Positions 1 through 64,000 of a stretch of DNA of 64,000 nucleotides are shown here, one piece after another. This DNA comes from Thermoanaerobaculia bacterium (lineage in GTDB: Bacteria; Acidobacteriota; Thermoanaerobaculia; Multivoradales; Multivoraceae). Where the stretch lies: positions 1,600,001 through 1,664,000 of the forward strand of contig OY761158.1 of the NCBI GenBank assembly GCA_963664405.1. Direction: 5' to 3'. Position 1 is the stretch's first letter. Each line of letters opens with the position of its first letter. The notes below the pieces were generated by a model. The model made no database searches, was not told where the DNA came from, and saw only the letters and a list, made by a program, of their open reading frames with translations. The position numbers were made by a program, and so were the translations under genes.

Positions 1-1349
1 TCCTCTTCTTCTTCCCCGATCAGCACCGCCCCGACTGGATCGGCTACGGTCCCGACGCGCTGCCCATCTCGACTCCCAATCTGGCGCGTCTGGCGCGCAC
101 CGGAGTCAGCTTCAGCCGCGCCGGCGTCGCCTCTCCTGTGTGTGCTCCCTCTCGGGCCTGCCTAGCATCCGGGCGGGAGTACGACCGCTGCGGAGTGCGC
201 AAGAACGGCATCGTGTATCCACGGGATCGCTACACCTACTACAGTCTGCTGCGAGACGCCGGCTACCACACCATGGGCGTAGGCAAGCTCGATCTCGCGC
301 AGGGCACGATGGACTACGGCTCGACTCACGCCGACGCCTGGGGCTTCTCGGCGATGATCAACGGCGCCGGCAAGAGCGCCGGCATGCGCGCGTATCTCCG
401 CGAGCCGGTCGGCCCCAAGGGCCCCTACTACGAATATCTCGACTCTCTGCAGCCACCTCAAGGCCGCATCTGCGCCGACGACCTGGCCAAGCGCTACTCC
501 AACTTTCCCGACAGCTGGTGGGGCGACACTTATCCCTCGCCGCTGGACCACGAGCACTACAACGACAACTGGATTGCGCGCAATGGCCTCAAGCTTCTCG
601 AGGAGGCGCCCGCCGACAAGCCCTGGCATCTAGTCATCAACTTCGTCGGCCCCCACCCCTCGGTCGACATCACCCGCCAGATGGAGCGAACGGTGCGCGG
701 CCCTGACCGGGTCGTGGAGGGTCTGCCGACGCCTCACCACTACAAAGGTGCACTGAGCCCCGAAGAGCACGTCCGCACGCGTCAGAACTACACCGCCATG
801 ATCGAGAACATCGACGGCTGGCTCGGCCGTTATCTCGACATGCTCGAAGAGACCGGCCAGCTGGAGAACACGATCGTCGTCTACAGCTCAGATCACGGCG
901 AGATGCTGGGAGACCACGCCCGCTGGGGCAAGTCGGTGCCCTACCAGGCGTCCCTCGGCGTACCGCTGCTGGCGGCGGGTCCGGGAATCCGTGCCGGCGT
1001 CCAGAGCGACGCCCTCGCCAGCATCATGGATCTGGCCGCGACCTTTCTCGACTACGGTGGGGTCGACCGGCCCTCCGACATGGACAGCCGCTCGCTGCGT
1101 CCTCTGCTCGAAGGCCATACCGACAGGCACCGAGAGGTACTGCTCTCGGGTCTTTTGACAGGGGAAGGCGATTGGCGCCTGGCGTGGGACGGCCGCTACA
1201 AGCTGCTGCGAGACTTCGGCGAAGAGCAGTATCAACTCTTCGACCTCGAGGCCGACCCGCTCGAGACCCGCAATCTGGCCTCCCGCGAGCCGGGTCGTGC
1301 TCGAAGCCTGAGAGAGTGGTTACCGGAGGGTTTCGAGGAGCCAGCGTAG
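1..1349 (+). CDS. Sulfatase (choline-sulfatase-like), 5'-truncated by window edge
   Basis: Frame open from window start (LFFFPDQH); CAPSRA formylglycine motif, SDHGEMLGDH; close paralog of 43395..44867. Confidence 0.9.
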   Translation, partial: LFFFPDQHRPDWIGYGPDALPISTPNLARLARTGVSFSRAGVASPVCAPSRACLASGREYDRCGVRKNGIVYPRDRYTYYSLLRDAGYHTMGVGKLDLAQGTMDYGSTHADAWGFSAMINGAGKSAGMRAYLREPVGPKGPYYEYLDSLQPPQGRICADDLAKRYSNFPDSWWGDTYPSPLDHEHYNDNWIARNGLKLLEEAPADKPWHLVINFVGPHPSVDITRQMERTVRGPDRVVEGLPTPHHYKGALSPEEHVRTRQNYTAMIENIDGWLGRYLDMLEETGQLENTIVVYSSDHGEMLGDHARWGKSVPYQASLGVPLLAAGPGIRAGVQSDALASIMDLAATFLDYGGVDRPSDMDSRSLRPLLEGHTDRHREVLLSGLLTGEGDWRLAWDGRYKLLRDFGEEQYQLFDLEADPLETRNLASREPGRARSLREWLPEGFEEPA

Positions 1350-1384
1350 AGCGCGACGCCGTTCGCGGCTTCCGGCGGAATAGT

Positions 1385-1483
1385 CTAGGCTAGGAGTCCG
1401 CGCGGCAGGACTCCGGATGCGCCGTCCTCGGCGCCATGAGCAACTAGGCGGAGCAAATGATACTCATCATTTGTAGAGCCTAG
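1385..1483. repeat. Family B CTAG-punctuated repeat copy
   Basis: GCGCCGTCCTCGGCGCC module plus CTAG-..AAATGAT-nnn-ATCATTT..-CTAG hairpin; matches 45175..45240. Confidence 0.85.
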
Positions 1484-1881
1484 CGGGGCCTTATCTCGAC
1501 GAACCCTGCTGCGGCGAAATCGCCGTCGTAGGCGAGAGCCTCGGTCAATCGCAGACCCTCCATCAGGGCAAAGCTCGTCGCATCGACGAACGAGTACTCT
1601 CTTTCGTCGTGATGCAGCAGCCAACGCAGACCTCGTGCCTCCTGGTCAGGGGTGACCACGTCGACGCGGATTCTAGGCGAGCTCTCGAGCGAGTCGAGGA
1701 AAGCAACAGCAGAGCGATGATCTGCCTTCCTTCGCAGGTACGTCCAGGTCTCGCCACGAACGTGGTTGCTGGTGACGAAGCCCGAGCGTTCTCTCTGGCG
1801 GAGGATTGCAACAGCCTCTTGGTGGTGCCGGTCCCGCCGATTCCGAAGAGCCACGAAGAACGACGTGTCGATGAAGATCAC
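1480..1881 (-). CDS. VapC-family PIN toxin
   Basis: MIFIDTS, SFVDA and YDGDF PIN acidic motifs; 133 aa. Confidence 0.9.
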   Translation of the reverse strand: MIFIDTSFFVALRNRRDRHHQEAVAILRQRERSGFVTSNHVRGETWTYLRRKADHRSAVAFLDSLESSPRIRVDVVTPDQEARGLRWLLHHDEREYSFVDATSFALMEGLRLTEALAYDGDFAAAGFVEIRPR

Positions 1882-1967
1882 CGGTAGACCACTTCATCGA
1901 CCGACTCGGGCTCGAAATCGTCGGCGCCGATCATCTGGCCCAGCGGGTCAGCATCGAGCGGGGGCAG
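1878..1967 (-). pseudogene. C-terminal remnant of VapB-type antitoxin
   Basis: LPPLDADPLGQMIGADDFEPESVDEVVYR* ends in a GTGA overlap with the toxin start; N-terminal DNA-binding part absent. Confidence 0.65.
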
Positions 1968-2038
1968 GGCAGCCGCCCGTCCTCGGACGGGTGACGCGCG
2001 CCGTCCTCGGCGCCGATAACAAGTGACCGGAGGAGGTG

Positions 2039-4033
2039 CTACTCACCACCTCTGGAGGGAACCGCGTAGGCGATGAGCTCGGCCTTCTCGCGAACTCCCC
2101 CGCCGGAGATGACGATGTACTGTCGCCCCTTGTAGAGGTATGTCATCGGGGCGCTGTGCAGACTGCGGTCGACCTCTACCTCGGCCAGTAGCTTGCCTGT
2201 GACCTTGTCATAGGCGTGAAGAAAAGCGCCGCCCGGGACTCCGTCGGCGGGCCTCTTGCCGAGCTCGTCGAGCTTGGAGGCAAAGGTGATCAGCAGAGTC
2301 TTGGTGGTCAGCAGGCCGCCCTCGGTGACCGCGGCTGAAGACTGACTGCCTAGCGGACCCAGGTCGAGATGCTTGATCGCCGGGTGTCCGGTCGGACCCT
2401 CACCCAGAGGCGTCTGCCAGATCAGATCTCCGGTCTTGAGATCGATCGCCGAGATACGCTTGTAGGGCGGTTTGACCAGAGGCAGTCCCTGCGGACCTTC
2501 GAGCGGAACCCGGTCGAGCACATACTTCCAATCCGACCGCGCGGGATCGGGCTGGGTCAAAGCCAGCGCCGAAGGCCGGGTCATCGACTGCACGTAGAGG
2601 TAGCCGGTCTCGGGATCCGCGGAGCCACCCGGATGACTGGCACCCCCGCCGGCGCCGGGCACGAAGATCGTCCCCCTCTTCTCCCCTCCGCTCAGGATCA
2701 GCGGCGGGAACATCCCTCCGTACTCGTACTGTTCGAGAATCTCGAGGGCTTCCTGCCTCAGCTCAGGAGTGAAGTCGATGAGGTCGTCCTCGGTCAATCC
2801 CTGGCGGTCGAAGGGCGGCGGCTTGGTCGGAAAGGGCTGCGTGCGAGCCAGCTTCTCGCCTGGAACCGTAGTGTGCCAGTTGACCGGACGCTCTTCGATC
2901 GGCCACAGAGGCTCCCCCGTGGCTCGATCGAAGACATAAGTGAAGGCCGTCTTCGATACCTGCGCCACCGCCTTGACCAGCCGGCCATCGACAACGACGT
3001 CGAGCAGGATCGGAGCCGACGCGATGTCGTAGTCCCAGATTCCGTGGTGCACGGTCTGAAAGTGCCAGACGCGCTCCCCGGTCTCCACGTCGACACAGAC
3101 CAGGCTCTCGGCGTAGACGTTGTCACCATGGCGCTGGCCGCCGTAGTAGTCGTTGGTCGGAGTGCTGGTACCGAAGTAGACGTAGCCCAGCTCTTCATCG
3201 CCACTCAGCGCAGCCCACACATTGGTGTTGCCCGTCAGCTTCCAGGAATCGTTCTCCCAGGTCTCGACGAAGTCCTCTCCCTCCTGGGGGATGGTGTGGA
3301 AGCGCCATCTGAGCTTACCGGTGCGCACATCGTAGGCGCGCACATGACCAGGCGGGTTGCGGTTACGTAGAGGGAAGTCCCAGATTCTCGAGCCGACGAC
3401 GTAGGTATCACCGACCACGATCCCCGGCTGACCGTGGCTGATGCTACGAATAGTGGTGCCCTCGCGCCCCAGATCGCGCGATAGATCGACGATGCCATCC
3501 TCACCGAAAGCCGGATCGGGTCGTCCGGTCTGGGGATCGATCGACACCAGCTGCCTGCCAATGCTGGCGAGGAAAATGCGCTCGATTCCACCGGCCTGGC
3601 CGGCCTTGCCGTCGGTCCAATATTCGAGTCCACGGGTGTAGACGTTGGTCTGCGTAGGCCTACCGATCGCGTAGCTCTTCGGGTCGTAGACCCAGAGCTC
3701 CTCGCCGGTTGCCGCATCGAGAGCCGCAACCTGGCTGAGCTCGGTGGGCACGTAGATGCGGCCCCCGACCATCAGAGGGGTGGCACGCCAGGGTCGCCGC
3801 TCATAGGGAGACACATGGTCGATGCGCTTGTCGGCGGACTCCCAGCGCCACGCCACCTCGAGCCGTGAGAAGTTCTCTGCGTCGATCTGGCTCAGCGGCG
3901 AATAGCGCGCAGAGCTCTTGTCGCGACCATGGTGACGCCACTCGACATCGGGCTCGGCGCCGAAGCAGACAGCGGGTACACAGAGACCTAACGCCAAGAC
4001 AAAGAATCGCGTCCAAAATCTGCACTTCTCCAC
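2039..4033 (-). CDS. Secreted PQQ-dependent dehydrogenase (glucose/quinate dehydrogenase-like)
   Basis: Signal peptide; RYSPLSQI, WHFQTVHHGIWDYD, TQPFPTKPPPF, PMTY..GRQY. Confidence 0.9.
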   Translation of the reverse strand: MEKCRFWTRFFVLALGLCVPAVCFGAEPDVEWRHHGRDKSSARYSPLSQIDAENFSRLEVAWRWESADKRIDHVSPYERRPWRATPLMVGGRIYVPTELSQVAALDAATGEELWVYDPKSYAIGRPTQTNVYTRGLEYWTDGKAGQAGGIERIFLASIGRQLVSIDPQTGRPDPAFGEDGIVDLSRDLGREGTTIRSISHGQPGIVVGDTYVVGSRIWDFPLRNRNPPGHVRAYDVRTGKLRWRFHTIPQEGEDFVETWENDSWKLTGNTNVWAALSGDEELGYVYFGTSTPTNDYYGGQRHGDNVYAESLVCVDVETGERVWHFQTVHHGIWDYDIASAPILLDVVVDGRLVKAVAQVSKTAFTYVFDRATGEPLWPIEERPVNWHTTVPGEKLARTQPFPTKPPPFDRQGLTEDDLIDFTPELRQEALEILEQYEYGGMFPPLILSGGEKRGTIFVPGAGGGASHPGGSADPETGYLYVQSMTRPSALALTQPDPARSDWKYVLDRVPLEGPQGLPLVKPPYKRISAIDLKTGDLIWQTPLGEGPTGHPAIKHLDLGPLGSQSSAAVTEGGLLTTKTLLITFASKLDELGKRPADGVPGGAFLHAYDKVTGKLLAEVEVDRSLHSAPMTYLYKGRQYIVISGGGVREKAELIAYAVPSRGGE

Positions 4034-4087
4034 GGTTTTCTCCTGCGATACCCCGATGAGGGACGGAGCCCCTAAGAGACGGGGTGT

Positions 4088-4139
4088 AAAGTACCAAAGT
4101 ACTAAAGTACTAAAGTACTAAAGTACCAAAGTACCAAAG
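4088..4139. repeat. Tandem 8-bp repeat AAAGTAC(C/T) x6 plus partial unit
   Basis: Read directly; lies in the divergent intergenic region. Confidence 0.95.
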
Positions 4140-4199
4140 CGCCTTCCATCGGCACTGGGCGCGCGTCATCTACACCTCGAGTGCCAAAAGGAGTCAGCC

Positions 4200-5288
4200 A
4201 TGCAGATGAGAGCCCTCTCTGTCGGTTTCAGTCTCGCTCTGGCCTTCGCATTCATGGGTCTGCCCAGCTCGGGTGCCGAGAACGACATCCCGAGGACAGC
4301 GAACGGAAAGCCGGATCTATCGGGAACCTATGACATCGGCAGCTTGACTCCGCTGCAGCGCGACGAGAAATACGGCGAGAGCGTCTATACCACCGCCGCG
4401 GAGACCCGGAAGCTCGAAGAAGCCGCGATCGCAGCACAGGCCGAGGACGATGCCTCGAGGGCGACAAATCGCGTCGCACCCCCAAGCATCAAGGACGAAG
4501 AATTCAAGAGCATCGGTGCTTACAACCGATTCTGGTTCGACCGGGGCACCACGACCTTCGCCGTCGACGGCAAGTACCGCACCTCGATCCTCACCGATCC
4601 GGCCGACGGCCGGCTGCCTCCGGTCAGCGAGCTCGGCAAGGAGCTACGAGCGGGGGCACCCCTCTTCTCGTACAAGAACACGGGCCTGGCGTGGTGGATG
4701 GAGACCGGCGAAGCCCCCTACGACGGGCCGGAGACCCAAACGCTCGGGACCCGCTGCCTCTTCGCCGGAGGCCCGTCGGTGCCGATGAGGCCGAGTGCCT
4801 ACAACAACGTCAAGACCATCACCCAAACCGACACCCACGTCTCGATCCTGGTCGAATGGATGCACTGGAATCGCATCGTCCGCCTTAACTCCGAGCACCT
4901 GCCTCCCGAGATTCGCTCTTTCGGAGGCGATTCGATCGGATGGTGGGAGGGGGACACCCTGGTGGTGGAGACCACCAACTTTCGGCTGCCACCGCCGGCC
5001 CCCTGGGCCCAGGAGCTCCTAGCCGCCCAGGACTCTGCCAGCCAGGAGATGCGCGTCGTGGAGCGCTTCACGCCGATCGACGGGGACACCCTGCACTACG
5101 AGTTCACGGTCGATGATCCCGGTTACACGGCACCCTACACCGGCTCGCTACCGTTCCCGCGCACCGACGCCAAGCTCTTCGAGTATGCCTGCCACGAAGG
5201 AAACTACTCGATGGGCAACATGATGCGGGGTGCGCGCCAGCTGGAGGAAGAATGGCGCGCGGAACGCACCTCCTCGCAACAGCCGTAG
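4200..5288 (+). CDS. Uncharacterised secreted 'ACHEGN' protein, copy 1
   Basis: Signal peptide, GKPDLSG, GDSIGWWEGDTLVV, FEYACHEGNY; four paralogs in window. Confidence 0.85.
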   Translation: MQMRALSVGFSLALAFAFMGLPSSGAENDIPRTANGKPDLSGTYDIGSLTPLQRDEKYGESVYTTAAETRKLEEAAIAAQAEDDASRATNRVAPPSIKDEEFKSIGAYNRFWFDRGTTTFAVDGKYRTSILTDPADGRLPPVSELGKELRAGAPLFSYKNTGLAWWMETGEAPYDGPETQTLGTRCLFAGGPSVPMRPSAYNNVKTITQTDTHVSILVEWMHWNRIVRLNSEHLPPEIRSFGGDSIGWWEGDTLVVETTNFRLPPPAPWAQELLAAQDSASQEMRVVERFTPIDGDTLHYEFTVDDPGYTAPYTGSLPFPRTDAKLFEYACHEGNYSMGNMMRGARQLEEEWRAERTSSQQP

Positions 5289-5374
5289 CACTCGGATCCG
5301 ATAGAAGATCCACCCAGTGTCTCTCTACCGCCTACCCGCGTCGCCTCACACGAGTATGGTAGTATTCCCTCAGT

Positions 5375-5668
5375 ATGGCACACGCCAAGGCGACCTTCAC
5401 GCTGGATCGAGCAACTGTCGATCGACTTCGCCGCACTGCCGAGAGGCTTGGTCGACCCAAGAGTGAAGTCGTTCGCCTCGCGATTCACGACTACAGCGAC
5501 CGCGTTGGCCGCCTGAGCGAGCGCGAGAGGCTACAGAAGCTACGCGCCATAGATAGACTGGTAGCCCGGATCCCATCCCGACCCCAGGCTGACGTTGACG
5601 CCGAGATCGCAGTGATCCGCAAAGCTCGTCGAAGCGGCGGTCGGAAGGGCCCGAGCGAGGCCCGATGA
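5375..5668 (+). CDS. Ribbon-helix-helix (CopG-like) antitoxin
   Basis: KATFTLD...KSEVVRLAI; ATGA overlap with PIN gene. Confidence 0.8.
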   Translation: MAHAKATFTLDRATVDRLRRTAERLGRPKSEVVRLAIHDYSDRVGRLSERERLQKLRAIDRLVARIPSRPQADVDAEIAVIRKARRSGGRKGPSEAR

Positions 5669-6048
5669 TCGTCCTCGACACCTCGGTGTTGATCGACGCT
5701 CTGACCGGCCCCTGCCGGGCGACTCCCTATCTACGGGCTGCCTTCGCCGCCGGCGAGCGCATTGTCCTCCCCTCTCTCGTTCTCTACGAATGGCTGCGCG
5801 GGCCACGCCATGCCGAAGAGCTCGAGGCGCAGGAAGAGCTCTTCCCTCGCAGCGAGGGTCTCGCGTTCGGAAGCGAAGAAGCTGCGCTGGCTGCCGAGCT
5901 CTATTCAACCGTCAAACGCCCACGCGGTCGTGAGATCGATTTGGCGATCGCCGCCACGACGATTCGCAACGTCGCGCAACTGTGGACCGCCAACCTGGCG
6001 GACTTTCGCGACATTCCCGGACTCGATCTCTACACGCCTACCCACTGA
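5665..6048 (+). CDS. VapC-family PIN toxin
   Basis: MIVLDTSVLID, IDLAIAA, TANLADF. Confidence 0.9.
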   Translation: MIVLDTSVLIDALTGPCRATPYLRAAFAAGERIVLPSLVLYEWLRGPRHAEELEAQEELFPRSEGLAFGSEEAALAAELYSTVKRPRGREIDLAIAATTIRNVAQLWTANLADFRDIPGLDLYTPTH

Positions 6049-6092
6049 CCGCCTATCGCGCTTCGGGGAGAAAAGCGCCACGCGCGCGGCCG

Positions 6093-7511
6093 CTAGCGCT
6101 CTCGGAGTGAGTACAGTCGAGTCTTGGTCCGCATCAGAAGGCGATCACCCACCAAAGCCGGCGAGGCCAGCACCATCTCGTCGAGCGGGTTGGCATGCAG
6201 CTGCTCCATCTCGTCTCCGGTGCCGAAGACGAAGGTCGTACCTTCCTCGTCGGTCGCGAAGATCCTGCCGCGGTAGGCCCACGGTGAGGCGGTAAAGGCT
6301 CGAGCCGAGTCTTGGATGCGCGCTTTGAAGACCTGCTCTCCGGTAGTAGCGTCATAGCGGGCGAAGAAACCCCGATCGTAGACCACCCATAATGAGCCCC
6401 GATAGGCCACCGGAGTCGGAAGATAGGTACCGGCAGCGGGGTCGTACCAACGAACCGACTCACTACTGCGCGCACCCTCGGGCAGCGTCAGATCGCCGGA
6501 AGCGCCGGACTCGATCGAAGTGATCGGCCGGAAGCTGTCACCATGAACCCCCGAGGTCACGAAGAGCTTCCCTTGGTAGGCAAATGGGGTCGGCACCGGA
6601 AACCGCGACTGATTGGACATTCGCCACAGCTCTCGGCCGCTGGTGTCGTAGCTCAAGACCGTGCTCGGACCCAAGGCGATGATCTCGGTACGGTCCGCGG
6701 TCCGCCAAACGAAGGGCGTGGTCCACCCGGTCTTGCTTCCCTGGGCACCCGGCATGGTGTCGCGGGCGGTCCGCCACCGCTCACGGCCATCCGCTTTAGC
6801 GAACGCCGCGATGAACTGATGCTCCTGATTGTCATTGACGATCACGACCTCGTCGTCGGTGAGCGCCGGCGAGCCTCCGGTGCCGAAGTCGAGAAAGATC
6901 TGAAAAGAGTCGAGCTCTCTGTGCCAACGCAGCTCGCCGGCGAGAGAGACGGCCCACAGACCCAGATTGGCGACGTAGACGAAGATCGTCTCACCGTCGG
7001 TGACCGGTGTTTCCGAGGCGAACGAGTTCTTGGCGTGGCGACCGCCCGGGGGCGGGCCGCGAAAGAGCGTGTGGCGCCAGAGCTCTTGACCGCCTTCGAG
7101 GGCATAGGCGATCAGAAGGTACTCGAGCTCGACCTCCCGGGGAAACTCGATGTAGCGCTCGTTGTGCTTCTCGATGACCTCGGCGCCCGGTAGGCCCTGC
7201 TCTCTCAGCTCGGCGATGTAGTCGTTGCTGAAGTCGGTGCCCATCTCGGGCGGCTTAGCCGCGGTCGACCCGGTGGCCGTAGTCACCCATACCCTGCCAT
7301 CGGCAACAATAGGCGAAGACCAGCCCGCGCCGGGAACCTCGACGACCCATTCCACGTTCTCCGTCGTGGACCAGTGCAGTGGGAGCCGCTCGTTGTCGGA
7401 TACCGGAACCCCTCCGGGACCCCGGAAGCCGGGCCAGGGTGGCTCGGAAGCCGCGGCCACCAGCGGCAGCGCCAAGAAGAGAGCCGGCGTGGCTCTCATC
7501 CAGGAGGTCAC
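6093..7511 (-). CDS. PQQ-binding-like beta-propeller protein (BamB-like repeats)
   Basis: Signal peptide, WPGFRGP, repeated SSP/TP...G.ELW blades. Confidence 0.8.
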   Translation of the reverse strand: MTSWMRATPALFLALPLVAAASEPPWPGFRGPGGVPVSDNERLPLHWSTTENVEWVVEVPGAGWSSPIVADGRVWVTTATGSTAAKPPEMGTDFSNDYIAELREQGLPGAEVIEKHNERYIEFPREVELEYLLIAYALEGGQELWRHTLFRGPPPGGRHAKNSFASETPVTDGETIFVYVANLGLWAVSLAGELRWHRELDSFQIFLDFGTGGSPALTDDEVVIVNDNQEHQFIAAFAKADGRERWRTARDTMPGAQGSKTGWTTPFVWRTADRTEIIALGPSTVLSYDTSGRELWRMSNQSRFPVPTPFAYQGKLFVTSGVHGDSFRPITSIESGASGDLTLPEGARSSESVRWYDPAAGTYLPTPVAYRGSLWVVYDRGFFARYDATTGEQVFKARIQDSARAFTASPWAYRGRIFATDEEGTTFVFGTGDEMEQLHANPLDEMVLASPALVGDRLLMRTKTRLYSLRER

Positions 7512-8338
7512 GCGACGTCTCGAAAGAAGACCCGAATCCCTGCCTCGTCGACCCAGGAATTCCCGGCCTTGCCCCGCACGAGGCTCGTGCCCAAGTCGCC
7601 GACGGCCGCCTCCAAGAGCTCCCGACTCCGCCCCACGACATCGAAGGCGGCAACCCCGTCGCCACGACCATTCTCGTCGTCGACGAAGCGAATCACGCCG
7701 CGTTTCTTACCGCGAGCACCCGCGCCAGGAACCGAAGCATCGAGATCGATGTACCACGCGGCCCGATCATCCGGCGTCTGCCCCTCGGCCGCCGGCGCAC
7801 CCAGAAGCTCACTCCAGCGCGCAGCCATTGCCGCCCGGTCGGACGACTGCAGCTCCACCCCACAGATCTGAGACAAGAACGAAGAGTCGTGGTCCTGCCA
7901 TCCCGGCCCCGCCCAGGTCCACGCGTCCGTCGGCCGCGCCTCGTCGACCGAAAGGATGGCGCCGCCACAATCCCGCGGATGGACATGAAGCCCTTCCGTC
8001 GTCTCACCCGAGCTTCCCGCGCCCTTGGCGTTCCAGACGATCCGCGCACCGACTTTTTCGATCCGCGATCTTGCAGCGTCCAGGTCAGGGACCTGCAGAA
8101 TCACCATGTAGCCGCCGTCGCCGCCACGTCGTTCGAGATAGCGCCCAGCTGTCGTGTTCTCCTGCACCGGAGAAACCACCTCGAGAAAAGTATCGCCGAT
8201 CGCCGCGACCCAATTGTCGAGCCCGAACTTGATGATGCCGGGATCGTGGTACCCGTAATCGATGCCGAGCAACTTGGCGAGGCGCCCGGTGGTGGCCTCG
8301 AGGTCTTCGGCAACAAGAGCTACCTGCCGTAATCGCAT
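7508..8338 (-). CDS. VOC/glyoxalase-like protein
   Basis: LRQVALVA, FLEVVSP, RRGGDGGYMVILQ, HPRD. Confidence 0.75.
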   Translation of the reverse strand: MRLRQVALVAEDLEATTGRLAKLLGIDYGYHDPGIIKFGLDNWVAAIGDTFLEVVSPVQENTTAGRYLERRGGDGGYMVILQVPDLDAARSRIEKVGARIVWNAKGAGSSGETTEGLHVHPRDCGGAILSVDEARPTDAWTWAGPGWQDHDSSFLSQICGVELQSSDRAAMAARWSELLGAPAAEGQTPDDRAAWYIDLDASVPGAGARGKKRGVIRFVDDENGRGDGVAAFDVVGRSRELLEAAVGDLGTSLVRGKAGNSWVDEAGIRVFFRDVA

Positions 8339-8399
8339 CCTGTTCTCCTAGTCGAGACATCGAGAAGCTCCCCGGTGTTCTCGGTGAGCATGTTACAAG

Positions 8400-8562
8400 C
8401 TGAGCGAGGTGCCTCAAACGCTGGACCTGGGTCGGCACAAGCGAAGAGGGTCTCGACGGCGTCGACGCCGCCGCGCGGAGGCAGTCGATCTCCCAGCGCG
8501 TTGCCGTGACAGGCATTGATGTGCTCGAATCGATCGAGATCGAGGCGCAGCAGACTCGACAT
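8400..8562 (-). pseudogene. Possible GGDEF-domain relic
   Basis: LDLDRFEHINACHGNALGDRL resembles LDLDRFKxIND..GH..GDxLL. Confidence 0.4.
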
Positions 8563-8601
8563 CTCCCCTAGCGAGCCCGCCAGACGACCGGAGTAGAGAC
8601 C

Positions 8602-9732
8602 ATGTCAGACCCCTTTCTCCGCGATCTCCGAGTCGTTGCCCTCGAGCAGGCGGTCGCGGCGCCGCTGTGCAGCCGACGCCTAGCCCAGGCCGGCGCGGAT
8701 GTGATCAAGATCGAGCGTCCGGAAGGCGACTTCGCCCGCTTCTACGACACCGCGGTCCACGGAGAGAGTGCCTATTTCGTATGGCTGAACTACGGCAAGC
8801 GCTCGGTCGTCCTCGACTTCAGAACCGCCCAGGGGCTCGACGACCTTAAGGGGCTGATCCGTACCGCGGACGTCTTCATCCAGAACCTCAAGCCCGGGGC
8901 GCTGGCCCGAGCCGGTGTCGACCTCGAAGCCCTACGGGAAGCCAACCCGCGCCTCATCACCTGCACTGTGGCGGGATATGGAAGCACGGGGCCGAGTGCA
9001 AACAAGAAAGCCTACGATCTCTTGATCCAGGCCGAGACCGGACTCTCCGCCATCACCGGTAGCCCACACGCTCCGGGGCGAGTAGGGGTATCGGTCTGCG
9101 ATATCGCGACGGGGATGTTCGCGTACGAAGCCATCCTCGGTGCCCTGCTCCAGCGCGTCACGACCGAAAGAGGGGAAGCGATCGAGGTCACTCTCTTCGA
9201 CGCGATGGCGGAGTGGATGGCTGTGCCTTATCTACTCGAGCGCTACGGCGGCACGGCACCTCAGCGCGTTGGACTCGCCCATCCGGGTATCGCCCCCTAC
9301 GGAGTGTTCCGCAGCGCCGACGATGTGGCCTTCGTGCTCGCGATTCAAAACGAGAGGGAGTGGAAAAGTCTGTGTGAAGCGGTCTTGAAGGACGCAGACT
9401 TCGCGACCGCCCCGCGATGCTCTTCGAATGAGCTGCGAGTGACGAACCGTGACTTCATCGACAGCACAGTGCAAACCGAGGTTGGAAAGCTGGTCTACGA
9501 GCCGTTGAGCGCGCTGCTGACCACCGCCGATATCGCCCATGCACCGGTGAACGAGGTCGGCGCGCTGAAGCACCATCCGGACTTCGCGACCGACCCCATC
9601 CTCGTCAACGGAGCGAAAGTGGAGCTGCCACACACTCCTGGGCATGCCCCCAACCCGAACCCGCCCTCGGTGCCGAGGCTCGGCGAGCACACCGCCGCCG
9701 TTCTGCGGGAGCTCGCTGAGCTTCTGGCATGA
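8602..9732 (+). CDS. Family III CoA-transferase (CaiB/BaiF)
   Basis: EQAVAAP, GADVIKIERPEGD, NYGKRS, YDLLIQAETG. Confidence 0.92.
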   Translation: MSDPFLRDLRVVALEQAVAAPLCSRRLAQAGADVIKIERPEGDFARFYDTAVHGESAYFVWLNYGKRSVVLDFRTAQGLDDLKGLIRTADVFIQNLKPGALARAGVDLEALREANPRLITCTVAGYGSTGPSANKKAYDLLIQAETGLSAITGSPHAPGRVGVSVCDIATGMFAYEAILGALLQRVTTERGEAIEVTLFDAMAEWMAVPYLLERYGGTAPQRVGLAHPGIAPYGVFRSADDVAFVLAIQNEREWKSLCEAVLKDADFATAPRCSSNELRVTNRDFIDSTVQTEVGKLVYEPLSALLTTADIAHAPVNEVGALKHHPDFATDPILVNGAKVELPHTPGHAPNPNPPSVPRLGEHTAAVLRELAELLA

Positions 9733-9740
9733 GCCGTCTA

Positions 9741-9906
9741 CTAGACCAGCGTTTCCAAAGTTCGTGCTGCATAGCTCGAGCTCATTCTGTTCGCTGGCTA
9801 GGCGCGCCGACGCAGGCATATTGGGCAATATGTCGAGGAGGCGCAACGCCGGCAGCGGGCAGAAGGGGCCGAGATATGTGCGCGAACTTTGGAAACGCTG
9901 GTCTAG
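9741..9906. mobile_element. Family A palindromic element copy 1 (166 bp, CTAG at both ends)
   Basis: 24-bp terminal inverted repeat CTAGACCAGCGTTTCCAAAGTTCG; right CTAG supplies the stop of 9903..10109. Confidence 0.92.
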
Positions 9907-10109
9907 AGCTCGAAGGGCTCACCCCGAGTCGTTCCGCGAGCTCGAAGCGCCTCGTAGGTACCCTGTCCCGCGGCACGAGACGCAGCGAGCACCTGCTCCA
10001 AGGATTCGCTTTGCTGGCGAAGGTCGCGTAGACGGGCCACGTCGACTTCGTCAGTGGGCACATCGCTGTCGAGGTCGAGGGGCTCAGAGGCTACGGTGAA
10101 TCTCTTCAT
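9903..10109 (-). CDS. Small protein coupled to nucleotidyltransferase gene
   Basis: 68 aa; overlaps the 3' end of the upstream NTase gene. Confidence 0.55.
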   Translation of the reverse strand: MKRFTVASEPLDLDSDVPTDEVDVARLRDLRQQSESLEQVLAASRAAGQGTYEALRARGTTRGEPFEL

Positions 10110-10614
10110 AGTCTTTGTCTAGTCCATGCCGGTGGAAGTATTCTCGCACCTCGTCACGATCCACGCTCTCGATACGAAGCAGCACACGAATGTCGGCGAG
10201 ATCCTGCAACCGCCGCGTCCGGTCGTTCCTATAGGCCGTGACCTTCATCGCTATGAGGTGCTCTGGCTTCGGCACCAAGGCTTTGCAGCCCGGAAAGACC
10301 AGACGTTCGCGGGCGTCGGCAAAGAGCTTGGCTTCGGTCTCGCCGCGAACGTAGATCAAGTCTACGCGGCCCCAGGCCGGGTCCGCGTGGAGGTGGTTCG
10401 AATAACCGGAGGAGCGATGCAGTGTCTCGTAGCCGAGAGACTCGAGATAGGCGACCACGGCATCCTGTTGGTCGAAGGGGACGATCAAGTCGAGATCGAA
10501 GGTCGTACGACCGCCCCCGTAGCTGTTCAATCCCCATCCACCGGCGACCGCACACCGGGAGCTCTGATGGTTGAGAAAGCTAGCGACAGCCTCGTGGACG
10601 CGAGTGTATTCCAT
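10084..10614 (-). CDS. Nucleotidyltransferase (AbiEii/DUF6036-like)
   Basis: VAGG, RTTFDLD, LIAMK, QDLADI. Confidence 0.75.
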   Translation of the reverse strand: MEYTRVHEAVASFLNHQSSRCAVAGGWGLNSYGGGRTTFDLDLIVPFDQQDAVVAYLESLGYETLHRSSGYSNHLHADPAWGRVDLIYVRGETEAKLFADARERLVFPGCKALVPKPEHLIAMKVTAYRNDRTRRLQDLADIRVLLRIESVDRDEVREYFHRHGLDKDYEEIHRSL

Positions 10615-10695
10615 GGCTCGTGCTTGAACAGTTTACCGGCCTCGACGACCGATCGCCCGTGCGCCACGTGCGACACAAACCTCCACCTGCGGCCC

Positions 10696-11436
10696 TCAGG
10701 AGAACGGCCGCAGCCTGTTCTCATTGAAGGAGGTGAACATCTCGTAGTCCTCGCTGCGAAAGAAGATGCGGCCGTTTGGCCCTCCTGGTGGCAGCTCGAC
10801 GATGAAGCGGGTGTGTGGATAGACCGCTTCTGGCGGCTGCATGCCTTCACTGGTGTTCAGCTGGGTGCGCGTCCCCCCGGGGATCAGACCGTGAACCAGC
10901 ACATCGTCCTGCCCGATCTTGCGCAGCTCGCGGGCCAACGACTTGGTCAGCACCGCGACTCCCGCCTTCGAGGAGCTGTATGCCGACAGCGTGCGCCGTC
11001 CCGCTTCGCCTTCTCTGGAGCAGACGTTGATGATACGGCCATGGCGGCGCTCGAGCATGCCGGGAAGCACGGCGTGGGTGCAGCGCGCCACTCCGCTCAG
11101 ATTGACGTCGATGACCGCCTTCCAGTCGGCGAACGGCCGATCAATGAGATCGCCCTGATTGGCGATACCTGCATTGTTGATCAGGACGTCGATCCTTCCA
11201 CCGATCGCCATAGCGGCGTCGGTCAGCCGCTTCACGTCCGCGTCCGAGGTGACGTCGCCGGTGACACAACGTATCCGGCCACCGCAGATCGCAGTGGTCT
11301 CCGCGAGGCCTGGCTCATCCAAGTCGAAACCGACCACGTCAGCGCCATCCGCAACGAAGCCGGTGCAAAGGGCGCGGCCGATACCACTCCCGGCCCCCGT
11401 AATGACGATCACTTTTCCACTCACACCTTCGCTCAT
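10696..11436 (-). CDS. SDR oxidoreductase
   Basis: TGAGSGIG, NNAG, YSSSK. Confidence 0.92.
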   Translation of the reverse strand: MSEGVSGKVIVITGAGSGIGRALCTGFVADGADVVGFDLDEPGLAETTAICGGRIRCVTGDVTSDADVKRLTDAAMAIGGRIDVLINNAGIANQGDLIDRPFADWKAVIDVNLSGVARCTHAVLPGMLERRHGRIINVCSREGEAGRRTLSAYSSSKAGVAVLTKSLARELRKIGQDDVLVHGLIPGGTRTQLNTSEGMQPPEAVYPHTRFIVELPPGGPNGRIFFRSEDYEMFTSFNENRLRPFS

Positions 11437-11475
11437 CGATTCCTCCGATAAGAGATCTGAAGCAGGAGACTCGAT

Positions 11476-12846
11476 CTATGACGTCTCCGAGCGCTCTGGC
11501 CCCTCGATCTCGAGACACTGCCGCTCCATCTCGCGACGGAAGAGTACCGCCTCGTCCGACGGAGAGGACTCGACGTCGTCCCAGCGCACAAGGCCCCCCT
11601 CCTCCACCTCTCGGATCAATCTAAGCCCTCGCGCAAGACCGATCGGGAGACAGCCCCGCTCGAGAGACGTTGTCGCCGGCAGCTGACGACCCCAGACGCT
11701 GAAGCCACCCTCACCGTCGAGGATCTCTCCGACTCTGAGAGCCCGCTTGGCGACTGCCACGACATCGGACCGGAAGGCGTCTGCGCACCCGGTCGGCTCC
11801 TGTCGGCAGGCGATCGAGGCAATTGAGATGCCGAGCTCCAGGCCGATGAAGTGGGCCGGCCGCCAGAGCGCGAAGTGCTCCTGCTCGCGATCAGCGGAAA
11901 AGCCGTACTCACCGAGGCAGCGGCGCACATAGTCGTGGTCGGCAGCGACAACGACATAGGTGCCCAGCGTGAGGTCGTCTTCGATCTTGGCGCCGTCCCG
12001 CCGCAACGAGGAGACCACCTCGGTAGTCCCAGACCGACTGAGCTGACCGCCCTTGGCCCGCGGCCGACACACCTCTGCCAGCTCCCGGCACGCCGCGGGC
12101 GGAAAGCCGAGCCCCTCTGCCTGGGGAACGAGGCCGGTGGCGTTGGCCACCGCAGTCATCTCGATCGCCGACTTCGAGCCATCGATGAAGCTGGTGAACA
12201 TCTGCGGGTTCATGCCACCTCTCGCGGCCACCTCGGCAGTGATCCCGAAAGCCTCCCAGACCGTCTCCGGAGTCGAATGATGAAAGCGCGGCAGGTAGCG
12301 GGTGCCTTTGCCGGCGCAGACGACTTCGAAGCCACAGGTACGGGCCCAGTCGACGTGTTCACAGATCAGGGCCGGCTGATCGCCCCAGGCAAGGCTGTAG
12401 ATCACCCCGGCCTCGGCCGCACGCCGGGCAAGAAGAGGGCCGGCCAAAGCGTCGGCCTCCACATTCACCATCACTACATGACGCCCGGCCGTGAACGCGG
12501 CCAGGGCGTGAGCGATGCCGGCCCGCGGGGAGCCCGTCGCCTCGACGAGAATGTCGAGATCCGGGGCCTCGATCAGAGCCTGGGTATCGTCGGTCAGCCA
12601 GGTGCCACCAGTGCGAAGAGCTGATTCGACGTCGGCAGCGCCGACCCGTTCCGTCGCCCAGCCGGTTGCCTCCAGTGCGAGACGAGCGCGCTCGGGCTCG
12701 AGGTCTGCGATCCCTACAATGTGTACCCCTGCCATCTTTCTGGCCTGAGCCAAAAACATCGCCCCGAACTTGCCGGCTCCAACCAGACCCACTCGTACCG
12801 GTTCACCTTTCGCCTCGCGCTCTCGCAGCGACCGGTACAAGCTCAT
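11476..12846 (-). CDS. Homoserine-dehydrogenase-like NAD(P) oxidoreductase with C-terminal SAF domain
   Basis: VGAGKFG, NVEADA, GDQP, DGSKSAIEM, LDGEGG. Confidence 0.82.
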   Translation of the reverse strand: MSLYRSLREREAKGEPVRVGLVGAGKFGAMFLAQARKMAGVHIVGIADLEPERARLALEATGWATERVGAADVESALRTGGTWLTDDTQALIEAPDLDILVEATGSPRAGIAHALAAFTAGRHVVMVNVEADALAGPLLARRAAEAGVIYSLAWGDQPALICEHVDWARTCGFEVVCAGKGTRYLPRFHHSTPETVWEAFGITAEVAARGGMNPQMFTSFIDGSKSAIEMTAVANATGLVPQAEGLGFPPAACRELAEVCRPRAKGGQLSRSGTTEVVSSLRRDGAKIEDDLTLGTYVVVAADHDYVRRCLGEYGFSADREQEHFALWRPAHFIGLELGISIASIACRQEPTGCADAFRSDVVAVAKRALRVGEILDGEGGFSVWGRQLPATTSLERGCLPIGLARGLRLIREVEEGGLVRWDDVESSPSDEAVLFRREMERQCLEIEGPERSETS

Positions 12847-12968
12847 GCACCGATCATAGCCGGGAGGGATGAAGGGACAAGCCTCGACATCCGCCAGCGT
12901 CAGATATGCTCACCCGACTAGGGCCAATTCATCAGCCTCCCTCTCACCTCTCTTTCAAGGAGTCATCG

Positions 12969-13733
12969 ATGGCGTACGAACGTTCGCTCTCCCTTCTTCC
13001 GGCTGTCGTCCTGCTTGTCGGCGGTGCTCTCGCCGCATCTCCATCTGCGGCCGATGTCTATGAGCTGCGGACATACACGACAAACGAAGGCAAGCTGGAC
13101 GCACTCAATGCCCGTTTCCGTGATCACACGGTGCGGCTGTTCGAGAAGCACGGGATCGAGTCGGTTGGCTACTGGGTTCCGACCGACGAAGAGCGGTCGA
13201 AGAACACCTTGATCTACGTCATCAAGCACAAGAGCCGCGACGCTGCGAAGGCATCTTGGAAGGCGTTTCTCGCCGACCCCGAATGGAAGAAGGCGGCAAA
13301 GGAATCGGGAGTCGGGGCTCTGGCGAACCCGCCGGTGTCGGTCTTCGCGGAGGCTACTGACTTCTCACCAGCATGGAAGAACGAAAAGACAGACGGAGAG
13401 GCCGCTTTCGAGCTGCGGATCTACCGCTGCAACGAAGGAGAGCTGGGCAATCTCGACGCACGGTTTCGAGACCACACCATAGGTATCTTCGATCGTTTCG
13501 GCATGCGCTCAGTCGCCTATTGGCATCCCACCGACGAGCCAGACTCGAAGGACACCCTGATCTACCTTCTGCGCCACGACTCCCGTGAAGCGGGGACTGC
13601 CTCGTGGAAGGCCTTCGGAGCTGACGAGGAATGGAAGAAGGTCGCTGTCGAATCGCAGAAGGACGGCAGGTTTCTTCGCGAGCGCCCAGAGTCGATCTAT
13701 ATGAAGGCAACCGACTACTCGGCGATCCAGTAG
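12969..13733 (+). CDS. Secreted tandem NIPSNAP-domain protein
   Basis: Two (Y/F)ELRxY...RFRDHT repeats; ATG 12969 after AAGGAG; signal peptide. Confidence 0.85.
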   Translation: MAYERSLSLLPAVVLLVGGALAASPSAADVYELRTYTTNEGKLDALNARFRDHTVRLFEKHGIESVGYWVPTDEERSKNTLIYVIKHKSRDAAKASWKAFLADPEWKKAAKESGVGALANPPVSVFAEATDFSPAWKNEKTDGEAAFELRIYRCNEGELGNLDARFRDHTIGIFDRFGMRSVAYWHPTDEPDSKDTLIYLLRHDSREAGTASWKAFGADEEWKKVAVESQKDGRFLRERPESIYMKATDYSAIQ

Positions 13734-13763
13734 ACATGTCGGAGTGGCTCCGACCGGGGCCGA

Positions 13764-14111
13764 CTACAGACCCAGATGGAGGCGAAGGGCGTCTTCCAGG
13801 TCGGACATGAGCGACGGCGGAAGCTGGCCAACTCGTCCGCCCACCCTTTCGATCGCTATCGAGCGTACCTGCTCCGCTTGCGCCTTGGAGTCGCGGGACA
13901 ATCCGCATTCCGCAGCGGGCAGCCTCACCTGGAAGGGATATATCCGGGTCACGTTCGAGGTTACCGGCACCACAGTGATGATGCCGCGACCGAGTCGAGA
14001 GGCCGTGGCGTTGGCGCCATCGTTACTAACGATCACCGCCGGCCGGCTCTTCTTCACCTCGGACCCTCGCGCTGGAGCGAGATCGACAACACGAAGCTCA
14101 CCGCGGAGCAT
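13764..14111 (-). CDS. mazF: PemK/MazF toxin
   Basis: RGSEVKKSRPAVIVSND, VVPVTS, SKAQAEQVRSI; TGATG coupling with antitoxin. Confidence 0.9.
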   Translation of the reverse strand: MLRGELRVVDLAPARGSEVKKSRPAVIVSNDGANATASRLGRGIITVVPVTSNVTRIYPFQVRLPAAECGLSRDSKAQAEQVRSIAIERVGGRVGQLPPSLMSDLEDALRLHLGL

Positions 14112-14344
14112 CACCGCTCCTCGACCTGCGGATCGAGCCCATCGCCACTCACCGCCTCCCACAGACTCGCATCGCCGGCTTCCCACTCTTCCCATGCCTG
14201 CGCGTAGGCGGGACCGAGCTCGGTTGCACGCAACAGGCGAACCGCCTGTTGAAGGACAGCAGACCGAGAACGGGCCCCTACGTTGCGAGCATAGTCGTCG
14301 AGAAACTCGATGTCCTCCTCGGGTAGACTCACACTCAACTTCAT
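14111..14344 (-). CDS. RHH antitoxin (MazE9-like)
   Basis: MKLSVSLPEEDIEFLD...SRSAVLQQAV. Confidence 0.85.
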   Translation of the reverse strand: MKLSVSLPEEDIEFLDDYARNVGARSRSAVLQQAVRLLRATELGPAYAQAWEEWEAGDASLWEAVSGDGLDPQVEER

Positions 14345-14351
14345 ACCTTTA

Positions 14352-14369
14352 TGCTACCACTAGGTAGCA
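14352..14369. promoter_or_regulatory. Palindromic operator of the mazEF module
   Basis: TGCTACC-acta-GGTAGCA just upstream of the antitoxin start. Confidence 0.6.
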
Positions 14370-14460
14370 ACAAGATAGCAACACGCCACGGTCCAGCTGT
14401 TCTTCTGACTCCATGGTGTAGGCTCTGCGGCCTATGACTCGAAAAAGGGGAGAGACCGTG

Positions 14461-16161
14461 ATGGCAATGCTCCGCGTCCGCGCCCTAGACCAGCGTTTCC
14501 AAAGTTCGTGCTGCATAGCTCGAGGTCATTCTGTTCGCTGGCCAGGCGCGCCGACGCAGGCATATTGGGCAATATGTCGAGGAGGCGAAACGCCGCCAGC
14601 GGGCAGAAGGGGCCGAGATATGTGCGCGAACTTTGGAAGCGCTGGTCTAGTACTCGTTCTGGGGTTGATCTCGGCGCTCGGCTGTCAACCTGCGGAACAA
14701 CCCACGGAGACGGGCGCCCCTCCCGCGGCGGCGGTGGCGGCCGCGCCGAATATCATCGTCATCCTCGCCGACGATCTCGGCTATGGCGACATCGGAGCCT
14801 ACGGTTCCCAGATCCCGACCCCCAACATCGACCAGCTGGCGCGGGACGGCGTTCGGCTGACCTCCGGCCATGTTTCGGCAGCGGTATGCAGCCCGACACG
14901 CGCCGGCCTCCACACCGGCCGCTACCAGAATCGCTTCGGTTGGGAGTACAACCCCTTCTACTTCAGCGGCGCCGACAGAGGTCCCGATGCCGACCTCGGT
15001 CTTCCTCTCGACCAGGCCACACTCGCCAACCTCTTTCAGGATGCCGGCTACACCACCGGCCTGATCGGCAAGTGGCATCTCGGTGTGGCTGAGCAGTACC
15101 ACCCGATGAACCGTGGCTTCGACGAGTTTTACGGAATCCTGGGAGGCGGTACCAGCTACATCGACTCCCGCCTTCCCGGCACTCACGAGTGGCCCGAGGA
15201 GGGTGCCCCGACCACCCGCAGCGGAGACTCGCGCGTCATCCGCGACGGCTTCGAGGTGATCGAGGTCGAGGAGTACCTGACCGACGTCTTCGCCGAGAAG
15301 GCGGTCGACTTCATCGATCGCCATGCGGACGAGCGCTTCCTACTGATGCTGACGCCGAATACCCCACACACGCCCCTTCAGGCGACGGACGAGTACATGG
15401 AGCGGGTGCAGCACATCGAGGGAGAGGGCGCACGCCTCTACGCCGCGATGGTGGTCTCACTCGACGATTACGTCGGTGATGTCGTCGCCGCCCTACGCAA
15501 GCACGACCTTGAGCGCGACACGATCGTCGTCTTTCTCTCCGACAACGGCTGCATCAACTACATGAGCGAGCCGATCTGCACCAACGCCCCCCTGGCTGGC
15601 AACAAGCGCTTCCACCTCGAAGGGGGCCATCGCGTTCCTTTCATCGTCAAATGGCCGGCAGGCCTTCCTCAGGGCGAGGTCTACGATGAGCACGCGATCG
15701 CTCTCGACCTCTACGCGACCTTCGCAGCTGCCAGCGGTCTCGAAGCCAGCTCTCCCGACAGCGTGAACCTGCTTCCCCATCTACGTGGTGAGGCCTCCGA
15801 ACCGCCACACGAGTTCCTCTACTGGCGCGCGGCACCCAACATCGCGATCCTGTGGGGGAAGTGGAAGATGTGGAAGGTCAACAACACCGATCTCGAGATC
15901 CCTCCGGGGCCGCCGGGCCAACAAGTACCGCTGCAGGAATGGCCACCCCACTCTTCGCCCCTAGGCCAGGCCACGGTTCTCTATGACCTTTCCACCGACA
16001 TCGGCGAGACCACGAATGTCGCCGACCAGCATCCCGAGATCGTCGAGCGTCTGGAGAGCGAGCTCGAAGCGTGGGAGGAGACGCTCTCCGAGCCACTCTG
16101 GGTCAACCGCCGCTCGACCTTGCATGAACTGCACGGTCAGACTGTGCACCTCTTCTTCTAA
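14461..16161 (+). CDS. Lipoprotein sulfatase with 54-aa in-frame repeat insertion in its signal peptide
   Basis: ADDLG, CSPTRA, GKWHLG; ALGC lipobox; tandem paralog follows. Confidence 0.88.
   Translation: MAMLRVRALDQRFQSSCCIARGHSVRWPGAPTQAYWAICRGGETPPAGRRGRDMCANFGSAGLVLVLGLISALGCQPAEQPTETGAPPAAAVAAAPNIIVILADDLGYGDIGAYGSQIPTPNIDQLARDGVRLTSGHVSAAVCSPTRAGLHTGRYQNRFGWEYNPFYFSGADRGPDADLGLPLDQATLANLFQDAGYTTGLIGKWHLGVAEQYHPMNRGFDEFYGILGGGTSYIDSRLPGTHEWPEEGAPTTRSGDSRVIRDGFEVIEVEEYLTDVFAEKAVDFIDRHADERFLLMLTPNTPHTPLQATDEYMERVQHIEGEGARLYAAMVVSLDDYVGDVVAALRKHDLERDTIVVFLSDNGCINYMSEPICTNAPLAGNKRFHLEGGHRVPFIVKWPAGLPQGEVYDEHAIALDLYATFAAASGLEASSPDSVNLLPHLRGEASEPPHEFLYWRAAPNIAILWGKWKMWKVNNTDLEIPPGPPGQQVPLQEWPPHSSPLGQATVLYDLSTDIGETTNVADQHPEIVERLESELEAWEETLSEPLWVNRRSTLHELHGQTVHLFF
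14485..14650. mobile_element. Family A element copy 2 (in frame in sulfatase)
   Basis: 166 bp, CTAG ends, near-identical to 9741..9906. Confidence 0.92.
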
Positions 16162-16165
16162 GGGG

Positions 16166-17707
16166 ATGGCGATGAGATCTCAGTTGCGCCGAGCTCTTGT
16201 GCTCTGTCTGGGACTACTCTCGATCATCGGCTGCCAGTCTCCCCAGGAGCCGATAGAAACCGGCGCGCCCCCGGCGCTGGGCGCGCCGACCGCCCCCAAT
16301 ATCATCGTCATCGTGGCCGACGACCTCGGCTACGGTGACATCGGCGTCTTCGGATCGGAGACCATCCCGACCCCCCACATCGACGCGCTGGCACGCGACG
16401 GCGTGCAGTTGACCGCGGGCTACGTTTCCGGAGCGGTGTGCAGTCCCACTCGGGCCGGGCTCCACACCGGGCGCTACCAGAACCGCTTCGGCTACGAGTA
16501 CAACCCCACCGCCAACTATGTGAGGGGGGCCGACGCGGAGCTCGGTCTGCCCGAGGATCAGACGACGATCGCCAATCTCTTTCAAGACGCCGGTTACACC
16601 ACCGGTCTCATCGGCAAGTGGCATCTCGGCATCCGCGAGCCCTACCATCCGCTCAACCGCGGCTTCGACGAGTTCTACGGGATTCGGGGCGGCGCCACGA
16701 GCTATATCGACTCACGGCTTCCGGGGGTGCATTCGTTCCCGGCGGAGGGCGCCCCGACCGAGCGTACCGGGTATGAGCGCGCCATCATCGACGGCCGCGA
16801 AGAGGTGGACGTCCCCGAGTACCTGACCGACGTCTTCGCCGAGAAGGCGGTGGACTTCATCGACCGCCACGCGGACGAGCGCTTTCTCTTGATGCTGACG
16901 CCGAACACTCCCCACACGCCGATCCAGGCGACCGACGAGTACGTCGAGCGAGTCAAGCACATCGAAGAAGAGGGCGCGCGCATCTATGCCGCGATGGTCG
17001 TCTCTCTCGACGACTATGTCGGCGACGTCGTCGCCGCCCTGCGCCGGCACGATCTCGAGCGCGACACACTCATCGTCTTTCACTCCGACAACGGCTGCAT
17101 CAACTACATTGGCGAAGTGATCTGCACCAATGCTCCGCTGTCTGGCGGCAAGCGCTACCACCTCGAAGGAGGCATCCGTGTGCCTTTCATCATCAAGTGG
17201 CCCGCGGGTCTGCCGCAGGGCGCGGTCTACGAAGAACCGGTGATCGCTCTCGACACCTACTCGACCGCGGCCGCCGCCGCTGGCCTCGACGCCAGTACTC
17301 CCGACAGCGTCAACCTCCTTCCCTATCTCCGTGGCGAGACCTCCGAAGCACCGCACGAGTTCCTCTACTGGCGCTCCGCTCCCAACCACGCGATCCGTTG
17401 GGGGAAGTGGAAGATGTGGAAGGTCAACAACACCGATCTGGCCTTCGGCGATCCTCCGCCTCCCGGTCGGTTACTGCCCGAAGTGGACTACCCGATCGAG
17501 TCCCCCCATGGGCAGACGACGGTTCTCTACGACCTCTCGGCCGATGTCAGCGAGCAGCAGAATCTCGCCGACCAGCACCCCGAGATCGTCGAGCGCCTGG
17601 AGGCCGAGCTCGAAGCCTGGGCCTCCGAGCTCGCCGAGCCGATGTGGACCAGCCGCCGCGCGACTCTCGACGACCTCCACGGCCAGACCGTTCAGCTCTT
17701 CTTCTAG
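16166..17707 (+). CDS. Lipoprotein sulfatase (tandem paralog)
   Basis: IIGC lipobox, ADDLG, CSPTRA; ATG at 16166. Confidence 0.9.
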   Translation: MAMRSQLRRALVLCLGLLSIIGCQSPQEPIETGAPPALGAPTAPNIIVIVADDLGYGDIGVFGSETIPTPHIDALARDGVQLTAGYVSGAVCSPTRAGLHTGRYQNRFGYEYNPTANYVRGADAELGLPEDQTTIANLFQDAGYTTGLIGKWHLGIREPYHPLNRGFDEFYGIRGGATSYIDSRLPGVHSFPAEGAPTERTGYERAIIDGREEVDVPEYLTDVFAEKAVDFIDRHADERFLLMLTPNTPHTPIQATDEYVERVKHIEEEGARIYAAMVVSLDDYVGDVVAALRRHDLERDTLIVFHSDNGCINYIGEVICTNAPLSGGKRYHLEGGIRVPFIIKWPAGLPQGAVYEEPVIALDTYSTAAAAAGLDASTPDSVNLLPYLRGETSEAPHEFLYWRSAPNHAIRWGKWKMWKVNNTDLAFGDPPPPGRLLPEVDYPIESPHGQTTVLYDLSADVSEQQNLADQHPEIVERLEAELEAWASELAEPMWTSRRATLDDLHGQTVQLFF

Positions 17708-17908
17708 CTTTCGTATAGTTTTCGAAAATGATCGCTATCATTTCCGAAATCTAGTTGCTGTTTGGCGCCGAGGACGGCGCACTCGTGCGTTGCTTCCTAT
17801 TCGCTCCGGAAAACGGCGCGGGCCGATTCGGGGGTCTTAGGGCCGGACGCCCACGTCCCTCGGAGCGAATAGGAAACAGCGCCTGAAAGCTAACTAGTTG
17901 TTGTCTAG
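17704..17908. repeat. Family B repeat copy
   Basis: AAATGATCGCTATCATTT hairpin plus TTTGGCGCCGAGGACGGCGCACT..CCTATTCGCTCCG, with inverted CGGAGCGAATAGG. Confidence 0.85.
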
Positions 17909-17992
17909 CCTCGGCTGATACGCCTCGTCCAAGGGGCGACAATTTGGGTGTTATAAGCTCGACGCCAACTCTTTTCAGGAGGAGCGGAAACG

Positions 17993-18997
17993 GTGGAGCG
18001 AATCTCAGGACTCTCGATCACCTTCTTTGTTGCGGCCTGCGCCGCCCCACCGGAAGCCGACCTCGACGACATACTAGGGGCGACGCCACCCGACTTGTCG
18101 GCTTACCAGAAATACGAGATCGAGTCCTCAGCCGAGGGCAACCTACAAGTCACTTTCCTCGGCGTCGCCACCCTGCTCTTCGACGACGGAGAGACGGCGA
18201 TCATGACCGACGGCTACTTCACTCGCATCAGCCGCGAGCAGATGGCTCTGGGCGATCCGATCGCGCCGGATCAAGCTTTGGTCGCGGCAGGTTTACAACG
18301 CGTCGGGGTCGATCGACTCGCCGCCGTCATGACGGTGCATTCGCACTTCGATCACTCTCTGGACACCCCGGTCGTCGCGAAGCTCACCGGCGCCACCGTC
18401 GTCGGCTCGCGCTCCACCGCGAACATCGCCCGCGGTTGGGGACTCGACGAGACGCAGATCAAAGAAGTCGTGAACGGGGACTCAATGCGTTTCGGTGACT
18501 TCGAAGTGACCTTCATCCAGTCGAAGCACTACGCGCTCCCCGCAGCCGCTGCCACCTCGATCGGCAAAGAGATCCTCTCGCCCCTGGTGCCGCCACAGCC
18601 GACCACCGCCTATGTCGAAGGCGGCAGTTACTCCATCCTGATCGACCATCCCGTACAGAGCTTTCTGGTGCAGGGCAGCGCGGGGTCCCTGCCGGGCGCC
18701 TTGGACGCCTATTCCGCGGACATAGTCCTGCTCGGCATCGGCGGCCTGGGGCGCATGGAGCGGGACTACAAGGAAGGCTATTGGCGAGACGTGGTCGAGG
18801 CTGTAGATGCGAAGGTCGTAATTCCGATTCACTTCGACGACTTCACTCGCTCCGCCACTGCACCCCTCGGTGCGATGCCCGATGTGCCGCAGGCTTTCGA
18901 CTTTCTGATCGACAAGGCGGGTGAGGCCAATGTGGAGTTTGCGCTGCTGCCCTACTACCTACCCGCGGCGCCCCGTCCGTCCCAGACCGCCCCTTGA
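17993..18997 (+). CDS. MBL-fold metallo-hydrolase, probable lipoprotein
   Basis: HSHFDH, IPIHFDDF. Confidence 0.85.
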   Translation: MERISGLSITFFVAACAAPPEADLDDILGATPPDLSAYQKYEIESSAEGNLQVTFLGVATLLFDDGETAIMTDGYFTRISREQMALGDPIAPDQALVAAGLQRVGVDRLAAVMTVHSHFDHSLDTPVVAKLTGATVVGSRSTANIARGWGLDETQIKEVVNGDSMRFGDFEVTFIQSKHYALPAAAATSIGKEILSPLVPPQPTTAYVEGGSYSILIDHPVQSFLVQGSAGSLPGALDAYSADIVLLGIGGLGRMERDYKEGYWRDVVEAVDAKVVIPIHFDDFTRSATAPLGAMPDVPQAFDFLIDKAGEANVEFALLPYYLPAAPRPSQTAP

Positions 18998-19353
18998 TAG
19001 GCGTCCTGGATCGCCCGGTCTCGAGTCAGCAGCGGCACATCGTTGATCACCGCATGGCTGACGATGATGCGGTCGAATGGATCGCGAGTCCAATTCTGAT
19101 CACGAGCGGTGGTCGCCACCTGCTCGAAGGGCAAGTCGCATACGACCAGGCCCAAGGGCGCCCGCAGAGTAGCTAGAACTTCTTCAGCCGGCTTCCCGGT
19201 CCGTCCGATCTCATACAGATACTGAAGCTCCAGCCCCACCATCGGAGAGATCAACAGTTCATTGCCTTCGATCAGAGAACGGGCAAGGGCCGGTATCAGA
19301 TCGACGCGGCCGGCGTAGAGCCAGGCGACAACGTGGGTGTCGAGATAGATCAA
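18955..19353 (-). CDS. PIN toxin
   Basis: IYLDTHVVAW, RDPFDRII, TRD; TTG start overlaps antitoxin stop. Confidence 0.88.
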   Translation of the reverse strand: MIYLDTHVVAWLYAGRVDLIPALARSLIEGNELLISPMVGLELQYLYEIGRTGKPAEEVLATLRAPLGLVVCDLPFEQVATTARDQNWTRDPFDRIIVSHAVINDVPLLTRDRAIQDAYQGAVWDGRGAAGR

Positions 19354-19571
19354 GGCTTCCAGGCTTCCGACCAATCGATGTCGAGAAGATCTTCGGGCTC
19401 AGCGAGCAGATAGTCACGAGGCTCGAGCCGGTCGAGCTTGGCACGCCGCTCAAGCGGTACGACTCGTAGGATCTGACCGCGACGCTCCACCTCGAGTGGA
19501 ATGCCGGTCTCGAGAACTTGGTCGAGGAGGCGGTAGATGTCCTGTCGAAGGCTCGATGCTGTGACTGTCAT
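19350..19571 (-). CDS. Phd/YefM-type antitoxin
   Basis: TASSLRQDIYRLLDQV; GTAC-rich palindromes upstream (19612..19648). Confidence 0.8.
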   Translation of the reverse strand: MTVTASSLRQDIYRLLDQVLETGIPLEVERRGQILRVVPLERRAKLDRLEPRDYLLAEPEDLLDIDWSEAWKP

Positions 19572-19726
19572 AGCGGCTCCCCTTGTCTCTCTCTCAAAGC
19601 TATCCCACGAACGATACGTACGTCAATATACAGAACGTACGTACGTACCCTAGATCACTACTCTCACGCTAAGGTCCGCCGTACACTCGGGACTCCAGCA
19701 ACAGAAAGGAAGAGGCTGGCAATCTT

Positions 19727-20497
19727 ATGTATCCGAATCCCCTGAAAGAGAAGATCCACGACGGCAAGCTCGTCCTTGGCACGATGCTACCGACCCACGA
19801 CATCCGCATCGCTGCCTTCCTGGCCAACGGCTGCACAGCAGACTTCATCTGGCTCGACCAGGAACACTCGCCCTTCGGCCCGCGCGACATGGAGATGATT
19901 CCGATCATGCTCCGCCAAAAGGGAATCGCCCCCTTGGTGCGGGTGGCGTGGAACGATCCGGGGCTGATCAAGAAGGCCTACGATGCTGGAGCCGTCTCGG
20001 TGATGGTGCCGCAGGTCGGCAACGTCGAGGAAGCCAAGCTCGCGGTCCAGTACGGCAACTATCCCCCGCTGGGCAATCGTGGAATCTCCCCGCACTGGCC
20101 ACTGCTGGCAGGCGAAGACTTTGTCAATGTCGTAAAGACCGCAAACGACGAGACGGTCCTCGTTCTGCAGATGGAGACGGTCGAGGCCTACGAACAGATC
20201 GACGAGATCCTCGCCGTCGACGGCTTCGACGTTCTCTTAGTCGGTCCGATGGATCTTTCAGCATCTCTTGGTGTCACCGCCGAGATGCAGAATCCAAAAG
20301 TGCAGACGATCATGGAGGACGTACCGAAGCGAGCCGAAGGCAGCGGCAAGATCATCGGAACAACACTCCAAGACCCGGAGGAGATCCGCCAGAAGATCGA
20401 CTGGGGCTACAAGTTCCTCAATCTCGGCAGCCCGATCGGTTTCGGCATTCGATTCGTCAACGACCGCTTCGCCGAATATCGCGAGCAAGCGGGCTAG
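19727..20497 (+). CDS. HpcH/HpaI aldolase family
   Basis: DQEHSP, VMVPQV, PPLGNRG, QMET, VGPMDLSAS. Confidence 0.9.
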   Translation: MYPNPLKEKIHDGKLVLGTMLPTHDIRIAAFLANGCTADFIWLDQEHSPFGPRDMEMIPIMLRQKGIAPLVRVAWNDPGLIKKAYDAGAVSVMVPQVGNVEEAKLAVQYGNYPPLGNRGISPHWPLLAGEDFVNVVKTANDETVLVLQMETVEAYEQIDEILAVDGFDVLLVGPMDLSASLGVTAEMQNPKVQTIMEDVPKRAEGSGKIIGTTLQDPEEIRQKIDWGYKFLNLGSPIGFGIRFVNDRFAEYREQAG

Positions 20498-20506
20498 TAA
20501 CGGCCT

Positions 20507-20686
20507 CTAGTGTCCTGTATCAGTAGTTCGTCACACAACTCGCTGGCCCTTTTGGGCGCTGCCGTCGTTGGCTGGGCGCCCCCGCTCTCCTCGCAATATT
20601 GCCCAATATACCTTCGTCGTAGCGCCTTGGCAGCACCCAAAATGACTGCGCGATTTATGCAACGAACCACTGATACAGGACACTAG
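20507..20686. mobile_element. Family C palindromic element (180 bp, CTAG ends), sister of family A
   Basis: TIR CTAGTGTCCTGTATCAGT(A/G)GTTCGT; core aligns to the reverse complement of family A. Confidence 0.85.
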
Positions 20687-20704
20687 AAACGGGAGGAACG
20701 AGAC

Positions 20705-21667
20705 GTGCCCAAGTTCGTGATGCTGCCGCCCATCGATGATCTTCGCCGAGATTGGGCGGAGCGCCTCGCCCGCGAGCTACCCGAGCTCGAGGTTGTGGTC
20801 GCCGAAGACGACGCCGAGGCGGCGGTCGAGCTGGTCGACGCCGACGGCGCCTATGGCTGGGTGCCGCCGGAGGTTCTGCCGACCGTCGAGAAGCTGAGCT
20901 GGCTGCAGAATCCCGACGCCGGCCCCTTCATCGGTTACTACTACAAAGAGCTGATCGAGCATCCGGTCACGATCACGAATCCGCGCGGAATCTATTCGGA
21001 CCACATCGCCCATCACATTCTGATGTTCCTATTGGCGCTGTCACGCGGCCTGCCCTATTTCGTCGCGGAGCAGGCGAAGGGTCGGTGGAACAGGAACGCG
21101 CGCAAGCACGGCTATGTCAACCTTCCAGACTCCACCGTCCTCATCAACGGCCTCGGCGGGATCGGCGCCGAGACGGCGCGCCTGTGTGCGGAGCTCGGTG
21201 CACGGGTGATCGGCGTCGACCCGCGACCCGAGCACGAAACCCCGGCCGAAGTCATCGCGCCCAGCGAGCTGGATCGTCGTCTTCCTGAGGCGGATTTCGT
21301 CGTCACCACCGTGCCGCACACTCCCGAGACCGAGGGCATGTGGAACACGCAACGCTTGGCGCTGATGAAGAAGTCCGCGTACTTCATCAATATCGGACGC
21401 GGCAAGACGGCCAAGCTCGACGATCTGGTGACCGCGCTCGAATCGGGCGAGATCGCCGGCGCGGGGCTCGACGTCTACGAGACCGAGCCGCTTCCCGAAA
21501 GCCATCCACTCTGGCACATGGAGAACGTTCTGCTCACACCGCATATCGCGGTCTACGAGGCCGAGAACATTCCCGAGCGCCGCTACCAGCTCATCCTCGA
21601 GAATGCGCGACGCTTCCTCGACGGACGTGAGCTCCTGAACGTGGTCGACAAGGCAAAGTGGTATTGA
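20705..21667 (+). CDS. D-2-hydroxyacid dehydrogenase
   Basis: GLGGIG, INIGRG, LDVYETEPLP, TPHIA. Confidence 0.92.
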   Translation: MPKFVMLPPIDDLRRDWAERLARELPELEVVVAEDDAEAAVELVDADGAYGWVPPEVLPTVEKLSWLQNPDAGPFIGYYYKELIEHPVTITNPRGIYSDHIAHHILMFLLALSRGLPYFVAEQAKGRWNRNARKHGYVNLPDSTVLINGLGGIGAETARLCAELGARVIGVDPRPEHETPAEVIAPSELDRRLPEADFVVTTVPHTPETEGMWNTQRLALMKKSAYFINIGRGKTAKLDDLVTALESGEIAGAGLDVYETEPLPESHPLWHMENVLLTPHIAVYEAENIPERRYQLILENARRFLDGRELLNVVDKAKWY

Positions 21668-21690
21668 CCAAACGCGGCACTGCGAAACAT

Positions 21691-21727
21691 CCTTGAAAAT
21701 CCTCAGTTCGGCTGAGGATTTTCAAGG
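21691..21727. terminator. Perfect 16-bp hairpin between convergent genes (terminator and/or DUF4143-type operator relic)
   Basis: CCTTGAAAATCCTCAG-ttcgg-CTGAGGATTTTCAAGG. Confidence 0.55.
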
Positions 21728-21796
21728 AACATTTTCAACGAATGGCAAGCCCAAGCGGAGGGAATCTACCTTCGCGACAGCGACCTTCTCACTTTG

Positions 21797-23245
21797 TCAG
21801 CGCGGCCCGAAGAGATTTCTTATCGGCAGCCCGGGGTCCTTGGCGGGGTCGTAGTCGGGATTGCGCGTCGGCAGCTCGAGATCGACTTCTTCGAAGTAGG
21901 AGTCGAGTCGCTGCGAGAGCTTCTTCGCGATCTCGGGGCGCCAACTGCTCAGATCGGTCGACTCCCGGAGGTCGAGCTCGAGATCGTAGAGGTACTCTCG
22001 ACCCGATTCGAGCTCGCGGATGAGCTTGTGGTTGCCGCTACGAATGGCCGCCTGCGGCGCCACGTGCTTCATGTTGCGATAGGCGCCGTAGTACCAGACC
22101 AGCTCGTCCGTGCCGCGCTCGACTGTCGAGGCACGACCGGCTAGGACTCCCGCCAGGCTCCCTCCGTCTACGTCGCTCGGAACATCGTCGCCTTCGCCGA
22201 TCCACTCGGCGATCGTCGGCAGAAAGTCATAGCCGATCGCCGGAACATGACTCTGCGATCCGGCTTCGATTCCCGGACCCCGAACGATCAGCGGCACCCG
22301 AATGCCGCCCTCCCACACATGAGTCTTGCCCATGAACAACGGAGTATTGCTGGTCACCGGGGTATCCGATTCACCACCGTTGTCGGAGGTGAAGATCACA
22401 TAGGTATTCTCCGAGAGTCCGAGCTCGTCCAGCTTCGCGAGGATCTTGCCGACACTCTCGTCCATCTCCTCCGTCATCGCGGCATAGACCTCGTTCGAGT
22501 GGTTGTTGCCGGTGGGATAAGTCTTGTAGCGCTCCACGTTCTTGGGGAAGGCCCGGAGAGGAGTGTGCACTGCGTAGTAGGAGACCTGGAGATAGAAGGG
22601 TCGTCCACTCGGCCCGTACTTGTCGAGGAAGGCGAGCGAGTCTTTGGTGATCTCCCCGGAGCGCTTGGGGTCGGGTGGTCCCTGCCCACCCGGCGTGTTG
22701 GTGGTGGTGCCGTTGTGCTCGTCGTAGCCATGGCGCTCGGGCGGGGTCGCGCCCATATGCCATTTGCCGAAGTGACCGGCGACCGTCTTCGAATCGTGCC
22801 GCTTCAGATACTCGGCGATGGTGAGCTCGCTTTCCGGCAGATCGTCGATCGGAAAAGGCACGAGCAGAGGTTTGTTGAAATACATCATGTCGTGGAAGGG
22901 CTGGATCAGCGCCTTGCCGTTCTCGTCAGGCACCACGTCGATGATGTCGGTGGCGCCAAGACGCGCCGCGGTCTTCCCGGTCTGGATCGCCATCCGGGTC
23001 GGCGAGCAGTTCGGCGCCGGGGAGTAGGCGTTGGAGAAGCGCATACCCTGGCTCGCCATCCGCTCCAAGCTCGGAGTGCGGTAAAGATCGCTCTTTGAGC
23101 CCGCCACACGGTCGTCCATCTGCACCGACGAGCCGGTCCAACCCATGTCGTCGGCGAGCAAGAGAACGATGTTCGGCGTGTCCGCCGCGCTGGCGGTCAG
23201 CGGTAGGGCTATGGCGAGTAGGAGAGTAGCGACTTCAAGTCTCAT
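21797..23245 (-). CDS. Secreted sulfatase
   Basis: ADDMG, CSPTR, GKWHM, SDNG. Confidence 0.92.
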   Translation of the reverse strand: MRLEVATLLLAIALPLTASAADTPNIVLLLADDMGWTGSSVQMDDRVAGSKSDLYRTPSLERMASQGMRFSNAYSPAPNCSPTRMAIQTGKTAARLGATDIIDVVPDENGKALIQPFHDMMYFNKPLLVPFPIDDLPESELTIAEYLKRHDSKTVAGHFGKWHMGATPPERHGYDEHNGTTTNTPGGQGPPDPKRSGEITKDSLAFLDKYGPSGRPFYLQVSYYAVHTPLRAFPKNVERYKTYPTGNNHSNEVYAAMTEEMDESVGKILAKLDELGLSENTYVIFTSDNGGESDTPVTSNTPLFMGKTHVWEGGIRVPLIVRGPGIEAGSQSHVPAIGYDFLPTIAEWIGEGDDVPSDVDGGSLAGVLAGRASTVERGTDELVWYYGAYRNMKHVAPQAAIRSGNHKLIRELESGREYLYDLELDLRESTDLSSWRPEIAKKLSQRLDSYFEEVDLELPTRNPDYDPAKDPGLPIRNLFGPR

Positions 23246-23333
23246 GACTCCTCCTGAGGATCGGATTTTCTGCGGGCATCAACTCTAGCATCGTGAGCGA
23301 CGTCGAAGCCGCAGTGACACGCTGGGGGATCCT

Positions 23334-23741
23334 CTATTCACTCGCGTCTGTGCGCAGCACGGGTCCCGCCCAATCGAGAATGCGTTGGTCAGCCGTGGCC
23401 AGGACAGCTCCCTCGCGCAGGGCGGTGGCGACAATGATGCGGTCGGCGGGATCGGCGTGGAAGTCGGCCAGAGCCGCCGCTCGTGCACCGATATCTCCGA
23501 TGACCGCGATCTCCACCAGGCCGGCGCGAAGCAGTTTCGACCTCCAGGCGTCGAGATCGAGCGCCAGCGACACCCGACCCTTGCGTAGCAGGGTACCGAT
23601 CTCCCAGAAGCTGATGGCAGAGACCGAGAGCCCATCTTCCGCGAGCGCTCGGTCGAGTGCCAGACGCGCCTTCGGTCCCAGTCTCGAGCTTCCGCCGTCG
23701 AGCCAAAGCAGGACGTGGGTGTCGAGCAGGGTCATTGCCAA
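23334..23741 (-). CDS. PIN toxin
   Basis: LLDTHVLLW, SFWEI, DPADRII. Confidence 0.9.
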   Translation of the reverse strand: MAMTLLDTHVLLWLDGGSSRLGPKARLALDRALAEDGLSVSAISFWEIGTLLRKGRVSLALDLDAWRSKLLRAGLVEIAVIGDIGARAAALADFHADPADRIIVATALREGAVLATADQRILDWAGPVLRTDASE

Positions 23742-23771
23742 GCTCCTGCGACGAATGGAGCGTTCGACGAG

Positions 23772-24011
23772 CTACTCGGCATTCCCCCCGCTGGCCTCCC
23801 ACTCGTTCTCGATCGGGGAGACGACGTCGCCGTGAATCACGAGCTCCTTACGGTGGAGGCCGAAGAGGGTCTCTGGCTTCTCCAGATACGCGACCAACCG
23901 ACTCACCGGACGACCGTTCTTCGTGATCACGATGGACTCGTTGGTCTCTGCGACTTCGTCCATCAAGGCGAGACACTTGGATTTGAACTCGGACGCTTTG
24001 ATCTTCTTCAT
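23772..24011 (-). CDS. Phd/YefM antitoxin
   Basis: ASEFKSKCLALMDEV...ITKNGRPV. Confidence 0.9.
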   Translation of the reverse strand: MKKIKASEFKSKCLALMDEVAETNESIVITKNGRPVSRLVAYLEKPETLFGLHRKELVIHGDVVSPIENEWEASGGNAE

Positions 24012-24030
24012 TGCCGCCCCCTCAGTTATC

Positions 24031-24054
24031 TGACCATGGTCATGACCATGGTTA
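24031..24054. promoter_or_regulatory. Tandem palindromic operator
   Basis: TGACCATGGTCA-TGACCATGGTTA upstream of the antitoxin. Confidence 0.65.
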
Positions 24055-24102
24055 TATGGAGACTAACAGAAGCCTCATCCGTCACACACTATTAGGGTCG
24101 CC

Positions 24103-24549
24103 TCATCGACGAGAAAATGCATCGGCTCGGCGAAAGGCGAAGTGAAGCACTCGCCGGGCAATGCGCCAACCCTCGGCGGTGCGCACGAACTCGTCCTCGT
24201 AATGTCCCACCGCGGCGGGCCCTTCGAAAGCGATGGGATCGTCGGTCAAGCTCTCGTCACCGACATGCCGATACAGGCTGAGATAAGAGATGCCGCGGGC
24301 GTGATCCGAGTCGACGACTTCGACGTGGATATTGGTCAGGACATGACGGGAGCGCAGCGTGTCCGGTCGCTTCTTGAACGACTTGCGAATCGCCTCTTTG
24401 CCGTCAAAGGGATAGCCGGCGTTGAGATGGGCGTCCTCGGCAAAGAGCTCGACAAAGGCGTCGTACTCGCGGAAGTCGACGTGACGCGCGTAGGCGATCG
24501 AAAGCTGCTGGCAGGTGTGCTCGATATCGATTCTCTCTAAGGCTTGCAT
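24103..24549 (-). CDS. SnoaL-like NTF2-fold protein
   Basis: YARHVD, LFAEDA, RHVLTN, YEDEFVRTAEGWRI. Confidence 0.85.
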   Translation of the reverse strand: MQALERIDIEHTCQQLSIAYARHVDFREYDAFVELFAEDAHLNAGYPFDGKEAIRKSFKKRPDTLRSRHVLTNIHVEVVDSDHARGISYLSLYRHVGDESLTDDPIAFEGPAAVGHYEDEFVRTAEGWRIARRVLHFAFRRADAFSRR

Positions 24550-24901
24550 GGTCGCTCCTTCACACTTGTGGTTTGACACCTGGATGGCGAGGCAGCTCCG
24601 TTCTCTCCCCACACATAGTAGTCCGACGGGATGAAGATCTCTCTCAGCCTCTGCACTTGCCTTTCGGTCGCGGTCTCTGGCTTAGGCCTGCAGCCGGCGC
24701 ATGCCGTCAATGACACCGAGCGAGAATGCCGCAACCTGATCCGCCTCACCGACTTCAATCACGCGGTCGAGCCCGCGGCACGGGCAAGTGCGAAACCTCC
24801 GTACTGACGCCAGGCGCCTGGGTCGCGAAGTGCTCGGGCACCGAAAACTAGAGGGTGACAGTCAACGGGGTCGCGCCGGGTCGGCCATGCCAGCTGTACG
24901 C

Positions 24902-24930
24902 TTGACGTACTACACGAAGCGTACTAACCT
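24902..24930 (+). promoter_or_regulatory. Sigma70-type promoter for higBA, probably leaderless
   Basis: TTGACG-17 nt-TAACCT, then 6 nt to the GTG start. Confidence 0.6.
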
Positions 24931-24936
24931 TGCAAA

Positions 24937-25224
24937 GTGATTCGCTCGTTCGCGGACGGCAAGACTCGTCGGCTGTTCGAGGACGATCGAAGAAGAGGGT
25001 TTCGCGGTCTCGACTACGACCGAGCACTACTATTGCTTGACGCCCTGGATGCCGCGCGTTCCCTCGAGCCGCTACGAGCTCTGCAAGCGGTTCGGCTCCA
25101 CTCGCTGAAGGGTGGTCGCAAGGGGCAGCAAGCAATGACCGTGAACCGGCGCTGGAGGATCACTTTCAAGTTCGAGGAAGGCGATGCACAAGACGTGGCA
25201 ATCGAGGACTACCACAGGAGCTAG
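24937..25224 (+). CDS. higB: HigB (RelE/ParE-family) toxin
   Basis: MIRSFADGKT, RLHSLKG, WRITFKF, IEDYH. Confidence 0.88.
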   Translation: MIRSFADGKTRRLFEDDRRRGFRGLDYDRALLLLDALDAARSLEPLRALQAVRLHSLKGGRKGQQAMTVNRRWRITFKFEEGDAQDVAIEDYHRS

Positions 25225-25227
25225 CTG

Positions 25228-25515
25228 ATGACGAGAGTGAGAAGCCACCCGGGCCAGCTACTTCGCGCCGAGCTCGAAGCTCGAGAGATGAGTGCCAATC
25301 AGCTCGCTCTGGCACTGCGTGTGCCGGCGAATCGCATCACAGCCATCCTGCGTGGAGAGCGGTCCGTTACGGCGGAGACAGCGCTTCGGCTGGGGCGATA
25401 TCTGGGGACCGACGCCGCGTTCTGGATGAACCTCCAGACCGCCTACGACATCTCGCTGATCGATGCGGAGAGAGGGCATCTGATCGAAGAGGAAGTGCCC
25501 GCGCCCACAGCTTGA
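25228..25515 (+). CDS. higA: HigA HTH antitoxin
   Basis: HPGQLL, TAETALRL, FWMNLQ. Confidence 0.9.
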   Translation: MTRVRSHPGQLLRAELEAREMSANQLALALRVPANRITAILRGERSVTAETALRLGRYLGTDAAFWMNLQTAYDISLIDAERGHLIEEEVPAPTA

Positions 25516-25563
25516 GGAAGGACGGCCGTAGGACACCCCAGGTCGTGGACACGGTCCATGAAA

Positions 25564-25810
25564 TCAGCGACCGCCGGCCGCGATCTGCGGCAGAGCGAAG
25601 GCGACGAGCTCCGCTTTCTCGCTCACTCCGCCGGCGGCAACGACGATGTACTGGCGCCCCTCGTGGAGATAGGTGATTGGCGAGCTGTGCAGACTGCGCT
25701 CGACCTCGACCTGGGCCAGCAGCTTGCCGCTGCCCCTCTCGTAAGCCTGGAGATAAGCGCCTCCCGGCCCTTCTCTGATCCGCTTGCCGAGCTCGTCGAG
25801 CTTGGCGGGC
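25564..25810 (-). pseudogene. C-terminal fragment of PQQ dehydrogenase
   Basis: AKLDELG...SLHSSPITY..GRQYIVVAAGG matches paralog C-termini. Confidence 0.85.
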
Positions 25811-25916
25811 CCGCCGAAGAGGAGCGCGGCTGTCAACTCTTTCGGGTGCTCGGCCGCGTCTCGAAAATGTTCGGGTGGCACCCCGCCGGCCGGAGGCCGG
25901 CGGGGGTGTTGCCGGC

Positions 25917-25940
25917 TGATATATACCATGATATATATCA
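25917..25940. promoter_or_regulatory. vapBC operator
   Basis: TGATATATAccaTGATATATATCA. Confidence 0.6.
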
Positions 25941-25943
25941 AGC

Positions 25944-26213
25944 GTGAAACCAACGAAAGAACGTCCCCAGAGACGCGAGTACCGAGCGAAGGTCTTCCGT
26001 AACGGGCGCAGCCAGGCGATACGCCTCCCCAAGGAGCTCCGATTCGATGAGCAAGAGAAGGAGGTTCGTGTGTGGCGGGAGCACGGACGCCTGGTAGTCG
26101 AATCGATCGACGAGTGGCCGGAGGACTTCTGGCGACTCTTCGGAAGCGTTCCTGATCTCGAGCTCCCCGAGCGAACGCCCCTCGCCGAGGCACGCGACCG
26201 CTTCAATCGGTGA
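25944..26213 (+). CDS. vapB: AbrB-type VapB antitoxin
   Basis: AKVFRNGRSQAIRLPKE. Confidence 0.9.
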   Translation: MKPTKERPQRREYRAKVFRNGRSQAIRLPKELRFDEQEKEVRVWREHGRLVVESIDEWPEDFWRLFGSVPDLELPERTPLAEARDRFNR

Positions 26214-26602
26214 GGTACCTCCTCGACACCGATACGGTGAGCTTCATCCTGCGCGGAGAGGGGAGGGTCGAAGACCACTTTCTTCGCCTCCGCCCGTCGG
26301 ACATCTGCACCAGTCCGATCGTCGTAGGAGAGATTGAGCTCGGCCTCGAACGGAGAAAGAACCCGAGGCTTCGACTGCTCGCTGAACGTCTCTTCGAGAT
26401 CTTGTCCGTCGCGCCTTACGACAGGGAGGCTGGCCAGCACTACGGCCGATTGGCAGCTTCCCTCCTGGCAACAGGAACCCCGATCGGGGTCGAGGACACG
26501 ATGGTCGCGGCCCACGCCCTGTCGTTGGGCCTGACTCTGGTCACTCACAACACCAGGCACTTTGAGCGAGTACCGGGGCTCAGGGTCGAGGACTGGTACT
26601 AG
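26210..26602 (+). CDS. vapC: VapC toxin
   Basis: YLLDTD, DTMVAAHA, VTHNTRHFERVPGL. Confidence 0.92.
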   Translation: MRYLLDTDTVSFILRGEGRVEDHFLRLRPSDICTSPIVVGEIELGLERRKNPRLRLLAERLFEILSVAPYDREAGQHYGRLAASLLATGTPIGVEDTMVAAHALSLGLTLVTHNTRHFERVPGLRVEDWY

Positions 26603-26763
26603 ACCAGCGTTTCCGAAGTTCGTGTACAGAGCTCGAGGTCATTCTGTTCGCTGGCAAGGCGCGCCGACGCAGGCATAGCAGGGACTATGTCGAGGAGGCG
26701 CAACGCCGCCAGCGGGCAGAAGGGGCCGAGAACTGTGCGCGAACTTCGGAAACGCTGGTCTAG
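26599..26763. mobile_element. Family A element copy 3 (165 bp, on vapC stop codon)
   Basis: CTAG ends; compensatory changes in both TIR arms. Confidence 0.9.
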
Positions 26764-26824
26764 CGCGGCGCCAGTGAGAAGGCTCGTCGCGTTCGCTCAT
26801 CCGGTCTACCGCGCTAAAATCGTA

Positions 26825-27456
26825 ATGCTCGCTCACCGCCGGGGAGCGCCACTCAACGCTGCCGGGCTTGCCCGTAGCCTGGCGGTGGACGGCAAGACCA
26901 TCGCGCGGTATCTCGACCCATGGTGGACCTGCTTCGGCCACCGCTTCCTGCGTGTTATCGATGTGCCGAGCGATACATCCGGTGCTTCGAAAGCCGCCTG
27001 TGAGATCTGGGGAACGACGCTCGAAGGCGAGCGCTGGACGCAGCCTGTGAGCATCCCGATGACCGGCTTTCGCCAGGACTGCTATCCGGCAGATCGATGT
27101 GATCCGCGATCAGACCCTCGTCCACAATCGCCAAAACCTCGGCCAGGACGTGAGCTTCAGCTTCGTCGACAACGAGGTCGGGCCTGGGGAGCACTACTAC
27201 TATGTGAGGGTGCTTCAAAACGACGGCAACCTCGCTTGGTCATCTCCCATCTGGGTGACGAATCGTTAGCCCCAGGGCAGAGCGCCAATAAGCCCGCGGT
27301 TCTCGATCTCGAGAGTCCGGTCGATTTGGAGAAACTCGCGAACACGGCCGGCTATCTCGAGTTCGATCCGATCGACTCGTGATCTTCGATGAGCACCCAC
27401 GAACAGGCGCCGAATGCCGCTTTGATGCCAACTCCGATCTTGCGATCGCGATCCGG
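26825..27456 (+). pseudogene. Mosaic of fragments homologous to the 54-60 kb genes
   Basis: Blocks match ~59746-59850, ~55706-55851, ~56953-57144, ~59285-59378 and 57145-57176. Confidence 0.85.
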
Positions 27457-27503
27457 CATCAGGTTTCAGCCGGCAAGGGAGTCGCCCAGGCTAAGATCCT
27501 TCC

Positions 27504-27920
27504 ATGAGCGGCGGAGTCAGCGACACCAAAACCATCGCGGCGGCGCTCTCGGATGAGCTCGCTTCGGTGGGCGACGTGGTCGCAGCGTATCTCTTCGGGA
27601 GTGTCGCTCGAGGTCGGCACCACCGCGCGAGCGATGTCGATGTCGCTCTCCTCCTGGCGGAAGATCCGCCTGGTACCCTGGCAGGGCTAAGGCTCGACCT
27701 GGCGGCGAAGCTCGGCGACCGTCTCGGCCTGCCGGTGCAGGTCGTGCTGCTGAATCAGGCACCGGCGGACCTCGCTCACCGCGTTCTACGCGACGGCCAG
27801 CTCCTGATCGACCGCGATCCCGGCAGGCGTATTCGTTTCGAGGTTCGCTCCCGCAACGAGTACTTCGACCTCCATCTGATTCGGCAGCGCTATAGGCACG
27901 GCAGCAGGAGAGCGTCGTGA
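27504..27920 (+). CDS. MNT nucleotidyltransferase antitoxin (type VII TA)
   Basis: YLFGSVARG...SDVDVA. Confidence 0.88.
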   Translation: MSGGVSDTKTIAAALSDELASVGDVVAAYLFGSVARGRHHRASDVDVALLLAEDPPGTLAGLRLDLAAKLGDRLGLPVQVVLLNQAPADLAHRVLRDGQLLIDRDPGRRIRFEVRSRNEYFDLHLIRQRYRHGSRRAS

Positions 27921-28345
27921 CCGATGGGGAGCTGGTTGCGAAGAAGCTCGCCGAGATCGAGACCCGCGTTCGCGAGCTCGAACGGCTGGCCCAACCCGAG
28001 CTGATGGCGACAGACCTGAAGGAGCAGCGTTTCATCCTGATGACCCTGCAGCTGGCGATCCAGGCTGCTCTCGACGTGGCCTCGCACATCGTCTCCGACG
28101 AGCAGCTCGGCGAGCCGGAGCGCAACCGAGACTTGTTCGGTCTCCTCACCGCAGCAGGCTGGCTGACCGAGGAGCTGGGGGGCCGCCTGCAGCAGATGGC
28201 GGGTTTTCGCAACGTCCTCGTTCACGAGTACATGCGAACCGATCTCGCGGTTGTGCGCGACGTTCTGGAGAACCGACTCGAAGATCTACTGAGCTTCAGT
28301 GCGGCAGTGAGACAGCGGCTTCCTCCGTCGAGCAAGCGCGGTTAG
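27917..28345 (+). CDS. HEPN (DUF86) RNase toxin
   Basis: GFRNVLVHEY (RX4H motif). Confidence 0.9.
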   Translation: MTDGELVAKKLAEIETRVRELERLAQPELMATDLKEQRFILMTLQLAIQAALDVASHIVSDEQLGEPERNRDLFGLLTAAGWLTEELGGRLQQMAGFRNVLVHEYMRTDLAVVRDVLENRLEDLLSFSAAVRQRLPPSSKRG

Positions 28346-28386
28346 CTCAGACAGTAGTTGCGGCTCTGTCGCCTGCCACGCAGACC

Positions 28387-28572
28387 TCGTCACTCGCGGC
28401 TCGATCCGGCCTTCCCCAGTACATCCGCTTCGAGCACCCGGGCACCCCGTAAAATGCCTCCCATCGAGTAATTGCCCTCGTGACAGGCGTACTCGTAAAA
28501 CCCGCTCCGTGGTAGAGCGCAAAACGTACTCGCCGGTCCACGGCGCCGTCCAAGACGTCTGGTCTTCGACCG
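28387..28572 (-). pseudogene. 3' fragment of ACHEGN protein
   Basis: Near-identical to 57177..57362, with indels. Confidence 0.85.
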
Positions 28573-28664
28573 TCCCTGTATTCTTCTCGCATGTTAGATT
28601 GTTCAGAATTTCATCCTGCAGCACAAAGTGTAAATACGGTCGTAAATCTCTCGTGAAGGGATCC

Positions 28665-29471
28665 ATGCAGCTCGTCCTCGCCGCGCTCGCCGCCGGCCTA
28701 GGGGTAAGCACCGCCTTCGGTCAGCAAGGAGCTGCCGACGGCGAATGGCGGCACCACGGCGGCGGCAACGGCTCTTCGAGGTATTCCGGGCTGAGCCAGA
28801 TCGACGCCGCGAACTTCTCGCAGCTCGAAGTAGCCTGGGGTTGGGAGTCCGCCGATCTGCGAATCGAGGAGAGCTCTCCCTACAAGCGGCAACCCTTCCG
28901 GGCCACACCTCTGATGATCGGTGGCCGCCTCTACGTGCAGTCGCGAACGGCGCCAGGAGCGATGGCGCTGACGCAACCGGACCCCGCGCGGTCCGATTGG
29001 AAGTATGTGAATAGCGGCGTACGGGCCGCGGGCCCCCGGGGGCTGCCCCTCGTCAAGCCCCCCTATCGGCGGATCACGGCGGTCGACCTGAAGATGGGCG
29101 ATCTCACCTGGCAGGCTCCGTTGGGGCAGGGCCCGACCGGGCACCCGGCGATCAAGCATCTCGAGCTCGGGCCCCTGGGCGGCCGTGGCTCCAGCGGCGT
29201 CGACGAGGGCGGGCTGCTCATCACCAGGACACTGTTGATCACCTTCGCCGCCAAACTCGACGAGCTCGGCAATCGCCTCCGCGATGGAATGGGGGGCGCC
29301 TATCTTCAGGCCTACGACAAGGCCACGGGCAAGTTGTTGGCCGAGGTCGAGGTCGACCGCAGCCTGCACAGCTCACCGATGACCTATCTCCACCAAGGGC
29401 GCCAGTACATTGTCGTTGCCGGCGGCGGCGTAACGGAGAAAGCGGAGCTTGTCGCGTTCGCTGTGCCGTAG
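28665..29471 (+). pseudogene. PQQ dehydrogenase with in-frame internal deletion (268-aa open frame)
   Basis: N-terminus joined to C-terminus at LYV, relative to 46607..48616. Confidence 0.8.
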
Positions 29472-29486
29472 CAGAGGGGGAGAACG

Positions 29487-30431
29487 ATGAAAGCTCGTAG
29501 AAAACTCATTGGGTCGCTGCTGATGGCTGCGATGGGTTTGACCAGTCGCGGGCTCGCCCAGCCGCCTGAAGTGAAGTTAGAGGAGCTGGATGGCCGCATT
29601 CGCATCGAAATCGATGGCGAGCTGTTCACCGAATACATCTATGCAGGCTACGACAAGCCGTTGCTCTATCCGATCATTGGCCCCACCGGGACCGGGATGA
29701 CTCGCAGCTATCCGATGAAGCTGGGGGTAAAAGGAGAACCCACCGATCATCCTCATAACAGTTCCATGTGGTTTACGCACGGCGACATCAACGGCGAAAA
29801 CTTCTGGAACCACGGTCCCGATTTGGGCAAAGTGCGGCAGACGGAATTGATCCGCGCGGTTTCCGATGGCAAGTCGGCCGAGCTCGAGACGAAAAATCAG
29901 TGGCGGAAGGCCGATGGGACAGTTGTTTGTACCGACACCCGGGCCTTACGTTTCTCGACCACCGCGGATCAACGCATTATTGACTGGCGCGTTACGATTC
30001 ATGCTTCGCACGGCGACGTAGTCATTGGCGATCTCAAAGAGGGAACGATGGGTATTCGCACCCATCCGAAACTGAGTCCGGCTGGCGGCGGCAACGCAGC
30101 CAATAGCGAAGGAGCGAGCGGCAGCGAGATCTGGGGCAAGCGAGCCAAGTGGGTTGACTATTGGGGTGACATTGAGGGGAAGACGGTTGGGATCGCGATT
30201 TTCGACCATCCGGCAAACTTACGACATCCGACCTGGTGGAACGCCCGTGGTAGCGGCTTCGTGGCGGCAAACCCGTTTGGAATCCACGACTTCGAAAGCC
30301 GGCCGGCAGGTACCGGTGACCTCACGATTCCCGACGGCGAAAGCCTTACTCTCCGCTACCGCTTTGTGTTTCACCAGGGCAATCCCGACACCGCCAAGGT
30401 CGACCATTTTTTCAAGCTCTTTGCCGATTGA
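29487..30431 (+). CDS. DUF6807 ('PmoA'-named Pfam) secreted protein
   Basis: KPLLYPI, TRSYPM, DHPHNSSMWFTHGD, WNARG..AANPFG. Confidence 0.75.
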   Translation: MKARRKLIGSLLMAAMGLTSRGLAQPPEVKLEELDGRIRIEIDGELFTEYIYAGYDKPLLYPIIGPTGTGMTRSYPMKLGVKGEPTDHPHNSSMWFTHGDINGENFWNHGPDLGKVRQTELIRAVSDGKSAELETKNQWRKADGTVVCTDTRALRFSTTADQRIIDWRVTIHASHGDVVIGDLKEGTMGIRTHPKLSPAGGGNAANSEGASGSEIWGKRAKWVDYWGDIEGKTVGIAIFDHPANLRHPTWWNARGSGFVAANPFGIHDFESRPAGTGDLTIPDGESLTLRYRFVFHQGNPDTAKVDHFFKLFAD

Positions 30432-30468
30432 AGGCTGAGCTCCCGCCCACTTAGGAGGTTCGAAAATC

Positions 30469-31788
30469 ATGTTGAGAATGCCACCTCTCTGTTGCCTGTT
30501 CTCATCCTTGGCGCTCGTCGCCGCGTGCGAGAGCGGCACGATCGTGCCCGACGCGGTCGCGCCGGACGACGGCGTACCGCCGATCACGGTAGTCGGGGCA
30601 ACACTGATCGATGGCACCGGTGCGGCACCGATCGAGGACGCGGTCATCGTCATTCGCGGCAACCGTATCGTGAGCATCGGCTCGCGGTCGGATACCGCGA
30701 CGCCCGAAGGCGGAGAGATCGTCGACGGCACCGGGAAGTTCGTGATCCCGGGCCTAGTGGATCTTCACTGCCATTTCGGTGGCGGACGCGCCGAGGTCGA
30801 GCGTGTCCTGGGAGTGCAGCTGCGTTTCGGCGTCACCACCGCTCGTAGCCTGGGCTCGGATGGCGAGGAGAACCTCGCTCTCGTGGCCGATGTCCGTGCC
30901 GGTAAGGTGCCTGGCCCGCGCCTGTACACGGCGGGGCGGGGATTCTCGGCACCTGGGGGGATGCCGTCGAGCGCCAATGCTCCGACCAGCGAGGAGGAAG
31001 CCGTCGAGATGGTCCGCGCGCTTGCGGCGCAGAATGTCGACTTGGTCAAGATGTGGGTCGAAACCCGTTTCGACACCCTGCCCGAGATCACCCCCGAAAT
31101 GCGCACGGCGATCGTTCGCGAGGCTGCCGCCCACGGCATTCCCGCCGCCGCCCATATCTACGACGAAGAAGACGTCCGCCAGCTCGCCGATCTCGGGGTG
31201 ACCGACTTCATTCACAGCGTTCGGGATCGCGAGGTCGACGCCTCCTTCGTCGCATTTGCGCGACAGAAGAAGCTGTCCTTTGCCCCGGCTCTCACCCAGG
31301 CCCAGAACTTCTGGTACCTGGTGGAAAATCCCGAGGTGCTCAACGATCCGGAGTTCCGCGACTCCTACACCGCCGAGCGAGCCGACCGCATGCTCTCGCA
31401 GGGTCGTGAGCAGATGATGGCCAACCCTTTGCTCGAGGAGCGCCGTCGCGATTACGCCAGGGCCCTCGTGTTCATCAAGACGATGCACGACGGTGGTGTT
31501 CGGATCGCAGTCGGCTCCGACAGTGGCGCCGGCGTGGCCTTTGGTTGGGGGGCTCATCACGAGATGCAGCAGCTCGTGGTCGCCGGTCTCGAGCCGGTGG
31601 AGGCGATTGCCGCGGCGACCGGCAACGGGGCCCGAGTCTTGGAAGGCGACGATGCCGAGTTCGGAGTCCTGGCGGCCGGCAAGATCGCCGATCTGGTGCT
31701 CCTCGACGCCGATCCGCTCGCCGACATCGGCAACACGCGCAAGATCGCGCGGGTGATGCAGGGCGGGAACTGGCTCGAGCGTCGATAG
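30469..31788 (+). CDS. Amidohydrolase-family lipoprotein
   Basis: PGLVDLHCH, GVTT, AVGSD, GKIADLVLLDADP. Confidence 0.88.
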   Translation: MLRMPPLCCLFSSLALVAACESGTIVPDAVAPDDGVPPITVVGATLIDGTGAAPIEDAVIVIRGNRIVSIGSRSDTATPEGGEIVDGTGKFVIPGLVDLHCHFGGGRAEVERVLGVQLRFGVTTARSLGSDGEENLALVADVRAGKVPGPRLYTAGRGFSAPGGMPSSANAPTSEEEAVEMVRALAAQNVDLVKMWVETRFDTLPEITPEMRTAIVREAAAHGIPAAAHIYDEEDVRQLADLGVTDFIHSVRDREVDASFVAFARQKKLSFAPALTQAQNFWYLVENPEVLNDPEFRDSYTAERADRMLSQGREQMMANPLLEERRRDYARALVFIKTMHDGGVRIAVGSDSGAGVAFGWGAHHEMQQLVVAGLEPVEAIAAATGNGARVLEGDDAEFGVLAAGKIADLVLLDADPLADIGNTRKIARVMQGGNWLERR

Positions 31789-31903
31789 TGACGCACTGCC
31801 CTCGGCGACCCGCCGCTCGAGAGCACCATCGATTCAATCGATGAACACTTCCGCAAGAGCGATGCCGCTTTCTCCGGCCACGGCATAGAACCGCCGCTGA
31901 GGC

Positions 31904-32965
31904 TCAGTTCTTCGGCGCATTGTCTTTCCCCTTCATCTCGTAATACTCCTTCTCGAGAAGGCGCGCTCCGCGCAGCATGTTCCCCATCGCGTAGTTGCCT
32001 TCGTGGCACGCATACTCGTAGAGACGTTGGTCGGCTGCGGGCAAAGGCAGCGAGCCGCTGTAGGCAGCCGTCCGATCGGGGTCCTCGACGGTGAACTCGT
32101 AGAGCAAGGAGTCTCTGTCGATACGGCGGAAGTGCTCTACCACGTGGAGTCCTTCGTAGGGCTCGCGTGGGCTGCGGAGAAAGCCTGTGGTGTCGACGAC
32201 CAGGGTGTCGCCCTCCCACCAGCCGATCGAGTCTCCGCCCAGCGAGCGGAGCTCGGGTGCCACGTGCTTGACGGGGCGCCCCTCGGCGGCGAGACGCACG
32301 ATGCGAGCCCAGTGCATCCACTCGATCAGGATCACCACATGGGTGTCGGTCTGGGTAATGGTCTTGAAGTTGTTGTAGGCCGAGGGACGCATCGGAACCG
32401 TGCTCCCGCCGCTGTAGAGGCAGCGAGTGCCGAGGCTCTGCACTTCCGGGTGGTCGTAGAGGATCTTTCCTTCGTCGAGCCACCAGGCGCCGCCCGGATT
32501 GTGGTTGTAGTTGCCGGGCCGTCGAGCTCGTTGCTCTTGGCCTTGTTGGGAGAGGGGAGGGAGGCGCCCATCGGGTGGGTCGGTGAGGATGGAGTTGCGG
32601 TACTTGCCGTCGAAGGCGAAAGCACCGGTGCCGCGGTCCCACCAGAAAGTGTTGTGGCCACCGATGTTGCTCGCGTGCCCATCGCCCCCCACCGGAGGGG
32701 CCGGACGATCGCCGTCGATGGGTGCGATCGACTTCTCATAGCTCGCCGCTGCGTTGTGGGCGATGCTCCTGGCCTCCTCTTCGCTGATGTACGGGGACTC
32801 GCCGTACTTGGGCGCGCGTTGGAGGGGCGTCAGCCAGGCGATGTCGTAGGTGCCCTCCAGATCCGGCTTGCCGTCGGGCCTGCGTGGAATGTCCCCTTCG
32901 GCAGCCAAGCTCGGCAGCGAGATCGCGCCGAGAAGCAAGCACAGGACCGTGTGTTTCATGTTCAT
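31904..32965 (-). CDS. ACHEGN protein, copy 2
   Basis: GKPDLEG, LGTRC, EWMHW, YEYACHEGNY. Confidence 0.85.
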   Translation of the reverse strand: MNMKHTVLCLLLGAISLPSLAAEGDIPRRPDGKPDLEGTYDIAWLTPLQRAPKYGESPYISEEEARSIAHNAAASYEKSIAPIDGDRPAPPVGGDGHASNIGGHNTFWWDRGTGAFAFDGKYRNSILTDPPDGRLPPLSQQGQEQRARRPGNYNHNPGGAWWLDEGKILYDHPEVQSLGTRCLYSGGSTVPMRPSAYNNFKTITQTDTHVVILIEWMHWARIVRLAAEGRPVKHVAPELRSLGGDSIGWWEGDTLVVDTTGFLRSPREPYEGLHVVEHFRRIDRDSLLYEFTVEDPDRTAAYSGSLPLPAADQRLYEYACHEGNYAMGNMLRGARLLEKEYYEMKGKDNAPKN

Positions 32966-33022
32966 TTTCGTCAATCCTTCTTCGCCATTGATTTCGACGC
33001 GAATGCGACCCTCCCTGCGCTC

Positions 33023-33808
33023 TCACAAATCCAGCTCTAAGCCTCCCGGCTCTTCCAGCTTGCGGACTTCCCACAGAAGCTCCGGCGGAAACACCTCCTC
33101 GTAGATGCGCTTCATCGTGACCTCGTAGTCCCACTCTGTCGACAAGGGGCGCCAAGCCAGCGCGTCGAGCTGGGCGCGGACGATTCGCCGCATCGAGGCG
33201 ATCGAGTCGCTAACGTCGACGAGGCCGATATCACGCATCGCGAGCATGAAGCCACTCACCCCCATGGTCCCGGTGACCGCATTTTTTAGCAAGGAAGAGA
33301 CTTCTCGTCGAGACAGTCCCGATGGCAGCACCAGGTCCCCACTCTCGAATGCCTCCACCAACACCGCCGACCTGACGCGAAGATAGTCCTTCCTTATCTC
33401 GACCGTCCGCTGCGTCTCCTGCGACGAGGCACGATCGACGATGTTTGCTGTGAGGGCGATGCTCCCTAAGCTAAAGGGGTGAGGGATAATGGCGTTGATC
33501 TCGGTGATAGCGACGAAGCGCTCGCGGGGCCGAGCGTCGAAGGCCTCCACCCGTCTTATCAAGAAGCGGCGCAGTTGAAGAAGCTGGGAGTAAAGCGCTA
33601 GCAGCACATCTTCCTTGGTGGGGAAGTACTTGTAGACCGTGGGTCGCGAGTATCCCGCCACCTTGGCGAGTCGCAGCATGGAGAGGGCGACGATCCCCTC
33701 CTCCGCCAGGATCTTTCGCGCCGCTGAAAGGATCTCCTCTCTGCGCCGAGCGCCTTCCCTCTCTCGACGAGCGACAGTCTTCTTCTCGAGATCGATCTCT
33801 GTCGTCAT
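33023..33808 (-). CDS. TetR/AcrR regulator
   Basis: ILSAA..SRPTVYKYFPTKEDV; WRPLSTEWDY C-terminus shared with 48613. Confidence 0.9.
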   Translation of the reverse strand: MTTEIDLEKKTVARREREGARRREEILSAARKILAEEGIVALSMLRLAKVAGYSRPTVYKYFPTKEDVLLALYSQLLQLRRFLIRRVEAFDARPRERFVAITEINAIIPHPFSLGSIALTANIVDRASSQETQRTVEIRKDYLRVRSAVLVEAFESGDLVLPSGLSRREVSSLLKNAVTGTMGVSGFMLAMRDIGLVDVSDSIASMRRIVRAQLDALAWRPLSTEWDYEVTMKRIYEEVFPPELLWEVRKLEEPGGLELDL

Positions 33809-33900
33809 AGGGCGCTCCCCGCGTTGGCTCTACGGCACGCTGCGAATGCCGATCGGTGTCGAGCGCAGCGAAGAACTCAGAGTACCTCTCGGCTGACACC

Positions 33901-33929
33901 TTGACTCTAACACTGTGTAAGAATACAGT
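33901..33929 (+). promoter_or_regulatory. Sigma70-type promoter for the TonB receptor
   Basis: TTGACT-17 nt-TACAGT. Confidence 0.55.
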
Positions 33930-34032
33930 CTCATCTGTACCGCATCAAGCATGCGTGGAAGAACGAGGTCCGAACCGTATCCGCTCCTAGGCGGCTTTAC
34001 GTAGATCTCTCAGTAGCGAGCAAAGAACAATT

Positions 34033-36807
34033 ATGGAGAATCACAGCGTGAACACCACCACTCTCAAGGCCTTAGTCTCGATCCTCATCATGCTCGCATT
34101 CGCTCAGCTGCCGCTGTGGGCTGACGGTCCGCAGACAGGGGTGATCGAAGGCCGTGTGCTCGACGCGCAGGGCGGGGCCCTGCCCGGTGCCACGGTGACC
34201 CTGGCCGGTCCGCAGGGCGAGAAAACCGCGATCACCGATGACGCGGGTAAGTATCGTTTCTCGCTATTGCTGGATGGCGGCTACACCGTCACCGCCGAGC
34301 TGGAGGGGCTGGGTAAGGCCGAGGCTTCGACGTCCCTCAATGTCGGCGATCGCCGTGGCATCAATCTCACCCTGGCGGCGGGCACCGCGGAGACGATCAC
34401 CGTCACCTCCGAAGCCCCCCTGGTCAACAAGTACGAGACAGCGTCGACGGCGACACTCGATGCGGAGGTCGCGGAGGCGCTCTCGTTTAGCAGTCGCAAC
34501 TACATGGACAACATAGGACTTCTGCCTGGCGCAGTGGTCTCTGACCGACTCGCGACCCAGAATGGTTTTTCCGGCGGTCGCACCGGCGATTCCCTTACCT
34601 TCATGGAGGGCGTCGATGTCAGCCAAACCAGGCGCGGCGGTGAGTTTCGCATCAAGATACCGACTACGGCGGTCGCCCAGACCACCCTGCAGACCGCCGG
34701 ACTGGGAGCGGAGTACGGCCGGGCCTCCAATGGCCAGGCCAACACGGTGATCAAGACCGGCACCAACAACTTCCACGGCGAGGCCCTCTATATTGCGCAG
34801 AACCCCTCGTGGCGCGAGGACTGGCATACCGCCCCTTTCAGTGAGATCAAGAAGCCAGACGAGATTGTCAACAGCTTCGAGGTCTCCCTCGGTGGCCCGA
34901 TCTATCGCGATCGTGCGTGGTTCTTCGCCTCCAAGGCCAACACTTCCGAGAACAGATACAACTCGACGCAGGACGGCGTGGTATTCGACGTGAGCAACTA
35001 CGCCGATCCGCTCCTCGCCAAGCTCAACGGTCAACCTGGCGACAGTCATCAGCTCTCCTTTACCGTCATCAAGGCGCCGAACGAAGATGTCGCCGACGTC
35101 GGCAACCCGGGGGACCTGTTCGCCTTTAACGATACCCGCCGCGACAACGACGTGGTTACGCTGTCGTGGGACTACGCCGTAACCCCCTCCATCTTTCTGG
35201 AGTTCAAGGCTGCCGAGATCGAGGATACGCTGCGCAGAGGGTCGTTGATTACCCGCGAGATCGACCCCAATGCCCCTCCAGACTCCCCCAAGCGAACCGG
35301 ATTTCGCTATCACGACCTGGCCAGCGGCTTCAAGTACAACTTCAACGCACACGGAAACGGTAACGGTTTCGTAAGCGATCCCCGCGAGCAGCTCAATGCC
35401 GCGGCAACGATCTTCAGGGGCAACCACGAGCTCAGGGTCGGCGCCGACCGCCATGACCTGGGTGCTACCGTCACCGTAATTGTCGGCACCGAGTACGCCG
35501 GACGGGGCTACGACGAAAACTCGCCCACCGGCTTCGCGACTCCGGTAAGGAAACGGGTCTTCGAGCAGGCGACGGGGGAGCCCGAGGTCACCAGCGATCT
35601 CTCGACCTTCTACGTCCAGGATCGCATCGACATCGGAGACAAATGGGTCGTCACCGCTGGACTCCGTCTCGAGGACCAGGAGCTCTACGACAACCTCGGT
35701 GTACTGGTCAACGACTACAGTGAGCTGGCGCCTCGCTTGACTGCCGTTTACGACATGAGGGGCGCCGGCGAGCTCCTGCTCCGCGGCACCGCCGGGCGCT
35801 ACTACAACCTTTTCCTCCTGCAACTCCCGCTGGGGCAGTTCTTTCAAGGTGCAACCGGTCGCAACATCTACGACCAGTTCCTCTACAACCCCGTGAGCGG
35901 GGCCTACGACACCTTCCAGCGGACGGTCAACACGTCGGTCGACAGGGAAGCGGGGGCAAGCCTCACCCCCGAATTCCAGGACGCCTTCTCGGTCGGGGTC
36001 GATTGGCAGCTCAGCAACCTCTGGGTCGCCAAGGCACGCGTCGAATACAGGGAGAACAAGGACGTGTGGACGGTGTCGACGCAGTGGGACGACGCCGGTG
36101 AGCCCATCTTCGACCTTCGCACCTGGGACTCGGGAGGAGCACAGCAGATCGCCGACCGCTGGGGCGTTCCCTCTCCCGGCCGCATGTTCCGCGAGCACAA
36201 GGGGCTGGTGCTGGAGCTCAACCGTCGCATGCGCGACAACTGGACCGTGCGCGCCAACATCGCTTTCAACGACACCAAGGGCAATGTCGATAATCGGACC
36301 AACCGCGACGTCACCTTCGATGGTCTCGGCGGCCTCGAAGTGGGCACCTTGGTCTCCGACCTCACCAGCCGGTTCAGGGACGGCCGAGTCGCTCTCGCTT
36401 CCAATCGCGCGATCGTCTTCAACCTCGTCGGCATCAAGCGATGGCAGATCGGCAACCACAGCCTGAATACGGGCGCCTACTTGAGCTATCGCGAGGGCCA
36501 ACCCTGGGGGCTTCAGGCGAACGCCAACATGTTCAATCCGGAATCGCTCGAGACGCTGCGGGTACGTACCCTCTTGGAGTCCGCCGATACCAACCAGCTT
36601 CCGGACCCGACCGTTCTCAATCTCAATGCGAGTTGGGTCTTCCCGATCAAGGGATCTTTCGAAGGTCAGCTGGGTGTGGAAGTCTGGAACGCCACCAACG
36701 AGGACGCCCAGACCAATGTGAATGCTTTAAACGGCAACCCGAGGAGCGCCATCACCTCGTACGTGATTCCGCGCGAGTACCGGGTGAACGTAGGGATTCG
36801 CTTCTGA
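34033..36807 (+). CDS. TonB-dependent receptor (carboxypeptidase-regulatory domain, Oar-like)
   Basis: LPGATVT, AEYGR..G, KTGTNNFHG, C-terminal GIRF. Confidence 0.9.
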   Translation: MENHSVNTTTLKALVSILIMLAFAQLPLWADGPQTGVIEGRVLDAQGGALPGATVTLAGPQGEKTAITDDAGKYRFSLLLDGGYTVTAELEGLGKAEASTSLNVGDRRGINLTLAAGTAETITVTSEAPLVNKYETASTATLDAEVAEALSFSSRNYMDNIGLLPGAVVSDRLATQNGFSGGRTGDSLTFMEGVDVSQTRRGGEFRIKIPTTAVAQTTLQTAGLGAEYGRASNGQANTVIKTGTNNFHGEALYIAQNPSWREDWHTAPFSEIKKPDEIVNSFEVSLGGPIYRDRAWFFASKANTSENRYNSTQDGVVFDVSNYADPLLAKLNGQPGDSHQLSFTVIKAPNEDVADVGNPGDLFAFNDTRRDNDVVTLSWDYAVTPSIFLEFKAAEIEDTLRRGSLITREIDPNAPPDSPKRTGFRYHDLASGFKYNFNAHGNGNGFVSDPREQLNAAATIFRGNHELRVGADRHDLGATVTVIVGTEYAGRGYDENSPTGFATPVRKRVFEQATGEPEVTSDLSTFYVQDRIDIGDKWVVTAGLRLEDQELYDNLGVLVNDYSELAPRLTAVYDMRGAGELLLRGTAGRYYNLFLLQLPLGQFFQGATGRNIYDQFLYNPVSGAYDTFQRTVNTSVDREAGASLTPEFQDAFSVGVDWQLSNLWVAKARVEYRENKDVWTVSTQWDDAGEPIFDLRTWDSGGAQQIADRWGVPSPGRMFREHKGLVLELNRRMRDNWTVRANIAFNDTKGNVDNRTNRDVTFDGLGGLEVGTLVSDLTSRFRDGRVALASNRAIVFNLVGIKRWQIGNHSLNTGAYLSYREGQPWGLQANANMFNPESLETLRVRTLLESADTNQLPDPTVLNLNASWVFPIKGSFEGQLGVEVWNATNEDAQTNVNALNGNPRSAITSYVIPREYRVNVGIRF

Positions 36808-36911
36808 CCTGGGTTGCAGTGACCAGCCGGTGACGGACGCCCGCGAGGGCTCCTCGCTATTCGTGGCGGACCCTCAGCTCTCAGTAGGGAATCCGTAGGG
36901 GGCTTCTCTCG

Positions 36912-38804
36912 ATTCTACGAACGCTGTCGGTCTGCATTGCGGCACTCTGTGCCCCCATCTCGGTCGGTGCGCAGGAGCCCTACTCGAGCGTAGTCCGGCG
37001 CAATACCCCGACTCGCGTCTACTGGGGCGACACCCATGTGCATACGGCACTGTCGGCAGACGCGATGAACGGGGGCACGCGTCTGGAGCCAGAGCAGGCC
37101 TACCGCTTCGCGCGTGGCGAGCAAGTCACCACCACGACTGGCCAACCGGTCAAGCTGCTGCGTCCGCTGGACTTCATCGTCGTCGCCGACCACGCCAACA
37201 ACATCGGCGCCGGCTTGGCGCGCCACAAGTTCGTGGTGGACCCGGCGTTTCGGCGTACCGAGATCGGGCGGGCCTGGCAGCGCGCCCTTCGCGATCTACG
37301 ACGCCGTAGCGACATCGATCAGCAGGAGCTCGAGAGCGGCCCACTGCTGACCGGGCACCGCCCGGGGAGGGTCTCGGTTCGGGACCAGCGATTCCGTCAG
37401 ACTGTCTGGCGCAAGATCACCAGCAACGCCGACCGGTACAACGAACCCGGTGTATTCACCGCCTTCATCGGTTACGAGTGGACACCGAGCGTGGCGTTGA
37501 CCGGGGGCCCTCATCGCATCGTGATCTTCAAGGACGGTGCGTCGATGGTGAACCGCGTGCTGCCCTTTACCTCTTATGACAGCTCCAAGGAGGAAGAGCT
37601 CTGGGCCTTCCTGGCGGAGTACGAGCGCAAGGTTGGCGGGGCAGTTCTCGCCATCCCGCACAACAGCAACCTCACCGGCGGTGAAATGTTCCGTTTACAG
37701 GACTCCTGGGGCCAGCCGCTCACAGCGGAGTACGGGCGACAGCGTTCGCTGTGGGAGCCGCTCCTCGAAGTTACCCAGATCAAGGGGGACAGCGAGACCC
37801 ACCCCTACCTCTCAGCCACCGACGAGTTTGCCGACTTCGAGACCTGGAATGGCTGGGGCGGAAGGCGCGGGTGCCGTCCGAGCCTGGACTGTTTGCCTGG
37901 CGGCCCCGCTACACGGTCGAACGAGCTGATTCAGTACGAGTACGCTCGCTCGGCGCTCAAGCTCGGCCTGGCGCAGCAGGCTCAAAATGGAGTCAATCCC
38001 TTCAAGTACGGCATGATCGGCAGCTCCGACTCGCATACCGCGCTGGCTTCCGTAGACGAAGACAACTTCTTCGGCAAGGTGACCAGCAGCGAACCGAGTG
38101 TGACGCGATTCTCGAACCAGTCTCCCACCAGCAACTGGGAGATGAGCGCGGCCGGCTACGCGGCGGTGTGGGCGACCGAGAACACGCGAGAGGCGCTCTT
38201 CGATGCGATGCGGCGAAGAGAAGTCTACGCCTCGACGGGTCCGCGCATGACGGTGCGCTTCTTCGGCGGTTGGGGCTTCGTGCCCGAAGACGCCCACCGC
38301 TCAAACCTCGCGCGCGTCGGTTACGAGAAGGGCGTGCCCATGGGTGCCGATCTCGCGCATGGTCCGTCGGGCCGATCGCCTACCTTCTTGATCCGTGCAG
38401 TGAAAGATCCCGACGGCGCGAACCTCGACCGAGCCCAGGTGATCAAGGGCTGGCGTGACCGAAGCGGCGAGCTCTACGAAAGGGTCTACGACGTTGCCCT
38501 GTCAGACGGGCGCAGCGTGGGTCGTGGGGGCAAGGTGGAGCCCGTCGGCAACACCGTCGATCTGACTAACGTCACCTATCTGAACAGCATCGGAGATCCG
38601 GAGCTGGCCGTGGTCTGGCAGGATCCCGACTTCGACCCCGACGAGCACGCGTTCTACTACCTACGCGTCCTCGAGATTCCCACCCCGCGCTGGACGGCGT
38701 ACGACGTCAAGCGCTTCGGCCTGGAAGATGTGCCAGAGGAGGTGCCGATGATCACCCAGGAGCGGGCCTACAGCTCTCCGATCTGGTACACCGCAGAGGA
38801 GTAG
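36912..38804 (+). CDS. DUF3604 (PHP-like) secreted protein; no canonical start for its signal peptide
   Basis: YWGDTHVHT, ADHA, GYEWT, IPHNSN, QIKGDSE, SDSH, QERAYSSPIWY; frame open upstream to 36888. Confidence 0.8.
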   Translation: MLRTLSVCIAALCAPISVGAQEPYSSVVRRNTPTRVYWGDTHVHTALSADAMNGGTRLEPEQAYRFARGEQVTTTTGQPVKLLRPLDFIVVADHANNIGAGLARHKFVVDPAFRRTEIGRAWQRALRDLRRRSDIDQQELESGPLLTGHRPGRVSVRDQRFRQTVWRKITSNADRYNEPGVFTAFIGYEWTPSVALTGGPHRIVIFKDGASMVNRVLPFTSYDSSKEEELWAFLAEYERKVGGAVLAIPHNSNLTGGEMFRLQDSWGQPLTAEYGRQRSLWEPLLEVTQIKGDSETHPYLSATDEFADFETWNGWGGRRGCRPSLDCLPGGPATRSNELIQYEYARSALKLGLAQQAQNGVNPFKYGMIGSSDSHTALASVDEDNFFGKVTSSEPSVTRFSNQSPTSNWEMSAAGYAAVWATENTREALFDAMRRREVYASTGPRMTVRFFGGWGFVPEDAHRSNLARVGYEKGVPMGADLAHGPSGRSPTFLIRAVKDPDGANLDRAQVIKGWRDRSGELYERVYDVALSDGRSVGRGGKVEPVGNTVDLTNVTYLNSIGDPELAVVWQDPDFDPDEHAFYYLRVLEIPTPRWTAYDVKRFGLEDVPEEVPMITQERAYSSPIWYTAEE

Positions 38805-38808
38805 CCAC

Positions 38809-40074
38809 ATGAACACGAACATCAGTCGCCGTCACTTCCTCACCAGCCTCGGGGCGAGCGGGGCCGCCCTCGCCGCCAGCGGGGCCCGCTTCGCTTCGCC
38901 CGCCGCCGCCGCGATCCCGGGTGAGCGCCTCACCATCCACTCGGTCGACTGCTACCCGGTGAAGCTGTGGTCGGGAGCTCCTGCCCTCAGCACTTTCCCT
39001 TCGCGCCGCGGCGCCATCACCTCCGACTTCGACCCACGTCGCTGGCTCCCCTCGGGCCCCTTCGGGCAGCTGGGAGGTGCGACGGTGGTGGTGATTCGCA
39101 CCGACCAGGGGGTGACCGGTTACGGGTTGGGGTGTGGTGGGGCCGCCGCGGCCACCATCATCCACGGCCATCTACGTGATCTCCTGGTGGGGGCCGACGC
39201 ACGCAATGTCGAGATGCTGTGGGAGCAGCTCTACGGGTCGGGACTAGCCTACGGTCGGCGCGGTGTTTTTGTCATGGCTCTGAGTGGCATCGACAACGCG
39301 CTGTGGGACATCGCGGGCAAGGCCGCGGGCCTGCCGGTATGGCGCTTGCTGGGCGGCGTCCACAAAGAGCGGGTGCCGGCCTACTACACCGGGACTCTGG
39401 TCGAGCGGGGCCTGGACATGGGCTTCGAGAACTTCAAGCTGACGGGAATGCCGGCGATGTCGGAGGGGCGGGAGACGATGGCCCGCCTGCAGTCGGTGCT
39501 CGAGGAGGTGAGAGGCCAGATCGGCGACGAGCGCCGGCTGATGATCGACTGCTCGATGAAGTGGAACGACGTCGAGTTCACCATGGAGATGCACGATCGC
39601 CTGGCGCATCTCGGTCTCTACTTCATCGAGGAGCCGCTCTCGGCCGACGACATCCTGGGCTACGCCGAGCTCGTGCGACGTTTCGAAGGGCCGCTGGTGG
39701 CCTCCGGCGAGCACGAGTACACCCACTTCGGCTTCGAGATGCTCTTTCATCACGAAGCGGTCCAGGTCGTCCAGCCCGATGTCAGCTGGTGCGGCGGCAT
39801 CACCTCGCTGCGACGCATCAGCGTGATGGCCGAAGAGCGCGGCCTACCCTTCATCCCGCACCGTGGCGGCAGTCTCTTCGGCCTTCCCCTCGTTCTGACC
39901 TCTTCGAACGCGCCCATGGCCGAGAGCTTTGGCACCTTGGACGATGCAGCCAACGATCTGATGCTCGCCATGACCTCGCCCTTCGAGAGCGGACACTACC
40001 TGGCACCTTCCGGCCCTGGCTTCGGTACCGAGATCACCGAGGATCTGGTCAGGCGCCACCTGGCACCGGCATAA
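38809..40074 (+). CDS. Tat-exported mandelate racemase/enolase-superfamily dehydratase
   Basis: SRRHFL, DNALWD, IEEP, GEHE, QPD, PH. Confidence 0.88.
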   Translation: MNTNISRRHFLTSLGASGAALAASGARFASPAAAAIPGERLTIHSVDCYPVKLWSGAPALSTFPSRRGAITSDFDPRRWLPSGPFGQLGGATVVVIRTDQGVTGYGLGCGGAAAATIIHGHLRDLLVGADARNVEMLWEQLYGSGLAYGRRGVFVMALSGIDNALWDIAGKAAGLPVWRLLGGVHKERVPAYYTGTLVERGLDMGFENFKLTGMPAMSEGRETMARLQSVLEEVRGQIGDERRLMIDCSMKWNDVEFTMEMHDRLAHLGLYFIEEPLSADDILGYAELVRRFEGPLVASGEHEYTHFGFEMLFHHEAVQVVQPDVSWCGGITSLRRISVMAEERGLPFIPHRGGSLFGLPLVLTSSNAPMAESFGTLDDAANDLMLAMTSPFESGHYLAPSGPGFGTEITEDLVRRHLAPA

Positions 40075-40088
40075 GGAGTAACTACGCA

Positions 40089-41900
40089 ATGAGGAAACCT
40101 CTCGTATCGCCAAGCCTGCTGTTCGCAGCGTGTGCAGTTCTTTCAGTGGCCGCGGGGCCGGTCGTACCCCAAGCCGCATCGGGGCCCGACTTCGTTCCGG
40201 TAACCGACGCCATGCTGCAGAGCCCGAGCGACGACGACTGGCTGATGTGGCGGCGCACCCTCGACAGCTGGGCCTACAGCCCGCTAGACCAGATCAACCG
40301 CGAGAACGTGGGGGATCTCGCCCTGGTCTGGGCTCGAGGCATGACGGCCGGCATCCAGACCGGGACGCCGCTGGTCTACAACGGTGTCCTGTACATGCCG
40401 AACCCGAAGGATGTGATTCAAGCGATCGATGCGGTGACCGGCGACCTCATCTGGGAGTATCGCCGCGAGGTCCCGGACGACATCATGGGCTACCTCGGCG
40501 CCCTCGCCGAGAACAACCGCAACCTCGCGATCTACGACAATCTGATCATCGATACCAGCGTAGACGACTACATCTTCGCCCTCGACGCGAGAACGGGGGA
40601 GCTGGTCTGGGAGACCCAGATCCTCGATTACAAGAAGAAACCGGCGACTCAGGGCTCCGGCCCCATCATCGCCGACGGCAGAGCGATCTCGGGGCGCAGT
40701 TGCCGGCCGCTCGGTGGGCCGGACGCCTGTGTTATCACTGCGCACGACGCGAAAACCGGCAAGGAGCTGTGGCGGCGGCGGACCATTCCGGCGCCAGGCG
40801 AGCCTGGCAACGAGACCTGGGGTGACGTGCCCTTCGAAGAGCGAAAGCACGTCGGCAGCTGGACGGCGGCGAGCTACGATCCCCAGCTCGAGCTCATCTA
40901 TATGGGAACATCGGTGACTTCGCCGGCGCCGAAGTTCCTTCTGGGTGGCACTAATCTCAAGCACCTCTACCACAACTCGACCCTCGCGCTCGAGGTAGAT
41001 ACCGGGGAGATCAACTGGTACTACCAGCATCTCAACGACCACTGGGATTTAGACCATCCCTTCGAGCGCATCCTGGTCGACACCGCGGTGTCGCCCGACC
41101 GCAATGAAGTACCGTGGATCAATCCGCGTGTGCAGGCCGGTGAGGTCCGCAAAGTCATGACCGGGATTCCGGGCAAGACGGGTGTGGTCTACACCATCGA
41201 CCGCGAGACCGGGGAGTTTCTGTGGGCTACACCGACGGTGCCGCAGAACGTAATCAGCAACATAGACGGGGCCACGGGCGCCGTGACCGAGAACGAAGAA
41301 ACGGTCTTCACTGAGTTGGGGCAGACAATTCTGGTCTGCCCCACCTATGCAGGCGGTAGGGGCCCACAGGCCGGCGCTTACAGTCCGCTGACGAATATGA
41401 TCTACAACCCCTTACGCAACGCTTGCGCGCAGATGACTTCTGACCTTGCCGGGCGACTCCCCATCTACGCGCTCGACGCCACCCACCAGATGGCACCCGG
41501 CTTCGAGCTGCTGGGAAATGTTCGGGCGGTTTCGGTGGAGACCGGCAAGACAGCTTGGATCTACGAGCAGCCGGCCGCCACTATGTCGATCTTCACCAGC
41601 GGGGGCGGGCTGGTGTTCGGCGGGGACGTGAAGGGACGTTTCCGGGCCTGGGACCAGGAGACAGGCGAGGTGCTGTGGGAGGTCAATCTCGGCGCGATGG
41701 TCTCCGGCTATCCAATCAGCTATGGCGTCGACGGACGCCAATATATCGTCGCCTCGACCGGTAAATCGGTGCAGGGAATGAACGTCGAGGGGATCACGCC
41801 CACGGCCACCACGGTAACCGGCGATTCCTCCAGGGGCCTGCCCTCGAGGTACCCGAACAACCTCTTCGTATTCGCACTCCCTCGGTCAGCCAGTGAGTGA
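40089..41900 (+). CDS. Secreted PQQ-dependent alcohol-dehydrogenase-like enzyme
   Basis: ATG 40089 after AAGGAG; DWLMWRRT, YSPLDQIN, DHWDLD, GRQYI. Confidence 0.88.
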   Translation: MRKPLVSPSLLFAACAVLSVAAGPVVPQAASGPDFVPVTDAMLQSPSDDDWLMWRRTLDSWAYSPLDQINRENVGDLALVWARGMTAGIQTGTPLVYNGVLYMPNPKDVIQAIDAVTGDLIWEYRREVPDDIMGYLGALAENNRNLAIYDNLIIDTSVDDYIFALDARTGELVWETQILDYKKKPATQGSGPIIADGRAISGRSCRPLGGPDACVITAHDAKTGKELWRRRTIPAPGEPGNETWGDVPFEERKHVGSWTAASYDPQLELIYMGTSVTSPAPKFLLGGTNLKHLYHNSTLALEVDTGEINWYYQHLNDHWDLDHPFERILVDTAVSPDRNEVPWINPRVQAGEVRKVMTGIPGKTGVVYTIDRETGEFLWATPTVPQNVISNIDGATGAVTENEETVFTELGQTILVCPTYAGGRGPQAGAYSPLTNMIYNPLRNACAQMTSDLAGRLPIYALDATHQMAPGFELLGNVRAVSVETGKTAWIYEQPAATMSIFTSGGGLVFGGDVKGRFRAWDQETGEVLWEVNLGAMVSGYPISYGVDGRQYIVASTGKSVQGMNVEGITPTATTVTGDSSRGLPSRYPNNLFVFALPRSASE

Positions 41901-41943
41901 CGCGTCTGAAAGTACGGTCCGACCACCCGTATTACCGCACATC

Positions 41944-43140
41944 ATGACTAGACCAGCGTTTCCAAAGTTCGTGTGCAATAGCTCGAGGTCATTCTGTTCG
42001 CTGGCCAGGCGCGCCGACGCAGGCATATTGGGCAATATGTCGAGGAGGCGAAACGCCGTCAGCGGACAGAAGGGGCCGAGATATGTGCGCGAACTTTGGA
42101 AACGCTCGTCTAGCGCACAATTGAAAATCAACGCCGTGCTCGTCGCACTAGCCGCCTGTTTGACCGCCGGGCTGCTGCACGCTGCAGATCCCATCACCAC
42201 AGACACCCACCGCTTCATCGAAATTAGAAACGGGATTTACCTGGCGCAAACGACGGCGTCGGTGTTCAACAGCAACTCGTTGGTTGTCGTCAACGACCAG
42301 GATGTCGTGGTGGTGGATTCCCATGCCACTCCGGCCAAAGCACGCGATCTCGTCGCTTCGATCAAGGCGATCACCCCGAAGCCCGTGACCGCGCTGATCA
42401 ACTCCCACCATCATTGGGACCACACCAACGGCAATCAGGAGTTCGCCGACATTCCGATCATCGGCCATGAGTTCACCTATATGAAACTGGCGATCGCGCC
42501 GCGTGAAGAGGTCAGCCGTCACCGTGGTCTCAGCCGCCAGAATGGAGAATTGGCTCAGTTGAGGGAACAGATCGCGTCCGTCGAGGACGACGAGGAGAAA
42601 AAACGACTCGAGACCCAAGCGGCGGTGCTCGGCGCGCACCTTGGCGACTTCGACGAGGTCGATCCGACGCCACCCAATGTGACTATCAGCGACCGCATGA
42701 CGCTCTATCGAGAGAAGCGCGAGATCCAGGTAATCTTCACTGGGCGCGCTCATACAGGGGGTGACGTCGTCGTCTACTTTCCCCAGGACAGGCTCGTCTT
42801 CACCGGCGATATGGCGCTAGGAGGGCCGTCATTCATGGGCGACGGGTTCGTCGATGAGTGGCCCCAGACCATGGAGAATCTCAAAGCGCTCGATTTCGAC
42901 ATCTTCGTTCCTGGCCACGGCAAGCCGGTCACCGACTTGAGAAGAATCGATCTCGTTCAGGAGTACTACAGAGACCTTTGGAAGAAGACGGCCGCCAAGC
43001 ATGCCGCAGGGGTGAGCCCGGAGGAGGCTGCCCGCACCATCGACATGACCAATCACACCGAGATCCCCATCCCAGAGCCGGGCGTGAACCTCCTGGCAGT
43101 AGAACGGATGTACACTCGGCTGGAGAGGCTCCAGAAATGA
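41944..43140 (+). CDS. MBL-fold hydrolase (cyclase-like) with 54-aa in-frame repeat insertion after codon 2
   Basis: SHHHWDH, AHTGGD, FTGD, VPGHG. Confidence 0.85.
   Translation: MTRPAFPKFVCNSSRSFCSLARRADAGILGNMSRRRNAVSGQKGPRYVRELWKRSSSAQLKINAVLVALAACLTAGLLHAADPITTDTHRFIEIRNGIYLAQTTASVFNSNSLVVVNDQDVVVVDSHATPAKARDLVASIKAITPKPVTALINSHHHWDHTNGNQEFADIPIIGHEFTYMKLAIAPREEVSRHRGLSRQNGELAQLREQIASVEDDEEKKRLETQAAVLGAHLGDFDEVDPTPPNVTISDRMTLYREKREIQVIFTGRAHTGGDVVVYFPQDRLVFTGDMALGGPSFMGDGFVDEWPQTMENLKALDFDIFVPGHGKPVTDLRRIDLVQEYYRDLWKKTAAKHAAGVSPEEAARTIDMTNHTEIPIPEPGVNLLAVERMYTRLERLQK
41948..42113. mobile_element. Family A element copy 4 (in frame)
   Basis: 166 bp, CTAG ends. Confidence 0.92.
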
Positions 43141-43230
43141 TGGCTATCATTTCCTCCGCCTCTAGTTGTCTTTTGGCGCCGAGGACGGCGCACTTTGAGC
43201 TTGCTTCCTATTCGCTCCGGGAAACGGCTC
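43126..43230. repeat. Family B repeat copy (supplies TGA stop of MBL gene)
   Basis: Near reverse complement of ~45135..45238. Confidence 0.85.
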
Positions 43231-43394
43231 AGACAGATTCTGCAAGTCTCGGGTGAGGTTGGCGCGGAGAAATACTCGCTTGTCCGAATACTCGCCCGCG
43301 CTCAATCCTGACTGAGAGTCGATGTCCTCGCGCCATCTCCGGCGCTCGAGCCGGGTTAGTATCTGAAAACCACCACACCAAGGAGGGCGTCACG

Positions 43395-44867
43395 ATGAGC
43401 AAGAAGCAGACCCGCCGGGAGTTTCTACAGCAGTCTTCTCGCCTGGTAGCCGGCACGGCTCTGGCGGGGCAGGCAGCGACACGCGCCGGTGCCCAACAGG
43501 AGAGGCCGCCCAACCTCCTCTTCTTCTTCCCCGACCAGCACCGTCCCGACTGGATCGGCTACGGCCCCAACGCGCTGCCCATCTCGACTCCGAACCTCGC
43601 GCGCCTGGCTCGCACCGGCGTGAGCTTCAACCGGGCCGTCGTCTCCTCGCCCGTCTGCGCGCCCTCGCGTGCCTGCCTCGCCGGCGGACGCGAGTACGAC
43701 CGCTGCGGCGTGCGCAAGAACGGCATCCCGTATCCACGAGATCGCACCACCTACTACCGTCTGCTGCGCGACGCGGGCTACCACACCATGGGAGTCGGCA
43801 AGCTCGACCTGGCACAAGGCACCAGGGACTGGGGCTCGATGCACGCCGACGCCTGGGGCTTTTCGGCAATGATCAACAACGCCGGCAAGGCCGCGGGCAT
43901 GGGGGCCTACCTCAGTGACCCGGTCGGACCCAAGGGCCCTTACTACGAATATCTCGACTCTCTCGAGCCACCTCGAGGCCGCGCCTGCGCCGAAGACCTT
44001 GCACGGCGCAGCTCCAACCGTCCCGACGGCTGGTGGGGTGCCGGTACCCCTTCGCCGCTCGGAAACGACGCTTACTGCGACAACTGGATCGCGCGCAACG
44101 GCTTGAAGCTGCTCCGGGAGGCACCGGCCGAGCGGCCGTGGCATCTGGTCATCAACTTCGTCGGCCCGCACCCCTCGTTCGACATCACCCGCGAGATGGA
44201 ACGAACTGTCCGTGGTCCGGATCGGATCATCAAAGGGCTGCCGACGCCGCATCACTACCACAAGGGGACGTTCAGCGCTGAAATGCACGTACGCTCGAGG
44301 CAAAACTACACCGCCATGATCGAGAACATCGACGGCTGGCTCGGCCGTTACATCGACATGCTCGAAGAGACCGGTCAGCTGGAGAACACGATCATCGTCT
44401 ACAGCTCCGATCATGGCGAGATGTTGGGAGACCACGCCCGCTGGGGCAAGTCAGTGCCCTATCAGGCGTCCCTCGGAGTGCCGCTCCTGGCCGCGGGGCC
44501 CGGCATCCGCGCCGGCTTCGAAAGCGACGCGCTAGTGACGATCATGGATCTGGCAGCGACCTTTCTCGACTACGGTGGGGTCAACGTTCCCTCCGATATG
44601 GACAGCCGCTCGCTGCGACCGCTGCTTGAGGGCCGGACCGACAACCACCGCGACGCTTTGCTCTCCGGTCTGTTGACTCCTGAGGGCGACTGGCGACTGG
44701 TGTGGGACGGCCGCTACAAACTAGTACGAGACTTCGGCGACGAGCAATATCAGCTCTTTGACCTCGAGGCCGACCCTCTCGAGACTCTCAACCTGGCTTC
44801 TCGCGAGGCCGGCCGCGCGCGCCGCATGAAAGACTGGCTACCGGAGGGCTTCGAGGAGTCCGCCTAG
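43395..44867 (+). CDS. Tat-exported sulfatase
   Basis: TRREFL, CAPSRA, SDHGEMLGDH. Confidence 0.92.
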   Translation: MSKKQTRREFLQQSSRLVAGTALAGQAATRAGAQQERPPNLLFFFPDQHRPDWIGYGPNALPISTPNLARLARTGVSFNRAVVSSPVCAPSRACLAGGREYDRCGVRKNGIPYPRDRTTYYRLLRDAGYHTMGVGKLDLAQGTRDWGSMHADAWGFSAMINNAGKAAGMGAYLSDPVGPKGPYYEYLDSLEPPRGRACAEDLARRSSNRPDGWWGAGTPSPLGNDAYCDNWIARNGLKLLREAPAERPWHLVINFVGPHPSFDITREMERTVRGPDRIIKGLPTPHHYHKGTFSAEMHVRSRQNYTAMIENIDGWLGRYIDMLEETGQLENTIIVYSSDHGEMLGDHARWGKSVPYQASLGVPLLAAGPGIRAGFESDALVTIMDLAATFLDYGGVNVPSDMDSRSLRPLLEGRTDNHRDALLSGLLTPEGDWRLVWDGRYKLVRDFGDEQYQLFDLEADPLETLNLASREAGRARRMKDWLPEGFEESA

Positions 44868-45240
44868 CCGAGGAAAAATGATGAGTATCATTCCCCTCGG
44901 CTAGCTATCTTTTGGCGCCGAGGACGGCGCACTTTGAGCTTGCTTCTTATTCGCTCCGGGTATCGTTGTCGTTTGAGGCTAGAGGAGTCTGCGCGGCAGA
45001 AAACGAAACGGCGCTGCCCGAAGCGGATAAGAAGCAAGTCCCGAGTGCGCCGTCCTCGGCGCCAAAAGATAACTAGCCGCAGGAAATGATACCCATCATT
45101 TCCGGAGGCTAGGAGCGTGTCCGAGTATTCGGCCAGAGCCGTTTCCCGGAGCGAATAGGAAGCAACGCCTGAGTGCGCCGTCCTCGGCGCCAAAAGACAA
45201 CTAGGCGGAGGAAATGATAGCCATCATTTCTGGAGCCTAG
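44864..45240. repeat. Family B cluster: three hairpin+module units, the first two forming a ~250-bp inverted repeat
   Basis: Hairpins at 44864-44904, 45073-45112 and 45201-45240, each bounded by CTAG. Confidence 0.9.
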
Positions 45241-46334
45241 CGGCCGTGCCTCTTGTACCACTGCTCCTCCAACATTCGCGCCCCGAGCAGGGTACCTCGC
45301 ATCGAGTAGTTGCCCTCGTGGCAGGCAACTTCGTAGATGAGATCGTCGCTCCGCGGCATCGGTAGCGAACCGCCGTAGGGGGCGGCATAGTCGTGGTCGT
45401 CGATCCTGAACTCGTAGAACAGGGTGCCGGCGTCCTGCCGCGTGAAGCGCTCGACGACGTGGAGCCCCTCGTGGGGCGTGTCCCAAGAGCGAAGGAAATT
45501 AGTGGTGTCGACCACCAGGGTGTCGCCCTCCCACCATCCGATCGAGTCGCCCGAAAAGGAACGGACTCGAGGAGGCGCATGCTCGACGGGGCGCCCCTCC
45601 GAGTCGAGGCGGATAACGCGAGCCCAGTGCATCTGCTCGACCTGGATGACGACGTGATTCTCGGTTTGGATGATCTTCTGGAAGTTGTTGTAGGGCGCTG
45701 GCAGCATAGGCACGGTGCGCGATCCAGCGTAGATACAGCGCGTGCCTAGGCCTAGCATCTCGGGATGGTCGAAGATCCGATGGTCCCCAAAGGTGTAGGT
45801 CAGGGCCTTACCGTCGGGGCCGATAACGCCCTCCGCGAGCCACCAGGCACTGTCGGGATCCGAGGGCCCATTGTAGTCGTTGAAGGCGAAAGGGAGCCGA
45901 TGCTTCCTCCCCTGTGCGCTCAAAGACGGCATGCGACCGTCCGCTGGCTCGGTGAGGATCGAGTTGCGGTACTTCCCGTCGACGCTAAAGGCCGTTTCGC
46001 CCCCGTCGATAAATACCTTCCAGCCACCTCCGACGTTCTGAAACTCGTTCTTACCTCCTTTGACCGGCGCAACGCGATTCGGATCGCTGTCGGAGAGCCA
46101 GAACCTCCTCCATTCCGCCAGGGCCTCCTCGATCTCCCTCGCACCTTCGGCGCTCATGTGGGGATCGTTGCCGTACTTTGCACTACGTGTGATGGGCGTC
46201 CGTGTCTTGATGTCGTAGGTTCCCGACAGATCCGGCTTGCCGCTCAGCATGCGCGGAAGGTCGTCCTCGGCACCCAGAAGCGGGGCACACGGGAGGCCAA
46301 GAAGTACAACAACCGCCAGGAATTTCGTCATCAT
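45237..46334 (-). CDS. ACHEGN protein, copy 3
   Basis: GKPDLSG, LGTRC, EQMHW, YEVACHEGNY. Confidence 0.85.
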   Translation of the reverse strand: MMTKFLAVVVLLGLPCAPLLGAEDDLPRMLSGKPDLSGTYDIKTRTPITRSAKYGNDPHMSAEGAREIEEALAEWRRFWLSDSDPNRVAPVKGGKNEFQNVGGGWKVFIDGGETAFSVDGKYRNSILTEPADGRMPSLSAQGRKHRLPFAFNDYNGPSDPDSAWWLAEGVIGPDGKALTYTFGDHRIFDHPEMLGLGTRCIYAGSRTVPMLPAPYNNFQKIIQTENHVVIQVEQMHWARVIRLDSEGRPVEHAPPRVRSFSGDSIGWWEGDTLVVDTTNFLRSWDTPHEGLHVVERFTRQDAGTLFYEFRIDDHDYAAPYGGSLPMPRSDDLIYEVACHEGNYSMRGTLLGARMLEEQWYKRHGR

Positions 46335-46606
46335 TGGTCAACCCCCGGGAGTGACCCGCGGGTATTCTCTCATGCGTTGAGTATCATGGCGCGCTGTCAG
46401 GTACGCAGAGCGATTTTCGGGTGGCACCACGGGCCCCGGGCCGGGGGGAGGCGGCGATGGTCCCGGGAAGCTCGTCTGCTATGATTACCAGTCTGTCAAT
46501 AGACGACACATCCCGTCAATGATGGGGTCGATCTCTTCCCTCGACACCACCGCTGCCGCCGAGCGGCCATAGCCAGTCCTACGGAACGACGTCAGCGGAG
46601 AATACT

Positions 46607-48616
46607 ATGCGCTTCGTCGTTCATACTGAGGCCATGCCGCTCCTACTCGCCGGACTCGCCGCCTGCCTAGTGGGCACGGCGGCCCTCGGCCAGCACGGGG
46701 CGAGCGACGGCGAATGGCGACAGCACGGCGGCGGCGACGGCTCTACGAGGTACTCGGCTCTGAGCCAGATCGACGCTGGGAACTTTTCGCAGCTCGAGGT
46801 GGCCTGGCGTTGGGAGTCGGCGGACAAGCGCATCAAGGAGAAGGCTCCTTATAAGCGCGGGGTCTTCCGTTCCACACCTCTGATGGTGGGCGGTCGAATC
46901 TACGTGCCGACGGAGCTCAGCCAGGTGGCGGCCCTGGACGCGGGGACGGGAGAAGAGCTCTGGGTCTATGACCCGAAGAGCTACGAAGCGGGGAAGCCGG
47001 GGCAGGGCAACTACTACACCCGCGGCCTCGAGTATTGGACCGACGGCGAGGCCGGTGGAATAGAGCGCATCCTCATTGCGACCATTGGCCGCCAGCTAGT
47101 CTCGATCGACGCCAAGAGCGGAAAGCCCGACCCGCTCTTCGGCGAAGACGGCATCGTCGATCTGTCGCGCGATCTGGGGCGCCAGAACGTTGTCATCCGC
47201 AACATCTCCCATGGCCAACCGGGGATCGTGATCCGCGACACCTATGTCGTCGGCTCGAGAATCAACGATTTCCCTCAACGTAATAACAACCCCCCGGGCC
47301 ACGTACGTGCCTACGACGTGCGCACGGGTGCTCTCAAGTGGCGCTTCAACACCATCCCGGAGGAGGGCGAGGACTTCGTCGACACCTGGGAGAACGATTC
47401 CTGGAAGGTGACGGGCAACACCAATGTTTGGGCGGCGCTCAGTGGAGACGAGGAGCTGGGCTACGTCTACTTTGCCACCAGCACTCCGACCAGCGACTAC
47501 TACGGTGGTCTCCGCCACGGAGACAACGTCTATGCGGAGAGTCTGGTGTGCGTCGACGCTGAGACGGGCAAACGGGTCTGGCACTTTCAGACCGTGCATC
47601 ATGGCATCTGGGACTACGACATCGCGTCGGCTCCCGTTCTGCTCGACGTCGTGGTCGATGGCCGACTGGTCAAGGCTGTGGCGCAGGTGTCGAAGACCGC
47701 GTTCACCTATGTCTTCGACCGTGCGACCGGGGAGCCGCTATGGCCGATCGAGGAGCGACCGGTGAACTGGCACACCACGGTTCCCGGCGAGAAGCTGGCG
47801 AAGACCCAGCCCTTTCCCACCAAACCGCCGCCCTTCGATCGGCAGGGCGTCCGCGTCGACGACCTCATCGACTTCACGCCCGAGTTGAGGAAGGAAGCGC
47901 TCGAGATCCTCGAACAGTACGAGTACGGGCCGATGATGTTTCCGCCATTGATCCTGGCGGGCGGGGAGAAGAAGGGGACCCTGTTCTTACCCGGGGCCGG
48001 AGGCGGAGCCAACCATCCCGGTGCCGCGGCCGATCCGGAAACCGGCCTGCTCTACGTACAGTCGCGCACCGCGCCCTTCGCGATGGCCCTGGTCCGACCG
48101 GACCCCTCCCGGTCCGATTGGAAGTATGTGCACAGCCGGGTAGGAAGCGAAGGACCCCAGGGCCTGCCCCTCTTCAAACCTCCGTATCGACGCATCACGG
48201 CGATCGATCTGAAGCTGGGGGAGCTCGCCTGGCAGGCCCCATTGGGCGAAGGTCCGACCGGGCACCCCGCGATCAAGCATCTCAACCTCGGGCCACTGGG
48301 TGGTGGCAGTACCAGTGTCGTCGACGAAGGCGGGCTTCTGGTCACCAAGACACTGCTGATCACCTTCGCCGGTAAGCTCGACGAAAGAGGCAAGCGCTTC
48401 CGCGATGGATCGGGAGGCGCCTATCTCAAGGCCTACGACAAGGCGACGGGTAAACTGCTGGCCGAAGTCGACGTCGATCGCAGCCTGCACAGCTCGCCGA
48501 TGACCTATCTCGACCAAGGGCGCCAGTACATTGTCGTTGCCGGCGGCGGGGTGAGTGAGAAGGCGGAGCTCATCGCGTTCGCGCTGCCAGAGACCGAGGA
48601 AGGGCAAAGACCATGA
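46607..48616 (+). CDS. Secreted PQQ-dependent dehydrogenase, paralog of 2039..4033
   Basis: Same motifs, long identical stretches. Confidence 0.9.
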   Translation: MRFVVHTEAMPLLLAGLAACLVGTAALGQHGASDGEWRQHGGGDGSTRYSALSQIDAGNFSQLEVAWRWESADKRIKEKAPYKRGVFRSTPLMVGGRIYVPTELSQVAALDAGTGEELWVYDPKSYEAGKPGQGNYYTRGLEYWTDGEAGGIERILIATIGRQLVSIDAKSGKPDPLFGEDGIVDLSRDLGRQNVVIRNISHGQPGIVIRDTYVVGSRINDFPQRNNNPPGHVRAYDVRTGALKWRFNTIPEEGEDFVDTWENDSWKVTGNTNVWAALSGDEELGYVYFATSTPTSDYYGGLRHGDNVYAESLVCVDAETGKRVWHFQTVHHGIWDYDIASAPVLLDVVVDGRLVKAVAQVSKTAFTYVFDRATGEPLWPIEERPVNWHTTVPGEKLAKTQPFPTKPPPFDRQGVRVDDLIDFTPELRKEALEILEQYEYGPMMFPPLILAGGEKKGTLFLPGAGGGANHPGAAADPETGLLYVQSRTAPFAMALVRPDPSRSDWKYVHSRVGSEGPQGLPLFKPPYRRITAIDLKLGELAWQAPLGEGPTGHPAIKHLNLGPLGGGSTSVVDEGGLLVTKTLLITFAGKLDERGKRFRDGSGGAYLKAYDKATGKLLAEVDVDRSLHSSPMTYLDQGRQYIVVAGGGVSEKAELIAFALPETEEGQRP

Positions 48617-49377
48617 GCGAGACGCCCGCTACCTTGCGTCGAACGCGCGAAGCTGGTCAGCGTCGTGACGAGATCCTGACCGCGGCGCGCAAGATCCTGC
48701 ACGGTGAAGGCGTTGGTGCCTTCTCCATCCAGCGCCTCTCCGACGTGTCGGAATTCTCCCGGCCCACGATCTACAAGTACTTCCCCACCAAGGAGGAGGT
48801 GCTCGTCGCGCTGGCGATCGACGTCATGCATCTGCGCTGCGCCCTGATCAAGCGGGTGGATGCCTGGGGCGCCCGGCCCCGCGAGCGCATGCTCGCAGTC
48901 GCCGAGATCAACGTTGTGCTCTTCCCCCACCTCTATGGCTCCCTGTTTCTGGTCCTCGCGAGAAACGTCCAACAGGCCGCCTCCGCAGAGGCCCAGGAGC
49001 GACTGAAAGCGCTCGTAGCAGACTTCCACCTGCTCAGGTTGGCGATCGTCGAGGAAGCGGTCGCCGATGGAGATCTGGTGCTGCCTTCAGGGTTGAGTCC
49101 AACTGAGGTCATTCACTTGTTCGCAACCACGATCACCGGCGTCCTGGGCCTGGTCGATTACGCACTGCCGATCCAGGATCTCGGCGTTGACGACGCGATC
49201 GCCTCGATGCGGCGCGTCGTCCGCACTCAGCTCGACGCCATAGCTTGGCGCCCCTTGTCGAAAGAGTGGGATTACGAGGGCAGCGTGAAGCGTATCTACG
49301 AAGAGGTGTTCCCGCCCGAGCTTGTGTGGGAAATCCGCAAGAAAGGAGAACCGGACATTCTCCAGCCGGCTCTTTGA
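48613..49377 (+). CDS. TetR/AcrR regulator
   Basis: SRPTIYKYFPTKEEV; paralog of 33023..33808. Confidence 0.9.
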   Translation: MSETPATLRRTREAGQRRDEILTAARKILHGEGVGAFSIQRLSDVSEFSRPTIYKYFPTKEEVLVALAIDVMHLRCALIKRVDAWGARPRERMLAVAEINVVLFPHLYGSLFLVLARNVQQAASAEAQERLKALVADFHLLRLAIVEEAVADGDLVLPSGLSPTEVIHLFATTITGVLGLVDYALPIQDLGVDDAIASMRRVVRTQLDAIAWRPLSKEWDYEGSVKRIYEEVFPPELVWEIRKKGEPDILQPAL

Positions 49378-49592
49378 GAATGTCCTTTGATATCAACACA
49401 TAATTTTGGATCGAATTCAGAATATTGAAGCCCCCCCCCCTCCCGGGAAGCGACGACCGGCCTGTGGATCCATTGTTTTAGCGGGTTTCTAGAGCCGAGC
49501 TCGAGAACCTTCGCCTGGAACGATTCTTGCTTGAAAATGTGATTACCGCCTTGACCTAGTGTTTAAGTCTCTCTCAATCTGGAGGATCGAAA

Positions 49593-52298
49593 GTGAACAC
49601 CGCCTGTCTCAGGACCTGTTTCAGCATTCTCGTCATAGCCGTCTGCGCACAGCTACCCCTGTGGGCGGACGGTCCGCAGACCGGAACGATCGAGGGCCGC
49701 GGTCTCGACGCCCAGAGCGGGGCTCTGCCCGGCGTCACAGTGACCCTGACCGGCCCTCAGGGAACCAAGACGGCAATCACCGACGCCGACGGGAGCTACC
49801 GCTTCAACGTGTTGCCGCCGGGCTCCTATACGGTCCATGGCGTGCTCGAGGGCCTGGGAGAGGCCACGACGTCGATGGAACTACAGGCCGGAGAGCGCCG
49901 CGAGATCGACCTCAATCTGCGCTCTGAGACCTCCGAGTCGATCACGGTGACCTCCGAGGCGCCCTTGATCAGCAAGTTCGAGACCGCGTCGACGTCGACT
50001 TTGAGCTCCGAGGTCACCGAGGAGGTGGCGTTCACCAGTCGCGCGTACGGGTCGGCGGTGCATAACCTTCCCGGGGTCACCTCTCGCAATACCAACAACG
50101 ACAGTAGCTTCATGGCCACGCCAGGGGGCCTGACCTTTGAAGTCGGCTCGTTCATCGAGGGCGTCGACATCAGCCAGACCCGGCGCGGCGGTGAGTTCCG
50201 TTTCAACCTGCCGACCACCGCCACCGCCGCGATCAGCGTGCAGGTCGCAGGAGTCGGCGCCGAGTACGGCCGCTCCACCAGTGGGGTCGTCAATACGGTG
50301 ATCAAGTCGGGCACCAACAACTTTCACGGCGAGGCTCTCTACGTCGGGCAGAACCACACATGGCGCGCTCCCTCCGAAGTCGCTCCGGACCTTCCTCGCC
50401 CAGACGACCAGATCAACTCTTGGGAGGCCTCGCTCGGAGGCCCCATCTGGCGCGACAAGGCGTGGTTCTTCGTCACCACCGGCGAGAGCTTCGACGGCTA
50501 TCTCAATCAGACCAACACAGGTTTTATCTACGAGACGGCTCAGAGGGGCGAGGCGGTCGTCGCCAAGTTCAACGTCCAGGCTGGAGACCGACATCAGTTC
50601 TCGCTCACCGGCCTCACGGCACCGCAGGACTCCGAGGGCGGGTCGGGTAACCCGGGGGATGTTTACGCCCTCCAACAGACAGAGATCGACAGCAAGCTCT
50701 ATAACGCGGCCTGGAACTTCAGCGCCACCAACAGCCTCTTCCTCGAGGTGAAGGTCGCGGACAGCACGGACAAGCTGTCGCGCGTGGCTATAGTGTTCCG
50801 CGTGATCGACCCCGGCGCTCCGCCGGATAGCCCGCTCGCCAACAACTTTCGTTATCAGGACCGTAACGACAACCGTCGATACAACGGTAACTCGGCGGCC
50901 AACGGCAACGGTTTCAACGACTTTCCCCGCGAGCAGATCAACTTCGCGGCGTCCCTCTTCAAGGGTAACCACGAGTGGCGGTTCGGGGTCGATGAGCACA
51001 CCATGTTTTACAACGCGAGAGCCGACCTCATCACCGACTACCGCGGGCGCGGCTACGACGTGAATTCGCCGAGTGGCTTTGTGACACCCATCGACAAGCG
51101 GGTCTACGAGTCGCCGGGGGGAGACGGCATCAACCGATACGAGAGCCCGATGCGGGCGATCCACGTCCAGGACCGCATCAGCATCGGAGATCGCTGGGTG
51201 GTGACCGCCGGGGTCCGCCTCGACGATCAGGAAGTCACCAACAACATCGGTGAGACGGTCAACGAGTACGAGGAGGCCGCGCCGCGCTTCTCGGCGGTTT
51301 ACGACGTCAACGCCGACGGCACGGTTCTCGTCCGGGGGACCGCCGGGCGCACCTATCGGACCTTCCCGCTCGACCTCGCCTTCCGTCACTTCACCCGCGG
51401 CTCCAACGGCTTGAATACCTTCGACGAGTTTGGATGGAACCCGGCGACCGAGGTCTACGACGTCTTCCTCCGGAGTTTCTCGGCGGCGAGCGACAACGAA
51501 ATTCAGGCACTCAATACCTGGTTCAAAGACGAGATCTCGCTCGGCGTGGACTGGCAGTTCTCCCCCAACTGGGTGTTCACCTCGCGGCTGTTGTGGAACG
51601 AGCAGGAAGACCTCTACCAGGCCAACGACCAGTATGACGCCAACGGCCAGGTCTTCAAACAGATCGTCAACCGGCCCGAGCTATACCGAGAGTACCAGGG
51701 GCTTTTACTGGCGGCCAACCGTGCTTTCCGCGGGGGTTGGTCGCTGCGCACCGACTTGACGGTCGGCAACTTCGAGGGCAACGAAGATGATCTCAACGCC
51801 CAGGGCAACGAGTTCGAGGGCCTCGGCGGAGTCCAGGTCGGGACCGGTGTCCTCAACCCCACCTCGCTTAATCTCAACGGCCGGCTGATCACCGATCGCG
51901 AGTACGTAGCCCACGTCATCGGGGTCAAGCGCTGGGATATCGGCAGCCAGAGTGTGGTCGCGAGTGCCATCGTCAATGCTCAGGCGGGCGCGTCGTGGGG
52001 ACTGCGGCCGAGCACGGCCGTGGTGCATCCCGATTCGGGCGTTCGGATCAACACGTGGGCCTACGCGGAGCCCCGCGATGCGCAGCAGCTCCCCGACACA
52101 ATCACGCTGGGAGTCGCCGCTGGTTGGGAGTTTCCGATTCGCGGTGCCTTCGCGGGGAAAGTCGGCTTCGAGGTGGCGAACGTGACCAACGAGCAGGATC
52201 AGACGTCCGTGAGACTCGCCAACGGAAGGGCGTCCGGGAGTGCCGGCGGCTACCTCACGCCGCGTGAGTTCCGCCTGAAGCTCGGGATCACCTTCTGA
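49593..52298 (+). CDS. TonB-dependent receptor, paralog of 34033..36807
   Basis: QLPLWADGPQTG, SQTRRGGEF, KSGTNNFHG, C-terminal GITF. Confidence 0.9.
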   Translation: MNTACLRTCFSILVIAVCAQLPLWADGPQTGTIEGRGLDAQSGALPGVTVTLTGPQGTKTAITDADGSYRFNVLPPGSYTVHGVLEGLGEATTSMELQAGERREIDLNLRSETSESITVTSEAPLISKFETASTSTLSSEVTEEVAFTSRAYGSAVHNLPGVTSRNTNNDSSFMATPGGLTFEVGSFIEGVDISQTRRGGEFRFNLPTTATAAISVQVAGVGAEYGRSTSGVVNTVIKSGTNNFHGEALYVGQNHTWRAPSEVAPDLPRPDDQINSWEASLGGPIWRDKAWFFVTTGESFDGYLNQTNTGFIYETAQRGEAVVAKFNVQAGDRHQFSLTGLTAPQDSEGGSGNPGDVYALQQTEIDSKLYNAAWNFSATNSLFLEVKVADSTDKLSRVAIVFRVIDPGAPPDSPLANNFRYQDRNDNRRYNGNSAANGNGFNDFPREQINFAASLFKGNHEWRFGVDEHTMFYNARADLITDYRGRGYDVNSPSGFVTPIDKRVYESPGGDGINRYESPMRAIHVQDRISIGDRWVVTAGVRLDDQEVTNNIGETVNEYEEAAPRFSAVYDVNADGTVLVRGTAGRTYRTFPLDLAFRHFTRGSNGLNTFDEFGWNPATEVYDVFLRSFSAASDNEIQALNTWFKDEISLGVDWQFSPNWVFTSRLLWNEQEDLYQANDQYDANGQVFKQIVNRPELYREYQGLLLAANRAFRGGWSLRTDLTVGNFEGNEDDLNAQGNEFEGLGGVQVGTGVLNPTSLNLNGRLITDREYVAHVIGVKRWDIGSQSVVASAIVNAQAGASWGLRPSTAVVHPDSGVRINTWAYAEPRDAQQLPDTITLGVAAGWEFPIRGAFAGKVGFEVANVTNEQDQTSVRLANGRASGSAGGYLTPREFRLKLGITF

Positions 52299-52517
52299 CG
52301 CGGCGGCATGCCGGCGACAGCGGCGGAGAAAGCCACACCCCGGCGCCATGCTCGAGCAGGGTCGCCACGACGCCCCCTAGAATCCCGACTTCGGGCTGGG
52401 ATCGTCCCGTCTCTCGAACGAGTATCTGATCCTGGTGAAGCCGAAGTGGTGTCTGCCGCAGCTCGTTCAAAGTGGCGGTCTGAGTCGAGTGAAATTCGTC
52501 GTTCGCGGTTGCTCCTC

Positions 52518-53036
52518 ATGATCGGCATCGTCCTTCTTCTGATTCACTCATCGGGATGTTCCGAGCCATCCGGCTCGCCTCCCGGTACGATCCTCACCCT
52601 AGCCGGGAGCTCCGACCTGTTGGGTGACGGCCGGCCGGCCACAGAGGCACGGTTGGTAGCACCCAATGGCGTTTTCGCGGCAGCCGACGACACCGTCTAC
52701 TTCACCGATGGCGTGCAGTCTGCCATCCGCAAGATCACCCCGGACGGGCGCATCGAGACCCTGGCCGGAACGGGTTTGCCCGGCTACACAGGGGATGGCG
52801 GACCTGCCCTAGAGGCGCGCCTCGACTACCCCAACGGTCTGCTCATGGACCCCGCCGGCAACCTCTACTTCGCCGACGAGTTCGCCCATGTCGTCAGGAT
52901 GATCGATCACCAAGGAAAGATCACAACGGTGGCGGGTATAGGCACACCGGGATACAGCGGAGACGGCGGTCACGCCCTCCATGCACAGCTGAGCTTCCCC
53001 CGAAGGCTGGCGTTGGCTGCCGATGGAGCCCTCTGA
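52518..53036 (+). pseudogene. Truncated NHL-repeat lipoprotein
   Basis: AGTG.PGY.GDGGPA..A.L..P repeats; stops mid-repeat at a family C end. Confidence 0.75.
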
Positions 53037-53049
53037 TACAGGACACTAG
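53033..53049. mobile_element. Solitary right end of family C element
   Basis: CTGATACAGGACACTAG identical to 20670..20686. Confidence 0.75.
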
Positions 53050-54152
53050 CGGTTCGCTTCAAACCACTCCTGCTCCGCCAACCGCGCCCCGCGCAGCATG
53101 TTGCCCATCGAGTAGTTGCCCTCGTGGCAGGCGTACTCGTAGAGCTTGCTGTCGGTCCGCGGCCAGGGGAGTGAGCCGCTGTAGGGCGCGGTGTAGTCGG
53201 GATCTTCGACGGTGAACTCGTAGAAGAGGCCGTCGTCGGTGGCAGTGAAGCGCTCCACGACGTGCAGGCCCTCGTGGGGCGTCCCCGGTTCGCGCAGGGA
53301 GCTCTGATCACGCCGCGCGCGACCGCGGTCACTCGCCACCGGAGCCTCGCCCTGGCGGCGGAAGTTGGTGGTGTCGACCATCAGAGTGTCGCCCTCCCAC
53401 CAGCCGATCGAGTCTCCGCTGAAGGAGTGAATCTCCGCCGGCAGATGCTCGGGGGTACGCCCCTCAGCGCCGAGACGAATGATGCGAGGCCAGTGGAACC
53501 ACTCGACGAGGATCACCACGTGCGTATCGGTCTGGGTGATGGTCTTGACGTTGTTGTAGCCGCCGGTCTGGCGCACCGGCACCGTCGCCGCGGTGTTGTA
53601 GATGCAGCGCATACCCAGGTTCTGAACCTCGGGATGATCGTAGAGATCCTCACCGGTCTCCAGCCACCAGGCCCCCCCGGGGTTGTGGTTGTAGCGCCGC
53701 TGCACTCCCTGGCGCCACTGCTTGCCCGTTTCGGTGAGCGGCGGAAGCCGGCCATCGGAAGGGTCGGTGAGGATCGAGGTGCGGAACTCTCCGTCGACGG
53801 CAAAGGTCGTGGTGACCCTGTCGAACCAAATGAACTGGTTGTAGCCGCCCACGTTGCCACGCACTCCGGTACCCCCGGCCGGCGGAAGCTCGCGGTTCGA
53901 ATTGATCGTCACATCTGCCGGTAGGACCCTCCTGGCGGCAGCCTCCTCGACCTCCTTCGCCTCCTCGGAGCTCATATACATCCTGGTGCCGTGCTTGGCA
54001 TCGCGCTGGAAGGGAGTAAGAAAGCGGAGCTCGTAGTTGCCCGACAGGTCCGGCTTGCCGCTCGGCGTCCTCGGGATGTCTCTTGGGGCAGCGAAGGCCG
54101 CAGCATCCACCAAAGCGACGGCGACGACGAAGAGGATGGCTCTCGATCTCAT
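53046..54152 (-). CDS. ACHEGN protein, copy 4
   Basis: GKPDLSG, LGMRC, EWFHW, YEYACHEGNY. Confidence 0.85.
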   Translation of the reverse strand: MRSRAILFVVAVALVDAAAFAAPRDIPRTPSGKPDLSGNYELRFLTPFQRDAKHGTRMYMSSEEAKEVEEAAARRVLPADVTINSNRELPPAGGTGVRGNVGGYNQFIWFDRVTTTFAVDGEFRTSILTDPSDGRLPPLTETGKQWRQGVQRRYNHNPGGAWWLETGEDLYDHPEVQNLGMRCIYNTAATVPVRQTGGYNNVKTITQTDTHVVILVEWFHWPRIIRLGAEGRTPEHLPAEIHSFSGDSIGWWEGDTLMVDTTNFRRQGEAPVASDRGRARRDQSSLREPGTPHEGLHVVERFTATDDGLFYEFTVEDPDYTAPYSGSLPWPRTDSKLYEYACHEGNYSMGNMLRGARLAEQEWFEANR

Positions 54153-54302
54153 AGTTGGCTCCTCGGCAACCTGCTCGGAAGGCGCGATGCTCGGCGGGAA
54201 TGTCTGCTCCTCCTACTCTACATCGTGCGATCGAGCTCCCGCGCGCGCTCGACTCCCTCTCTCGAGGCTCGGAACCGGCTCGGCTGTTAGGCTCGTGCAA
54301 CG

Positions 54303-57140
54303 ATGCCGAAGAGACTGGCTGCCACTCATGCTCTAAATGCCATCACGGGGGCGATCTTGTTGGCCTTGGTGTCGACCGGGGCCGAGGCACAAGAGCCCTC
54401 TTCTCTGGGCGCCGACGGGGTCATCTCCCTTCTTATCCGTTTCGGTGTCGATGACACGTCGCCACGCGATTGGGATGGCTCGCTCGCCGTCTCCGGGGGC
54501 GACCTGGTGGGCCTGCGCGACTGGCGTCCGCGCCCGGATCATCAAGTCCGGGGAAGCACCTGGAAGCTCGCGAGCTACCAGGGAGAGAACTGGCGCTACC
54601 GGGTCTGGGAACGGCCGCCGCCGGCCGGCCCCAGCAAGTACTTTCGCTCACCTGGGGTCATCGTCGATGTGAGAGGCCAGGCGCGGACGCGGCTGCGCAT
54701 CGAAACGCTCAACGGCGACTTCGACTTTCGCCTTCGCGACATTCCGGCGGGGCGCTCCAATAGCTTCCTTGGCGGCGCAATCACGGTCGAGCGCACCGCG
54801 GCAGCCGAGCTCCTCACCTCCCGCGACTACGAGAACGACTACGCCACCGTTCTCGGCAGCAGCGAAGGAGAAGTATGGTCCGCGTGGATCGGTTATCTCG
54901 ACAACGCCACCGAGATTCTCGCCCGCCGCTTCGATGGCGAGCGCTGGGGTGAGGTCCAGAAGATCTCCCGGGAACCGGGGGACTACTTTCTGGTCAAGAT
55001 GGGCCGCGACGGCAAGGGCCGCCCGTGGGCGGTTTGGTCGGCGAAGGTCGACGGCAACTGGGACCTCTATGCCAGCCATCTGGCGGGCAGCTCCTGGTCC
55101 GCAGCCGAGCGTCTGACGAGGGGTCCCCAGTCCGACATCTTCCACAACCTGGTGAGCGATGCCAACGGGAACCTGTGGCTTGTGTGGCAGGGCTTCCGTA
55201 ACGGCACCTCCGACGTCTTTGTGCGTCGTTACGACGGCGCGAGCTGGTCGAAGGAGGAGAAGGTCTCGTCGTCGCCCGCGAACGACTGGGAGCCAGTAGT
55301 CGCCGCCGACTCTAAGGGCGCCGTTTATGTGGGTTGGGACAGCTACGGGGCGGGAAACTACGACGTTCTGATGCGCAGATGGGCCGACGGCAGGTGGAGT
55401 GACGAAATGACGGTCGCCGCTACTCCCAAGTTCGAGGCCCACCTCAGCCTGGCCGTCGACAATCACGACCGCGTATGGGCGGCGTGGAACGAGAGCGGGG
55501 TCAACTGGGGCAAGGACACCGGCTGGTCGGTCCACCACCAGGGGACACGGCTCTACGAGTGGCGCACCCTCGGCGTCGGCGTCTGGGATGGGTCGAGCTG
55601 GATGACTCCGGCACGTGACGTCAACACAGCCCTACCCGCGGACCTCCAGGGATACAACGACTTCCCGATGCTCTTCCCGGATGCAGACGGGCGAGTGTGG
55701 CTCTACTTCCGCCACCGCTTCATGCGTGTTATCGATGTGCCGAGCGATACCTCCGGCGGTACGCGTGCCGCCTGGGAGATCTGGGGAACGACGCTCGAAG
55801 GCGAGCGCTGGACGCAGCCTGTGAGCGTTCCGATGACCGGCTTTCGCCAGGATGGGCGCTGGGGGCTCGGTGCCGACGGCAGAGGGAACATCTGGGCCAG
55901 CTGGCCCATGGACAACCGCGACTACGAGAACTTCCTCCTCGAGCACCACGACGTCTACGCCGCCAAGCTGCCGAGGATCGAGGGCCCATTTATTCGGCCC
56001 ACCCTCGTCACCCGCGCCGATGAAGAGATTCCTTTCTTCGCCATTCATCTCGAGGAAGAGAAGAACCTGGCCGCGATGCGGGGCTACGAGATCGAGTCCG
56101 AGGGCAAAACCTACCGCATCTATCGTGGCGACACCCATCGCCACAGCGAGTTCTCCTGGGACGGCAACAACGACGGATCGCTGCTCCAGACCTACCGCTA
56201 CGCCATCGACGCGGCGCAGCTGGAGTTTCTGCTGGCGAGCGAGCACAACAGCGCTCCTGGGCCCGATATCGAATACATCAACTGGCTGCTCCAGCAGACT
56301 GCCGACGCGCTTTCGATCTCCGAGCGGTTCCAGTCGTTTTACGGTTACGAGCGCAGCCTCGGCTATCCCGACGGGCACCGCAATATCCTGTTTGCTGTGC
56401 GTGGCAATCCGACGCTACCGATCACCGAGGCACAGCGGACCCACAAAGAGGGTGCGGCAAGTCTCTACGAATACCTGAAGAAGTACGACGGCATCGCCAT
56501 CTCCCACAGCTCGGGGTCTGCGTTCATGGGAACCGACTGGCGTGACAACGATCCGGAGGTCGAGCCGCTGGTCGAGATCTACCAGGGTGACCGCGTCTCC
56601 TACGAATACGAGGGTGCGCCGCGCACAGCCTACCGCGAGAACCTGCGCTCGGCGCCAGGCGGTTATCAGGCGGAGGGCTATGTTTGGAACGCCTGGGCCA
56701 AGGGCTACAAGCTCGGTGTTCAGGCCGCGTCGGACCACCTCTCGACCCATATCTCTTACGCCTGCACGATTGCGGAGGAGCTCACCCGCGAGGGTCTTCT
56801 CGAGGCGATGAAGAAGCGTCACAGCTACGGCGCGACCGACAATATCGTCCTCGACTACCGCTTGCAGGCGGACGGCAAGGAGTATCTGCAAGGTGACATC
56901 GTCACTGTCTCCGGCGACTTTCGGCTGTCGGTCCGAGTCATCGGCACCACTCCTATCCGGCAGATCGATGTGATCCGCGATCAGAGCTTCGTGCACAATC
57001 GGCAGAACCTCGGCCAGGACGTGAGCTTCAGCTTCGTCGACAACGAGGTCGGGCCTGGGGAGCACTACTACTACGTGAGGGTGCTTCAAAACGACGGCAA
57101 CCTCGCCTGGTCATCTCCCATCTGGGTGACGAAACGCTAG
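54303..57140 (+). CDS. Large secreted protein: Trp-rich propeller-like region plus DUF3604/PHP-like C-terminus
   Basis: RGDTHRHSE, SEH, GHRN, SH, SDH, YYYVRV...AWSSPIWV. Confidence 0.7.
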   Translation: MPKRLAATHALNAITGAILLALVSTGAEAQEPSSLGADGVISLLIRFGVDDTSPRDWDGSLAVSGGDLVGLRDWRPRPDHQVRGSTWKLASYQGENWRYRVWERPPPAGPSKYFRSPGVIVDVRGQARTRLRIETLNGDFDFRLRDIPAGRSNSFLGGAITVERTAAAELLTSRDYENDYATVLGSSEGEVWSAWIGYLDNATEILARRFDGERWGEVQKISREPGDYFLVKMGRDGKGRPWAVWSAKVDGNWDLYASHLAGSSWSAAERLTRGPQSDIFHNLVSDANGNLWLVWQGFRNGTSDVFVRRYDGASWSKEEKVSSSPANDWEPVVAADSKGAVYVGWDSYGAGNYDVLMRRWADGRWSDEMTVAATPKFEAHLSLAVDNHDRVWAAWNESGVNWGKDTGWSVHHQGTRLYEWRTLGVGVWDGSSWMTPARDVNTALPADLQGYNDFPMLFPDADGRVWLYFRHRFMRVIDVPSDTSGGTRAAWEIWGTTLEGERWTQPVSVPMTGFRQDGRWGLGADGRGNIWASWPMDNRDYENFLLEHHDVYAAKLPRIEGPFIRPTLVTRADEEIPFFAIHLEEEKNLAAMRGYEIESEGKTYRIYRGDTHRHSEFSWDGNNDGSLLQTYRYAIDAAQLEFLLASEHNSAPGPDIEYINWLLQQTADALSISERFQSFYGYERSLGYPDGHRNILFAVRGNPTLPITEAQRTHKEGAASLYEYLKKYDGIAISHSSGSAFMGTDWRDNDPEVEPLVEIYQGDRVSYEYEGAPRTAYRENLRSAPGGYQAEGYVWNAWAKGYKLGVQAASDHLSTHISYACTIAEELTREGLLEAMKKRHSYGATDNIVLDYRLQADGKEYLQGDIVTVSGDFRLSVRVIGTTPIRQIDVIRDQSFVHNRQNLGQDVSFSFVDNEVGPGEHYYYVRVLQNDGNLAWSSPIWVTKR

Positions 57141-57179
57141 CCCCATGCCGACTCCGATCTTGCGATCGCGATCCGGTCG

Positions 57180-58277
57180 TCAATCGCGGCTCGATCCGGC
57201 CTTCCCCAGCACATCCGCTTCGAGCACCCGGGCGCCCCGTAAAATGCCTCCCATCGAGTAGTTGCCCTCGTGACAGGCGTACTCGTAAACCCGCTCCGTG
57301 GTAGAGCGCAAAACGTACTCGCCGGTCCACGGCGCGGTCCAAGACGTCTGGTCTTCGACCGTGAAGCGGTAGAGCACATCGCCGTCCTCGAGCTTGGTGA
57401 AGCGCTCGACGACGAGCATGTTCTCTGAGCCTCCTCGCAGGACGGCGTCGGGATGGAAGCCGACGCTGTCGACCACCAGCGTGTCGCCGTCCCACCAGCC
57501 GATCGAATCGCCGGTCCACTTCTTGATGTCGGCCACCGGTAGATGCTCGGAATTCATCCGCACGATACGAGCGTCGTGGACCATCTCGATCAGGATCATC
57601 ACCGCTTCGTCGGTCTGCACGATGGTCTTGTAATTGTTGTAGCCGCTCGGCAGCGTCGGAGTCGCCCCGGTGAACCCGACGATGCAACGATCTTGCGCGC
57701 GAAGCGACTCCGGACCGTCGAAGGGGCCGGCCTCGTCGCTATCGAGCCACCATGCACTGCCGTCGTTGCCACCGCGCTGGCGCTCGATATTGGCTTCGTA
57801 CGCCGCCGCACGCTTGGCCGCGACCTCGGTCATCGGAGGGAAGCGACCGTTCGGCGGATCGACCAGGATCGAAGTGCGGAACTTTCCGTCCACCGCGAAG
57901 GCCTCACTTCCCGGGTCGAGCCAGAAACGGTTGTAGCCGCCCACGTTGCCGGCACCACCGCCCGATCCATCGCCACCCTCGGGCGGTGGCTCACGATTCG
58001 GGTCGCTGCTCCGAGAACTCTCTTCGACCCGCGCCGCCACCTGGGCTTCGATCTCGCCTGCCTCCTGTCGGGAGAGATAGAGCTTGTCGCCGTATCTCTC
58101 CGGACGTTGGAGCGGCGTCACCGTGGCGGCGTTGTAGTTACCCGACAAGTCGGGTCGGCCGCCAGCGGTGCGCGGAACTCCGTCGCCCTCAGCCGCGAAG
58201 CCGGGGTCGGCCGAAATGAGCAGAACGAGGACCGATAGGAGTGCCGCGAATCTCATCATGCATCGTCTCCCGATCAT
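57180..58277 (-). CDS. ACHEGN protein, copy 5
   Basis: GRPDLSG, QDRC, EMVHD, YEYACHEGNY. Confidence 0.85.
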   Translation of the reverse strand: MIGRRCMMRFAALLSVLVLLISADPGFAAEGDGVPRTAGGRPDLSGNYNAATVTPLQRPERYGDKLYLSRQEAGEIEAQVAARVEESSRSSDPNREPPPEGGDGSGGGAGNVGGYNRFWLDPGSEAFAVDGKFRTSILVDPPNGRFPPMTEVAAKRAAAYEANIERQRGGNDGSAWWLDSDEAGPFDGPESLRAQDRCIVGFTGATPTLPSGYNNYKTIVQTDEAVMILIEMVHDARIVRMNSEHLPVADIKKWTGDSIGWWDGDTLVVDSVGFHPDAVLRGGSENMLVVERFTKLEDGDVLYRFTVEDQTSWTAPWTGEYVLRSTTERVYEYACHEGNYSMGGILRGARVLEADVLGKAGSSRD

Positions 58278-59038
58278 TTCTGCAGGCTAGAGTCCAACAG
58301 CGGACGATAGAAGTCAACCATCTTGTCCGCCAGCTCCGGGTCCTGCGCGAACAGCGGGTAGCCGTGGGCATCGCCGTCGTAGAGAAAGAGCTGAGTGCGG
58401 CTCTTGCCCCCGCGGTAGGCGATCGTGCCCGCCGGGCCCGCGGCCCCCGTGTCGCCTTTGGCGGCGATCAAGAGCAGGTCCCGATCGCTCATCCGCAGGA
58501 GATCTCGCACATGCTCGGATCTCAGCCCGCTCGAGAAGAAACCCATGCGCGCCAGCTCCGAATGGGCCTTGCCGAGCCCAACCACCTGCCCTCCGCCGCA
58601 AGAGGCGCCGAGGGCGCCTGCAACGACTCCCTTTCCCTGTTGCGCCAGGTAGGTGTACGCCGCTTCGGCGTCGTAGGGAAAGCCCGCCATAGCCCGCTGC
58701 CGGTCTTCACTCCCCGCAGTGGCAACGTCGAGGCCGTTCCCCTTGCTGTCGCCGAAGCCACGGAAGTCGATTGAAAGCACTTTGAAACCGGCAGCGGCGA
58801 GCTTGCCCCCCAGCTCCTCGTACATCGCCCGGCTGCTGTTGCACTGGTGCAGCAGCAGAATGCCGGGAGCATCGCCGTTTCCCCACAGGGTGCCGGTCAG
58901 CGAGTGACCGTCTGCGGCAGGAAACTTGACCGTCTTCGACTTCGCGGCCAGCAGCCCCGGCACCACGAGAGCCAGGACCATAGCGAGGCTGATCGCTCGA
59001 AGATACCGGTGTTCGAGAGCTCTTGCAGACATCGGCAA
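58274..59038 (-). CDS. Secreted alpha/beta hydrolase (dienelactone hydrolase-like)
   Basis: DFRGFG, GASCGG nucleophile elbow, AHG. Confidence 0.82.
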   Translation of the reverse strand: MPMSARALEHRYLRAISLAMVLALVVPGLLAAKSKTVKFPAADGHSLTGTLWGNGDAPGILLLHQCNSSRAMYEELGGKLAAAGFKVLSIDFRGFGDSKGNGLDVATAGSEDRQRAMAGFPYDAEAAYTYLAQQGKGVVAGALGASCGGGQVVGLGKAHSELARMGFFSSGLRSEHVRDLLRMSDRDLLLIAAKGDTGAAGPAGTIAYRGGKSRTQLFLYDGDAHGYPLFAQDPELADKMVDFYRPLLDSSLQK

Positions 59039-59108
59039 CCCTCCGCCCCACTAGGGGGCTCACCAGCCGAGCCTAGCACCGGGCGCGTCGTCGCCGGCCT
59101 GCTATCTT

Positions 59109-59139
59109 TGCAATTAGGGACTTGTGCGCCATAATTGCA
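59109..59139. promoter_or_regulatory. 31-bp inverted repeat upstream of DUF4143 ATPase
   Basis: TGCAATTA-15 nt-TAATTGCA. Confidence 0.6.
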
Positions 59140-59142
59140 AGG

Positions 59143-60327
59143 ATGATTCCGCGTCGATTGACAGATCTTCTCGTAGAAAGGCTGCGAGACTTCCCAGCCG
59201 TCGGTCTCCTCGGCCCACGGCAGGTCGGTAAGACCACACTCGCTCGACTCTTGACTGTGGAACAGACCGCGAAGAAGACCGCGTATCTCGATCTCGAGAA
59301 TCCGGTCGATCTGGAAAAGCTGGAGGACACTGCAGGCTATCTCGAGTTTCGATCCGATCGACTCGTGATCTTCGATGAGGTACAGCGAATGCCCGGCCTC
59401 TTCGAGAGACTGCGGGGTGTTATCGACGAGCGAACGTTCGATGGCCAACCCGCCGGCCACTTTCTTCTGCTTGGATCAGCCTCGATCGACCTCTTGAGGC
59501 AATCATCGGAGAGTCTCGCGGGGCGGATTGCCTACCTCGAACTGGGGCCGCTCGACATCACCGAGATCGACTCGGACGACGAGGCTGACCTCTGGATCAG
59601 GGGAGGATTCCCCAGAAGTCTGCTGGCTGCATCCGACCGCGCCAGCGCCACCTGGCGGGAAAGCTTCATCACCACCTATCTGGAACGCGACATTCCCCAA
59701 CTCGGACCGCGGATACCCGCCGAGACACTGCGGCGATTCTGGACCATGCTCGCTCACCGCCAGGGAGCGCCACTCAACGCTGCCGAGCTTGCCCGTAGCC
59801 TGGCGGTGGACGGCAAGACCATAGCGCGGTATCTCGACCTCATGGTGGACCTTCTTCTCGTCCGCAAGCTACAACCTCTGCATGCCAACGTGGGCAAGCG
59901 GCTGGTAAGGTCTCCCAAGACCTATCTTCGCGATAGCGGCCTGGTACACACACTCCTCCGCCTGGACACGTTCGAGGAAGTCGTAGGGCATCCGATTGCC
60001 GGCGCGAGCTGGGAGGGACACGTAATAGAGAACCTGCTCCGCGTTGCGCCTTCGCGCACCGAGGCGAGCTTCTACCGCACATCGGCGGGAGCAGAGGTCG
60101 ACCTCGTGCTCGACCTTCCGGGTTCTCGACGCTGGGCGGTCGAGGTGAAGCGCGGCCGGGCACCCAGCGTCTCGCGCGGCTTCCACAACGCCCTCGAGGA
60201 CCTCCAGCCGGATAGAGCCTTCGTCGTCCATTCAGGTGCCGATCGTTACCCCAAAGGCGAGAACATCGAGGCCATTGGCCTAGGCGACATGGCGAAAGAG
60301 ATCGTCGCCACCTTCGAGAGCCGATAG
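59143..60327 (+). CDS. AAA_14 + DUF4143 ATP-binding protein
   Basis: GPRQVGKT, DEVQ, ESLAGR, PKTYLRDSG, EVDL..AVEVK. Confidence 0.9.
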   Translation: MIPRRLTDLLVERLRDFPAVGLLGPRQVGKTTLARLLTVEQTAKKTAYLDLENPVDLEKLEDTAGYLEFRSDRLVIFDEVQRMPGLFERLRGVIDERTFDGQPAGHFLLLGSASIDLLRQSSESLAGRIAYLELGPLDITEIDSDDEADLWIRGGFPRSLLAASDRASATWRESFITTYLERDIPQLGPRIPAETLRRFWTMLAHRQGAPLNAAELARSLAVDGKTIARYLDLMVDLLLVRKLQPLHANVGKRLVRSPKTYLRDSGLVHTLLRLDTFEEVVGHPIAGASWEGHVIENLLRVAPSRTEASFYRTSAGAEVDLVLDLPGSRRWAVEVKRGRAPSVSRGFHNALEDLQPDRAFVVHSGADRYPKGENIEAIGLGDMAKEIVATFESR

Positions 60328-60408
60328 GACTCGCCGAGGACAGCGAAGCGTGCGACCCCGACCGCGCGACTCGGCGCACCATCGACCATCATCTTCGAAT
60401 CTACTCAA

Positions 60409-60439
60409 TGAAAAATGGGAATGACATTCCCGATTTTCA
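60409..60439. promoter_or_regulatory. 31-bp inverted repeat upstream of second DUF4143 ATPase
   Basis: TGAAAAATGGGAATG-a-CATTCCCGATTTTCA followed by TATAGT. Confidence 0.6.
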
Positions 60440-60454
60440 GCTATAGTCTCACCC

Positions 60455-61603
60455 ATGATCCGGCGGACCCTTCACAAGCGGTCTATTGAGGAGCGCCTCC
60501 GACGAAGTCCAGTGGTGGGCCTCCTCGGCGCTCGCCAAGTCGGGAAAACGACGCTCGCACGGGAGATCCTCGGTGGCCGCAAGAAGGTGCATTGGTTCGA
60601 CCTCGAGCTCCCAGCCGACCGGGCTCTCCTCGCGGACGCTCAACTGGCATTGCAGGATCTCAGAGGCCTGGTAGTTCTCGACGAGATTCAGCACCGGCCG
60701 GAGATATTTCCGTTGCTGCGAAGCCTGGTCGATCGCCGGCCTCTGCCCGCTCGCTTCCTACTCCTTGGTAGCGCTTCACCATCGCTTCTCCGACAATCCT
60801 CGGAGAGCCTAGCCGGAAGGATCTCGTACTACACGCTTCCGGGGTTGGCCGTCGAGGAGGTAGGAGTCAGCGAGCTGGACAGACTTTGGCTGCGTGGCGG
60901 CTTCCCTCGCTCCTTTCTCGCAAATAGCCACCTGGCCAGCAACCAATGGCGTCGAGACTTCATCAGAACTTTCGTCGAGAGGGACCTGGCGCAGCTTGGA
61001 ATCGAGATTCGGTCGAGCGTCGCTCATCGATTCTGGGCGATGCTAGCCCACTACCACGCACAGACCTGGAACGGTTCAGAGCTGGCACGGGCTTTCGGAG
61101 TGACCCACAAGACGACTCGACGTTACCTCGATGCCCTGACGGCGGCGCTGGTCATCACTCAGCTCAGGCCCTGGTTCGCCAACATCGGAAAGCGTCAGGT
61201 CAAGGCCCCGAAGGTCTACATAACGGACTCTGGACTCTTACACAGTCTGCTCGACATCAATGACCGGCGAGGGCTCGAGCGGCATCCGAAGGTGGGCGCC
61301 TCCTGGGAGGGATTCCTTCTCAAGGAGACGATTCAAGCTCTGCGAGCCGAGGATGAAGAATGCTACTTCTGGGCTACGCACACCGGAGCAGAGCTCGACC
61401 TCCTCTGGGTGCGGGGCCGGAAACGCTGGGGTTTCGAGTTCAAACGAACTGTTACTCCGCGCCTGACCCGGTCGATGCATGCCGCGATGGAGTCACTCGA
61501 TTTGCAGCGTCTCTTTGTCGTCCATGCCGGCTCGGAAACCTTTCCCATGCACAAGAAGGTCACAGCGATCGCAGCATCGAGGCTACTAGACGACCTGCCA
61601 TAG
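60455..61603 (+). CDS. AAA_14 + DUF4143 ATP-binding protein
   Basis: GARQVGKT, DEIQ, ESLAGR, PKVYITDSG, ELDL..FEFK. Confidence 0.9.
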   Translation: MIRRTLHKRSIEERLRRSPVVGLLGARQVGKTTLAREILGGRKKVHWFDLELPADRALLADAQLALQDLRGLVVLDEIQHRPEIFPLLRSLVDRRPLPARFLLLGSASPSLLRQSSESLAGRISYYTLPGLAVEEVGVSELDRLWLRGGFPRSFLANSHLASNQWRRDFIRTFVERDLAQLGIEIRSSVAHRFWAMLAHYHAQTWNGSELARAFGVTHKTTRRYLDALTAALVITQLRPWFANIGKRQVKAPKVYITDSGLLHSLLDINDRRGLERHPKVGASWEGFLLKETIQALRAEDEECYFWATHTGAELDLLWVRGRKRWGFEFKRTVTPRLTRSMHAAMESLDLQRLFVVHAGSETFPMHKKVTAIAASRLLDDLP

Positions 61604-61644
61604 TTTCGTAGGACAGGCCGTCTTTGTCGATCCGACGGAAGCGC

Positions 61645-62648
61645 TCAATTAACACCGGCCGCGTTCATCTCTAAAGCCCCAGTGGCCGTACCGGGCATCT
61701 CCCCTCTCACTCTCTCGCGGTCGAGCCTGAGGCCTGTCGATCTGGAGAACCAATCCCGGGTAAGGCTCCGAGGGATGTCGTCACCGGTTCGCCGCATCCA
61801 GTCCGCCAGCACCTTCTTCAATTCCTGATGCACGCTTTCGAAGGCTTCATTCCCGATCAGGTTCGCCAGCTGAAGGCTGTCCTTCCGACAATCGAACAGC
61901 TCCTCGGCGGGACGCGGCGCCAAGAATGTGTCCGCCTGGGCGGCTGAAAGGGACCCTGCTTCGCGTCGCTCGACCAGCGCCCGGTGGGAGTCGCTCCTGA
62001 CCGAATCAGCCGGCCCCTGATTGGCGAATTGCGGCCGACCGTTGAGCACATACATGTGCTCCCTGGTTCTCACCATGCGTTCGTAGGCTTCGTGATCATG
62101 CCAGTTGTGCTCGGCCAAGACGTACTGCCTGATCGACTCATCAGGGCTATTCAGGATTAGCCTGAAGCTCGACCCCTGAAAGGTGCGCGGCTTCTCGACG
62201 CCGGCGATGTCGAGGATGGTGGGAGCGATGTCGATCGGAGATCGAAACCACTGCGGAGGATGTCTCCCATGTGCCACTTGCCGGCGTGCCCGGAGTAGTA
62301 GCCGGCCGCCTTCAATTGATTGGCAATGCTCGGGAAGTCGACGGCAGGCTCGGTGTGGAGCTCCGCGGCGCCGGTATTGTGGGGATAGCGTCCGGTCAGG
62401 ATGCTGATCCGGCTCGGGCTGCACGAGCTGGTGGTCAGGAAAGCGTTGGTGAACTTCACCCCTTCCGTGGCGATCCTGTCGATATTCGGCGTTTGAACGA
62501 TCTCGTTGCCGTAGGCGCCGATGTCGTTCCAACCGATGTCATCGGCGATGAAGACGATGAAATTGGGTCGTTCCGGCCTTGCCTGCTCAGCAGATGCAAT
62601 CAGAGTCATGACCAGAAGAAAACGAGAGAATCGCTGACTGCGTCTCAC
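61645..62648 (-). pseudogene. Sulfatase with internal deletion and frameshift near 62238
   Basis: N-half (ADDIG, CSPSR, GKWH) and C-half (IDIAPTILD, EELFD) in different frames; middle (SDN/SDH region) absent. Confidence 0.85.
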
Positions 62649-63232
62649 GGTTGGTCTCCCGCCGTTATCGCTGCCAGAAAGTGCGCCGGCGAGCTGACGG
62701 TGACCTCGGACATCTTGAAGTCCTTCACATTTCTCGTCAGGATGATGTCGGCAGCCACCGCTTTGCCTGCACTCGCGACGACAGCATCCTCGAAGTCACG
62801 GATTCTCGACGACGTGGCGTCCTCGAGCACACTGCGATTGACCGGTGCGACTTCGAGGATCGAGAGCAAGACACTGACATGCTTTCGAGCTTCTCGTCTG
62901 CCAGCCGCCTTCGTACCTAGACCAGCGTTTCCGAAGTTCGAGTCGCCTAGCTCGAGGTCATTCTGTTCGCTGGCAAGGCGCGCCGACGCAGGCATATTGG
63001 GAATCTGTCGAGGAGGCGCAACGCCGCCAGCGGGCAGAAGGGACCGAGATAGGTGTCGCGAACTTTGGAAACGCTGGCCTAGGTAGAAGATCGTGGTGAC
63101 GGAGGTGGCGCAGACGTAGCCCCGCAGCGAGCCCTCTTCCGCCATGGAAAGCACCTGCGAGGACGAGGCTGAGAAAGGCTCGCGATCCAGGAGAACGTCG
63201 AGCAGAACATCGGTATCGAAAAGTACGTTCAC
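62645..63232 (-). CDS. PIN toxin carrying 54-aa in-frame repeat insertion
   Basis: FDTDVLLD, DFEDA, TRNVKDF; 141 aa without the insert. Confidence 0.85.
   Translation of the reverse strand: MNVLFDTDVLLDVLLDREPFSASSSQVLSMAEEGSLRGYVCATSVTTIFYLGQRFQSSRHLSRSLLPAGGVAPPRQIPNMPASARLASEQNDLELGDSNFGNAGLGTKAAGRREARKHVSVLLSILEVAPVNRSVLEDATSSRIRDFEDAVVASAGKAVAADIILTRNVKDFKMSEVTVSSPAHFLAAITAGDQP
62917..63082. mobile_element. Family A element copy 5 (in frame, read from the opposite strand)
   Basis: 166 bp, CTAG ends, internal -1/+1 indels. Confidence 0.9.
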
Positions 63233-63465
63233 CCGTACTTCTTCTCCAAGTGACCTCGGTAGTCATCTCGGTTTACTTCAGTGCCACGGAGCACCCCCTT
63301 GAGGCGGGATACACGCGGGGAGAGAGCACGCTTTCGGGGCTCGCCATCGAGAAGCTCGAAATACTCCGCAACCACCTGCGAAAGCGACTTGCCGGCCCGC
63401 TTCGCGTGGCCCTTGGCCGCCTCTATCAGCTCCTCGTCCATCCTGAGAGTCAGCTTGGTCTGCAT
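63229..63465 (-). CDS. RHH antitoxin (DUF6364-like)
   Basis: MQTKLTLRMDEELI..SLSQVV; TGACGTA..TACGTCA palindrome upstream (63467..63497). Confidence 0.85.
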   Translation of the reverse strand: MQTKLTLRMDEELIEAAKGHAKRAGKSLSQVVAEYFELLDGEPRKRALSPRVSRLKGVLRGTEVNRDDYRGHLEKKYG

Positions 63466-63584
63466 ATGACGTACATCCTTGCCACAAGTATACGTCAGGT
63501 ATGAGCCGAGTCGCTACGCGGAACCGCAGATGCAGACCATGTGCTCCGTGACACCGCTCGACAAGGGCTCCGGCTCCCCGAGAA

Positions 63585-64000
63585 TCAGGCCGCGGCAATA
63601 TCCGGCTTGAAGATGTCCACGGGAACGTCGTTCGCCTGCCGAACACCAGGGGTGCTTCGCCCTTCGCGCACGTACTTTTCGAGAAGAGCCACCAGTTCTC
63701 GCACCACCTCGGGCCGGCGCGCGGTGAGGTTCTCGGTCTCACCGATATCGACACTCAAGTCGTAGAGCTGCATCGCCGGGCGATCGGCCGGCTGGTTGGT
63801 GAAACCACCGGAGTCGGCACAGAGCGACAGCTTCCAGTTGTCTTTTCTGATCGAAAAGTAACCCTTGCTGGAGTGGTGGACAACCGCCTCACGAAGAGGC
63901 TCCTCCGCGGTTCCGAGAAGCGCCGGCAAGATGCTGACGCTGTCTTCGGCCGCCCCGCTCGGGAGCTCGGCACCGGCGATCTCCGCACAGGTCGCGAGGA
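63585..64000 (-). CDS. Sulfatase C-terminus (gene starts beyond window edge)
   Basis: AEDSVS, WKL, QLYDLSVDIGETENL. Confidence 0.8.
   Translation of the reverse strand, partial: LATCAEIAGAELPSGAAEDSVSILPALLGTAEEPLREAVVHHSSKGYFSIRKDNWKLSLCADSGGFTNQPADRPAMQLYDLSVDIGETENLTARRPEVVRELVALLEKYVREGRSTPGVRQANDVPVDIFKPDIAAA

Follow-up and report, generated by a model that had tools for sequence, protein, structure and literature searches.

Family A, a small palindromic and probably IS630-like element of a Thermoanaerobaculia bacterium, and the sites where its copies persist

Family A is a MITE, probably of the known IS630-like type. The most probable reading of the data, to which we assign a probability of roughly 0.75, is that it is a non-autonomous transposon of 160 bp, belonging to the IS630/Tc1-mariner type, whose insertions are sorted by selection into three surviving niches. 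The element would insert at the TA inside CTAG (YTAR), with any CTAG as a possible site and a net gain of 162 bp, and it would presumably be mobilised in trans by an IS630-family transposase. Selection would then purge most insertions within genes. Intergenic copies would form the first surviving class. The second would consist of copies placed exactly on C-TAG stops, where the duplication would rebuild the stop and the protein would thus be unaltered. The third, seen in family A only, would be in-frame copies at places where 54 extra residues are tolerated, and family A would be able to persist there because it adds a whole number of codons and can be read through in three of the four usable frames. 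Such spots would lie chiefly where the charged start of a signal peptide gives way to the hydrophobic core. Translation would run through the insert, and tolerance may arise because the signal peptide is cleaved after export. Copy numbers, the structure of the ends, the statistics of occupied sites, the intactness of the frames and the placement in signal peptides are directly established.

Copies in the window and in the genome

Five copies of family A are found in the window, that is, the whole stretch of 64,000 nucleotides that was analysed (Table 1). The five copies claimed in the preliminary description are real: each extends from CTAG to CTAG over 165-166 bp, and the flanks are unrelated in alignment. 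The 24-bp TIR proposed there was also recovered, the first 24 bases of copy 1 being the reverse complement of its last 24. Self-complementarity spans the whole element, and the 166-bp unit is too small for a transposase gene. In the family consensus, +phase 0, +phase 1 and -phase 0 are free of stops, as described earlier, and -phase 1 is closed. Each 166-bp copy adds 162 bp (54 codons), a multiple of three.

Three of the copies are in frame within real genes, as had been reported, and each uses a different open frame. The sulfatase ortholog from another genus has a signal peptide without interruption. In the PIN_3 toxin gene the domain is interrupted in frame, and the Pfam match falls in two stretches, the first of which covers profile positions 2-57. 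The neighbouring DUF6364 gene is likely, from its position, to encode the antitoxin partner of the toxin. The other two copies had been placed on TAG stops. This holds for copy 3, while for copy 1 the assignment is provisional, as the stop belongs only to a 68-aa putative ORF with no significant match in a Pfam search. A copy of sister family C is also present, in an intergenic position 10 nt beyond the end of ORF 19727-20497.

Table 1. Elements of the window and the genes associated with them
Feature	Position	Strand	Description
Family A copy 1, 166 bp	9741..9906	+	Intergenic; 8 nt past CoA-transferase TGA stop
68-aa putative ORF	9903..10109	-	TAG stop comes from right CTAG of copy 1
Sulfatase gene	14461..16161	+	Pfam; MAMLRVRA, 54-codon insert, hydrophobic region, cysteine
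Family A copy 2, 166 bp	14485..14650	+	+phase 0, within sulfatase lipoprotein signal peptide
Apical hairpin core in copy 2	14552..14585	+	CGACGCAGGCATA, 8-nt loop, TATGTCGAGGAGG; common to all families
Sister family C copy, 180 bp	20507..20686	-	Core as in family A, arms different
PIN-domain (VapC-like) gene	26210..26602	+	Pfam; TAG stop rebuilt by copy 3
Family A copy 3, 165 bp	26599..26763	+	First CTAG holds TAG stop of PIN gene 26210-26602
Metallo-beta-lactamase-fold gene with signal peptide	41944..43140	+	Pfam; insert directly after Met-Thr
Family A copy 4, 166 bp	41948..42113	+	+phase 1, after codon 2 of metallo-beta-lactamase-fold gene
PIN_3 toxin gene, 195 aa	62645..63232	-	Pfam; 54 of the residues element-derived
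Family A copy 5, 166 bp	62917..63082	+	-phase 0, inside minus-strand PIN_3 toxin gene
DUF6364 gene	63229..63465	-	4-nt overlap with start of PIN_3 gene

Family A is repeated beyond chance in this genome. The whole genome was searched with the 24-mer end of family A, allowing up to 4 mismatches, and the 299 end matches pair into 137 small family A elements. Together with its sisters, family A belongs to a set of 228 elements in at least seven families (A and at least six others), which have one apical core and different arms. Among seven families, A and D have a net length of 3n together with open frames, and B, C, E, F and G have neither. Of 34 bounded elements in other genomes, 21 have a TAG in the flank that ends an open frame of 80 codons or more. 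The core is found across the Acidobacteriota and also in assemblies that carry the label of other phyla. Its distribution among relatives is patchy, and of 401 genomes sampled from the phylum 5 contain the exact core. Viral contigs searched with the core pattern gave no matches.

The element does not correspond to a catalogued family in the sources searched. Rfam gave no matches in the window at the gathering score and none at E <= 0.1 for eight loci of other genomes, and a permissive scan of one copy returned nothing but generic hairpins of plant miRNA precursors, with scores far below the threshold. The earlier remark that family A was not recognised as a described family therefore stands, since Rfam is without a match and no description was found in the full-text searches. 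The supplementary tables of a MITE census, PMC11602168, could list family A.

Occupied sites and the hairpin core

Elements are rare in gene interiors and frequent on stop codons. These site statistics rest on crude custom gene calls, and the signal-peptide rule used below is likewise a crude custom script. The 137 family A copies include 70 that are intergenic, 51 exactly on TAG stops and 11 in coding sequence; five more have a mutated left tetramer and are probably at stop-codon sites, and they were left out of the stop count. An apparent placement in phase 2 inside a gene for five family A copies was an artefact of keeping the mutated left tetramer at excision. For all families together, 26 coding sites are occupied and 3939 coding CTAG are free, compared with 111 occupied and 2306 free intergenic sites and 90 occupied and 762 free exact stop sites. 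The odds ratio for coding versus intergenic occupancy is 0.14 (p = 2e-25), an approximately 7-fold depletion of gene interiors, and for stop versus intergenic occupancy it is 2.45 (p = 4e-9). The 90 of 228 elements on C-TAG stops can be set against 11% among free CTAG sites. There is no avoidance of divergent promoter regions, which contain 25 of the 70 intergenic family A copies, and no orientation bias relative to the gene at an occupied stop (25 opposite, 21 same).

Simple neutrality is insufficient for the 2.45-fold excess of stops over intergenic sites. Double-strand cut-and-paste explains neither the restriction of G.U arm mismatches to one strand nor the conserved core with differing arms. 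The arms contain 72 G.U cells and 7 A.C cells, the family consensus arms contain 28 and 2, and in seven of seven families folding of the forward strand is favoured over that of its complement by 4 to 37 kcal/mol. In addition, unpaired bases of the core are invariant from family to family and between phyla. A tentative suggestion, with the odds clearly against it, is that the core of about 35 nt and its flanking internal loops form a functional single-stranded module, as RNA or folded DNA, that rides in many MITE families whose arms are unrelated. If so, the module would be a protein-binding or processing site that aids the spread of the element or is used by the host at gene ends, and the TAG-stop excess and the one-strand wobble would be signs of function rather than of neutral parking.

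It is unlikely that the elements act mainly as host-serving RNA hairpins, which after stops might stabilise 3' ends, provide processing sites or modulate translation, with the stop excess produced by positive selection. Such a role is compatible with a MITE origin, and it would suit the stop excess, the strand-specific wobble and the invariant unpaired bases of the core, as well as the precedent of RNase III hairpin processing in Correia elements given in PMC2229807. Against it stand the even orientation at occupied stops, the patchy distribution of the core among genomes of the phylum and the copies within divergent promoter regions.

The Correia/NEMIS elements of Neisseria are likewise hairpin-forming MITEs. 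According to PMC2229807, RNase III cleaves their transcripts. The 107-bp form, which has open frames, occurs fused to ORFs, and the 155-bp form, which contains stops, lies between genes. This split into two forms parallels that between families A and D and families B, C, E, F and G. By description, however, the sequences are apparently unrelated, and placement on stop codons goes without mention in the passages of PMC2229807 cited here.

In-frame copies and signal peptides

The family A copies found within genes are intact and are concentrated in signal peptides. The in-frame pattern of the window extends to the genome: each of the 11 coding copies is 166 bp long and has no stop in the frame used, compared with 50 of 88 among 166-bp copies located on stops or in intergenic DNA. 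Nine of the 11 split a signal peptide. Within the first 20 codons, signal-peptide-like genes account for 9 of 10 occupied and 99 of 410 free CTAG sites (Fisher p = 3e-5). Eight of the nine signal-peptide insertions have the orientation that gives a basic peptide, in which K+R/D+E of the insert is 7/3 and 13/2; the ratio is 4/5 in the other orientation. The sequences suggest that a signal peptide may still direct export when 54 mostly basic residues are added at its start.

The compatibility of family A with reading frames looks like filtering and not design, since the sister families are not 3n and carry stops. The preliminary description had offered both, an element shaped or filtered for tolerance in ORFs. 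Filtering is supported by the intact coding copies and the signal-peptide enrichment, while shaping is not, as only 11 of the 137 copies are coding. An element shaped by selection to be harmless in ORFs, as proposed for Rickettsia palindromic elements (RPE), with its 3n length and stop-free frames as adaptations and peptide addition as part of its lifestyle, appears improbable. Families A and D do both add 162 bp net with three of four usable frames open, mononucleotide shuffling of the A body gives at least three open frames in just 84 of 5000 cases, and no coding copy is damaged. However, A and D are related, so that they represent roughly one event, and shuffles that keep the palindrome give at least two open frames in 1170 of 5000. 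Coding copies are also absent among the 12 of family D, five of the seven families with the core are not 3n and carry stops, and the related elements of other genomes are mostly 167-168 bp.

RPE and family A are similar in outline but differ in where they are found. PMC10969869 describes RPE as palindromic repeats of about 150 bp that lie in frame within unrelated genes and add a peptide, with in-frame insertion as the main mode, accounting for nearly half of the 44 copies in R. conorii. Family A, likened to RPE by description only, has clear ends and a clear target, and its in-frame minority lies nearly all in signal peptides. Such a main mode was rejected for the present elements, given the small coding share of family A and a total of 26 of 228 for all families by crude gene calls.

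YPAL/RU-2 and ERIC of enterobacteria offer another parallel, as short repeats with an open frame and involvement in signal peptides. In PMC2229807, YPAL/RU-2 is a 168-bp repeat with a 56-residue open frame, and its fusion forms part of the signal peptide of YPO1552. There the repeat supplies hydrophobic signal-peptide sequence, whereas family A has put a mostly basic peptide into pre-existing signal peptides, nine times.

Ends, mobilisation and significance

The ends of the elements suggest a target duplication of TA inside CTAG, as in the IS630/Tc1 type. The end tetramers are CTAG..CTAG in 181 of 228 elements. Fourteen have discordant outer bases (CTAG..CTAA in 9, TTAG..CTAG in 3 and TTAG..CTAA in 2), and none of the 228 has the same non-CTAG tetramer at both ends. 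Because the variants are never concordant, they argue for duplication of TA within YTAR rather than of four bases. Of the three families named in the preliminary description, IS630 is thus favoured by the better fit of a TA duplication, and IS5 and IS701, with a four-base duplication, are not. An IS5-derived MITE was rejected on the same variants: MITEPsy1, for example, has a 4-bp duplication of CTAG/YTAA according to PMC3189936. An HUH-type cut at CTA^G would yield identical ends.

IS630-family elements with partly similar ends are present in this genome. IS630 itself prefers CTAG, and the IS630-family (DDE_3) elements of this genome and of the relative G028 are likewise bounded by CTAG. Sub-terminal motifs common to the DDE_3 element and the MITE ends cover 15-18 of 28 bases. 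At its right end, the resident DDE_3 element of 1245 bp agrees with family A at 15-16 and with family F at 18 of 28 bases, and the DDE_3 elements of G028, which begin CTAGTAGACCGCTTCC and CTAGTACC.TGTAAC, resemble the ends of families A and B; none of these ends is identical. The genome has two DDE_3 loci, one of which is truncated at its 5' end, and the second has its HTH part and DDE part in different frames. No transposase gene bounded by family A ends was found in the genome.

Several candidates for an autonomous parent were rejected. The 15 unpaired family A ends belong to truncated copies, with two odd ones that have no nearby transposase. A 2706-bp unit with family A ends is found at two different CTAG sites with 97.4% identity and identical internal junctions, so it appears that A-type ends moved a larger unit. 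These units contain an integrase together with a transposase of the IS91 family, and the insertion lies in the loop of the core. A 3639-bp unit bounded by A ends has two ORFs that read as IS21-like by eye. Both units are cargo or nested insertions and not IS630-type parents. No empty site was recovered in relatives, which were from other genera only, with flanks of 70-79% identity at best. The contigs of four metagenome runs are interrupted where elements begin or end, and none of the 15 joints listed skips an element. Contigs of runs X2 and X7 end at element edges, and in a relative about 91% identical (runs X8 and X10) one contig ends 29 nt into copy 1 and others end at 14481, before copy 2.

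REPIN/RAYT elements are long imperfect hairpins with hundreds of copies and selection on one strand. The present elements are similar in hairpin shape, copy number and one-strand selection, but they flank no Y1 gene. It is very improbable that they are single-stranded hairpins moved by an HUH tyrosine transposase (REPIN/RAYT- or IS200/IS605-like) with a CTA^G cut and no true duplication: this would agree with a stem selected on one strand, as seen in the folding advantage and the G.U excess, with the 13 Y1_Tnp matches in the genome (paralogs of about 300 aa) and with every end variant seen, which the cut reproduces, but an element lies within 3 kb of only 2 of the 13 Y1 genes and none is flanked on both sides, the ends resemble those of the IS630 family and have the CTAG boundary in common with them, and orientation relative to replication direction is weakly biased (67/44 versus 50/67, odds ratio 2.0). 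A RAYT/REPIN system, with a Y1 gene flanked by its own repeats, was rejected on the same 13 matches.

A non-autonomous IS630-type transposon has parallels in RUP and other IS630-derived MITEs. These are small, with terminal inverted repeats, TA insertion, ends like those of the IS630 family and presumed mobilisation in trans. According to PMC2229807, RUP (repeat unit of pneumococcus) is 107 bp with stops in all six frames. Family A differs from RUP in its wider CTAG target, in its many copies on TAG stops and in being one of several families with different ends and one core.

Family A amounts to a natural experiment, and a clean one, on the places in a genome where a fixed insertion of 162 bp can be tolerated. 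It is hardly ever accepted inside genes, C-TAG stops accept it freely, and signal peptides accept it if it is in frame. The elements also have an effect on annotation, as they lengthen N-termini and create spurious ORFs. Approximately one in ten C-TAG stops of the genome is occupied by an element, and the hairpins at these positions may affect termination or mRNA ends. A core selected on one strand, in several families and in assemblies of several phyla, points to an undescribed structured motif.

Ends, target and relatives of family A

The ends of family A suggest that, frame compatibility aside, the element is an IS630-type family of MITEs (small non-autonomous inverted-repeat transposons). 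A relaxed search for its central motif finds 269 sites in the genome, and those bounded by inverted ends fall into seven families with 228 elements (A 137, B 30, C 22, D 12, E 10, F 8, G 9). The ends are CTAG..CTAG in 181 of the 228, and the variants include CTAG..CTAA (9), TTAG..CTAG (3) and TTAG..CTAA (2). Because left and right variant ends always differ and are never alike, they fit duplication of TA within a YTAR target, the IS630/Tc1 pattern. IS630 elements are known for a preference for CTAG. The preliminary description had compared the element to MITEs of the IS630, IS5 or IS701 families. IS630 is the better fit, and an IS5-type MITE such as MITEPsy1, with its 4-bp duplication (PMC3189936), is at odds with the end variants.

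No transposase bounded by family A's own ends was found in the genome. There are two DDE_3 (IS630-family) loci. The first is a 1245-bp element with CTAG at both bounds; at the right end 18/28 of its bases agree with family F and 15-16/28 with family A, and its HTH and DDE parts are in different frames. The second is truncated at its 5' end. The genome of a relative, G028, has six full CTAG-bounded DDE_3 elements of two kinds, with ends resembling families A and B.

BLASTN across the genome with the five window copies as query gives 265 clusters. Family A was counted by searching for a 24-mer end with at most four mismatches and pairing adjacent plus and minus matches; 299 matches yield 137 small elements, of 164-167 bp (102 copies), 177-180 bp (24), 213 bp (1), 244 bp (5) and 256-257 bp (5). 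In the variants of 213, 244 and 257 bp an internal CTAG holds a nested insert of 47-91 nt, and in the 179-bp variant 13 nt are inserted next to the core, the conserved apical part of the hairpin. In five places, two elements of different families lie end to end on one common CTAG. A further hairpin family of four copies has a core-like centre and other arms, without clear CTAG ends. Family-A ends also bound longer units of 2706 bp (two) and 3639 bp (one). The 2706-bp units are 97.4% identical, with internal junctions alike, and their cargo, in the core loop, is a tyrosine integrase and an IS91-family transposase (Y2_Tnp with Zn_Tnp_IS91). The entire unit appears to have been moved by the MITE ends. 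The 3639-bp unit is probably a nested insertion.

In-frame MITEs are already known, including RPE, ERIC, BOX, QMITE1 and Anabaena MITEs (PMC10969869). Related accounts contrast a 107-bp with a 155-bp form of Correia elements, describe RUP together with IS630-Spn1, and present YPAL as part of a signal peptide (all PMC2229807); there is also a census of prokaryotic MITEs (PMC11602168). Full-text searches of the literature gave no description of family A, which the preliminary description had not recognised as a described family either, and neither parking on TAG stops nor repeated signal-peptide insertion was found described in full text. As far as these searches reach, this is an IS630-type MITE family so far undescribed.

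The hairpin core

All seven families share an apical core, CGACGCAGGCRTA, a loop of 6-9 nt (7-8 nt in the strict pattern) and TAYGTCGAGGAGG; the hairpin arms, unlike the core, differ from family to family. Fifteen elements from the seven families and from other genomes were aligned on their common centre. RNAalifold predicts 62 pairs, 49 of them with changes on both sides, and paired cells amount to 92.4%, compared with 65.4% in shuffles and 33-42% with partners slid. This covariation alone is not proof of an RNA, since an inverted-repeat DNA element yields it by itself. The strand asymmetry of the fold and of the wobble pairs is beyond expectation for such an element. In 7/7 families the fold of the strand that carries the core as written is more stable than that of the complement, by 4-37 kcal/mol. 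G.U pairs outnumber A.C mismatches 28 to 2 in the family consensus arms and 72 to 7 among the (not independent) cells of the 15-sequence alignment. Movement by a HUH/REPIN-like mechanism would account for strand specificity, but none of the 13 Y1_Tnp paralogs of the genome has elements on both of its sides. These Y1_Tnp (HUH) proteins of ~260-315 aa have an HxH motif and are unlinked to MITEs; their loci are similar mostly within the gene itself, and two pairs are almost identical. The conserved core, selected on one strand and common to many families, is the part that the IS630-type MITE reading leaves unexplained.

More than 101 stretches of named assemblies contain the core in its exact form. 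Among the matches listed, the majority are labelled Thermoanaerobaculia or Acidobacteriota, and other labels are Planctomycetota, Deltaproteobacteria, Syntrophobacteraceae, Gemmatimonadota, Holophagae and Sporomusaceae. These labels suggest a host within the Acidobacteriota. The distribution of the core among relatives is patchy: of 401 genomes sampled from the phylum, 5 have the exact core, and a reversed control gives 0 matches. The pattern is absent from viral contigs, and no Rfam family matched the core. The orientation of elements shows a weak relation to replication direction (67 plus and 44 minus to the left of a GC-skew minimum near 2.7 Mb, 50 and 67 to the right; odds ratio 2.0, p = 0.008), and the better-folding strand tends toward the leading-strand template.

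The five copies of the window

The window spans 1,600,001-1,664,000 on one contig of 6.78 Mb. Its five copies align from CTAG to CTAG, as first described, and their flanks are unrelated. The first and last 24 bases are perfect reverse complements of each other, confirming the 24-bp TIR. Four copies are 166 bp long and copy 3 is 165 bp. Three copies (2, 4 and 5) were correctly placed in frame in genes, one per open frame. The other two had been assigned to TAG stops; this holds for copy 3, and copy 1 is only on the stop of a putative 68-aa ORF, for which a family search gave no significant match. The sulfatase translation with copy 2 runs from MAMLRVRA through 54 element residues to a hydrophobic stretch with a terminal cysteine, and an ortholog from another genus carries this signal peptide without an insert. 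Of the five copies, three are in contact with toxin-antitoxin-like gene pairs. Contigs of a ~91-97% identical relative from metagenome runs X8 and X10 stop 29 nt inside copy 1 and just short of copy 2, so copy 1 may be older than copy 2.

Coordinates of window copies, their neighbours and related units
Feature	Location	Description
Copy 1	window, from 9741	8 nt beyond TGA stop; right CTAG terminates 68-aa ORF
Copy 2	window, from 14485	inside sulfatase gene; Pfam domain from residue 105 of long ORF
Copy 3	window, from 26599	start is TAG stop of PIN gene
Copy 4	window, from 41948	directly after Met-Thr of metallo-beta-lactamase-fold protein; signal peptide downstream of insert
Copy 5	window, from 62917	minus strand; PIN_3 domain split, frame kept; DUF6364 gene upstream, overlapping the PIN_3 gene
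Toxin-antitoxin-like neighbour	window 9903-10614	AbiEii-like nucleotidyltransferase
Toxin-antitoxin-like neighbour	window 25944-26602	MazE-like with PIN
Toxin-antitoxin-like neighbour	window 62645-63465	DUF6364 with PIN_3
X8/X10 contigs	window 9000-9769, 11103-14481	
2706-bp units	G000:C1:6758844-6761549, G000:C1:6272417-6275122	family-A ends, different CTAG sites
3639-bp unit	G000:C1:6281697-6285335	family-A ends; two long, putatively IS21-like ORFs
Further hairpin family	G000:C1:914462, 1502099, 3197156, 6120934	

Stops, signal peptides and reading frames

Elements are depleted in coding sequence and enriched at stops. Genes were called with our own script, a simple codon-log-odds caller (5555 genes, 87% coding), and sites were classed by running it on the genome after excision of the elements. 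Coding CTAG sites number 3939 free and 26 occupied by an element, intergenic sites 2306 and 111, and stop sites of the exact form C plus TAG 762 and 90. Over all families, the odds ratio against intergenic sites is 0.14 for coding (p = 2e-25) and 2.45 for stop sites (p = 4e-9). Family A alone has 70 intergenic copies, 51 copies on stops, 8 within the first 20 codons of genes and a few elsewhere. The 'phase 2' flag of five family-A copies is an artefact of a mutated tetramer, and these copies are probably at stop sites. A host-serving RNA role of the hairpins would account for the excess at stops, but the elements show no preferred orientation to the gene (25 opposite, 21 same). In other genomes the flanking TAG ends an open frame of 80 codons or more at 21 of 34 bounded elements, the majority of the 34 being 167-168 bp. 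The genome has fewer CTAG sites (7317) than its base composition predicts (~23,144); TAG is the stop of 1982 of 5552 predicted genes, and C precedes 885 of those 1982.

The 11 family-A copies in coding sequence keep the reading frame, and nine of them split an N-terminal signal peptide between its charged start and hydrophobic core. Several interrupted signal peptides end in a lipoprotein-like cysteine, and eight of the nine insertions have the orientation encoding basic peptides. The remaining two copies are in a PIN_3 toxin and a membrane protein. Signal-peptide-like genes, scored by a crude rule, account for 9 of 10 occupied and 99 of 410 free first-20-codon sites (Fisher p = 3e-5). The tenth occupied site has the look of a signal peptide by eye, and two of the ten hold longer variants that are also on an upstream stop. 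All 11 coding-sequence copies have a length of 166 bp and no stop in any of the three frames; 50 of 88 copies elsewhere are 166 bp (one-sided probability ~0.003). At 0.947, the identity of the 11 to the consensus is near that of other copies (0.913-0.928), suggesting that they are not obviously much younger. The insert would be translated, and its tolerance would rest on the cleavage of signal peptides after export.

The observation of a frame-compatible element is real. The preliminary description had it shaped or filtered for ORFs, and the sister families contradict design for ORF tolerance. Families A and D have a modal span of 166 bp, a net insertion that is a multiple of three (+162) and three of four usable frames open. 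Net length is not a multiple of three, and frames are mostly closed by stops, in families B (168 bp), C, E and F (167 bp) and G (197 bp); such families also occur inside predicted genes (E 3/10, B 3/30). Frame compatibility is best read as filtering that acted on a family with a net length that happens to be a multiple of three.

What the first reader, a model, noticed from the sequence alone, without database searches (positions are those of the whole stretch)
26599..26763. Covariation and strand-biased G-T pairs point to a folded single-stranded form
Seen: copy 3 changes both TIR arms together (CCAAAG/CTTTGG to CCGAAG/CTTCGG), and the inner hairpin CATAT..ATATG becomes CATAG..CTATG. The inner stem TTCTGTTCGCTG/CAGCGGGCAGAA, and single TIR changes in copies 2 and 5, are G-T compatible on the same strand. 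Two other TIR mismatches are not. Inference: the whole element folds into a long rod as RNA or ssDNA, more than transposase binding to the ends would require.
Basis: partly seen in the sequence, partly recalled or inferred. Interest (0 to 1): 0.7.

Follow-up and report, generated by a model that had tools for sequence, protein, structure and literature searches.

The report
Hairpin-forming IS630-type miniature transposon
This is one copy of a 165-base non-autonomous mobile element (a MITE moved by an IS630-type transposase) that keeps a long hairpin shape through paired mutations, as other bacterial MITEs do: a clean example of a known kind.

Summary
Window 26599-26763 is one of five ~166-nt copies, plus one diverged copy. 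The element has 24-nt terminal inverted repeats and ends in CTAG on both sides.

An IS630-family insertion sequence in a fetched locus (L009) shares the first 27 nt of its end with the element. Reading across three in-ORF copies shows a TA duplication inside CTAG. It is therefore an IS630-type MITE.

In 15 homologous copies, 40 of 59 predicted pairs show double changes that keep the pair. Shuffles gave 13.8±2.6 (0 of 500 reached 40) and slid registers gave 16-20. So the whole rod is maintained, not only the transposase-binding ends.

Strand bias is real but moderately supported:
- The element-sense strand folds better in 15 of 15 copies.
- There are 7 shared G·T sites against 0 shared A·C sites.
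- Parsimony gives 21 WC-to-G·T events against 9 WC-to-A·C.
- Low-frequency variants are balanced, 20 against 17.

RNA, ssDNA and DNA-level concerted evolution cannot be separated here. Long-hairpin MITEs with compensatory changes are already described (bcr1, Correia, RUP), so this is a new member of a known kind. In passing: copies sit in frame inside a sulfatase, a metallo-beta-lactamase-fold gene and a PIN gene.

The parts
26599..26763 (+). Copy 3 of the MITE (the finding), 165 nt. It lies directly after vapC, whose TAG stop sits inside the element's first CTAG.
   Evidence: 180.2 bits with model R1. Fold -120.1 kcal/mol, z -13.0.
26599..26622 (+). Left terminal inverted repeat of copy 3 (CTAG + 20 nt), with G at position 17.
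   Evidence: 1 mismatch to the 24-nt consensus. Same end as the IS630-family IS in L009.
26740..26763 (-). Right terminal inverted repeat of copy 3. It carries the matching change, giving the G17-C151 pair.
26672..26691 (+). Apical hairpin of copy 3 (GGCATAG-CAGGGA-CTATGTC). It has the G-C pair where other window copies have U-A. L001 shares the same loop variant.
9741..9906 (+). Copy 1, 166 nt, 9 nt after the stop of a CoA-transferase gene (8602-9732 +). Sense orientation.
14485..14650 (+). Copy 2, 166 nt. It lies inside the signal-peptide part of a sulfatase ORF (14434-16161 +), in frame (frame +0), and the ORF stays open.
   Evidence: Pfam Sulfatase 3.2e-59.
41948..42113 (+). Copy 4, 166 nt. 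It is inserted 4 nt after the ATG of a secreted metallo-beta-lactamase-fold gene, in frame (frame +2).
62917..63082 (+). Copy 5, 166 nt. It lies inside a PIN_3 toxin ORF (62645-63232 -), antisense and in frame. The Pfam match to PIN_3 is split into two stretches.
20507..20686 (-). Diverged copy, 180 nt. It shares the interior but has different, mutually matching ends (CTAGTGTCCTGTATCAG). It lies between two + genes, in antisense orientation.
   Evidence: (78.6 bits).
26210..26602 (+). vapC-like PIN-domain gene whose stop codon lies in the CTAG target of copy 3.
   Evidence: PIN 8.2e-13.

Best explanation
The element is a non-autonomous miniature transposon (MITE).

Mobility. It is moved in trans by an IS630-family DDE transposase that recognises its 24-27-nt terminal inverted repeats. 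It inserts at TA inside CTAG and adds 162 bp net. This is shown in part and inferred in part.

The rod. Its whole length is an imperfect palindrome that folds into a rod of about 70 pairs. The family keeps that rod by compensatory substitution in the lineages that gave rise to the copies. This is shown.

Where the rod acts. I take the selected form to be a single-stranded hairpin of the element-sense strand, most probably the RNA made when the element is transcribed within host messages. The clearest copies lie inside ORFs or within 10 nt of a stop codon, and most are in sense orientation. There the rod would act as a long double-stranded RNA segment that could be cut by RNase III or could protect a 3' end, as described for Correia and ERIC elements. 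This step is inferred and untested.

My sub-confidences: IS630-type MITE about 0.95; rod maintained by compensation about 0.85; sense-strand RNA as the selected form about 0.4.
For: MITE identity:
- Five ~166-nt copies plus one diverged copy lie in 64 kb, with no transposase between the ends.
- L009 1497-2780 is a 1284-bp IS flanked by CTAG. It encodes a 392-aa protein with DDE_3, HTH_32 and HTH_29 domains.
- Relatives of that protein at about 70% identity are annotated as IS630 family transposase.
- Its end is identical to the element's first 27 nt. A Mesorhizobium relative has a similar end.
- In copies 2, 4, 5 and in L012, the host ORF reads straight across the element. The flanks on either side of one TA join into a normal signal peptide or PIN sequence.

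Rod:
- 40 of 59 pairs carry double changes, 0 of 500 shuffles reach that, and slid registers give 16-20.
- Parsimony gives 53 WC-to-WC double events on the tree.
- Transversion swaps occur at interior pairs of A4: 47/135 (CG 8, GC 3, UA 2), 57/125 (GC 7, UA 3, CG 2) and 71/97 (CG 10, GC 3).

Strand:
- The sense strand folds better in 15 of 15 copies.
- The gap shrinks from about 25 to about 3-6 kcal/mol in most copies (up to about 11 in L001 and L002b) when G·U is forbidden, and it persists with DNA parameters.
- There are 7 shared G·T sites against 0 shared A·C, 87 G·T cells against 13 A·C cells in helices, and 21 against 9 events.
- GC skew of the window's + strand is slightly negative, so local mutational skew does not explain G excess on that strand.

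Transcribed context: 7 sense copies (c1, c2, c3, c4, L012, L013, L001) against 2 antisense (c5, 20507 copy) lie inside an ORF or within 10 nt of a stop.
Against: - Low-frequency G·T and A·C sites are balanced, 20 against 17. Much of the bias is a handful of old sites inherited by all copies.
- 7 against 2 (or 8 against 3 with looser criteria) is not a significant orientation bias. It is also confounded, because two sense frames but only one antisense frame are free of stops.
- No promoter-like or terminator-like site was found in or next to copy 1.
- There is no Rfam match.
- A rod of about -110 kcal/mol placed 4 nt after a start codon (copy 4) should hinder translation rather than help the host.
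- Only 15 copies were available.
- No expression data exist here.
Confidence: 0.45

Rival explanations
1. The rod is a by-product of origin and of DNA-level concerted evolution, not of selection on a folded strand. The MITE arose as an inverted duplication of one IS end. Its arms are then kept alike by intramolecular template switching during replication (quasipalindrome correction, recalled from the literature) or by gene conversion between copies. This copies a change in one arm onto the other.
For: - The autonomous IS in L009 has unlike ends (CTAGACCAGCGTTTCCA against CTAGACCATCAATTCCA on the other side, 81% complementary). Both ends of the MITE are of the first type.
- Changes come in patches. 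The apical region of copy 3 differs at 5 of 8 neighbouring positions and matches the L001 variant.
- Modules are mosaic. L001 keeps the ends (23/24) and core (45/60) but has unrelated arms (10/31, 7/27) that still pair. L002b and the 20507 copy keep the interior but have other ends (12-13/24).
- Low-frequency G·T against A·C sites are 20 against 17.
Against: - A symmetric DNA process should not leave 7 shared G·T sites and no shared A·C site. It should not give 21 against 9 events either.
- It should also erase bulges and internal loops. These are as conserved as the paired columns in the core (0.85 against 0.87 mean identity).
Confidence: 0.3
2. The rod acts in DNA during transposition. A hairpin in single-stranded DNA, or a cruciform in supercoiled DNA, pairs the two terminal repeats with each other. 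This brings both cleavage sites together, which helps a 160-bp element that is too stiff to loop. Selection then acts on the mobility of master copies.
For: - Compensated differences are mostly shared by subfamilies rather than private to one copy. Examples are 17/165, 47/135 and 57/125 in A4, and copy 3 shares its apical variant with L001. They therefore arose in proliferating lineages.
- The centre of the palindrome (CATATTGGGCAATATG) is AT-rich in a 60% G+C element. AT-rich centres favour hairpin nucleation; this point is recalled, not tested.
- The sense/antisense gap persists with DNA parameters, for example -64.9 against -52.6 for copy 1.
Against: - IS630/Tc1-mariner transposition is described as double-strand cut-and-paste without a need for hairpin DNA (recalled).
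- A cruciform involves both strands, so it would not favour G·T on one strand.
- Chromosomal orientation is mixed on one long contig: L013 +, L002a +, L012 -. This argues against a lagging-strand ssDNA effect.
Confidence: 0.15
3. The element is a host structured non-coding RNA gene or riboregulator that merely looks like a transposon.
For: - The fold is very stable and the covariation is strong.
- The core is conserved even in copies with other ends.
Against: - There is no Rfam family at gathering score in the window, and none at E up to 1 around copy 1.
- No promoter-like or terminator-like site was found.
- Copies sit inside unrelated ORFs, in frame.
- The ends match an IS630-family IS and are flanked by the CTAG/TA target.
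- Core conservation in the odd copies is expected, because they were found by core similarity.
Confidence: 0.03

Closest known systems
RUP (repeat unit of pneumococcus), a MITE tied to IS630-Spn1
   Same: - It is a short non-autonomous element whose terminal repeats match an IS630-family IS.
- It inserts at TA.
- Its transcript folds into a long stem-loop.
Source: Delihas 2008, PMC2229807, passages read.
   Different: RUP is 107 bp, AT-rich, has short contiguous repeats and is reported as intergenic. This element is 166 bp and 60% G+C, has 24-27-nt repeats, comes from Acidobacteriota-type genomes, and is often inside ORFs.
Correia / NEMIS elements of Neisseria
   Same: - Size of about 105-155 bp, roughly 24-bp terminal repeats and TA at the termini.
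- The transcript forms a long hairpin.
- Some variants carry open frames fused to host ORFs (PMC2229807).
- RNase III cuts transcripts at the paired repeats (PMC10969869, passages read).
   Different: RNase III processing, an IHF site and promoter activity are shown for Correia. None of these was tested here, and no promoter-like site was found. The sequences are unrelated.
bcr1 repeats of the Bacillus cereus group
   Same: A ~155-bp mobile repeat that is transcribed, with compensatory base changes reported to maintain the RNA structure (Delihas 2011, PMC3184786, passage read).
   Different: bcr1 folds into a two-arm cruciform-like shape and has 5-bp direct repeats. Here there is a single rod and a TA duplication.
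Rickettsia palindromic elements (RPE) and the Yersinia YPAL element
   Same: - They are palindromic repeats of about 150-168 bp found in frame inside protein genes.
- YPAL contributes to predicted signal peptides (PMC2229807; PMC10969869).
- Here 3 of 5 canonical window copies and L012 are in frame. Three of those four lie in signal-peptide regions.
   Different: No transposase partner is established for RPEs. Here an IS630-family partner type is identified. The frequency of in-frame copies here rests on a handful of cases.
Stowaway MITEs of plants (Tc1/mariner-derived; recalled, no call)
   Same: TA target duplication, a Tc1/mariner/IS630 superfamily partner and hairpin-forming potential.
   Different: They are eukaryotic. 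Their hairpins feed small-RNA pathways that bacteria lack.

Membership tests
Bacterial MITE (non-autonomous IS derivative) | Small (about 100-300 bp), multi-copy, with no transposase gene between the ends | tested here: met
   There are five 165-166-nt copies plus one 180-nt copy in 64 kb. Nine further homologous copies lie in the fetched loci.
Bacterial MITE (non-autonomous IS derivative) | Terminal inverted repeats | tested here: met
   The 24-nt repeats are present at all 10 ends with 0-1 mismatches, against 0.00 expected by chance.
Bacterial MITE (non-autonomous IS derivative) | Target-site duplication, shown by comparing filled and empty sites | tested here: inconclusive
   No empty orthologous site was available. 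In copies 2, 4, 5 and in L012 the host reading frame continues across the element. The flanks on either side of a single TA give a normal signal peptide or PIN sequence. All copies but L012, L006a, L006b and the cut L001 are bounded by CTAG on both sides. This is consistent with a TA duplication in CTAG but is a reconstruction.
IS630 / Tc1-mariner-mobilised element | Terminal repeats match those of an autonomous IS630-family IS | tested here: met
   The IS at L009 1497-2780 encodes a protein with DDE_3, HTH_32 and HTH_29 domains. Homologues are annotated as IS630 family transposase. Its end equals the element's first 27 nt. That IS sits in an Alphaproteobacteria MAG, not in the window's genome.
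IS630 / Tc1-mariner-mobilised element | A cognate transposase is present in the same genome and mobilises the element | not testable with these tools
   No IS630-type gene or solitary canonical end lies in the window. The rest of the genome was not available.
Curated structured RNA family (Rfam 15) | Match to a covariance model at the gathering score | tested here: not met
   There were 0 matches in the whole window. There were 0 matches at E up to 1 in 9700-9950.
Correia-like RNase III-processed MITE | Long double-stranded stem formed by the paired terminal repeats in RNA | tested here: met
   This is predicted only. The MFE rods have 62-64 Watson-Crick and 5-7 G·U pairs in the window copies.
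Correia-like RNase III-processed MITE | Co-transcription with host genes and RNase III cleavage | not testable with these tools
   No expression or cleavage data are available. Position inside ORFs or next to stop codons makes transcription likely for most window copies.
RPE-like in-frame palindromic element | Insertion inside protein-coding genes with the reading frame kept open | tested here: met
   The host genes are:
- Copy 2: sulfatase ORF 14434-16161, 575 aa, open.
- Copy 4: metallo-beta-lactamase-fold ORF.
- Copy 5: PIN_3 ORF.
- L012: sulfatase ORF 739-1677.
The canonical 166-nt copies have 0 stops in frames +0, +2 and -0.
REP/BIME elements (RAYT-associated) | Palindromes of about 20-40 nt in clusters, associated with a tyrosine transposase | tested here: not met
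   The element is 166 nt, dispersed as single units, and carries IS630-type ends. The defining features of REPs are recalled.

The most novel reading that the evidence does not exclude
The interior of the element may be a functional single-stranded module in its own right, not filler between transposase sites.

- Its sense strand is kept foldable through G·U-tolerant compensatory evolution.
- The same core appears in elements with different arms (L001) and different terminal repeats (L002b, window 20507-20686).

This could mean that a hairpin RNA or ssDNA module is exchanged among MITEs served by different IS630-type transposases. The reason would be that it promotes their spread or survival, for example by hairpin-mediated pairing of the ends or by RNA-level damping of insertion damage.
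Probability: 0.15. Interest if true: 0.6.

Novelty: new member of a known kind. Interest (0 to 1): 0.3.

Why it matters
The finding adds an Acidobacteriota-type, G+C-rich family to the bacterial MITEs. It is an unusually clean case in which covariation runs along the whole rod and one strand carries the wobble pairs.

If the strand bias holds in a genome-wide set, it would argue that MITE hairpins are selected as single strands rather than being mere palindromic DNA. That question is still open for bacterial MITEs.

For annotation, the family matters because copies sit in frame inside real genes: a sulfatase, a metallo-beta-lactamase-fold gene and a PIN toxin. They can mislead gene callers. 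My own composition-based gene calls missed the 575-aa sulfatase ORF.

Tried and rejected
- **Rfam.** Nothing was found in the whole window at gathering score or around copy 1 at E up to 1.
- **Promoter and terminator scan.** Nothing was found around copy 1.
- **Plasmid collection.** A search with copy 1 in distant mode found no match. Phage and E. coli collections were not searched.
  - 8 loci held homologous copies.
  - 3 (L003, L009, L011) held the full IS.
  - L007 and L008 held an end followed by other sequence.
  - L004 has no CTAG and no partner arm and looks like a chance match.
- **Dropped row.** Model R1 also hit window 44907-45070 at 52.4 bits. It does not align in sequence and belongs to another palindromic family, so I dropped it before alignment A4 and all counts on A4.
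- **Core conservation.** I considered reading it as a sign of function. I rejected that as evidence because the odd copies were found through core similarity.
- **Chromosome-strand bias.** All five canonical window copies are on +, but orientation is mixed on contig CAXWPL010000005.1.
- **Element-borne start codons.** In-frame ATGs exist in copies 2 and 4 but are not conserved in copies 3, 5 or L012. I make no claim from them.
- **Frame +0 peptide search.** Searching longer proteins gave 4 hits among 30 candidates. This is too few for an orientation statistic.
- **Composition-based gene calls.** My heuristic calls were wrong around copy 2. I corrected them by translation and Pfam.

Full report
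**What is at the coordinates.**
Window 26599-26763 is one copy of a dispersed repeat of about 166 nt.
- A repeat search found five copies in direct orientation: 9741-9906, 14485-14650, 26599-26763, 41948-42113 and 62917-63082.
- A 24-nt end, CTAGACCAGCGTTTCCAAAGTTCG, occurs at all ten ends with 0-1 mismatches, against 0.00 expected by chance.
  - G17-C151 in copy 3 against A-U in copies 1, 2 and 4;
  - G81-C88 in its apical hairpin against U-A;
  - U·G pairs at 50/119 and 51/118 of the inner stem;
  - U12·G156 in copy 2 and G17·U151 in copy 5;
  - two incompatible mismatches, C7·C161 in copy 4 and A5·C163 in copy 5.
- Two more double changes exist: 31/137 in copy 5 and 32/136 in copy 3.
- The + strand of copy 3 folds into one rod at -120.1 kcal/mol (z -13.0). 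The - strand folds at -95.7 (z -11.1).

**What kind of element it is.**
They come from MAGs labelled Acidobacteriota or Vicinamibacteria, Alphaproteobacteria, Bacteroidales and 'uncultured bacterium'.
- In three loci of the Alphaproteobacteria MAG (L003, L009, L011), the same end continues into a full insertion sequence.
- L009 1497-2780 is 1284 bp and bounded by CTAG on both sides.
- It encodes a 392-aa protein with DDE_3, HTH_32 and HTH_29 domains.
- Relatives of that protein at about 70% identity on Mesorhizobium and Bradyrhizobium plasmids are annotated as IS630 family transposase. The Mesorhizobium copy ends in a similar repeat.
- The element shares 27 nt with that IS end and nothing further.
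- IS630 is known to insert at TA within CTAG. That statement is recalled, not from a call.

Here, four copies sit inside ORFs that read straight through them.
- Copy 2 lies in a 575-aa sulfatase ORF, 14434-16161.
- Copy 4 lies 4 nt after the ATG of a metallo-beta-lactamase-fold gene.
- Copy 5 lies in a PIN_3 ORF on the other strand.
- The L012 copy lies in another sulfatase.
- In each case the flanks on either side of a single TA continue as a normal signal peptide or PIN sequence. This fits a TA duplication and a net insertion of 162 bp, or 54 codons.
- No true empty site was available, so this remains a reconstruction.

I conclude that the element is an IS630-type MITE. No IS630-type gene lies in the window.

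**Is the rod conserved beyond the ends?**
An HMM and a covariance model built from the five copies found 16 places in the 101,573 bases held. One of them, window 44907-45070, does not align in sequence and was dropped. That left 15 copies in alignment A4.
- RNAalifold predicts 59 pairs, and 40 have at least one copy with both sides changed and the pair kept.
- Shuffling partners among sequences gives 13.8±2.6 such pairs, and 0 of 500 shuffles reach 40. Sliding the partner by 1-3 columns gives 16-20.
- Cells paired are 91.9%, against 34.8-43.0% when slid.
- With the five window copies alone the figures are 4 against 1.0±0.9 (5 of 500) and 0-1 when slid.
- Double changes include transversion swaps deep in the interior: 47/135 (CG 8, GC 3, UA 2), 57/125 (GC 7, UA 3, CG 2) and 71/97 (CG 10, GC 3).
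- A rough parsimony count on a FastTree tree gives 53 WC-to-WC double events. Single-sided events to a mismatch or wobble total 61: 31 transversion, 21 G·T and 9 A·C.

So the pairing is maintained along the whole element. Transposase binding to 24-27 nt cannot explain this.

**Strand bias.**
- The element-sense strand folds better than its complement in 15 of 15 copies, by 13.8-27.9 kcal/mol in 14 of them.
- With G·U pairs forbidden the gap falls to about 3-6 kcal/mol in most copies. With DNA parameters it persists, for example -64.9 against -52.6 for copy 1.
- A strand-symmetric alignment of each copy against its own reverse complement gives 88 G·T and 21 A·C cells.
- Seven G·T sites are shared by five or more copies, and no A·C site is shared by more than three. 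A 7:0 split has a two-sided binomial p of about 0.016 (my arithmetic).
- In the predicted helices the cells are 87 G·T against 13 A·C. Inferred events are 21 WC-to-G·T against 9 WC-to-A·C, p about 0.04 two-sided.
- Against this, low-frequency sites are balanced at 20 G·T against 17 A·C. Many of those lie in the most diverged, worst-aligned copies or in internal loops.
- The window's + strand has slightly negative GC skew, so local skew does not explain the G excess of the sense strand (G 56, C 42 in copy 1).
- A second palindromic family in the same window shows a smaller gap: -117.7 against -106.9.

I rate the strand bias as real but only moderately supported, because the copies are related by descent.

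**Context and orientation.**
- Among copies inside an ORF or within 10 nt of a stop codon, 7 are sense: c1, c2, c3, c4, L012, L013 and L001.
- Two are antisense: c5 and the 20507 copy.
- Adding L006a (sense, 44 nt upstream of a gene) and L005 (antisense) gives 8 against 3.
- Four copies are ambiguous.
- The split is not significant. It is also confounded, because frames +0, +2 and -0 are stop-free in canonical copies while -2 has one stop.
- Three copies (c3, L013, L001) lie where the host TAG stop is part of the CTAG target, and all three are sense.

**Mosaic structure.**
- L001 keeps the ends (23/24) and core (45/60) but has unrelated arms (10/31, 7/27) that still pair.
- L002b and the window copy at 20507-20686 keep the interior but have other ends that match each other (12-13/24 to the canonical end).
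- The variant ends resemble the end of the Mesorhizobium IS630 relative.
- This points to exchange of contiguous central segments among related MITEs, or to switching of transposase partner.
- Because these copies were found through interior similarity, core conservation cannot be read as evidence of function.

**How it most likely works.**
- Shown: a non-autonomous element with IS630-type ends, and full-length pairing kept by compensated change.
- Inferred: mobilisation in trans by an IS630-family transposase at TA in CTAG.
- Inferred with less confidence (about 0.4): the selected form is the sense-strand hairpin in RNA. Most copies are in transcribed places and wobble pairs are concentrated on that strand. 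The rod would then be a long dsRNA segment in host messages.

Rivals:
- Palindromic origin plus DNA-level concerted evolution, at 0.3. This is supported by the two like ends of the MITE against the unlike ends of the IS, by patchy changes, and by the balance of rare G·T and A·C sites.
- A DNA hairpin or cruciform that pairs the ends during transposition, at 0.15.
- A host RNA gene, at 0.03.

**Comparison with what is known.**
Passages I read in two reviews by Delihas (PMC2229807; PMC3184786) and in a 2024 review (PMC10969869) state the following:
- bacterial MITEs of 100-200 bp give transcripts with long, stable stem-loops;
- RUP is tied to IS630-Spn1 and TA targets;
- compensatory changes maintain the bcr1 RNA structure;
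- RNase III cleaves Correia-containing transcripts at the paired repeats;
- RPE, YPAL and others are found in frame within genes, sometimes forming signal peptides.

The present family therefore fits a known kind in every tested respect. I found no paper on this family in three searches. I judged this only from the listings of the 20, 15 and 12 papers shown. A survey of MITEs in 183,232 genomes (PMC11602168) appeared in the listing. I did not read it or its supplements, so the family may be catalogued there.

**Verdict.**
- The novelty is a new member of a known kind.
- Interest is modest.

Noticed in passing
window 14434-16161 (+), element at 14485-14650: A 575-aa sulfatase ORF reads straight through MITE copy 2. 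The element sits in the lipoprotein-type signal-peptide region, and the flanks either side of it continue as one signal peptide. My composition-based gene calls had wrongly placed minus-strand ORFs here.
   Followed up: yes
window 41944-43140 (+), element at 41948-42113: MITE copy 4 is inserted 4 nt after the ATG of a secreted metallo-beta-lactamase-fold gene, in frame. The element supplies an in-frame internal ATG followed by a basic stretch, ahead of the original hydrophobic signal core.
   Followed up: partly
window 62645-63232 (-), element at 62917-63082: MITE copy 5 lies inside a PIN_3 toxin ORF, antisense and in frame. It adds about 54 residues (aa 51-106) and splits the Pfam match into two stretches. 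The upstream gene (63229-63465) is a DUF6364 protein, the likely antitoxin partner.
   Followed up: partly
L012 739-1677 (-); protein P0007: A sulfatase in an Acidobacteriota MAG, about 55-60% identical by my eye estimate, carries the same MITE in its signal-peptide region in the same frame but at a slightly different spot. A DUF3604 protein (P0007, 661 aa) starts with half an element ahead of its signal peptide. Insertions near the N-termini of secreted enzymes seem to recur.
   Followed up: partly
window 44864-45241; also 17748-17882, 43161-43216; L013 1702-1759: A second, unrelated palindromic MITE-like family. It has 90-nt arms, is 86% complementary, is bounded by CTAG, and folds at -117.7 kcal/mol for 44906-45073. 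A partial tandem copy is present, and relatives occur elsewhere in the window and next to the L013 copy.
   Followed up: partly
window 44864-44904, 45073-45112, 45202-45241: Three hairpins of about 40 nt, each bounded by CTAG on both sides (GGAAATGAT..ATCATTTCC type). They flank the second palindromic family.
   Followed up: no
window 20507-20686 (-) and 53033-53049 (-): A diverged copy has different, mutually matching ends (CTAGTGTCCTGTATCAG). It lies between an HpcH-type aldolase gene and a 2-hydroxyacid dehydrogenase gene. A solitary 17-nt end of the same variant lies at a gene boundary at 53033-53049.
   Followed up: partly
L013 1497-1675 and window 20507-20686: These two copies have different terminal repeats but share a 13-nt G+C-rich insertion (GCGGGGGCGCC core) at the same place in the core. 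The longer form may be ancestral.
   Followed up: no
window 1480-1881, 5665-6048, 18955-19571, 23334-24011, 24937-25515, 25944-26602, 27504-28345, 62645-63465: Type II toxin-antitoxin genes are unusually dense. There are seven PIN or PIN_3 genes, Phd/YefM and MazE-like antitoxins, HigB/HigA, and a nucleotidyltransferase/HepT pair. They lie among many sulfatase and PQQ-propeller genes.
   Followed up: no
window 26923-27274: The stretch just downstream of copy 3 is 90-94% identical to two parts (55697-55852, 56941-57145) of the 946-aa gene at 54303-57140. It looks like a gene fragment, so this neighbourhood has been rearranged.
   Followed up: no
L003, L009, L011 (one Alphaproteobacteria MAG) against Acidobacteriota-type loci: A 27-nt IS630-type end is identical between a full IS in an Alphaproteobacteria MAG and MITEs in Acidobacteriota or Vicinamibacteria MAGs. 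This could reflect transfer across phyla or a binning error.
   Followed up: no
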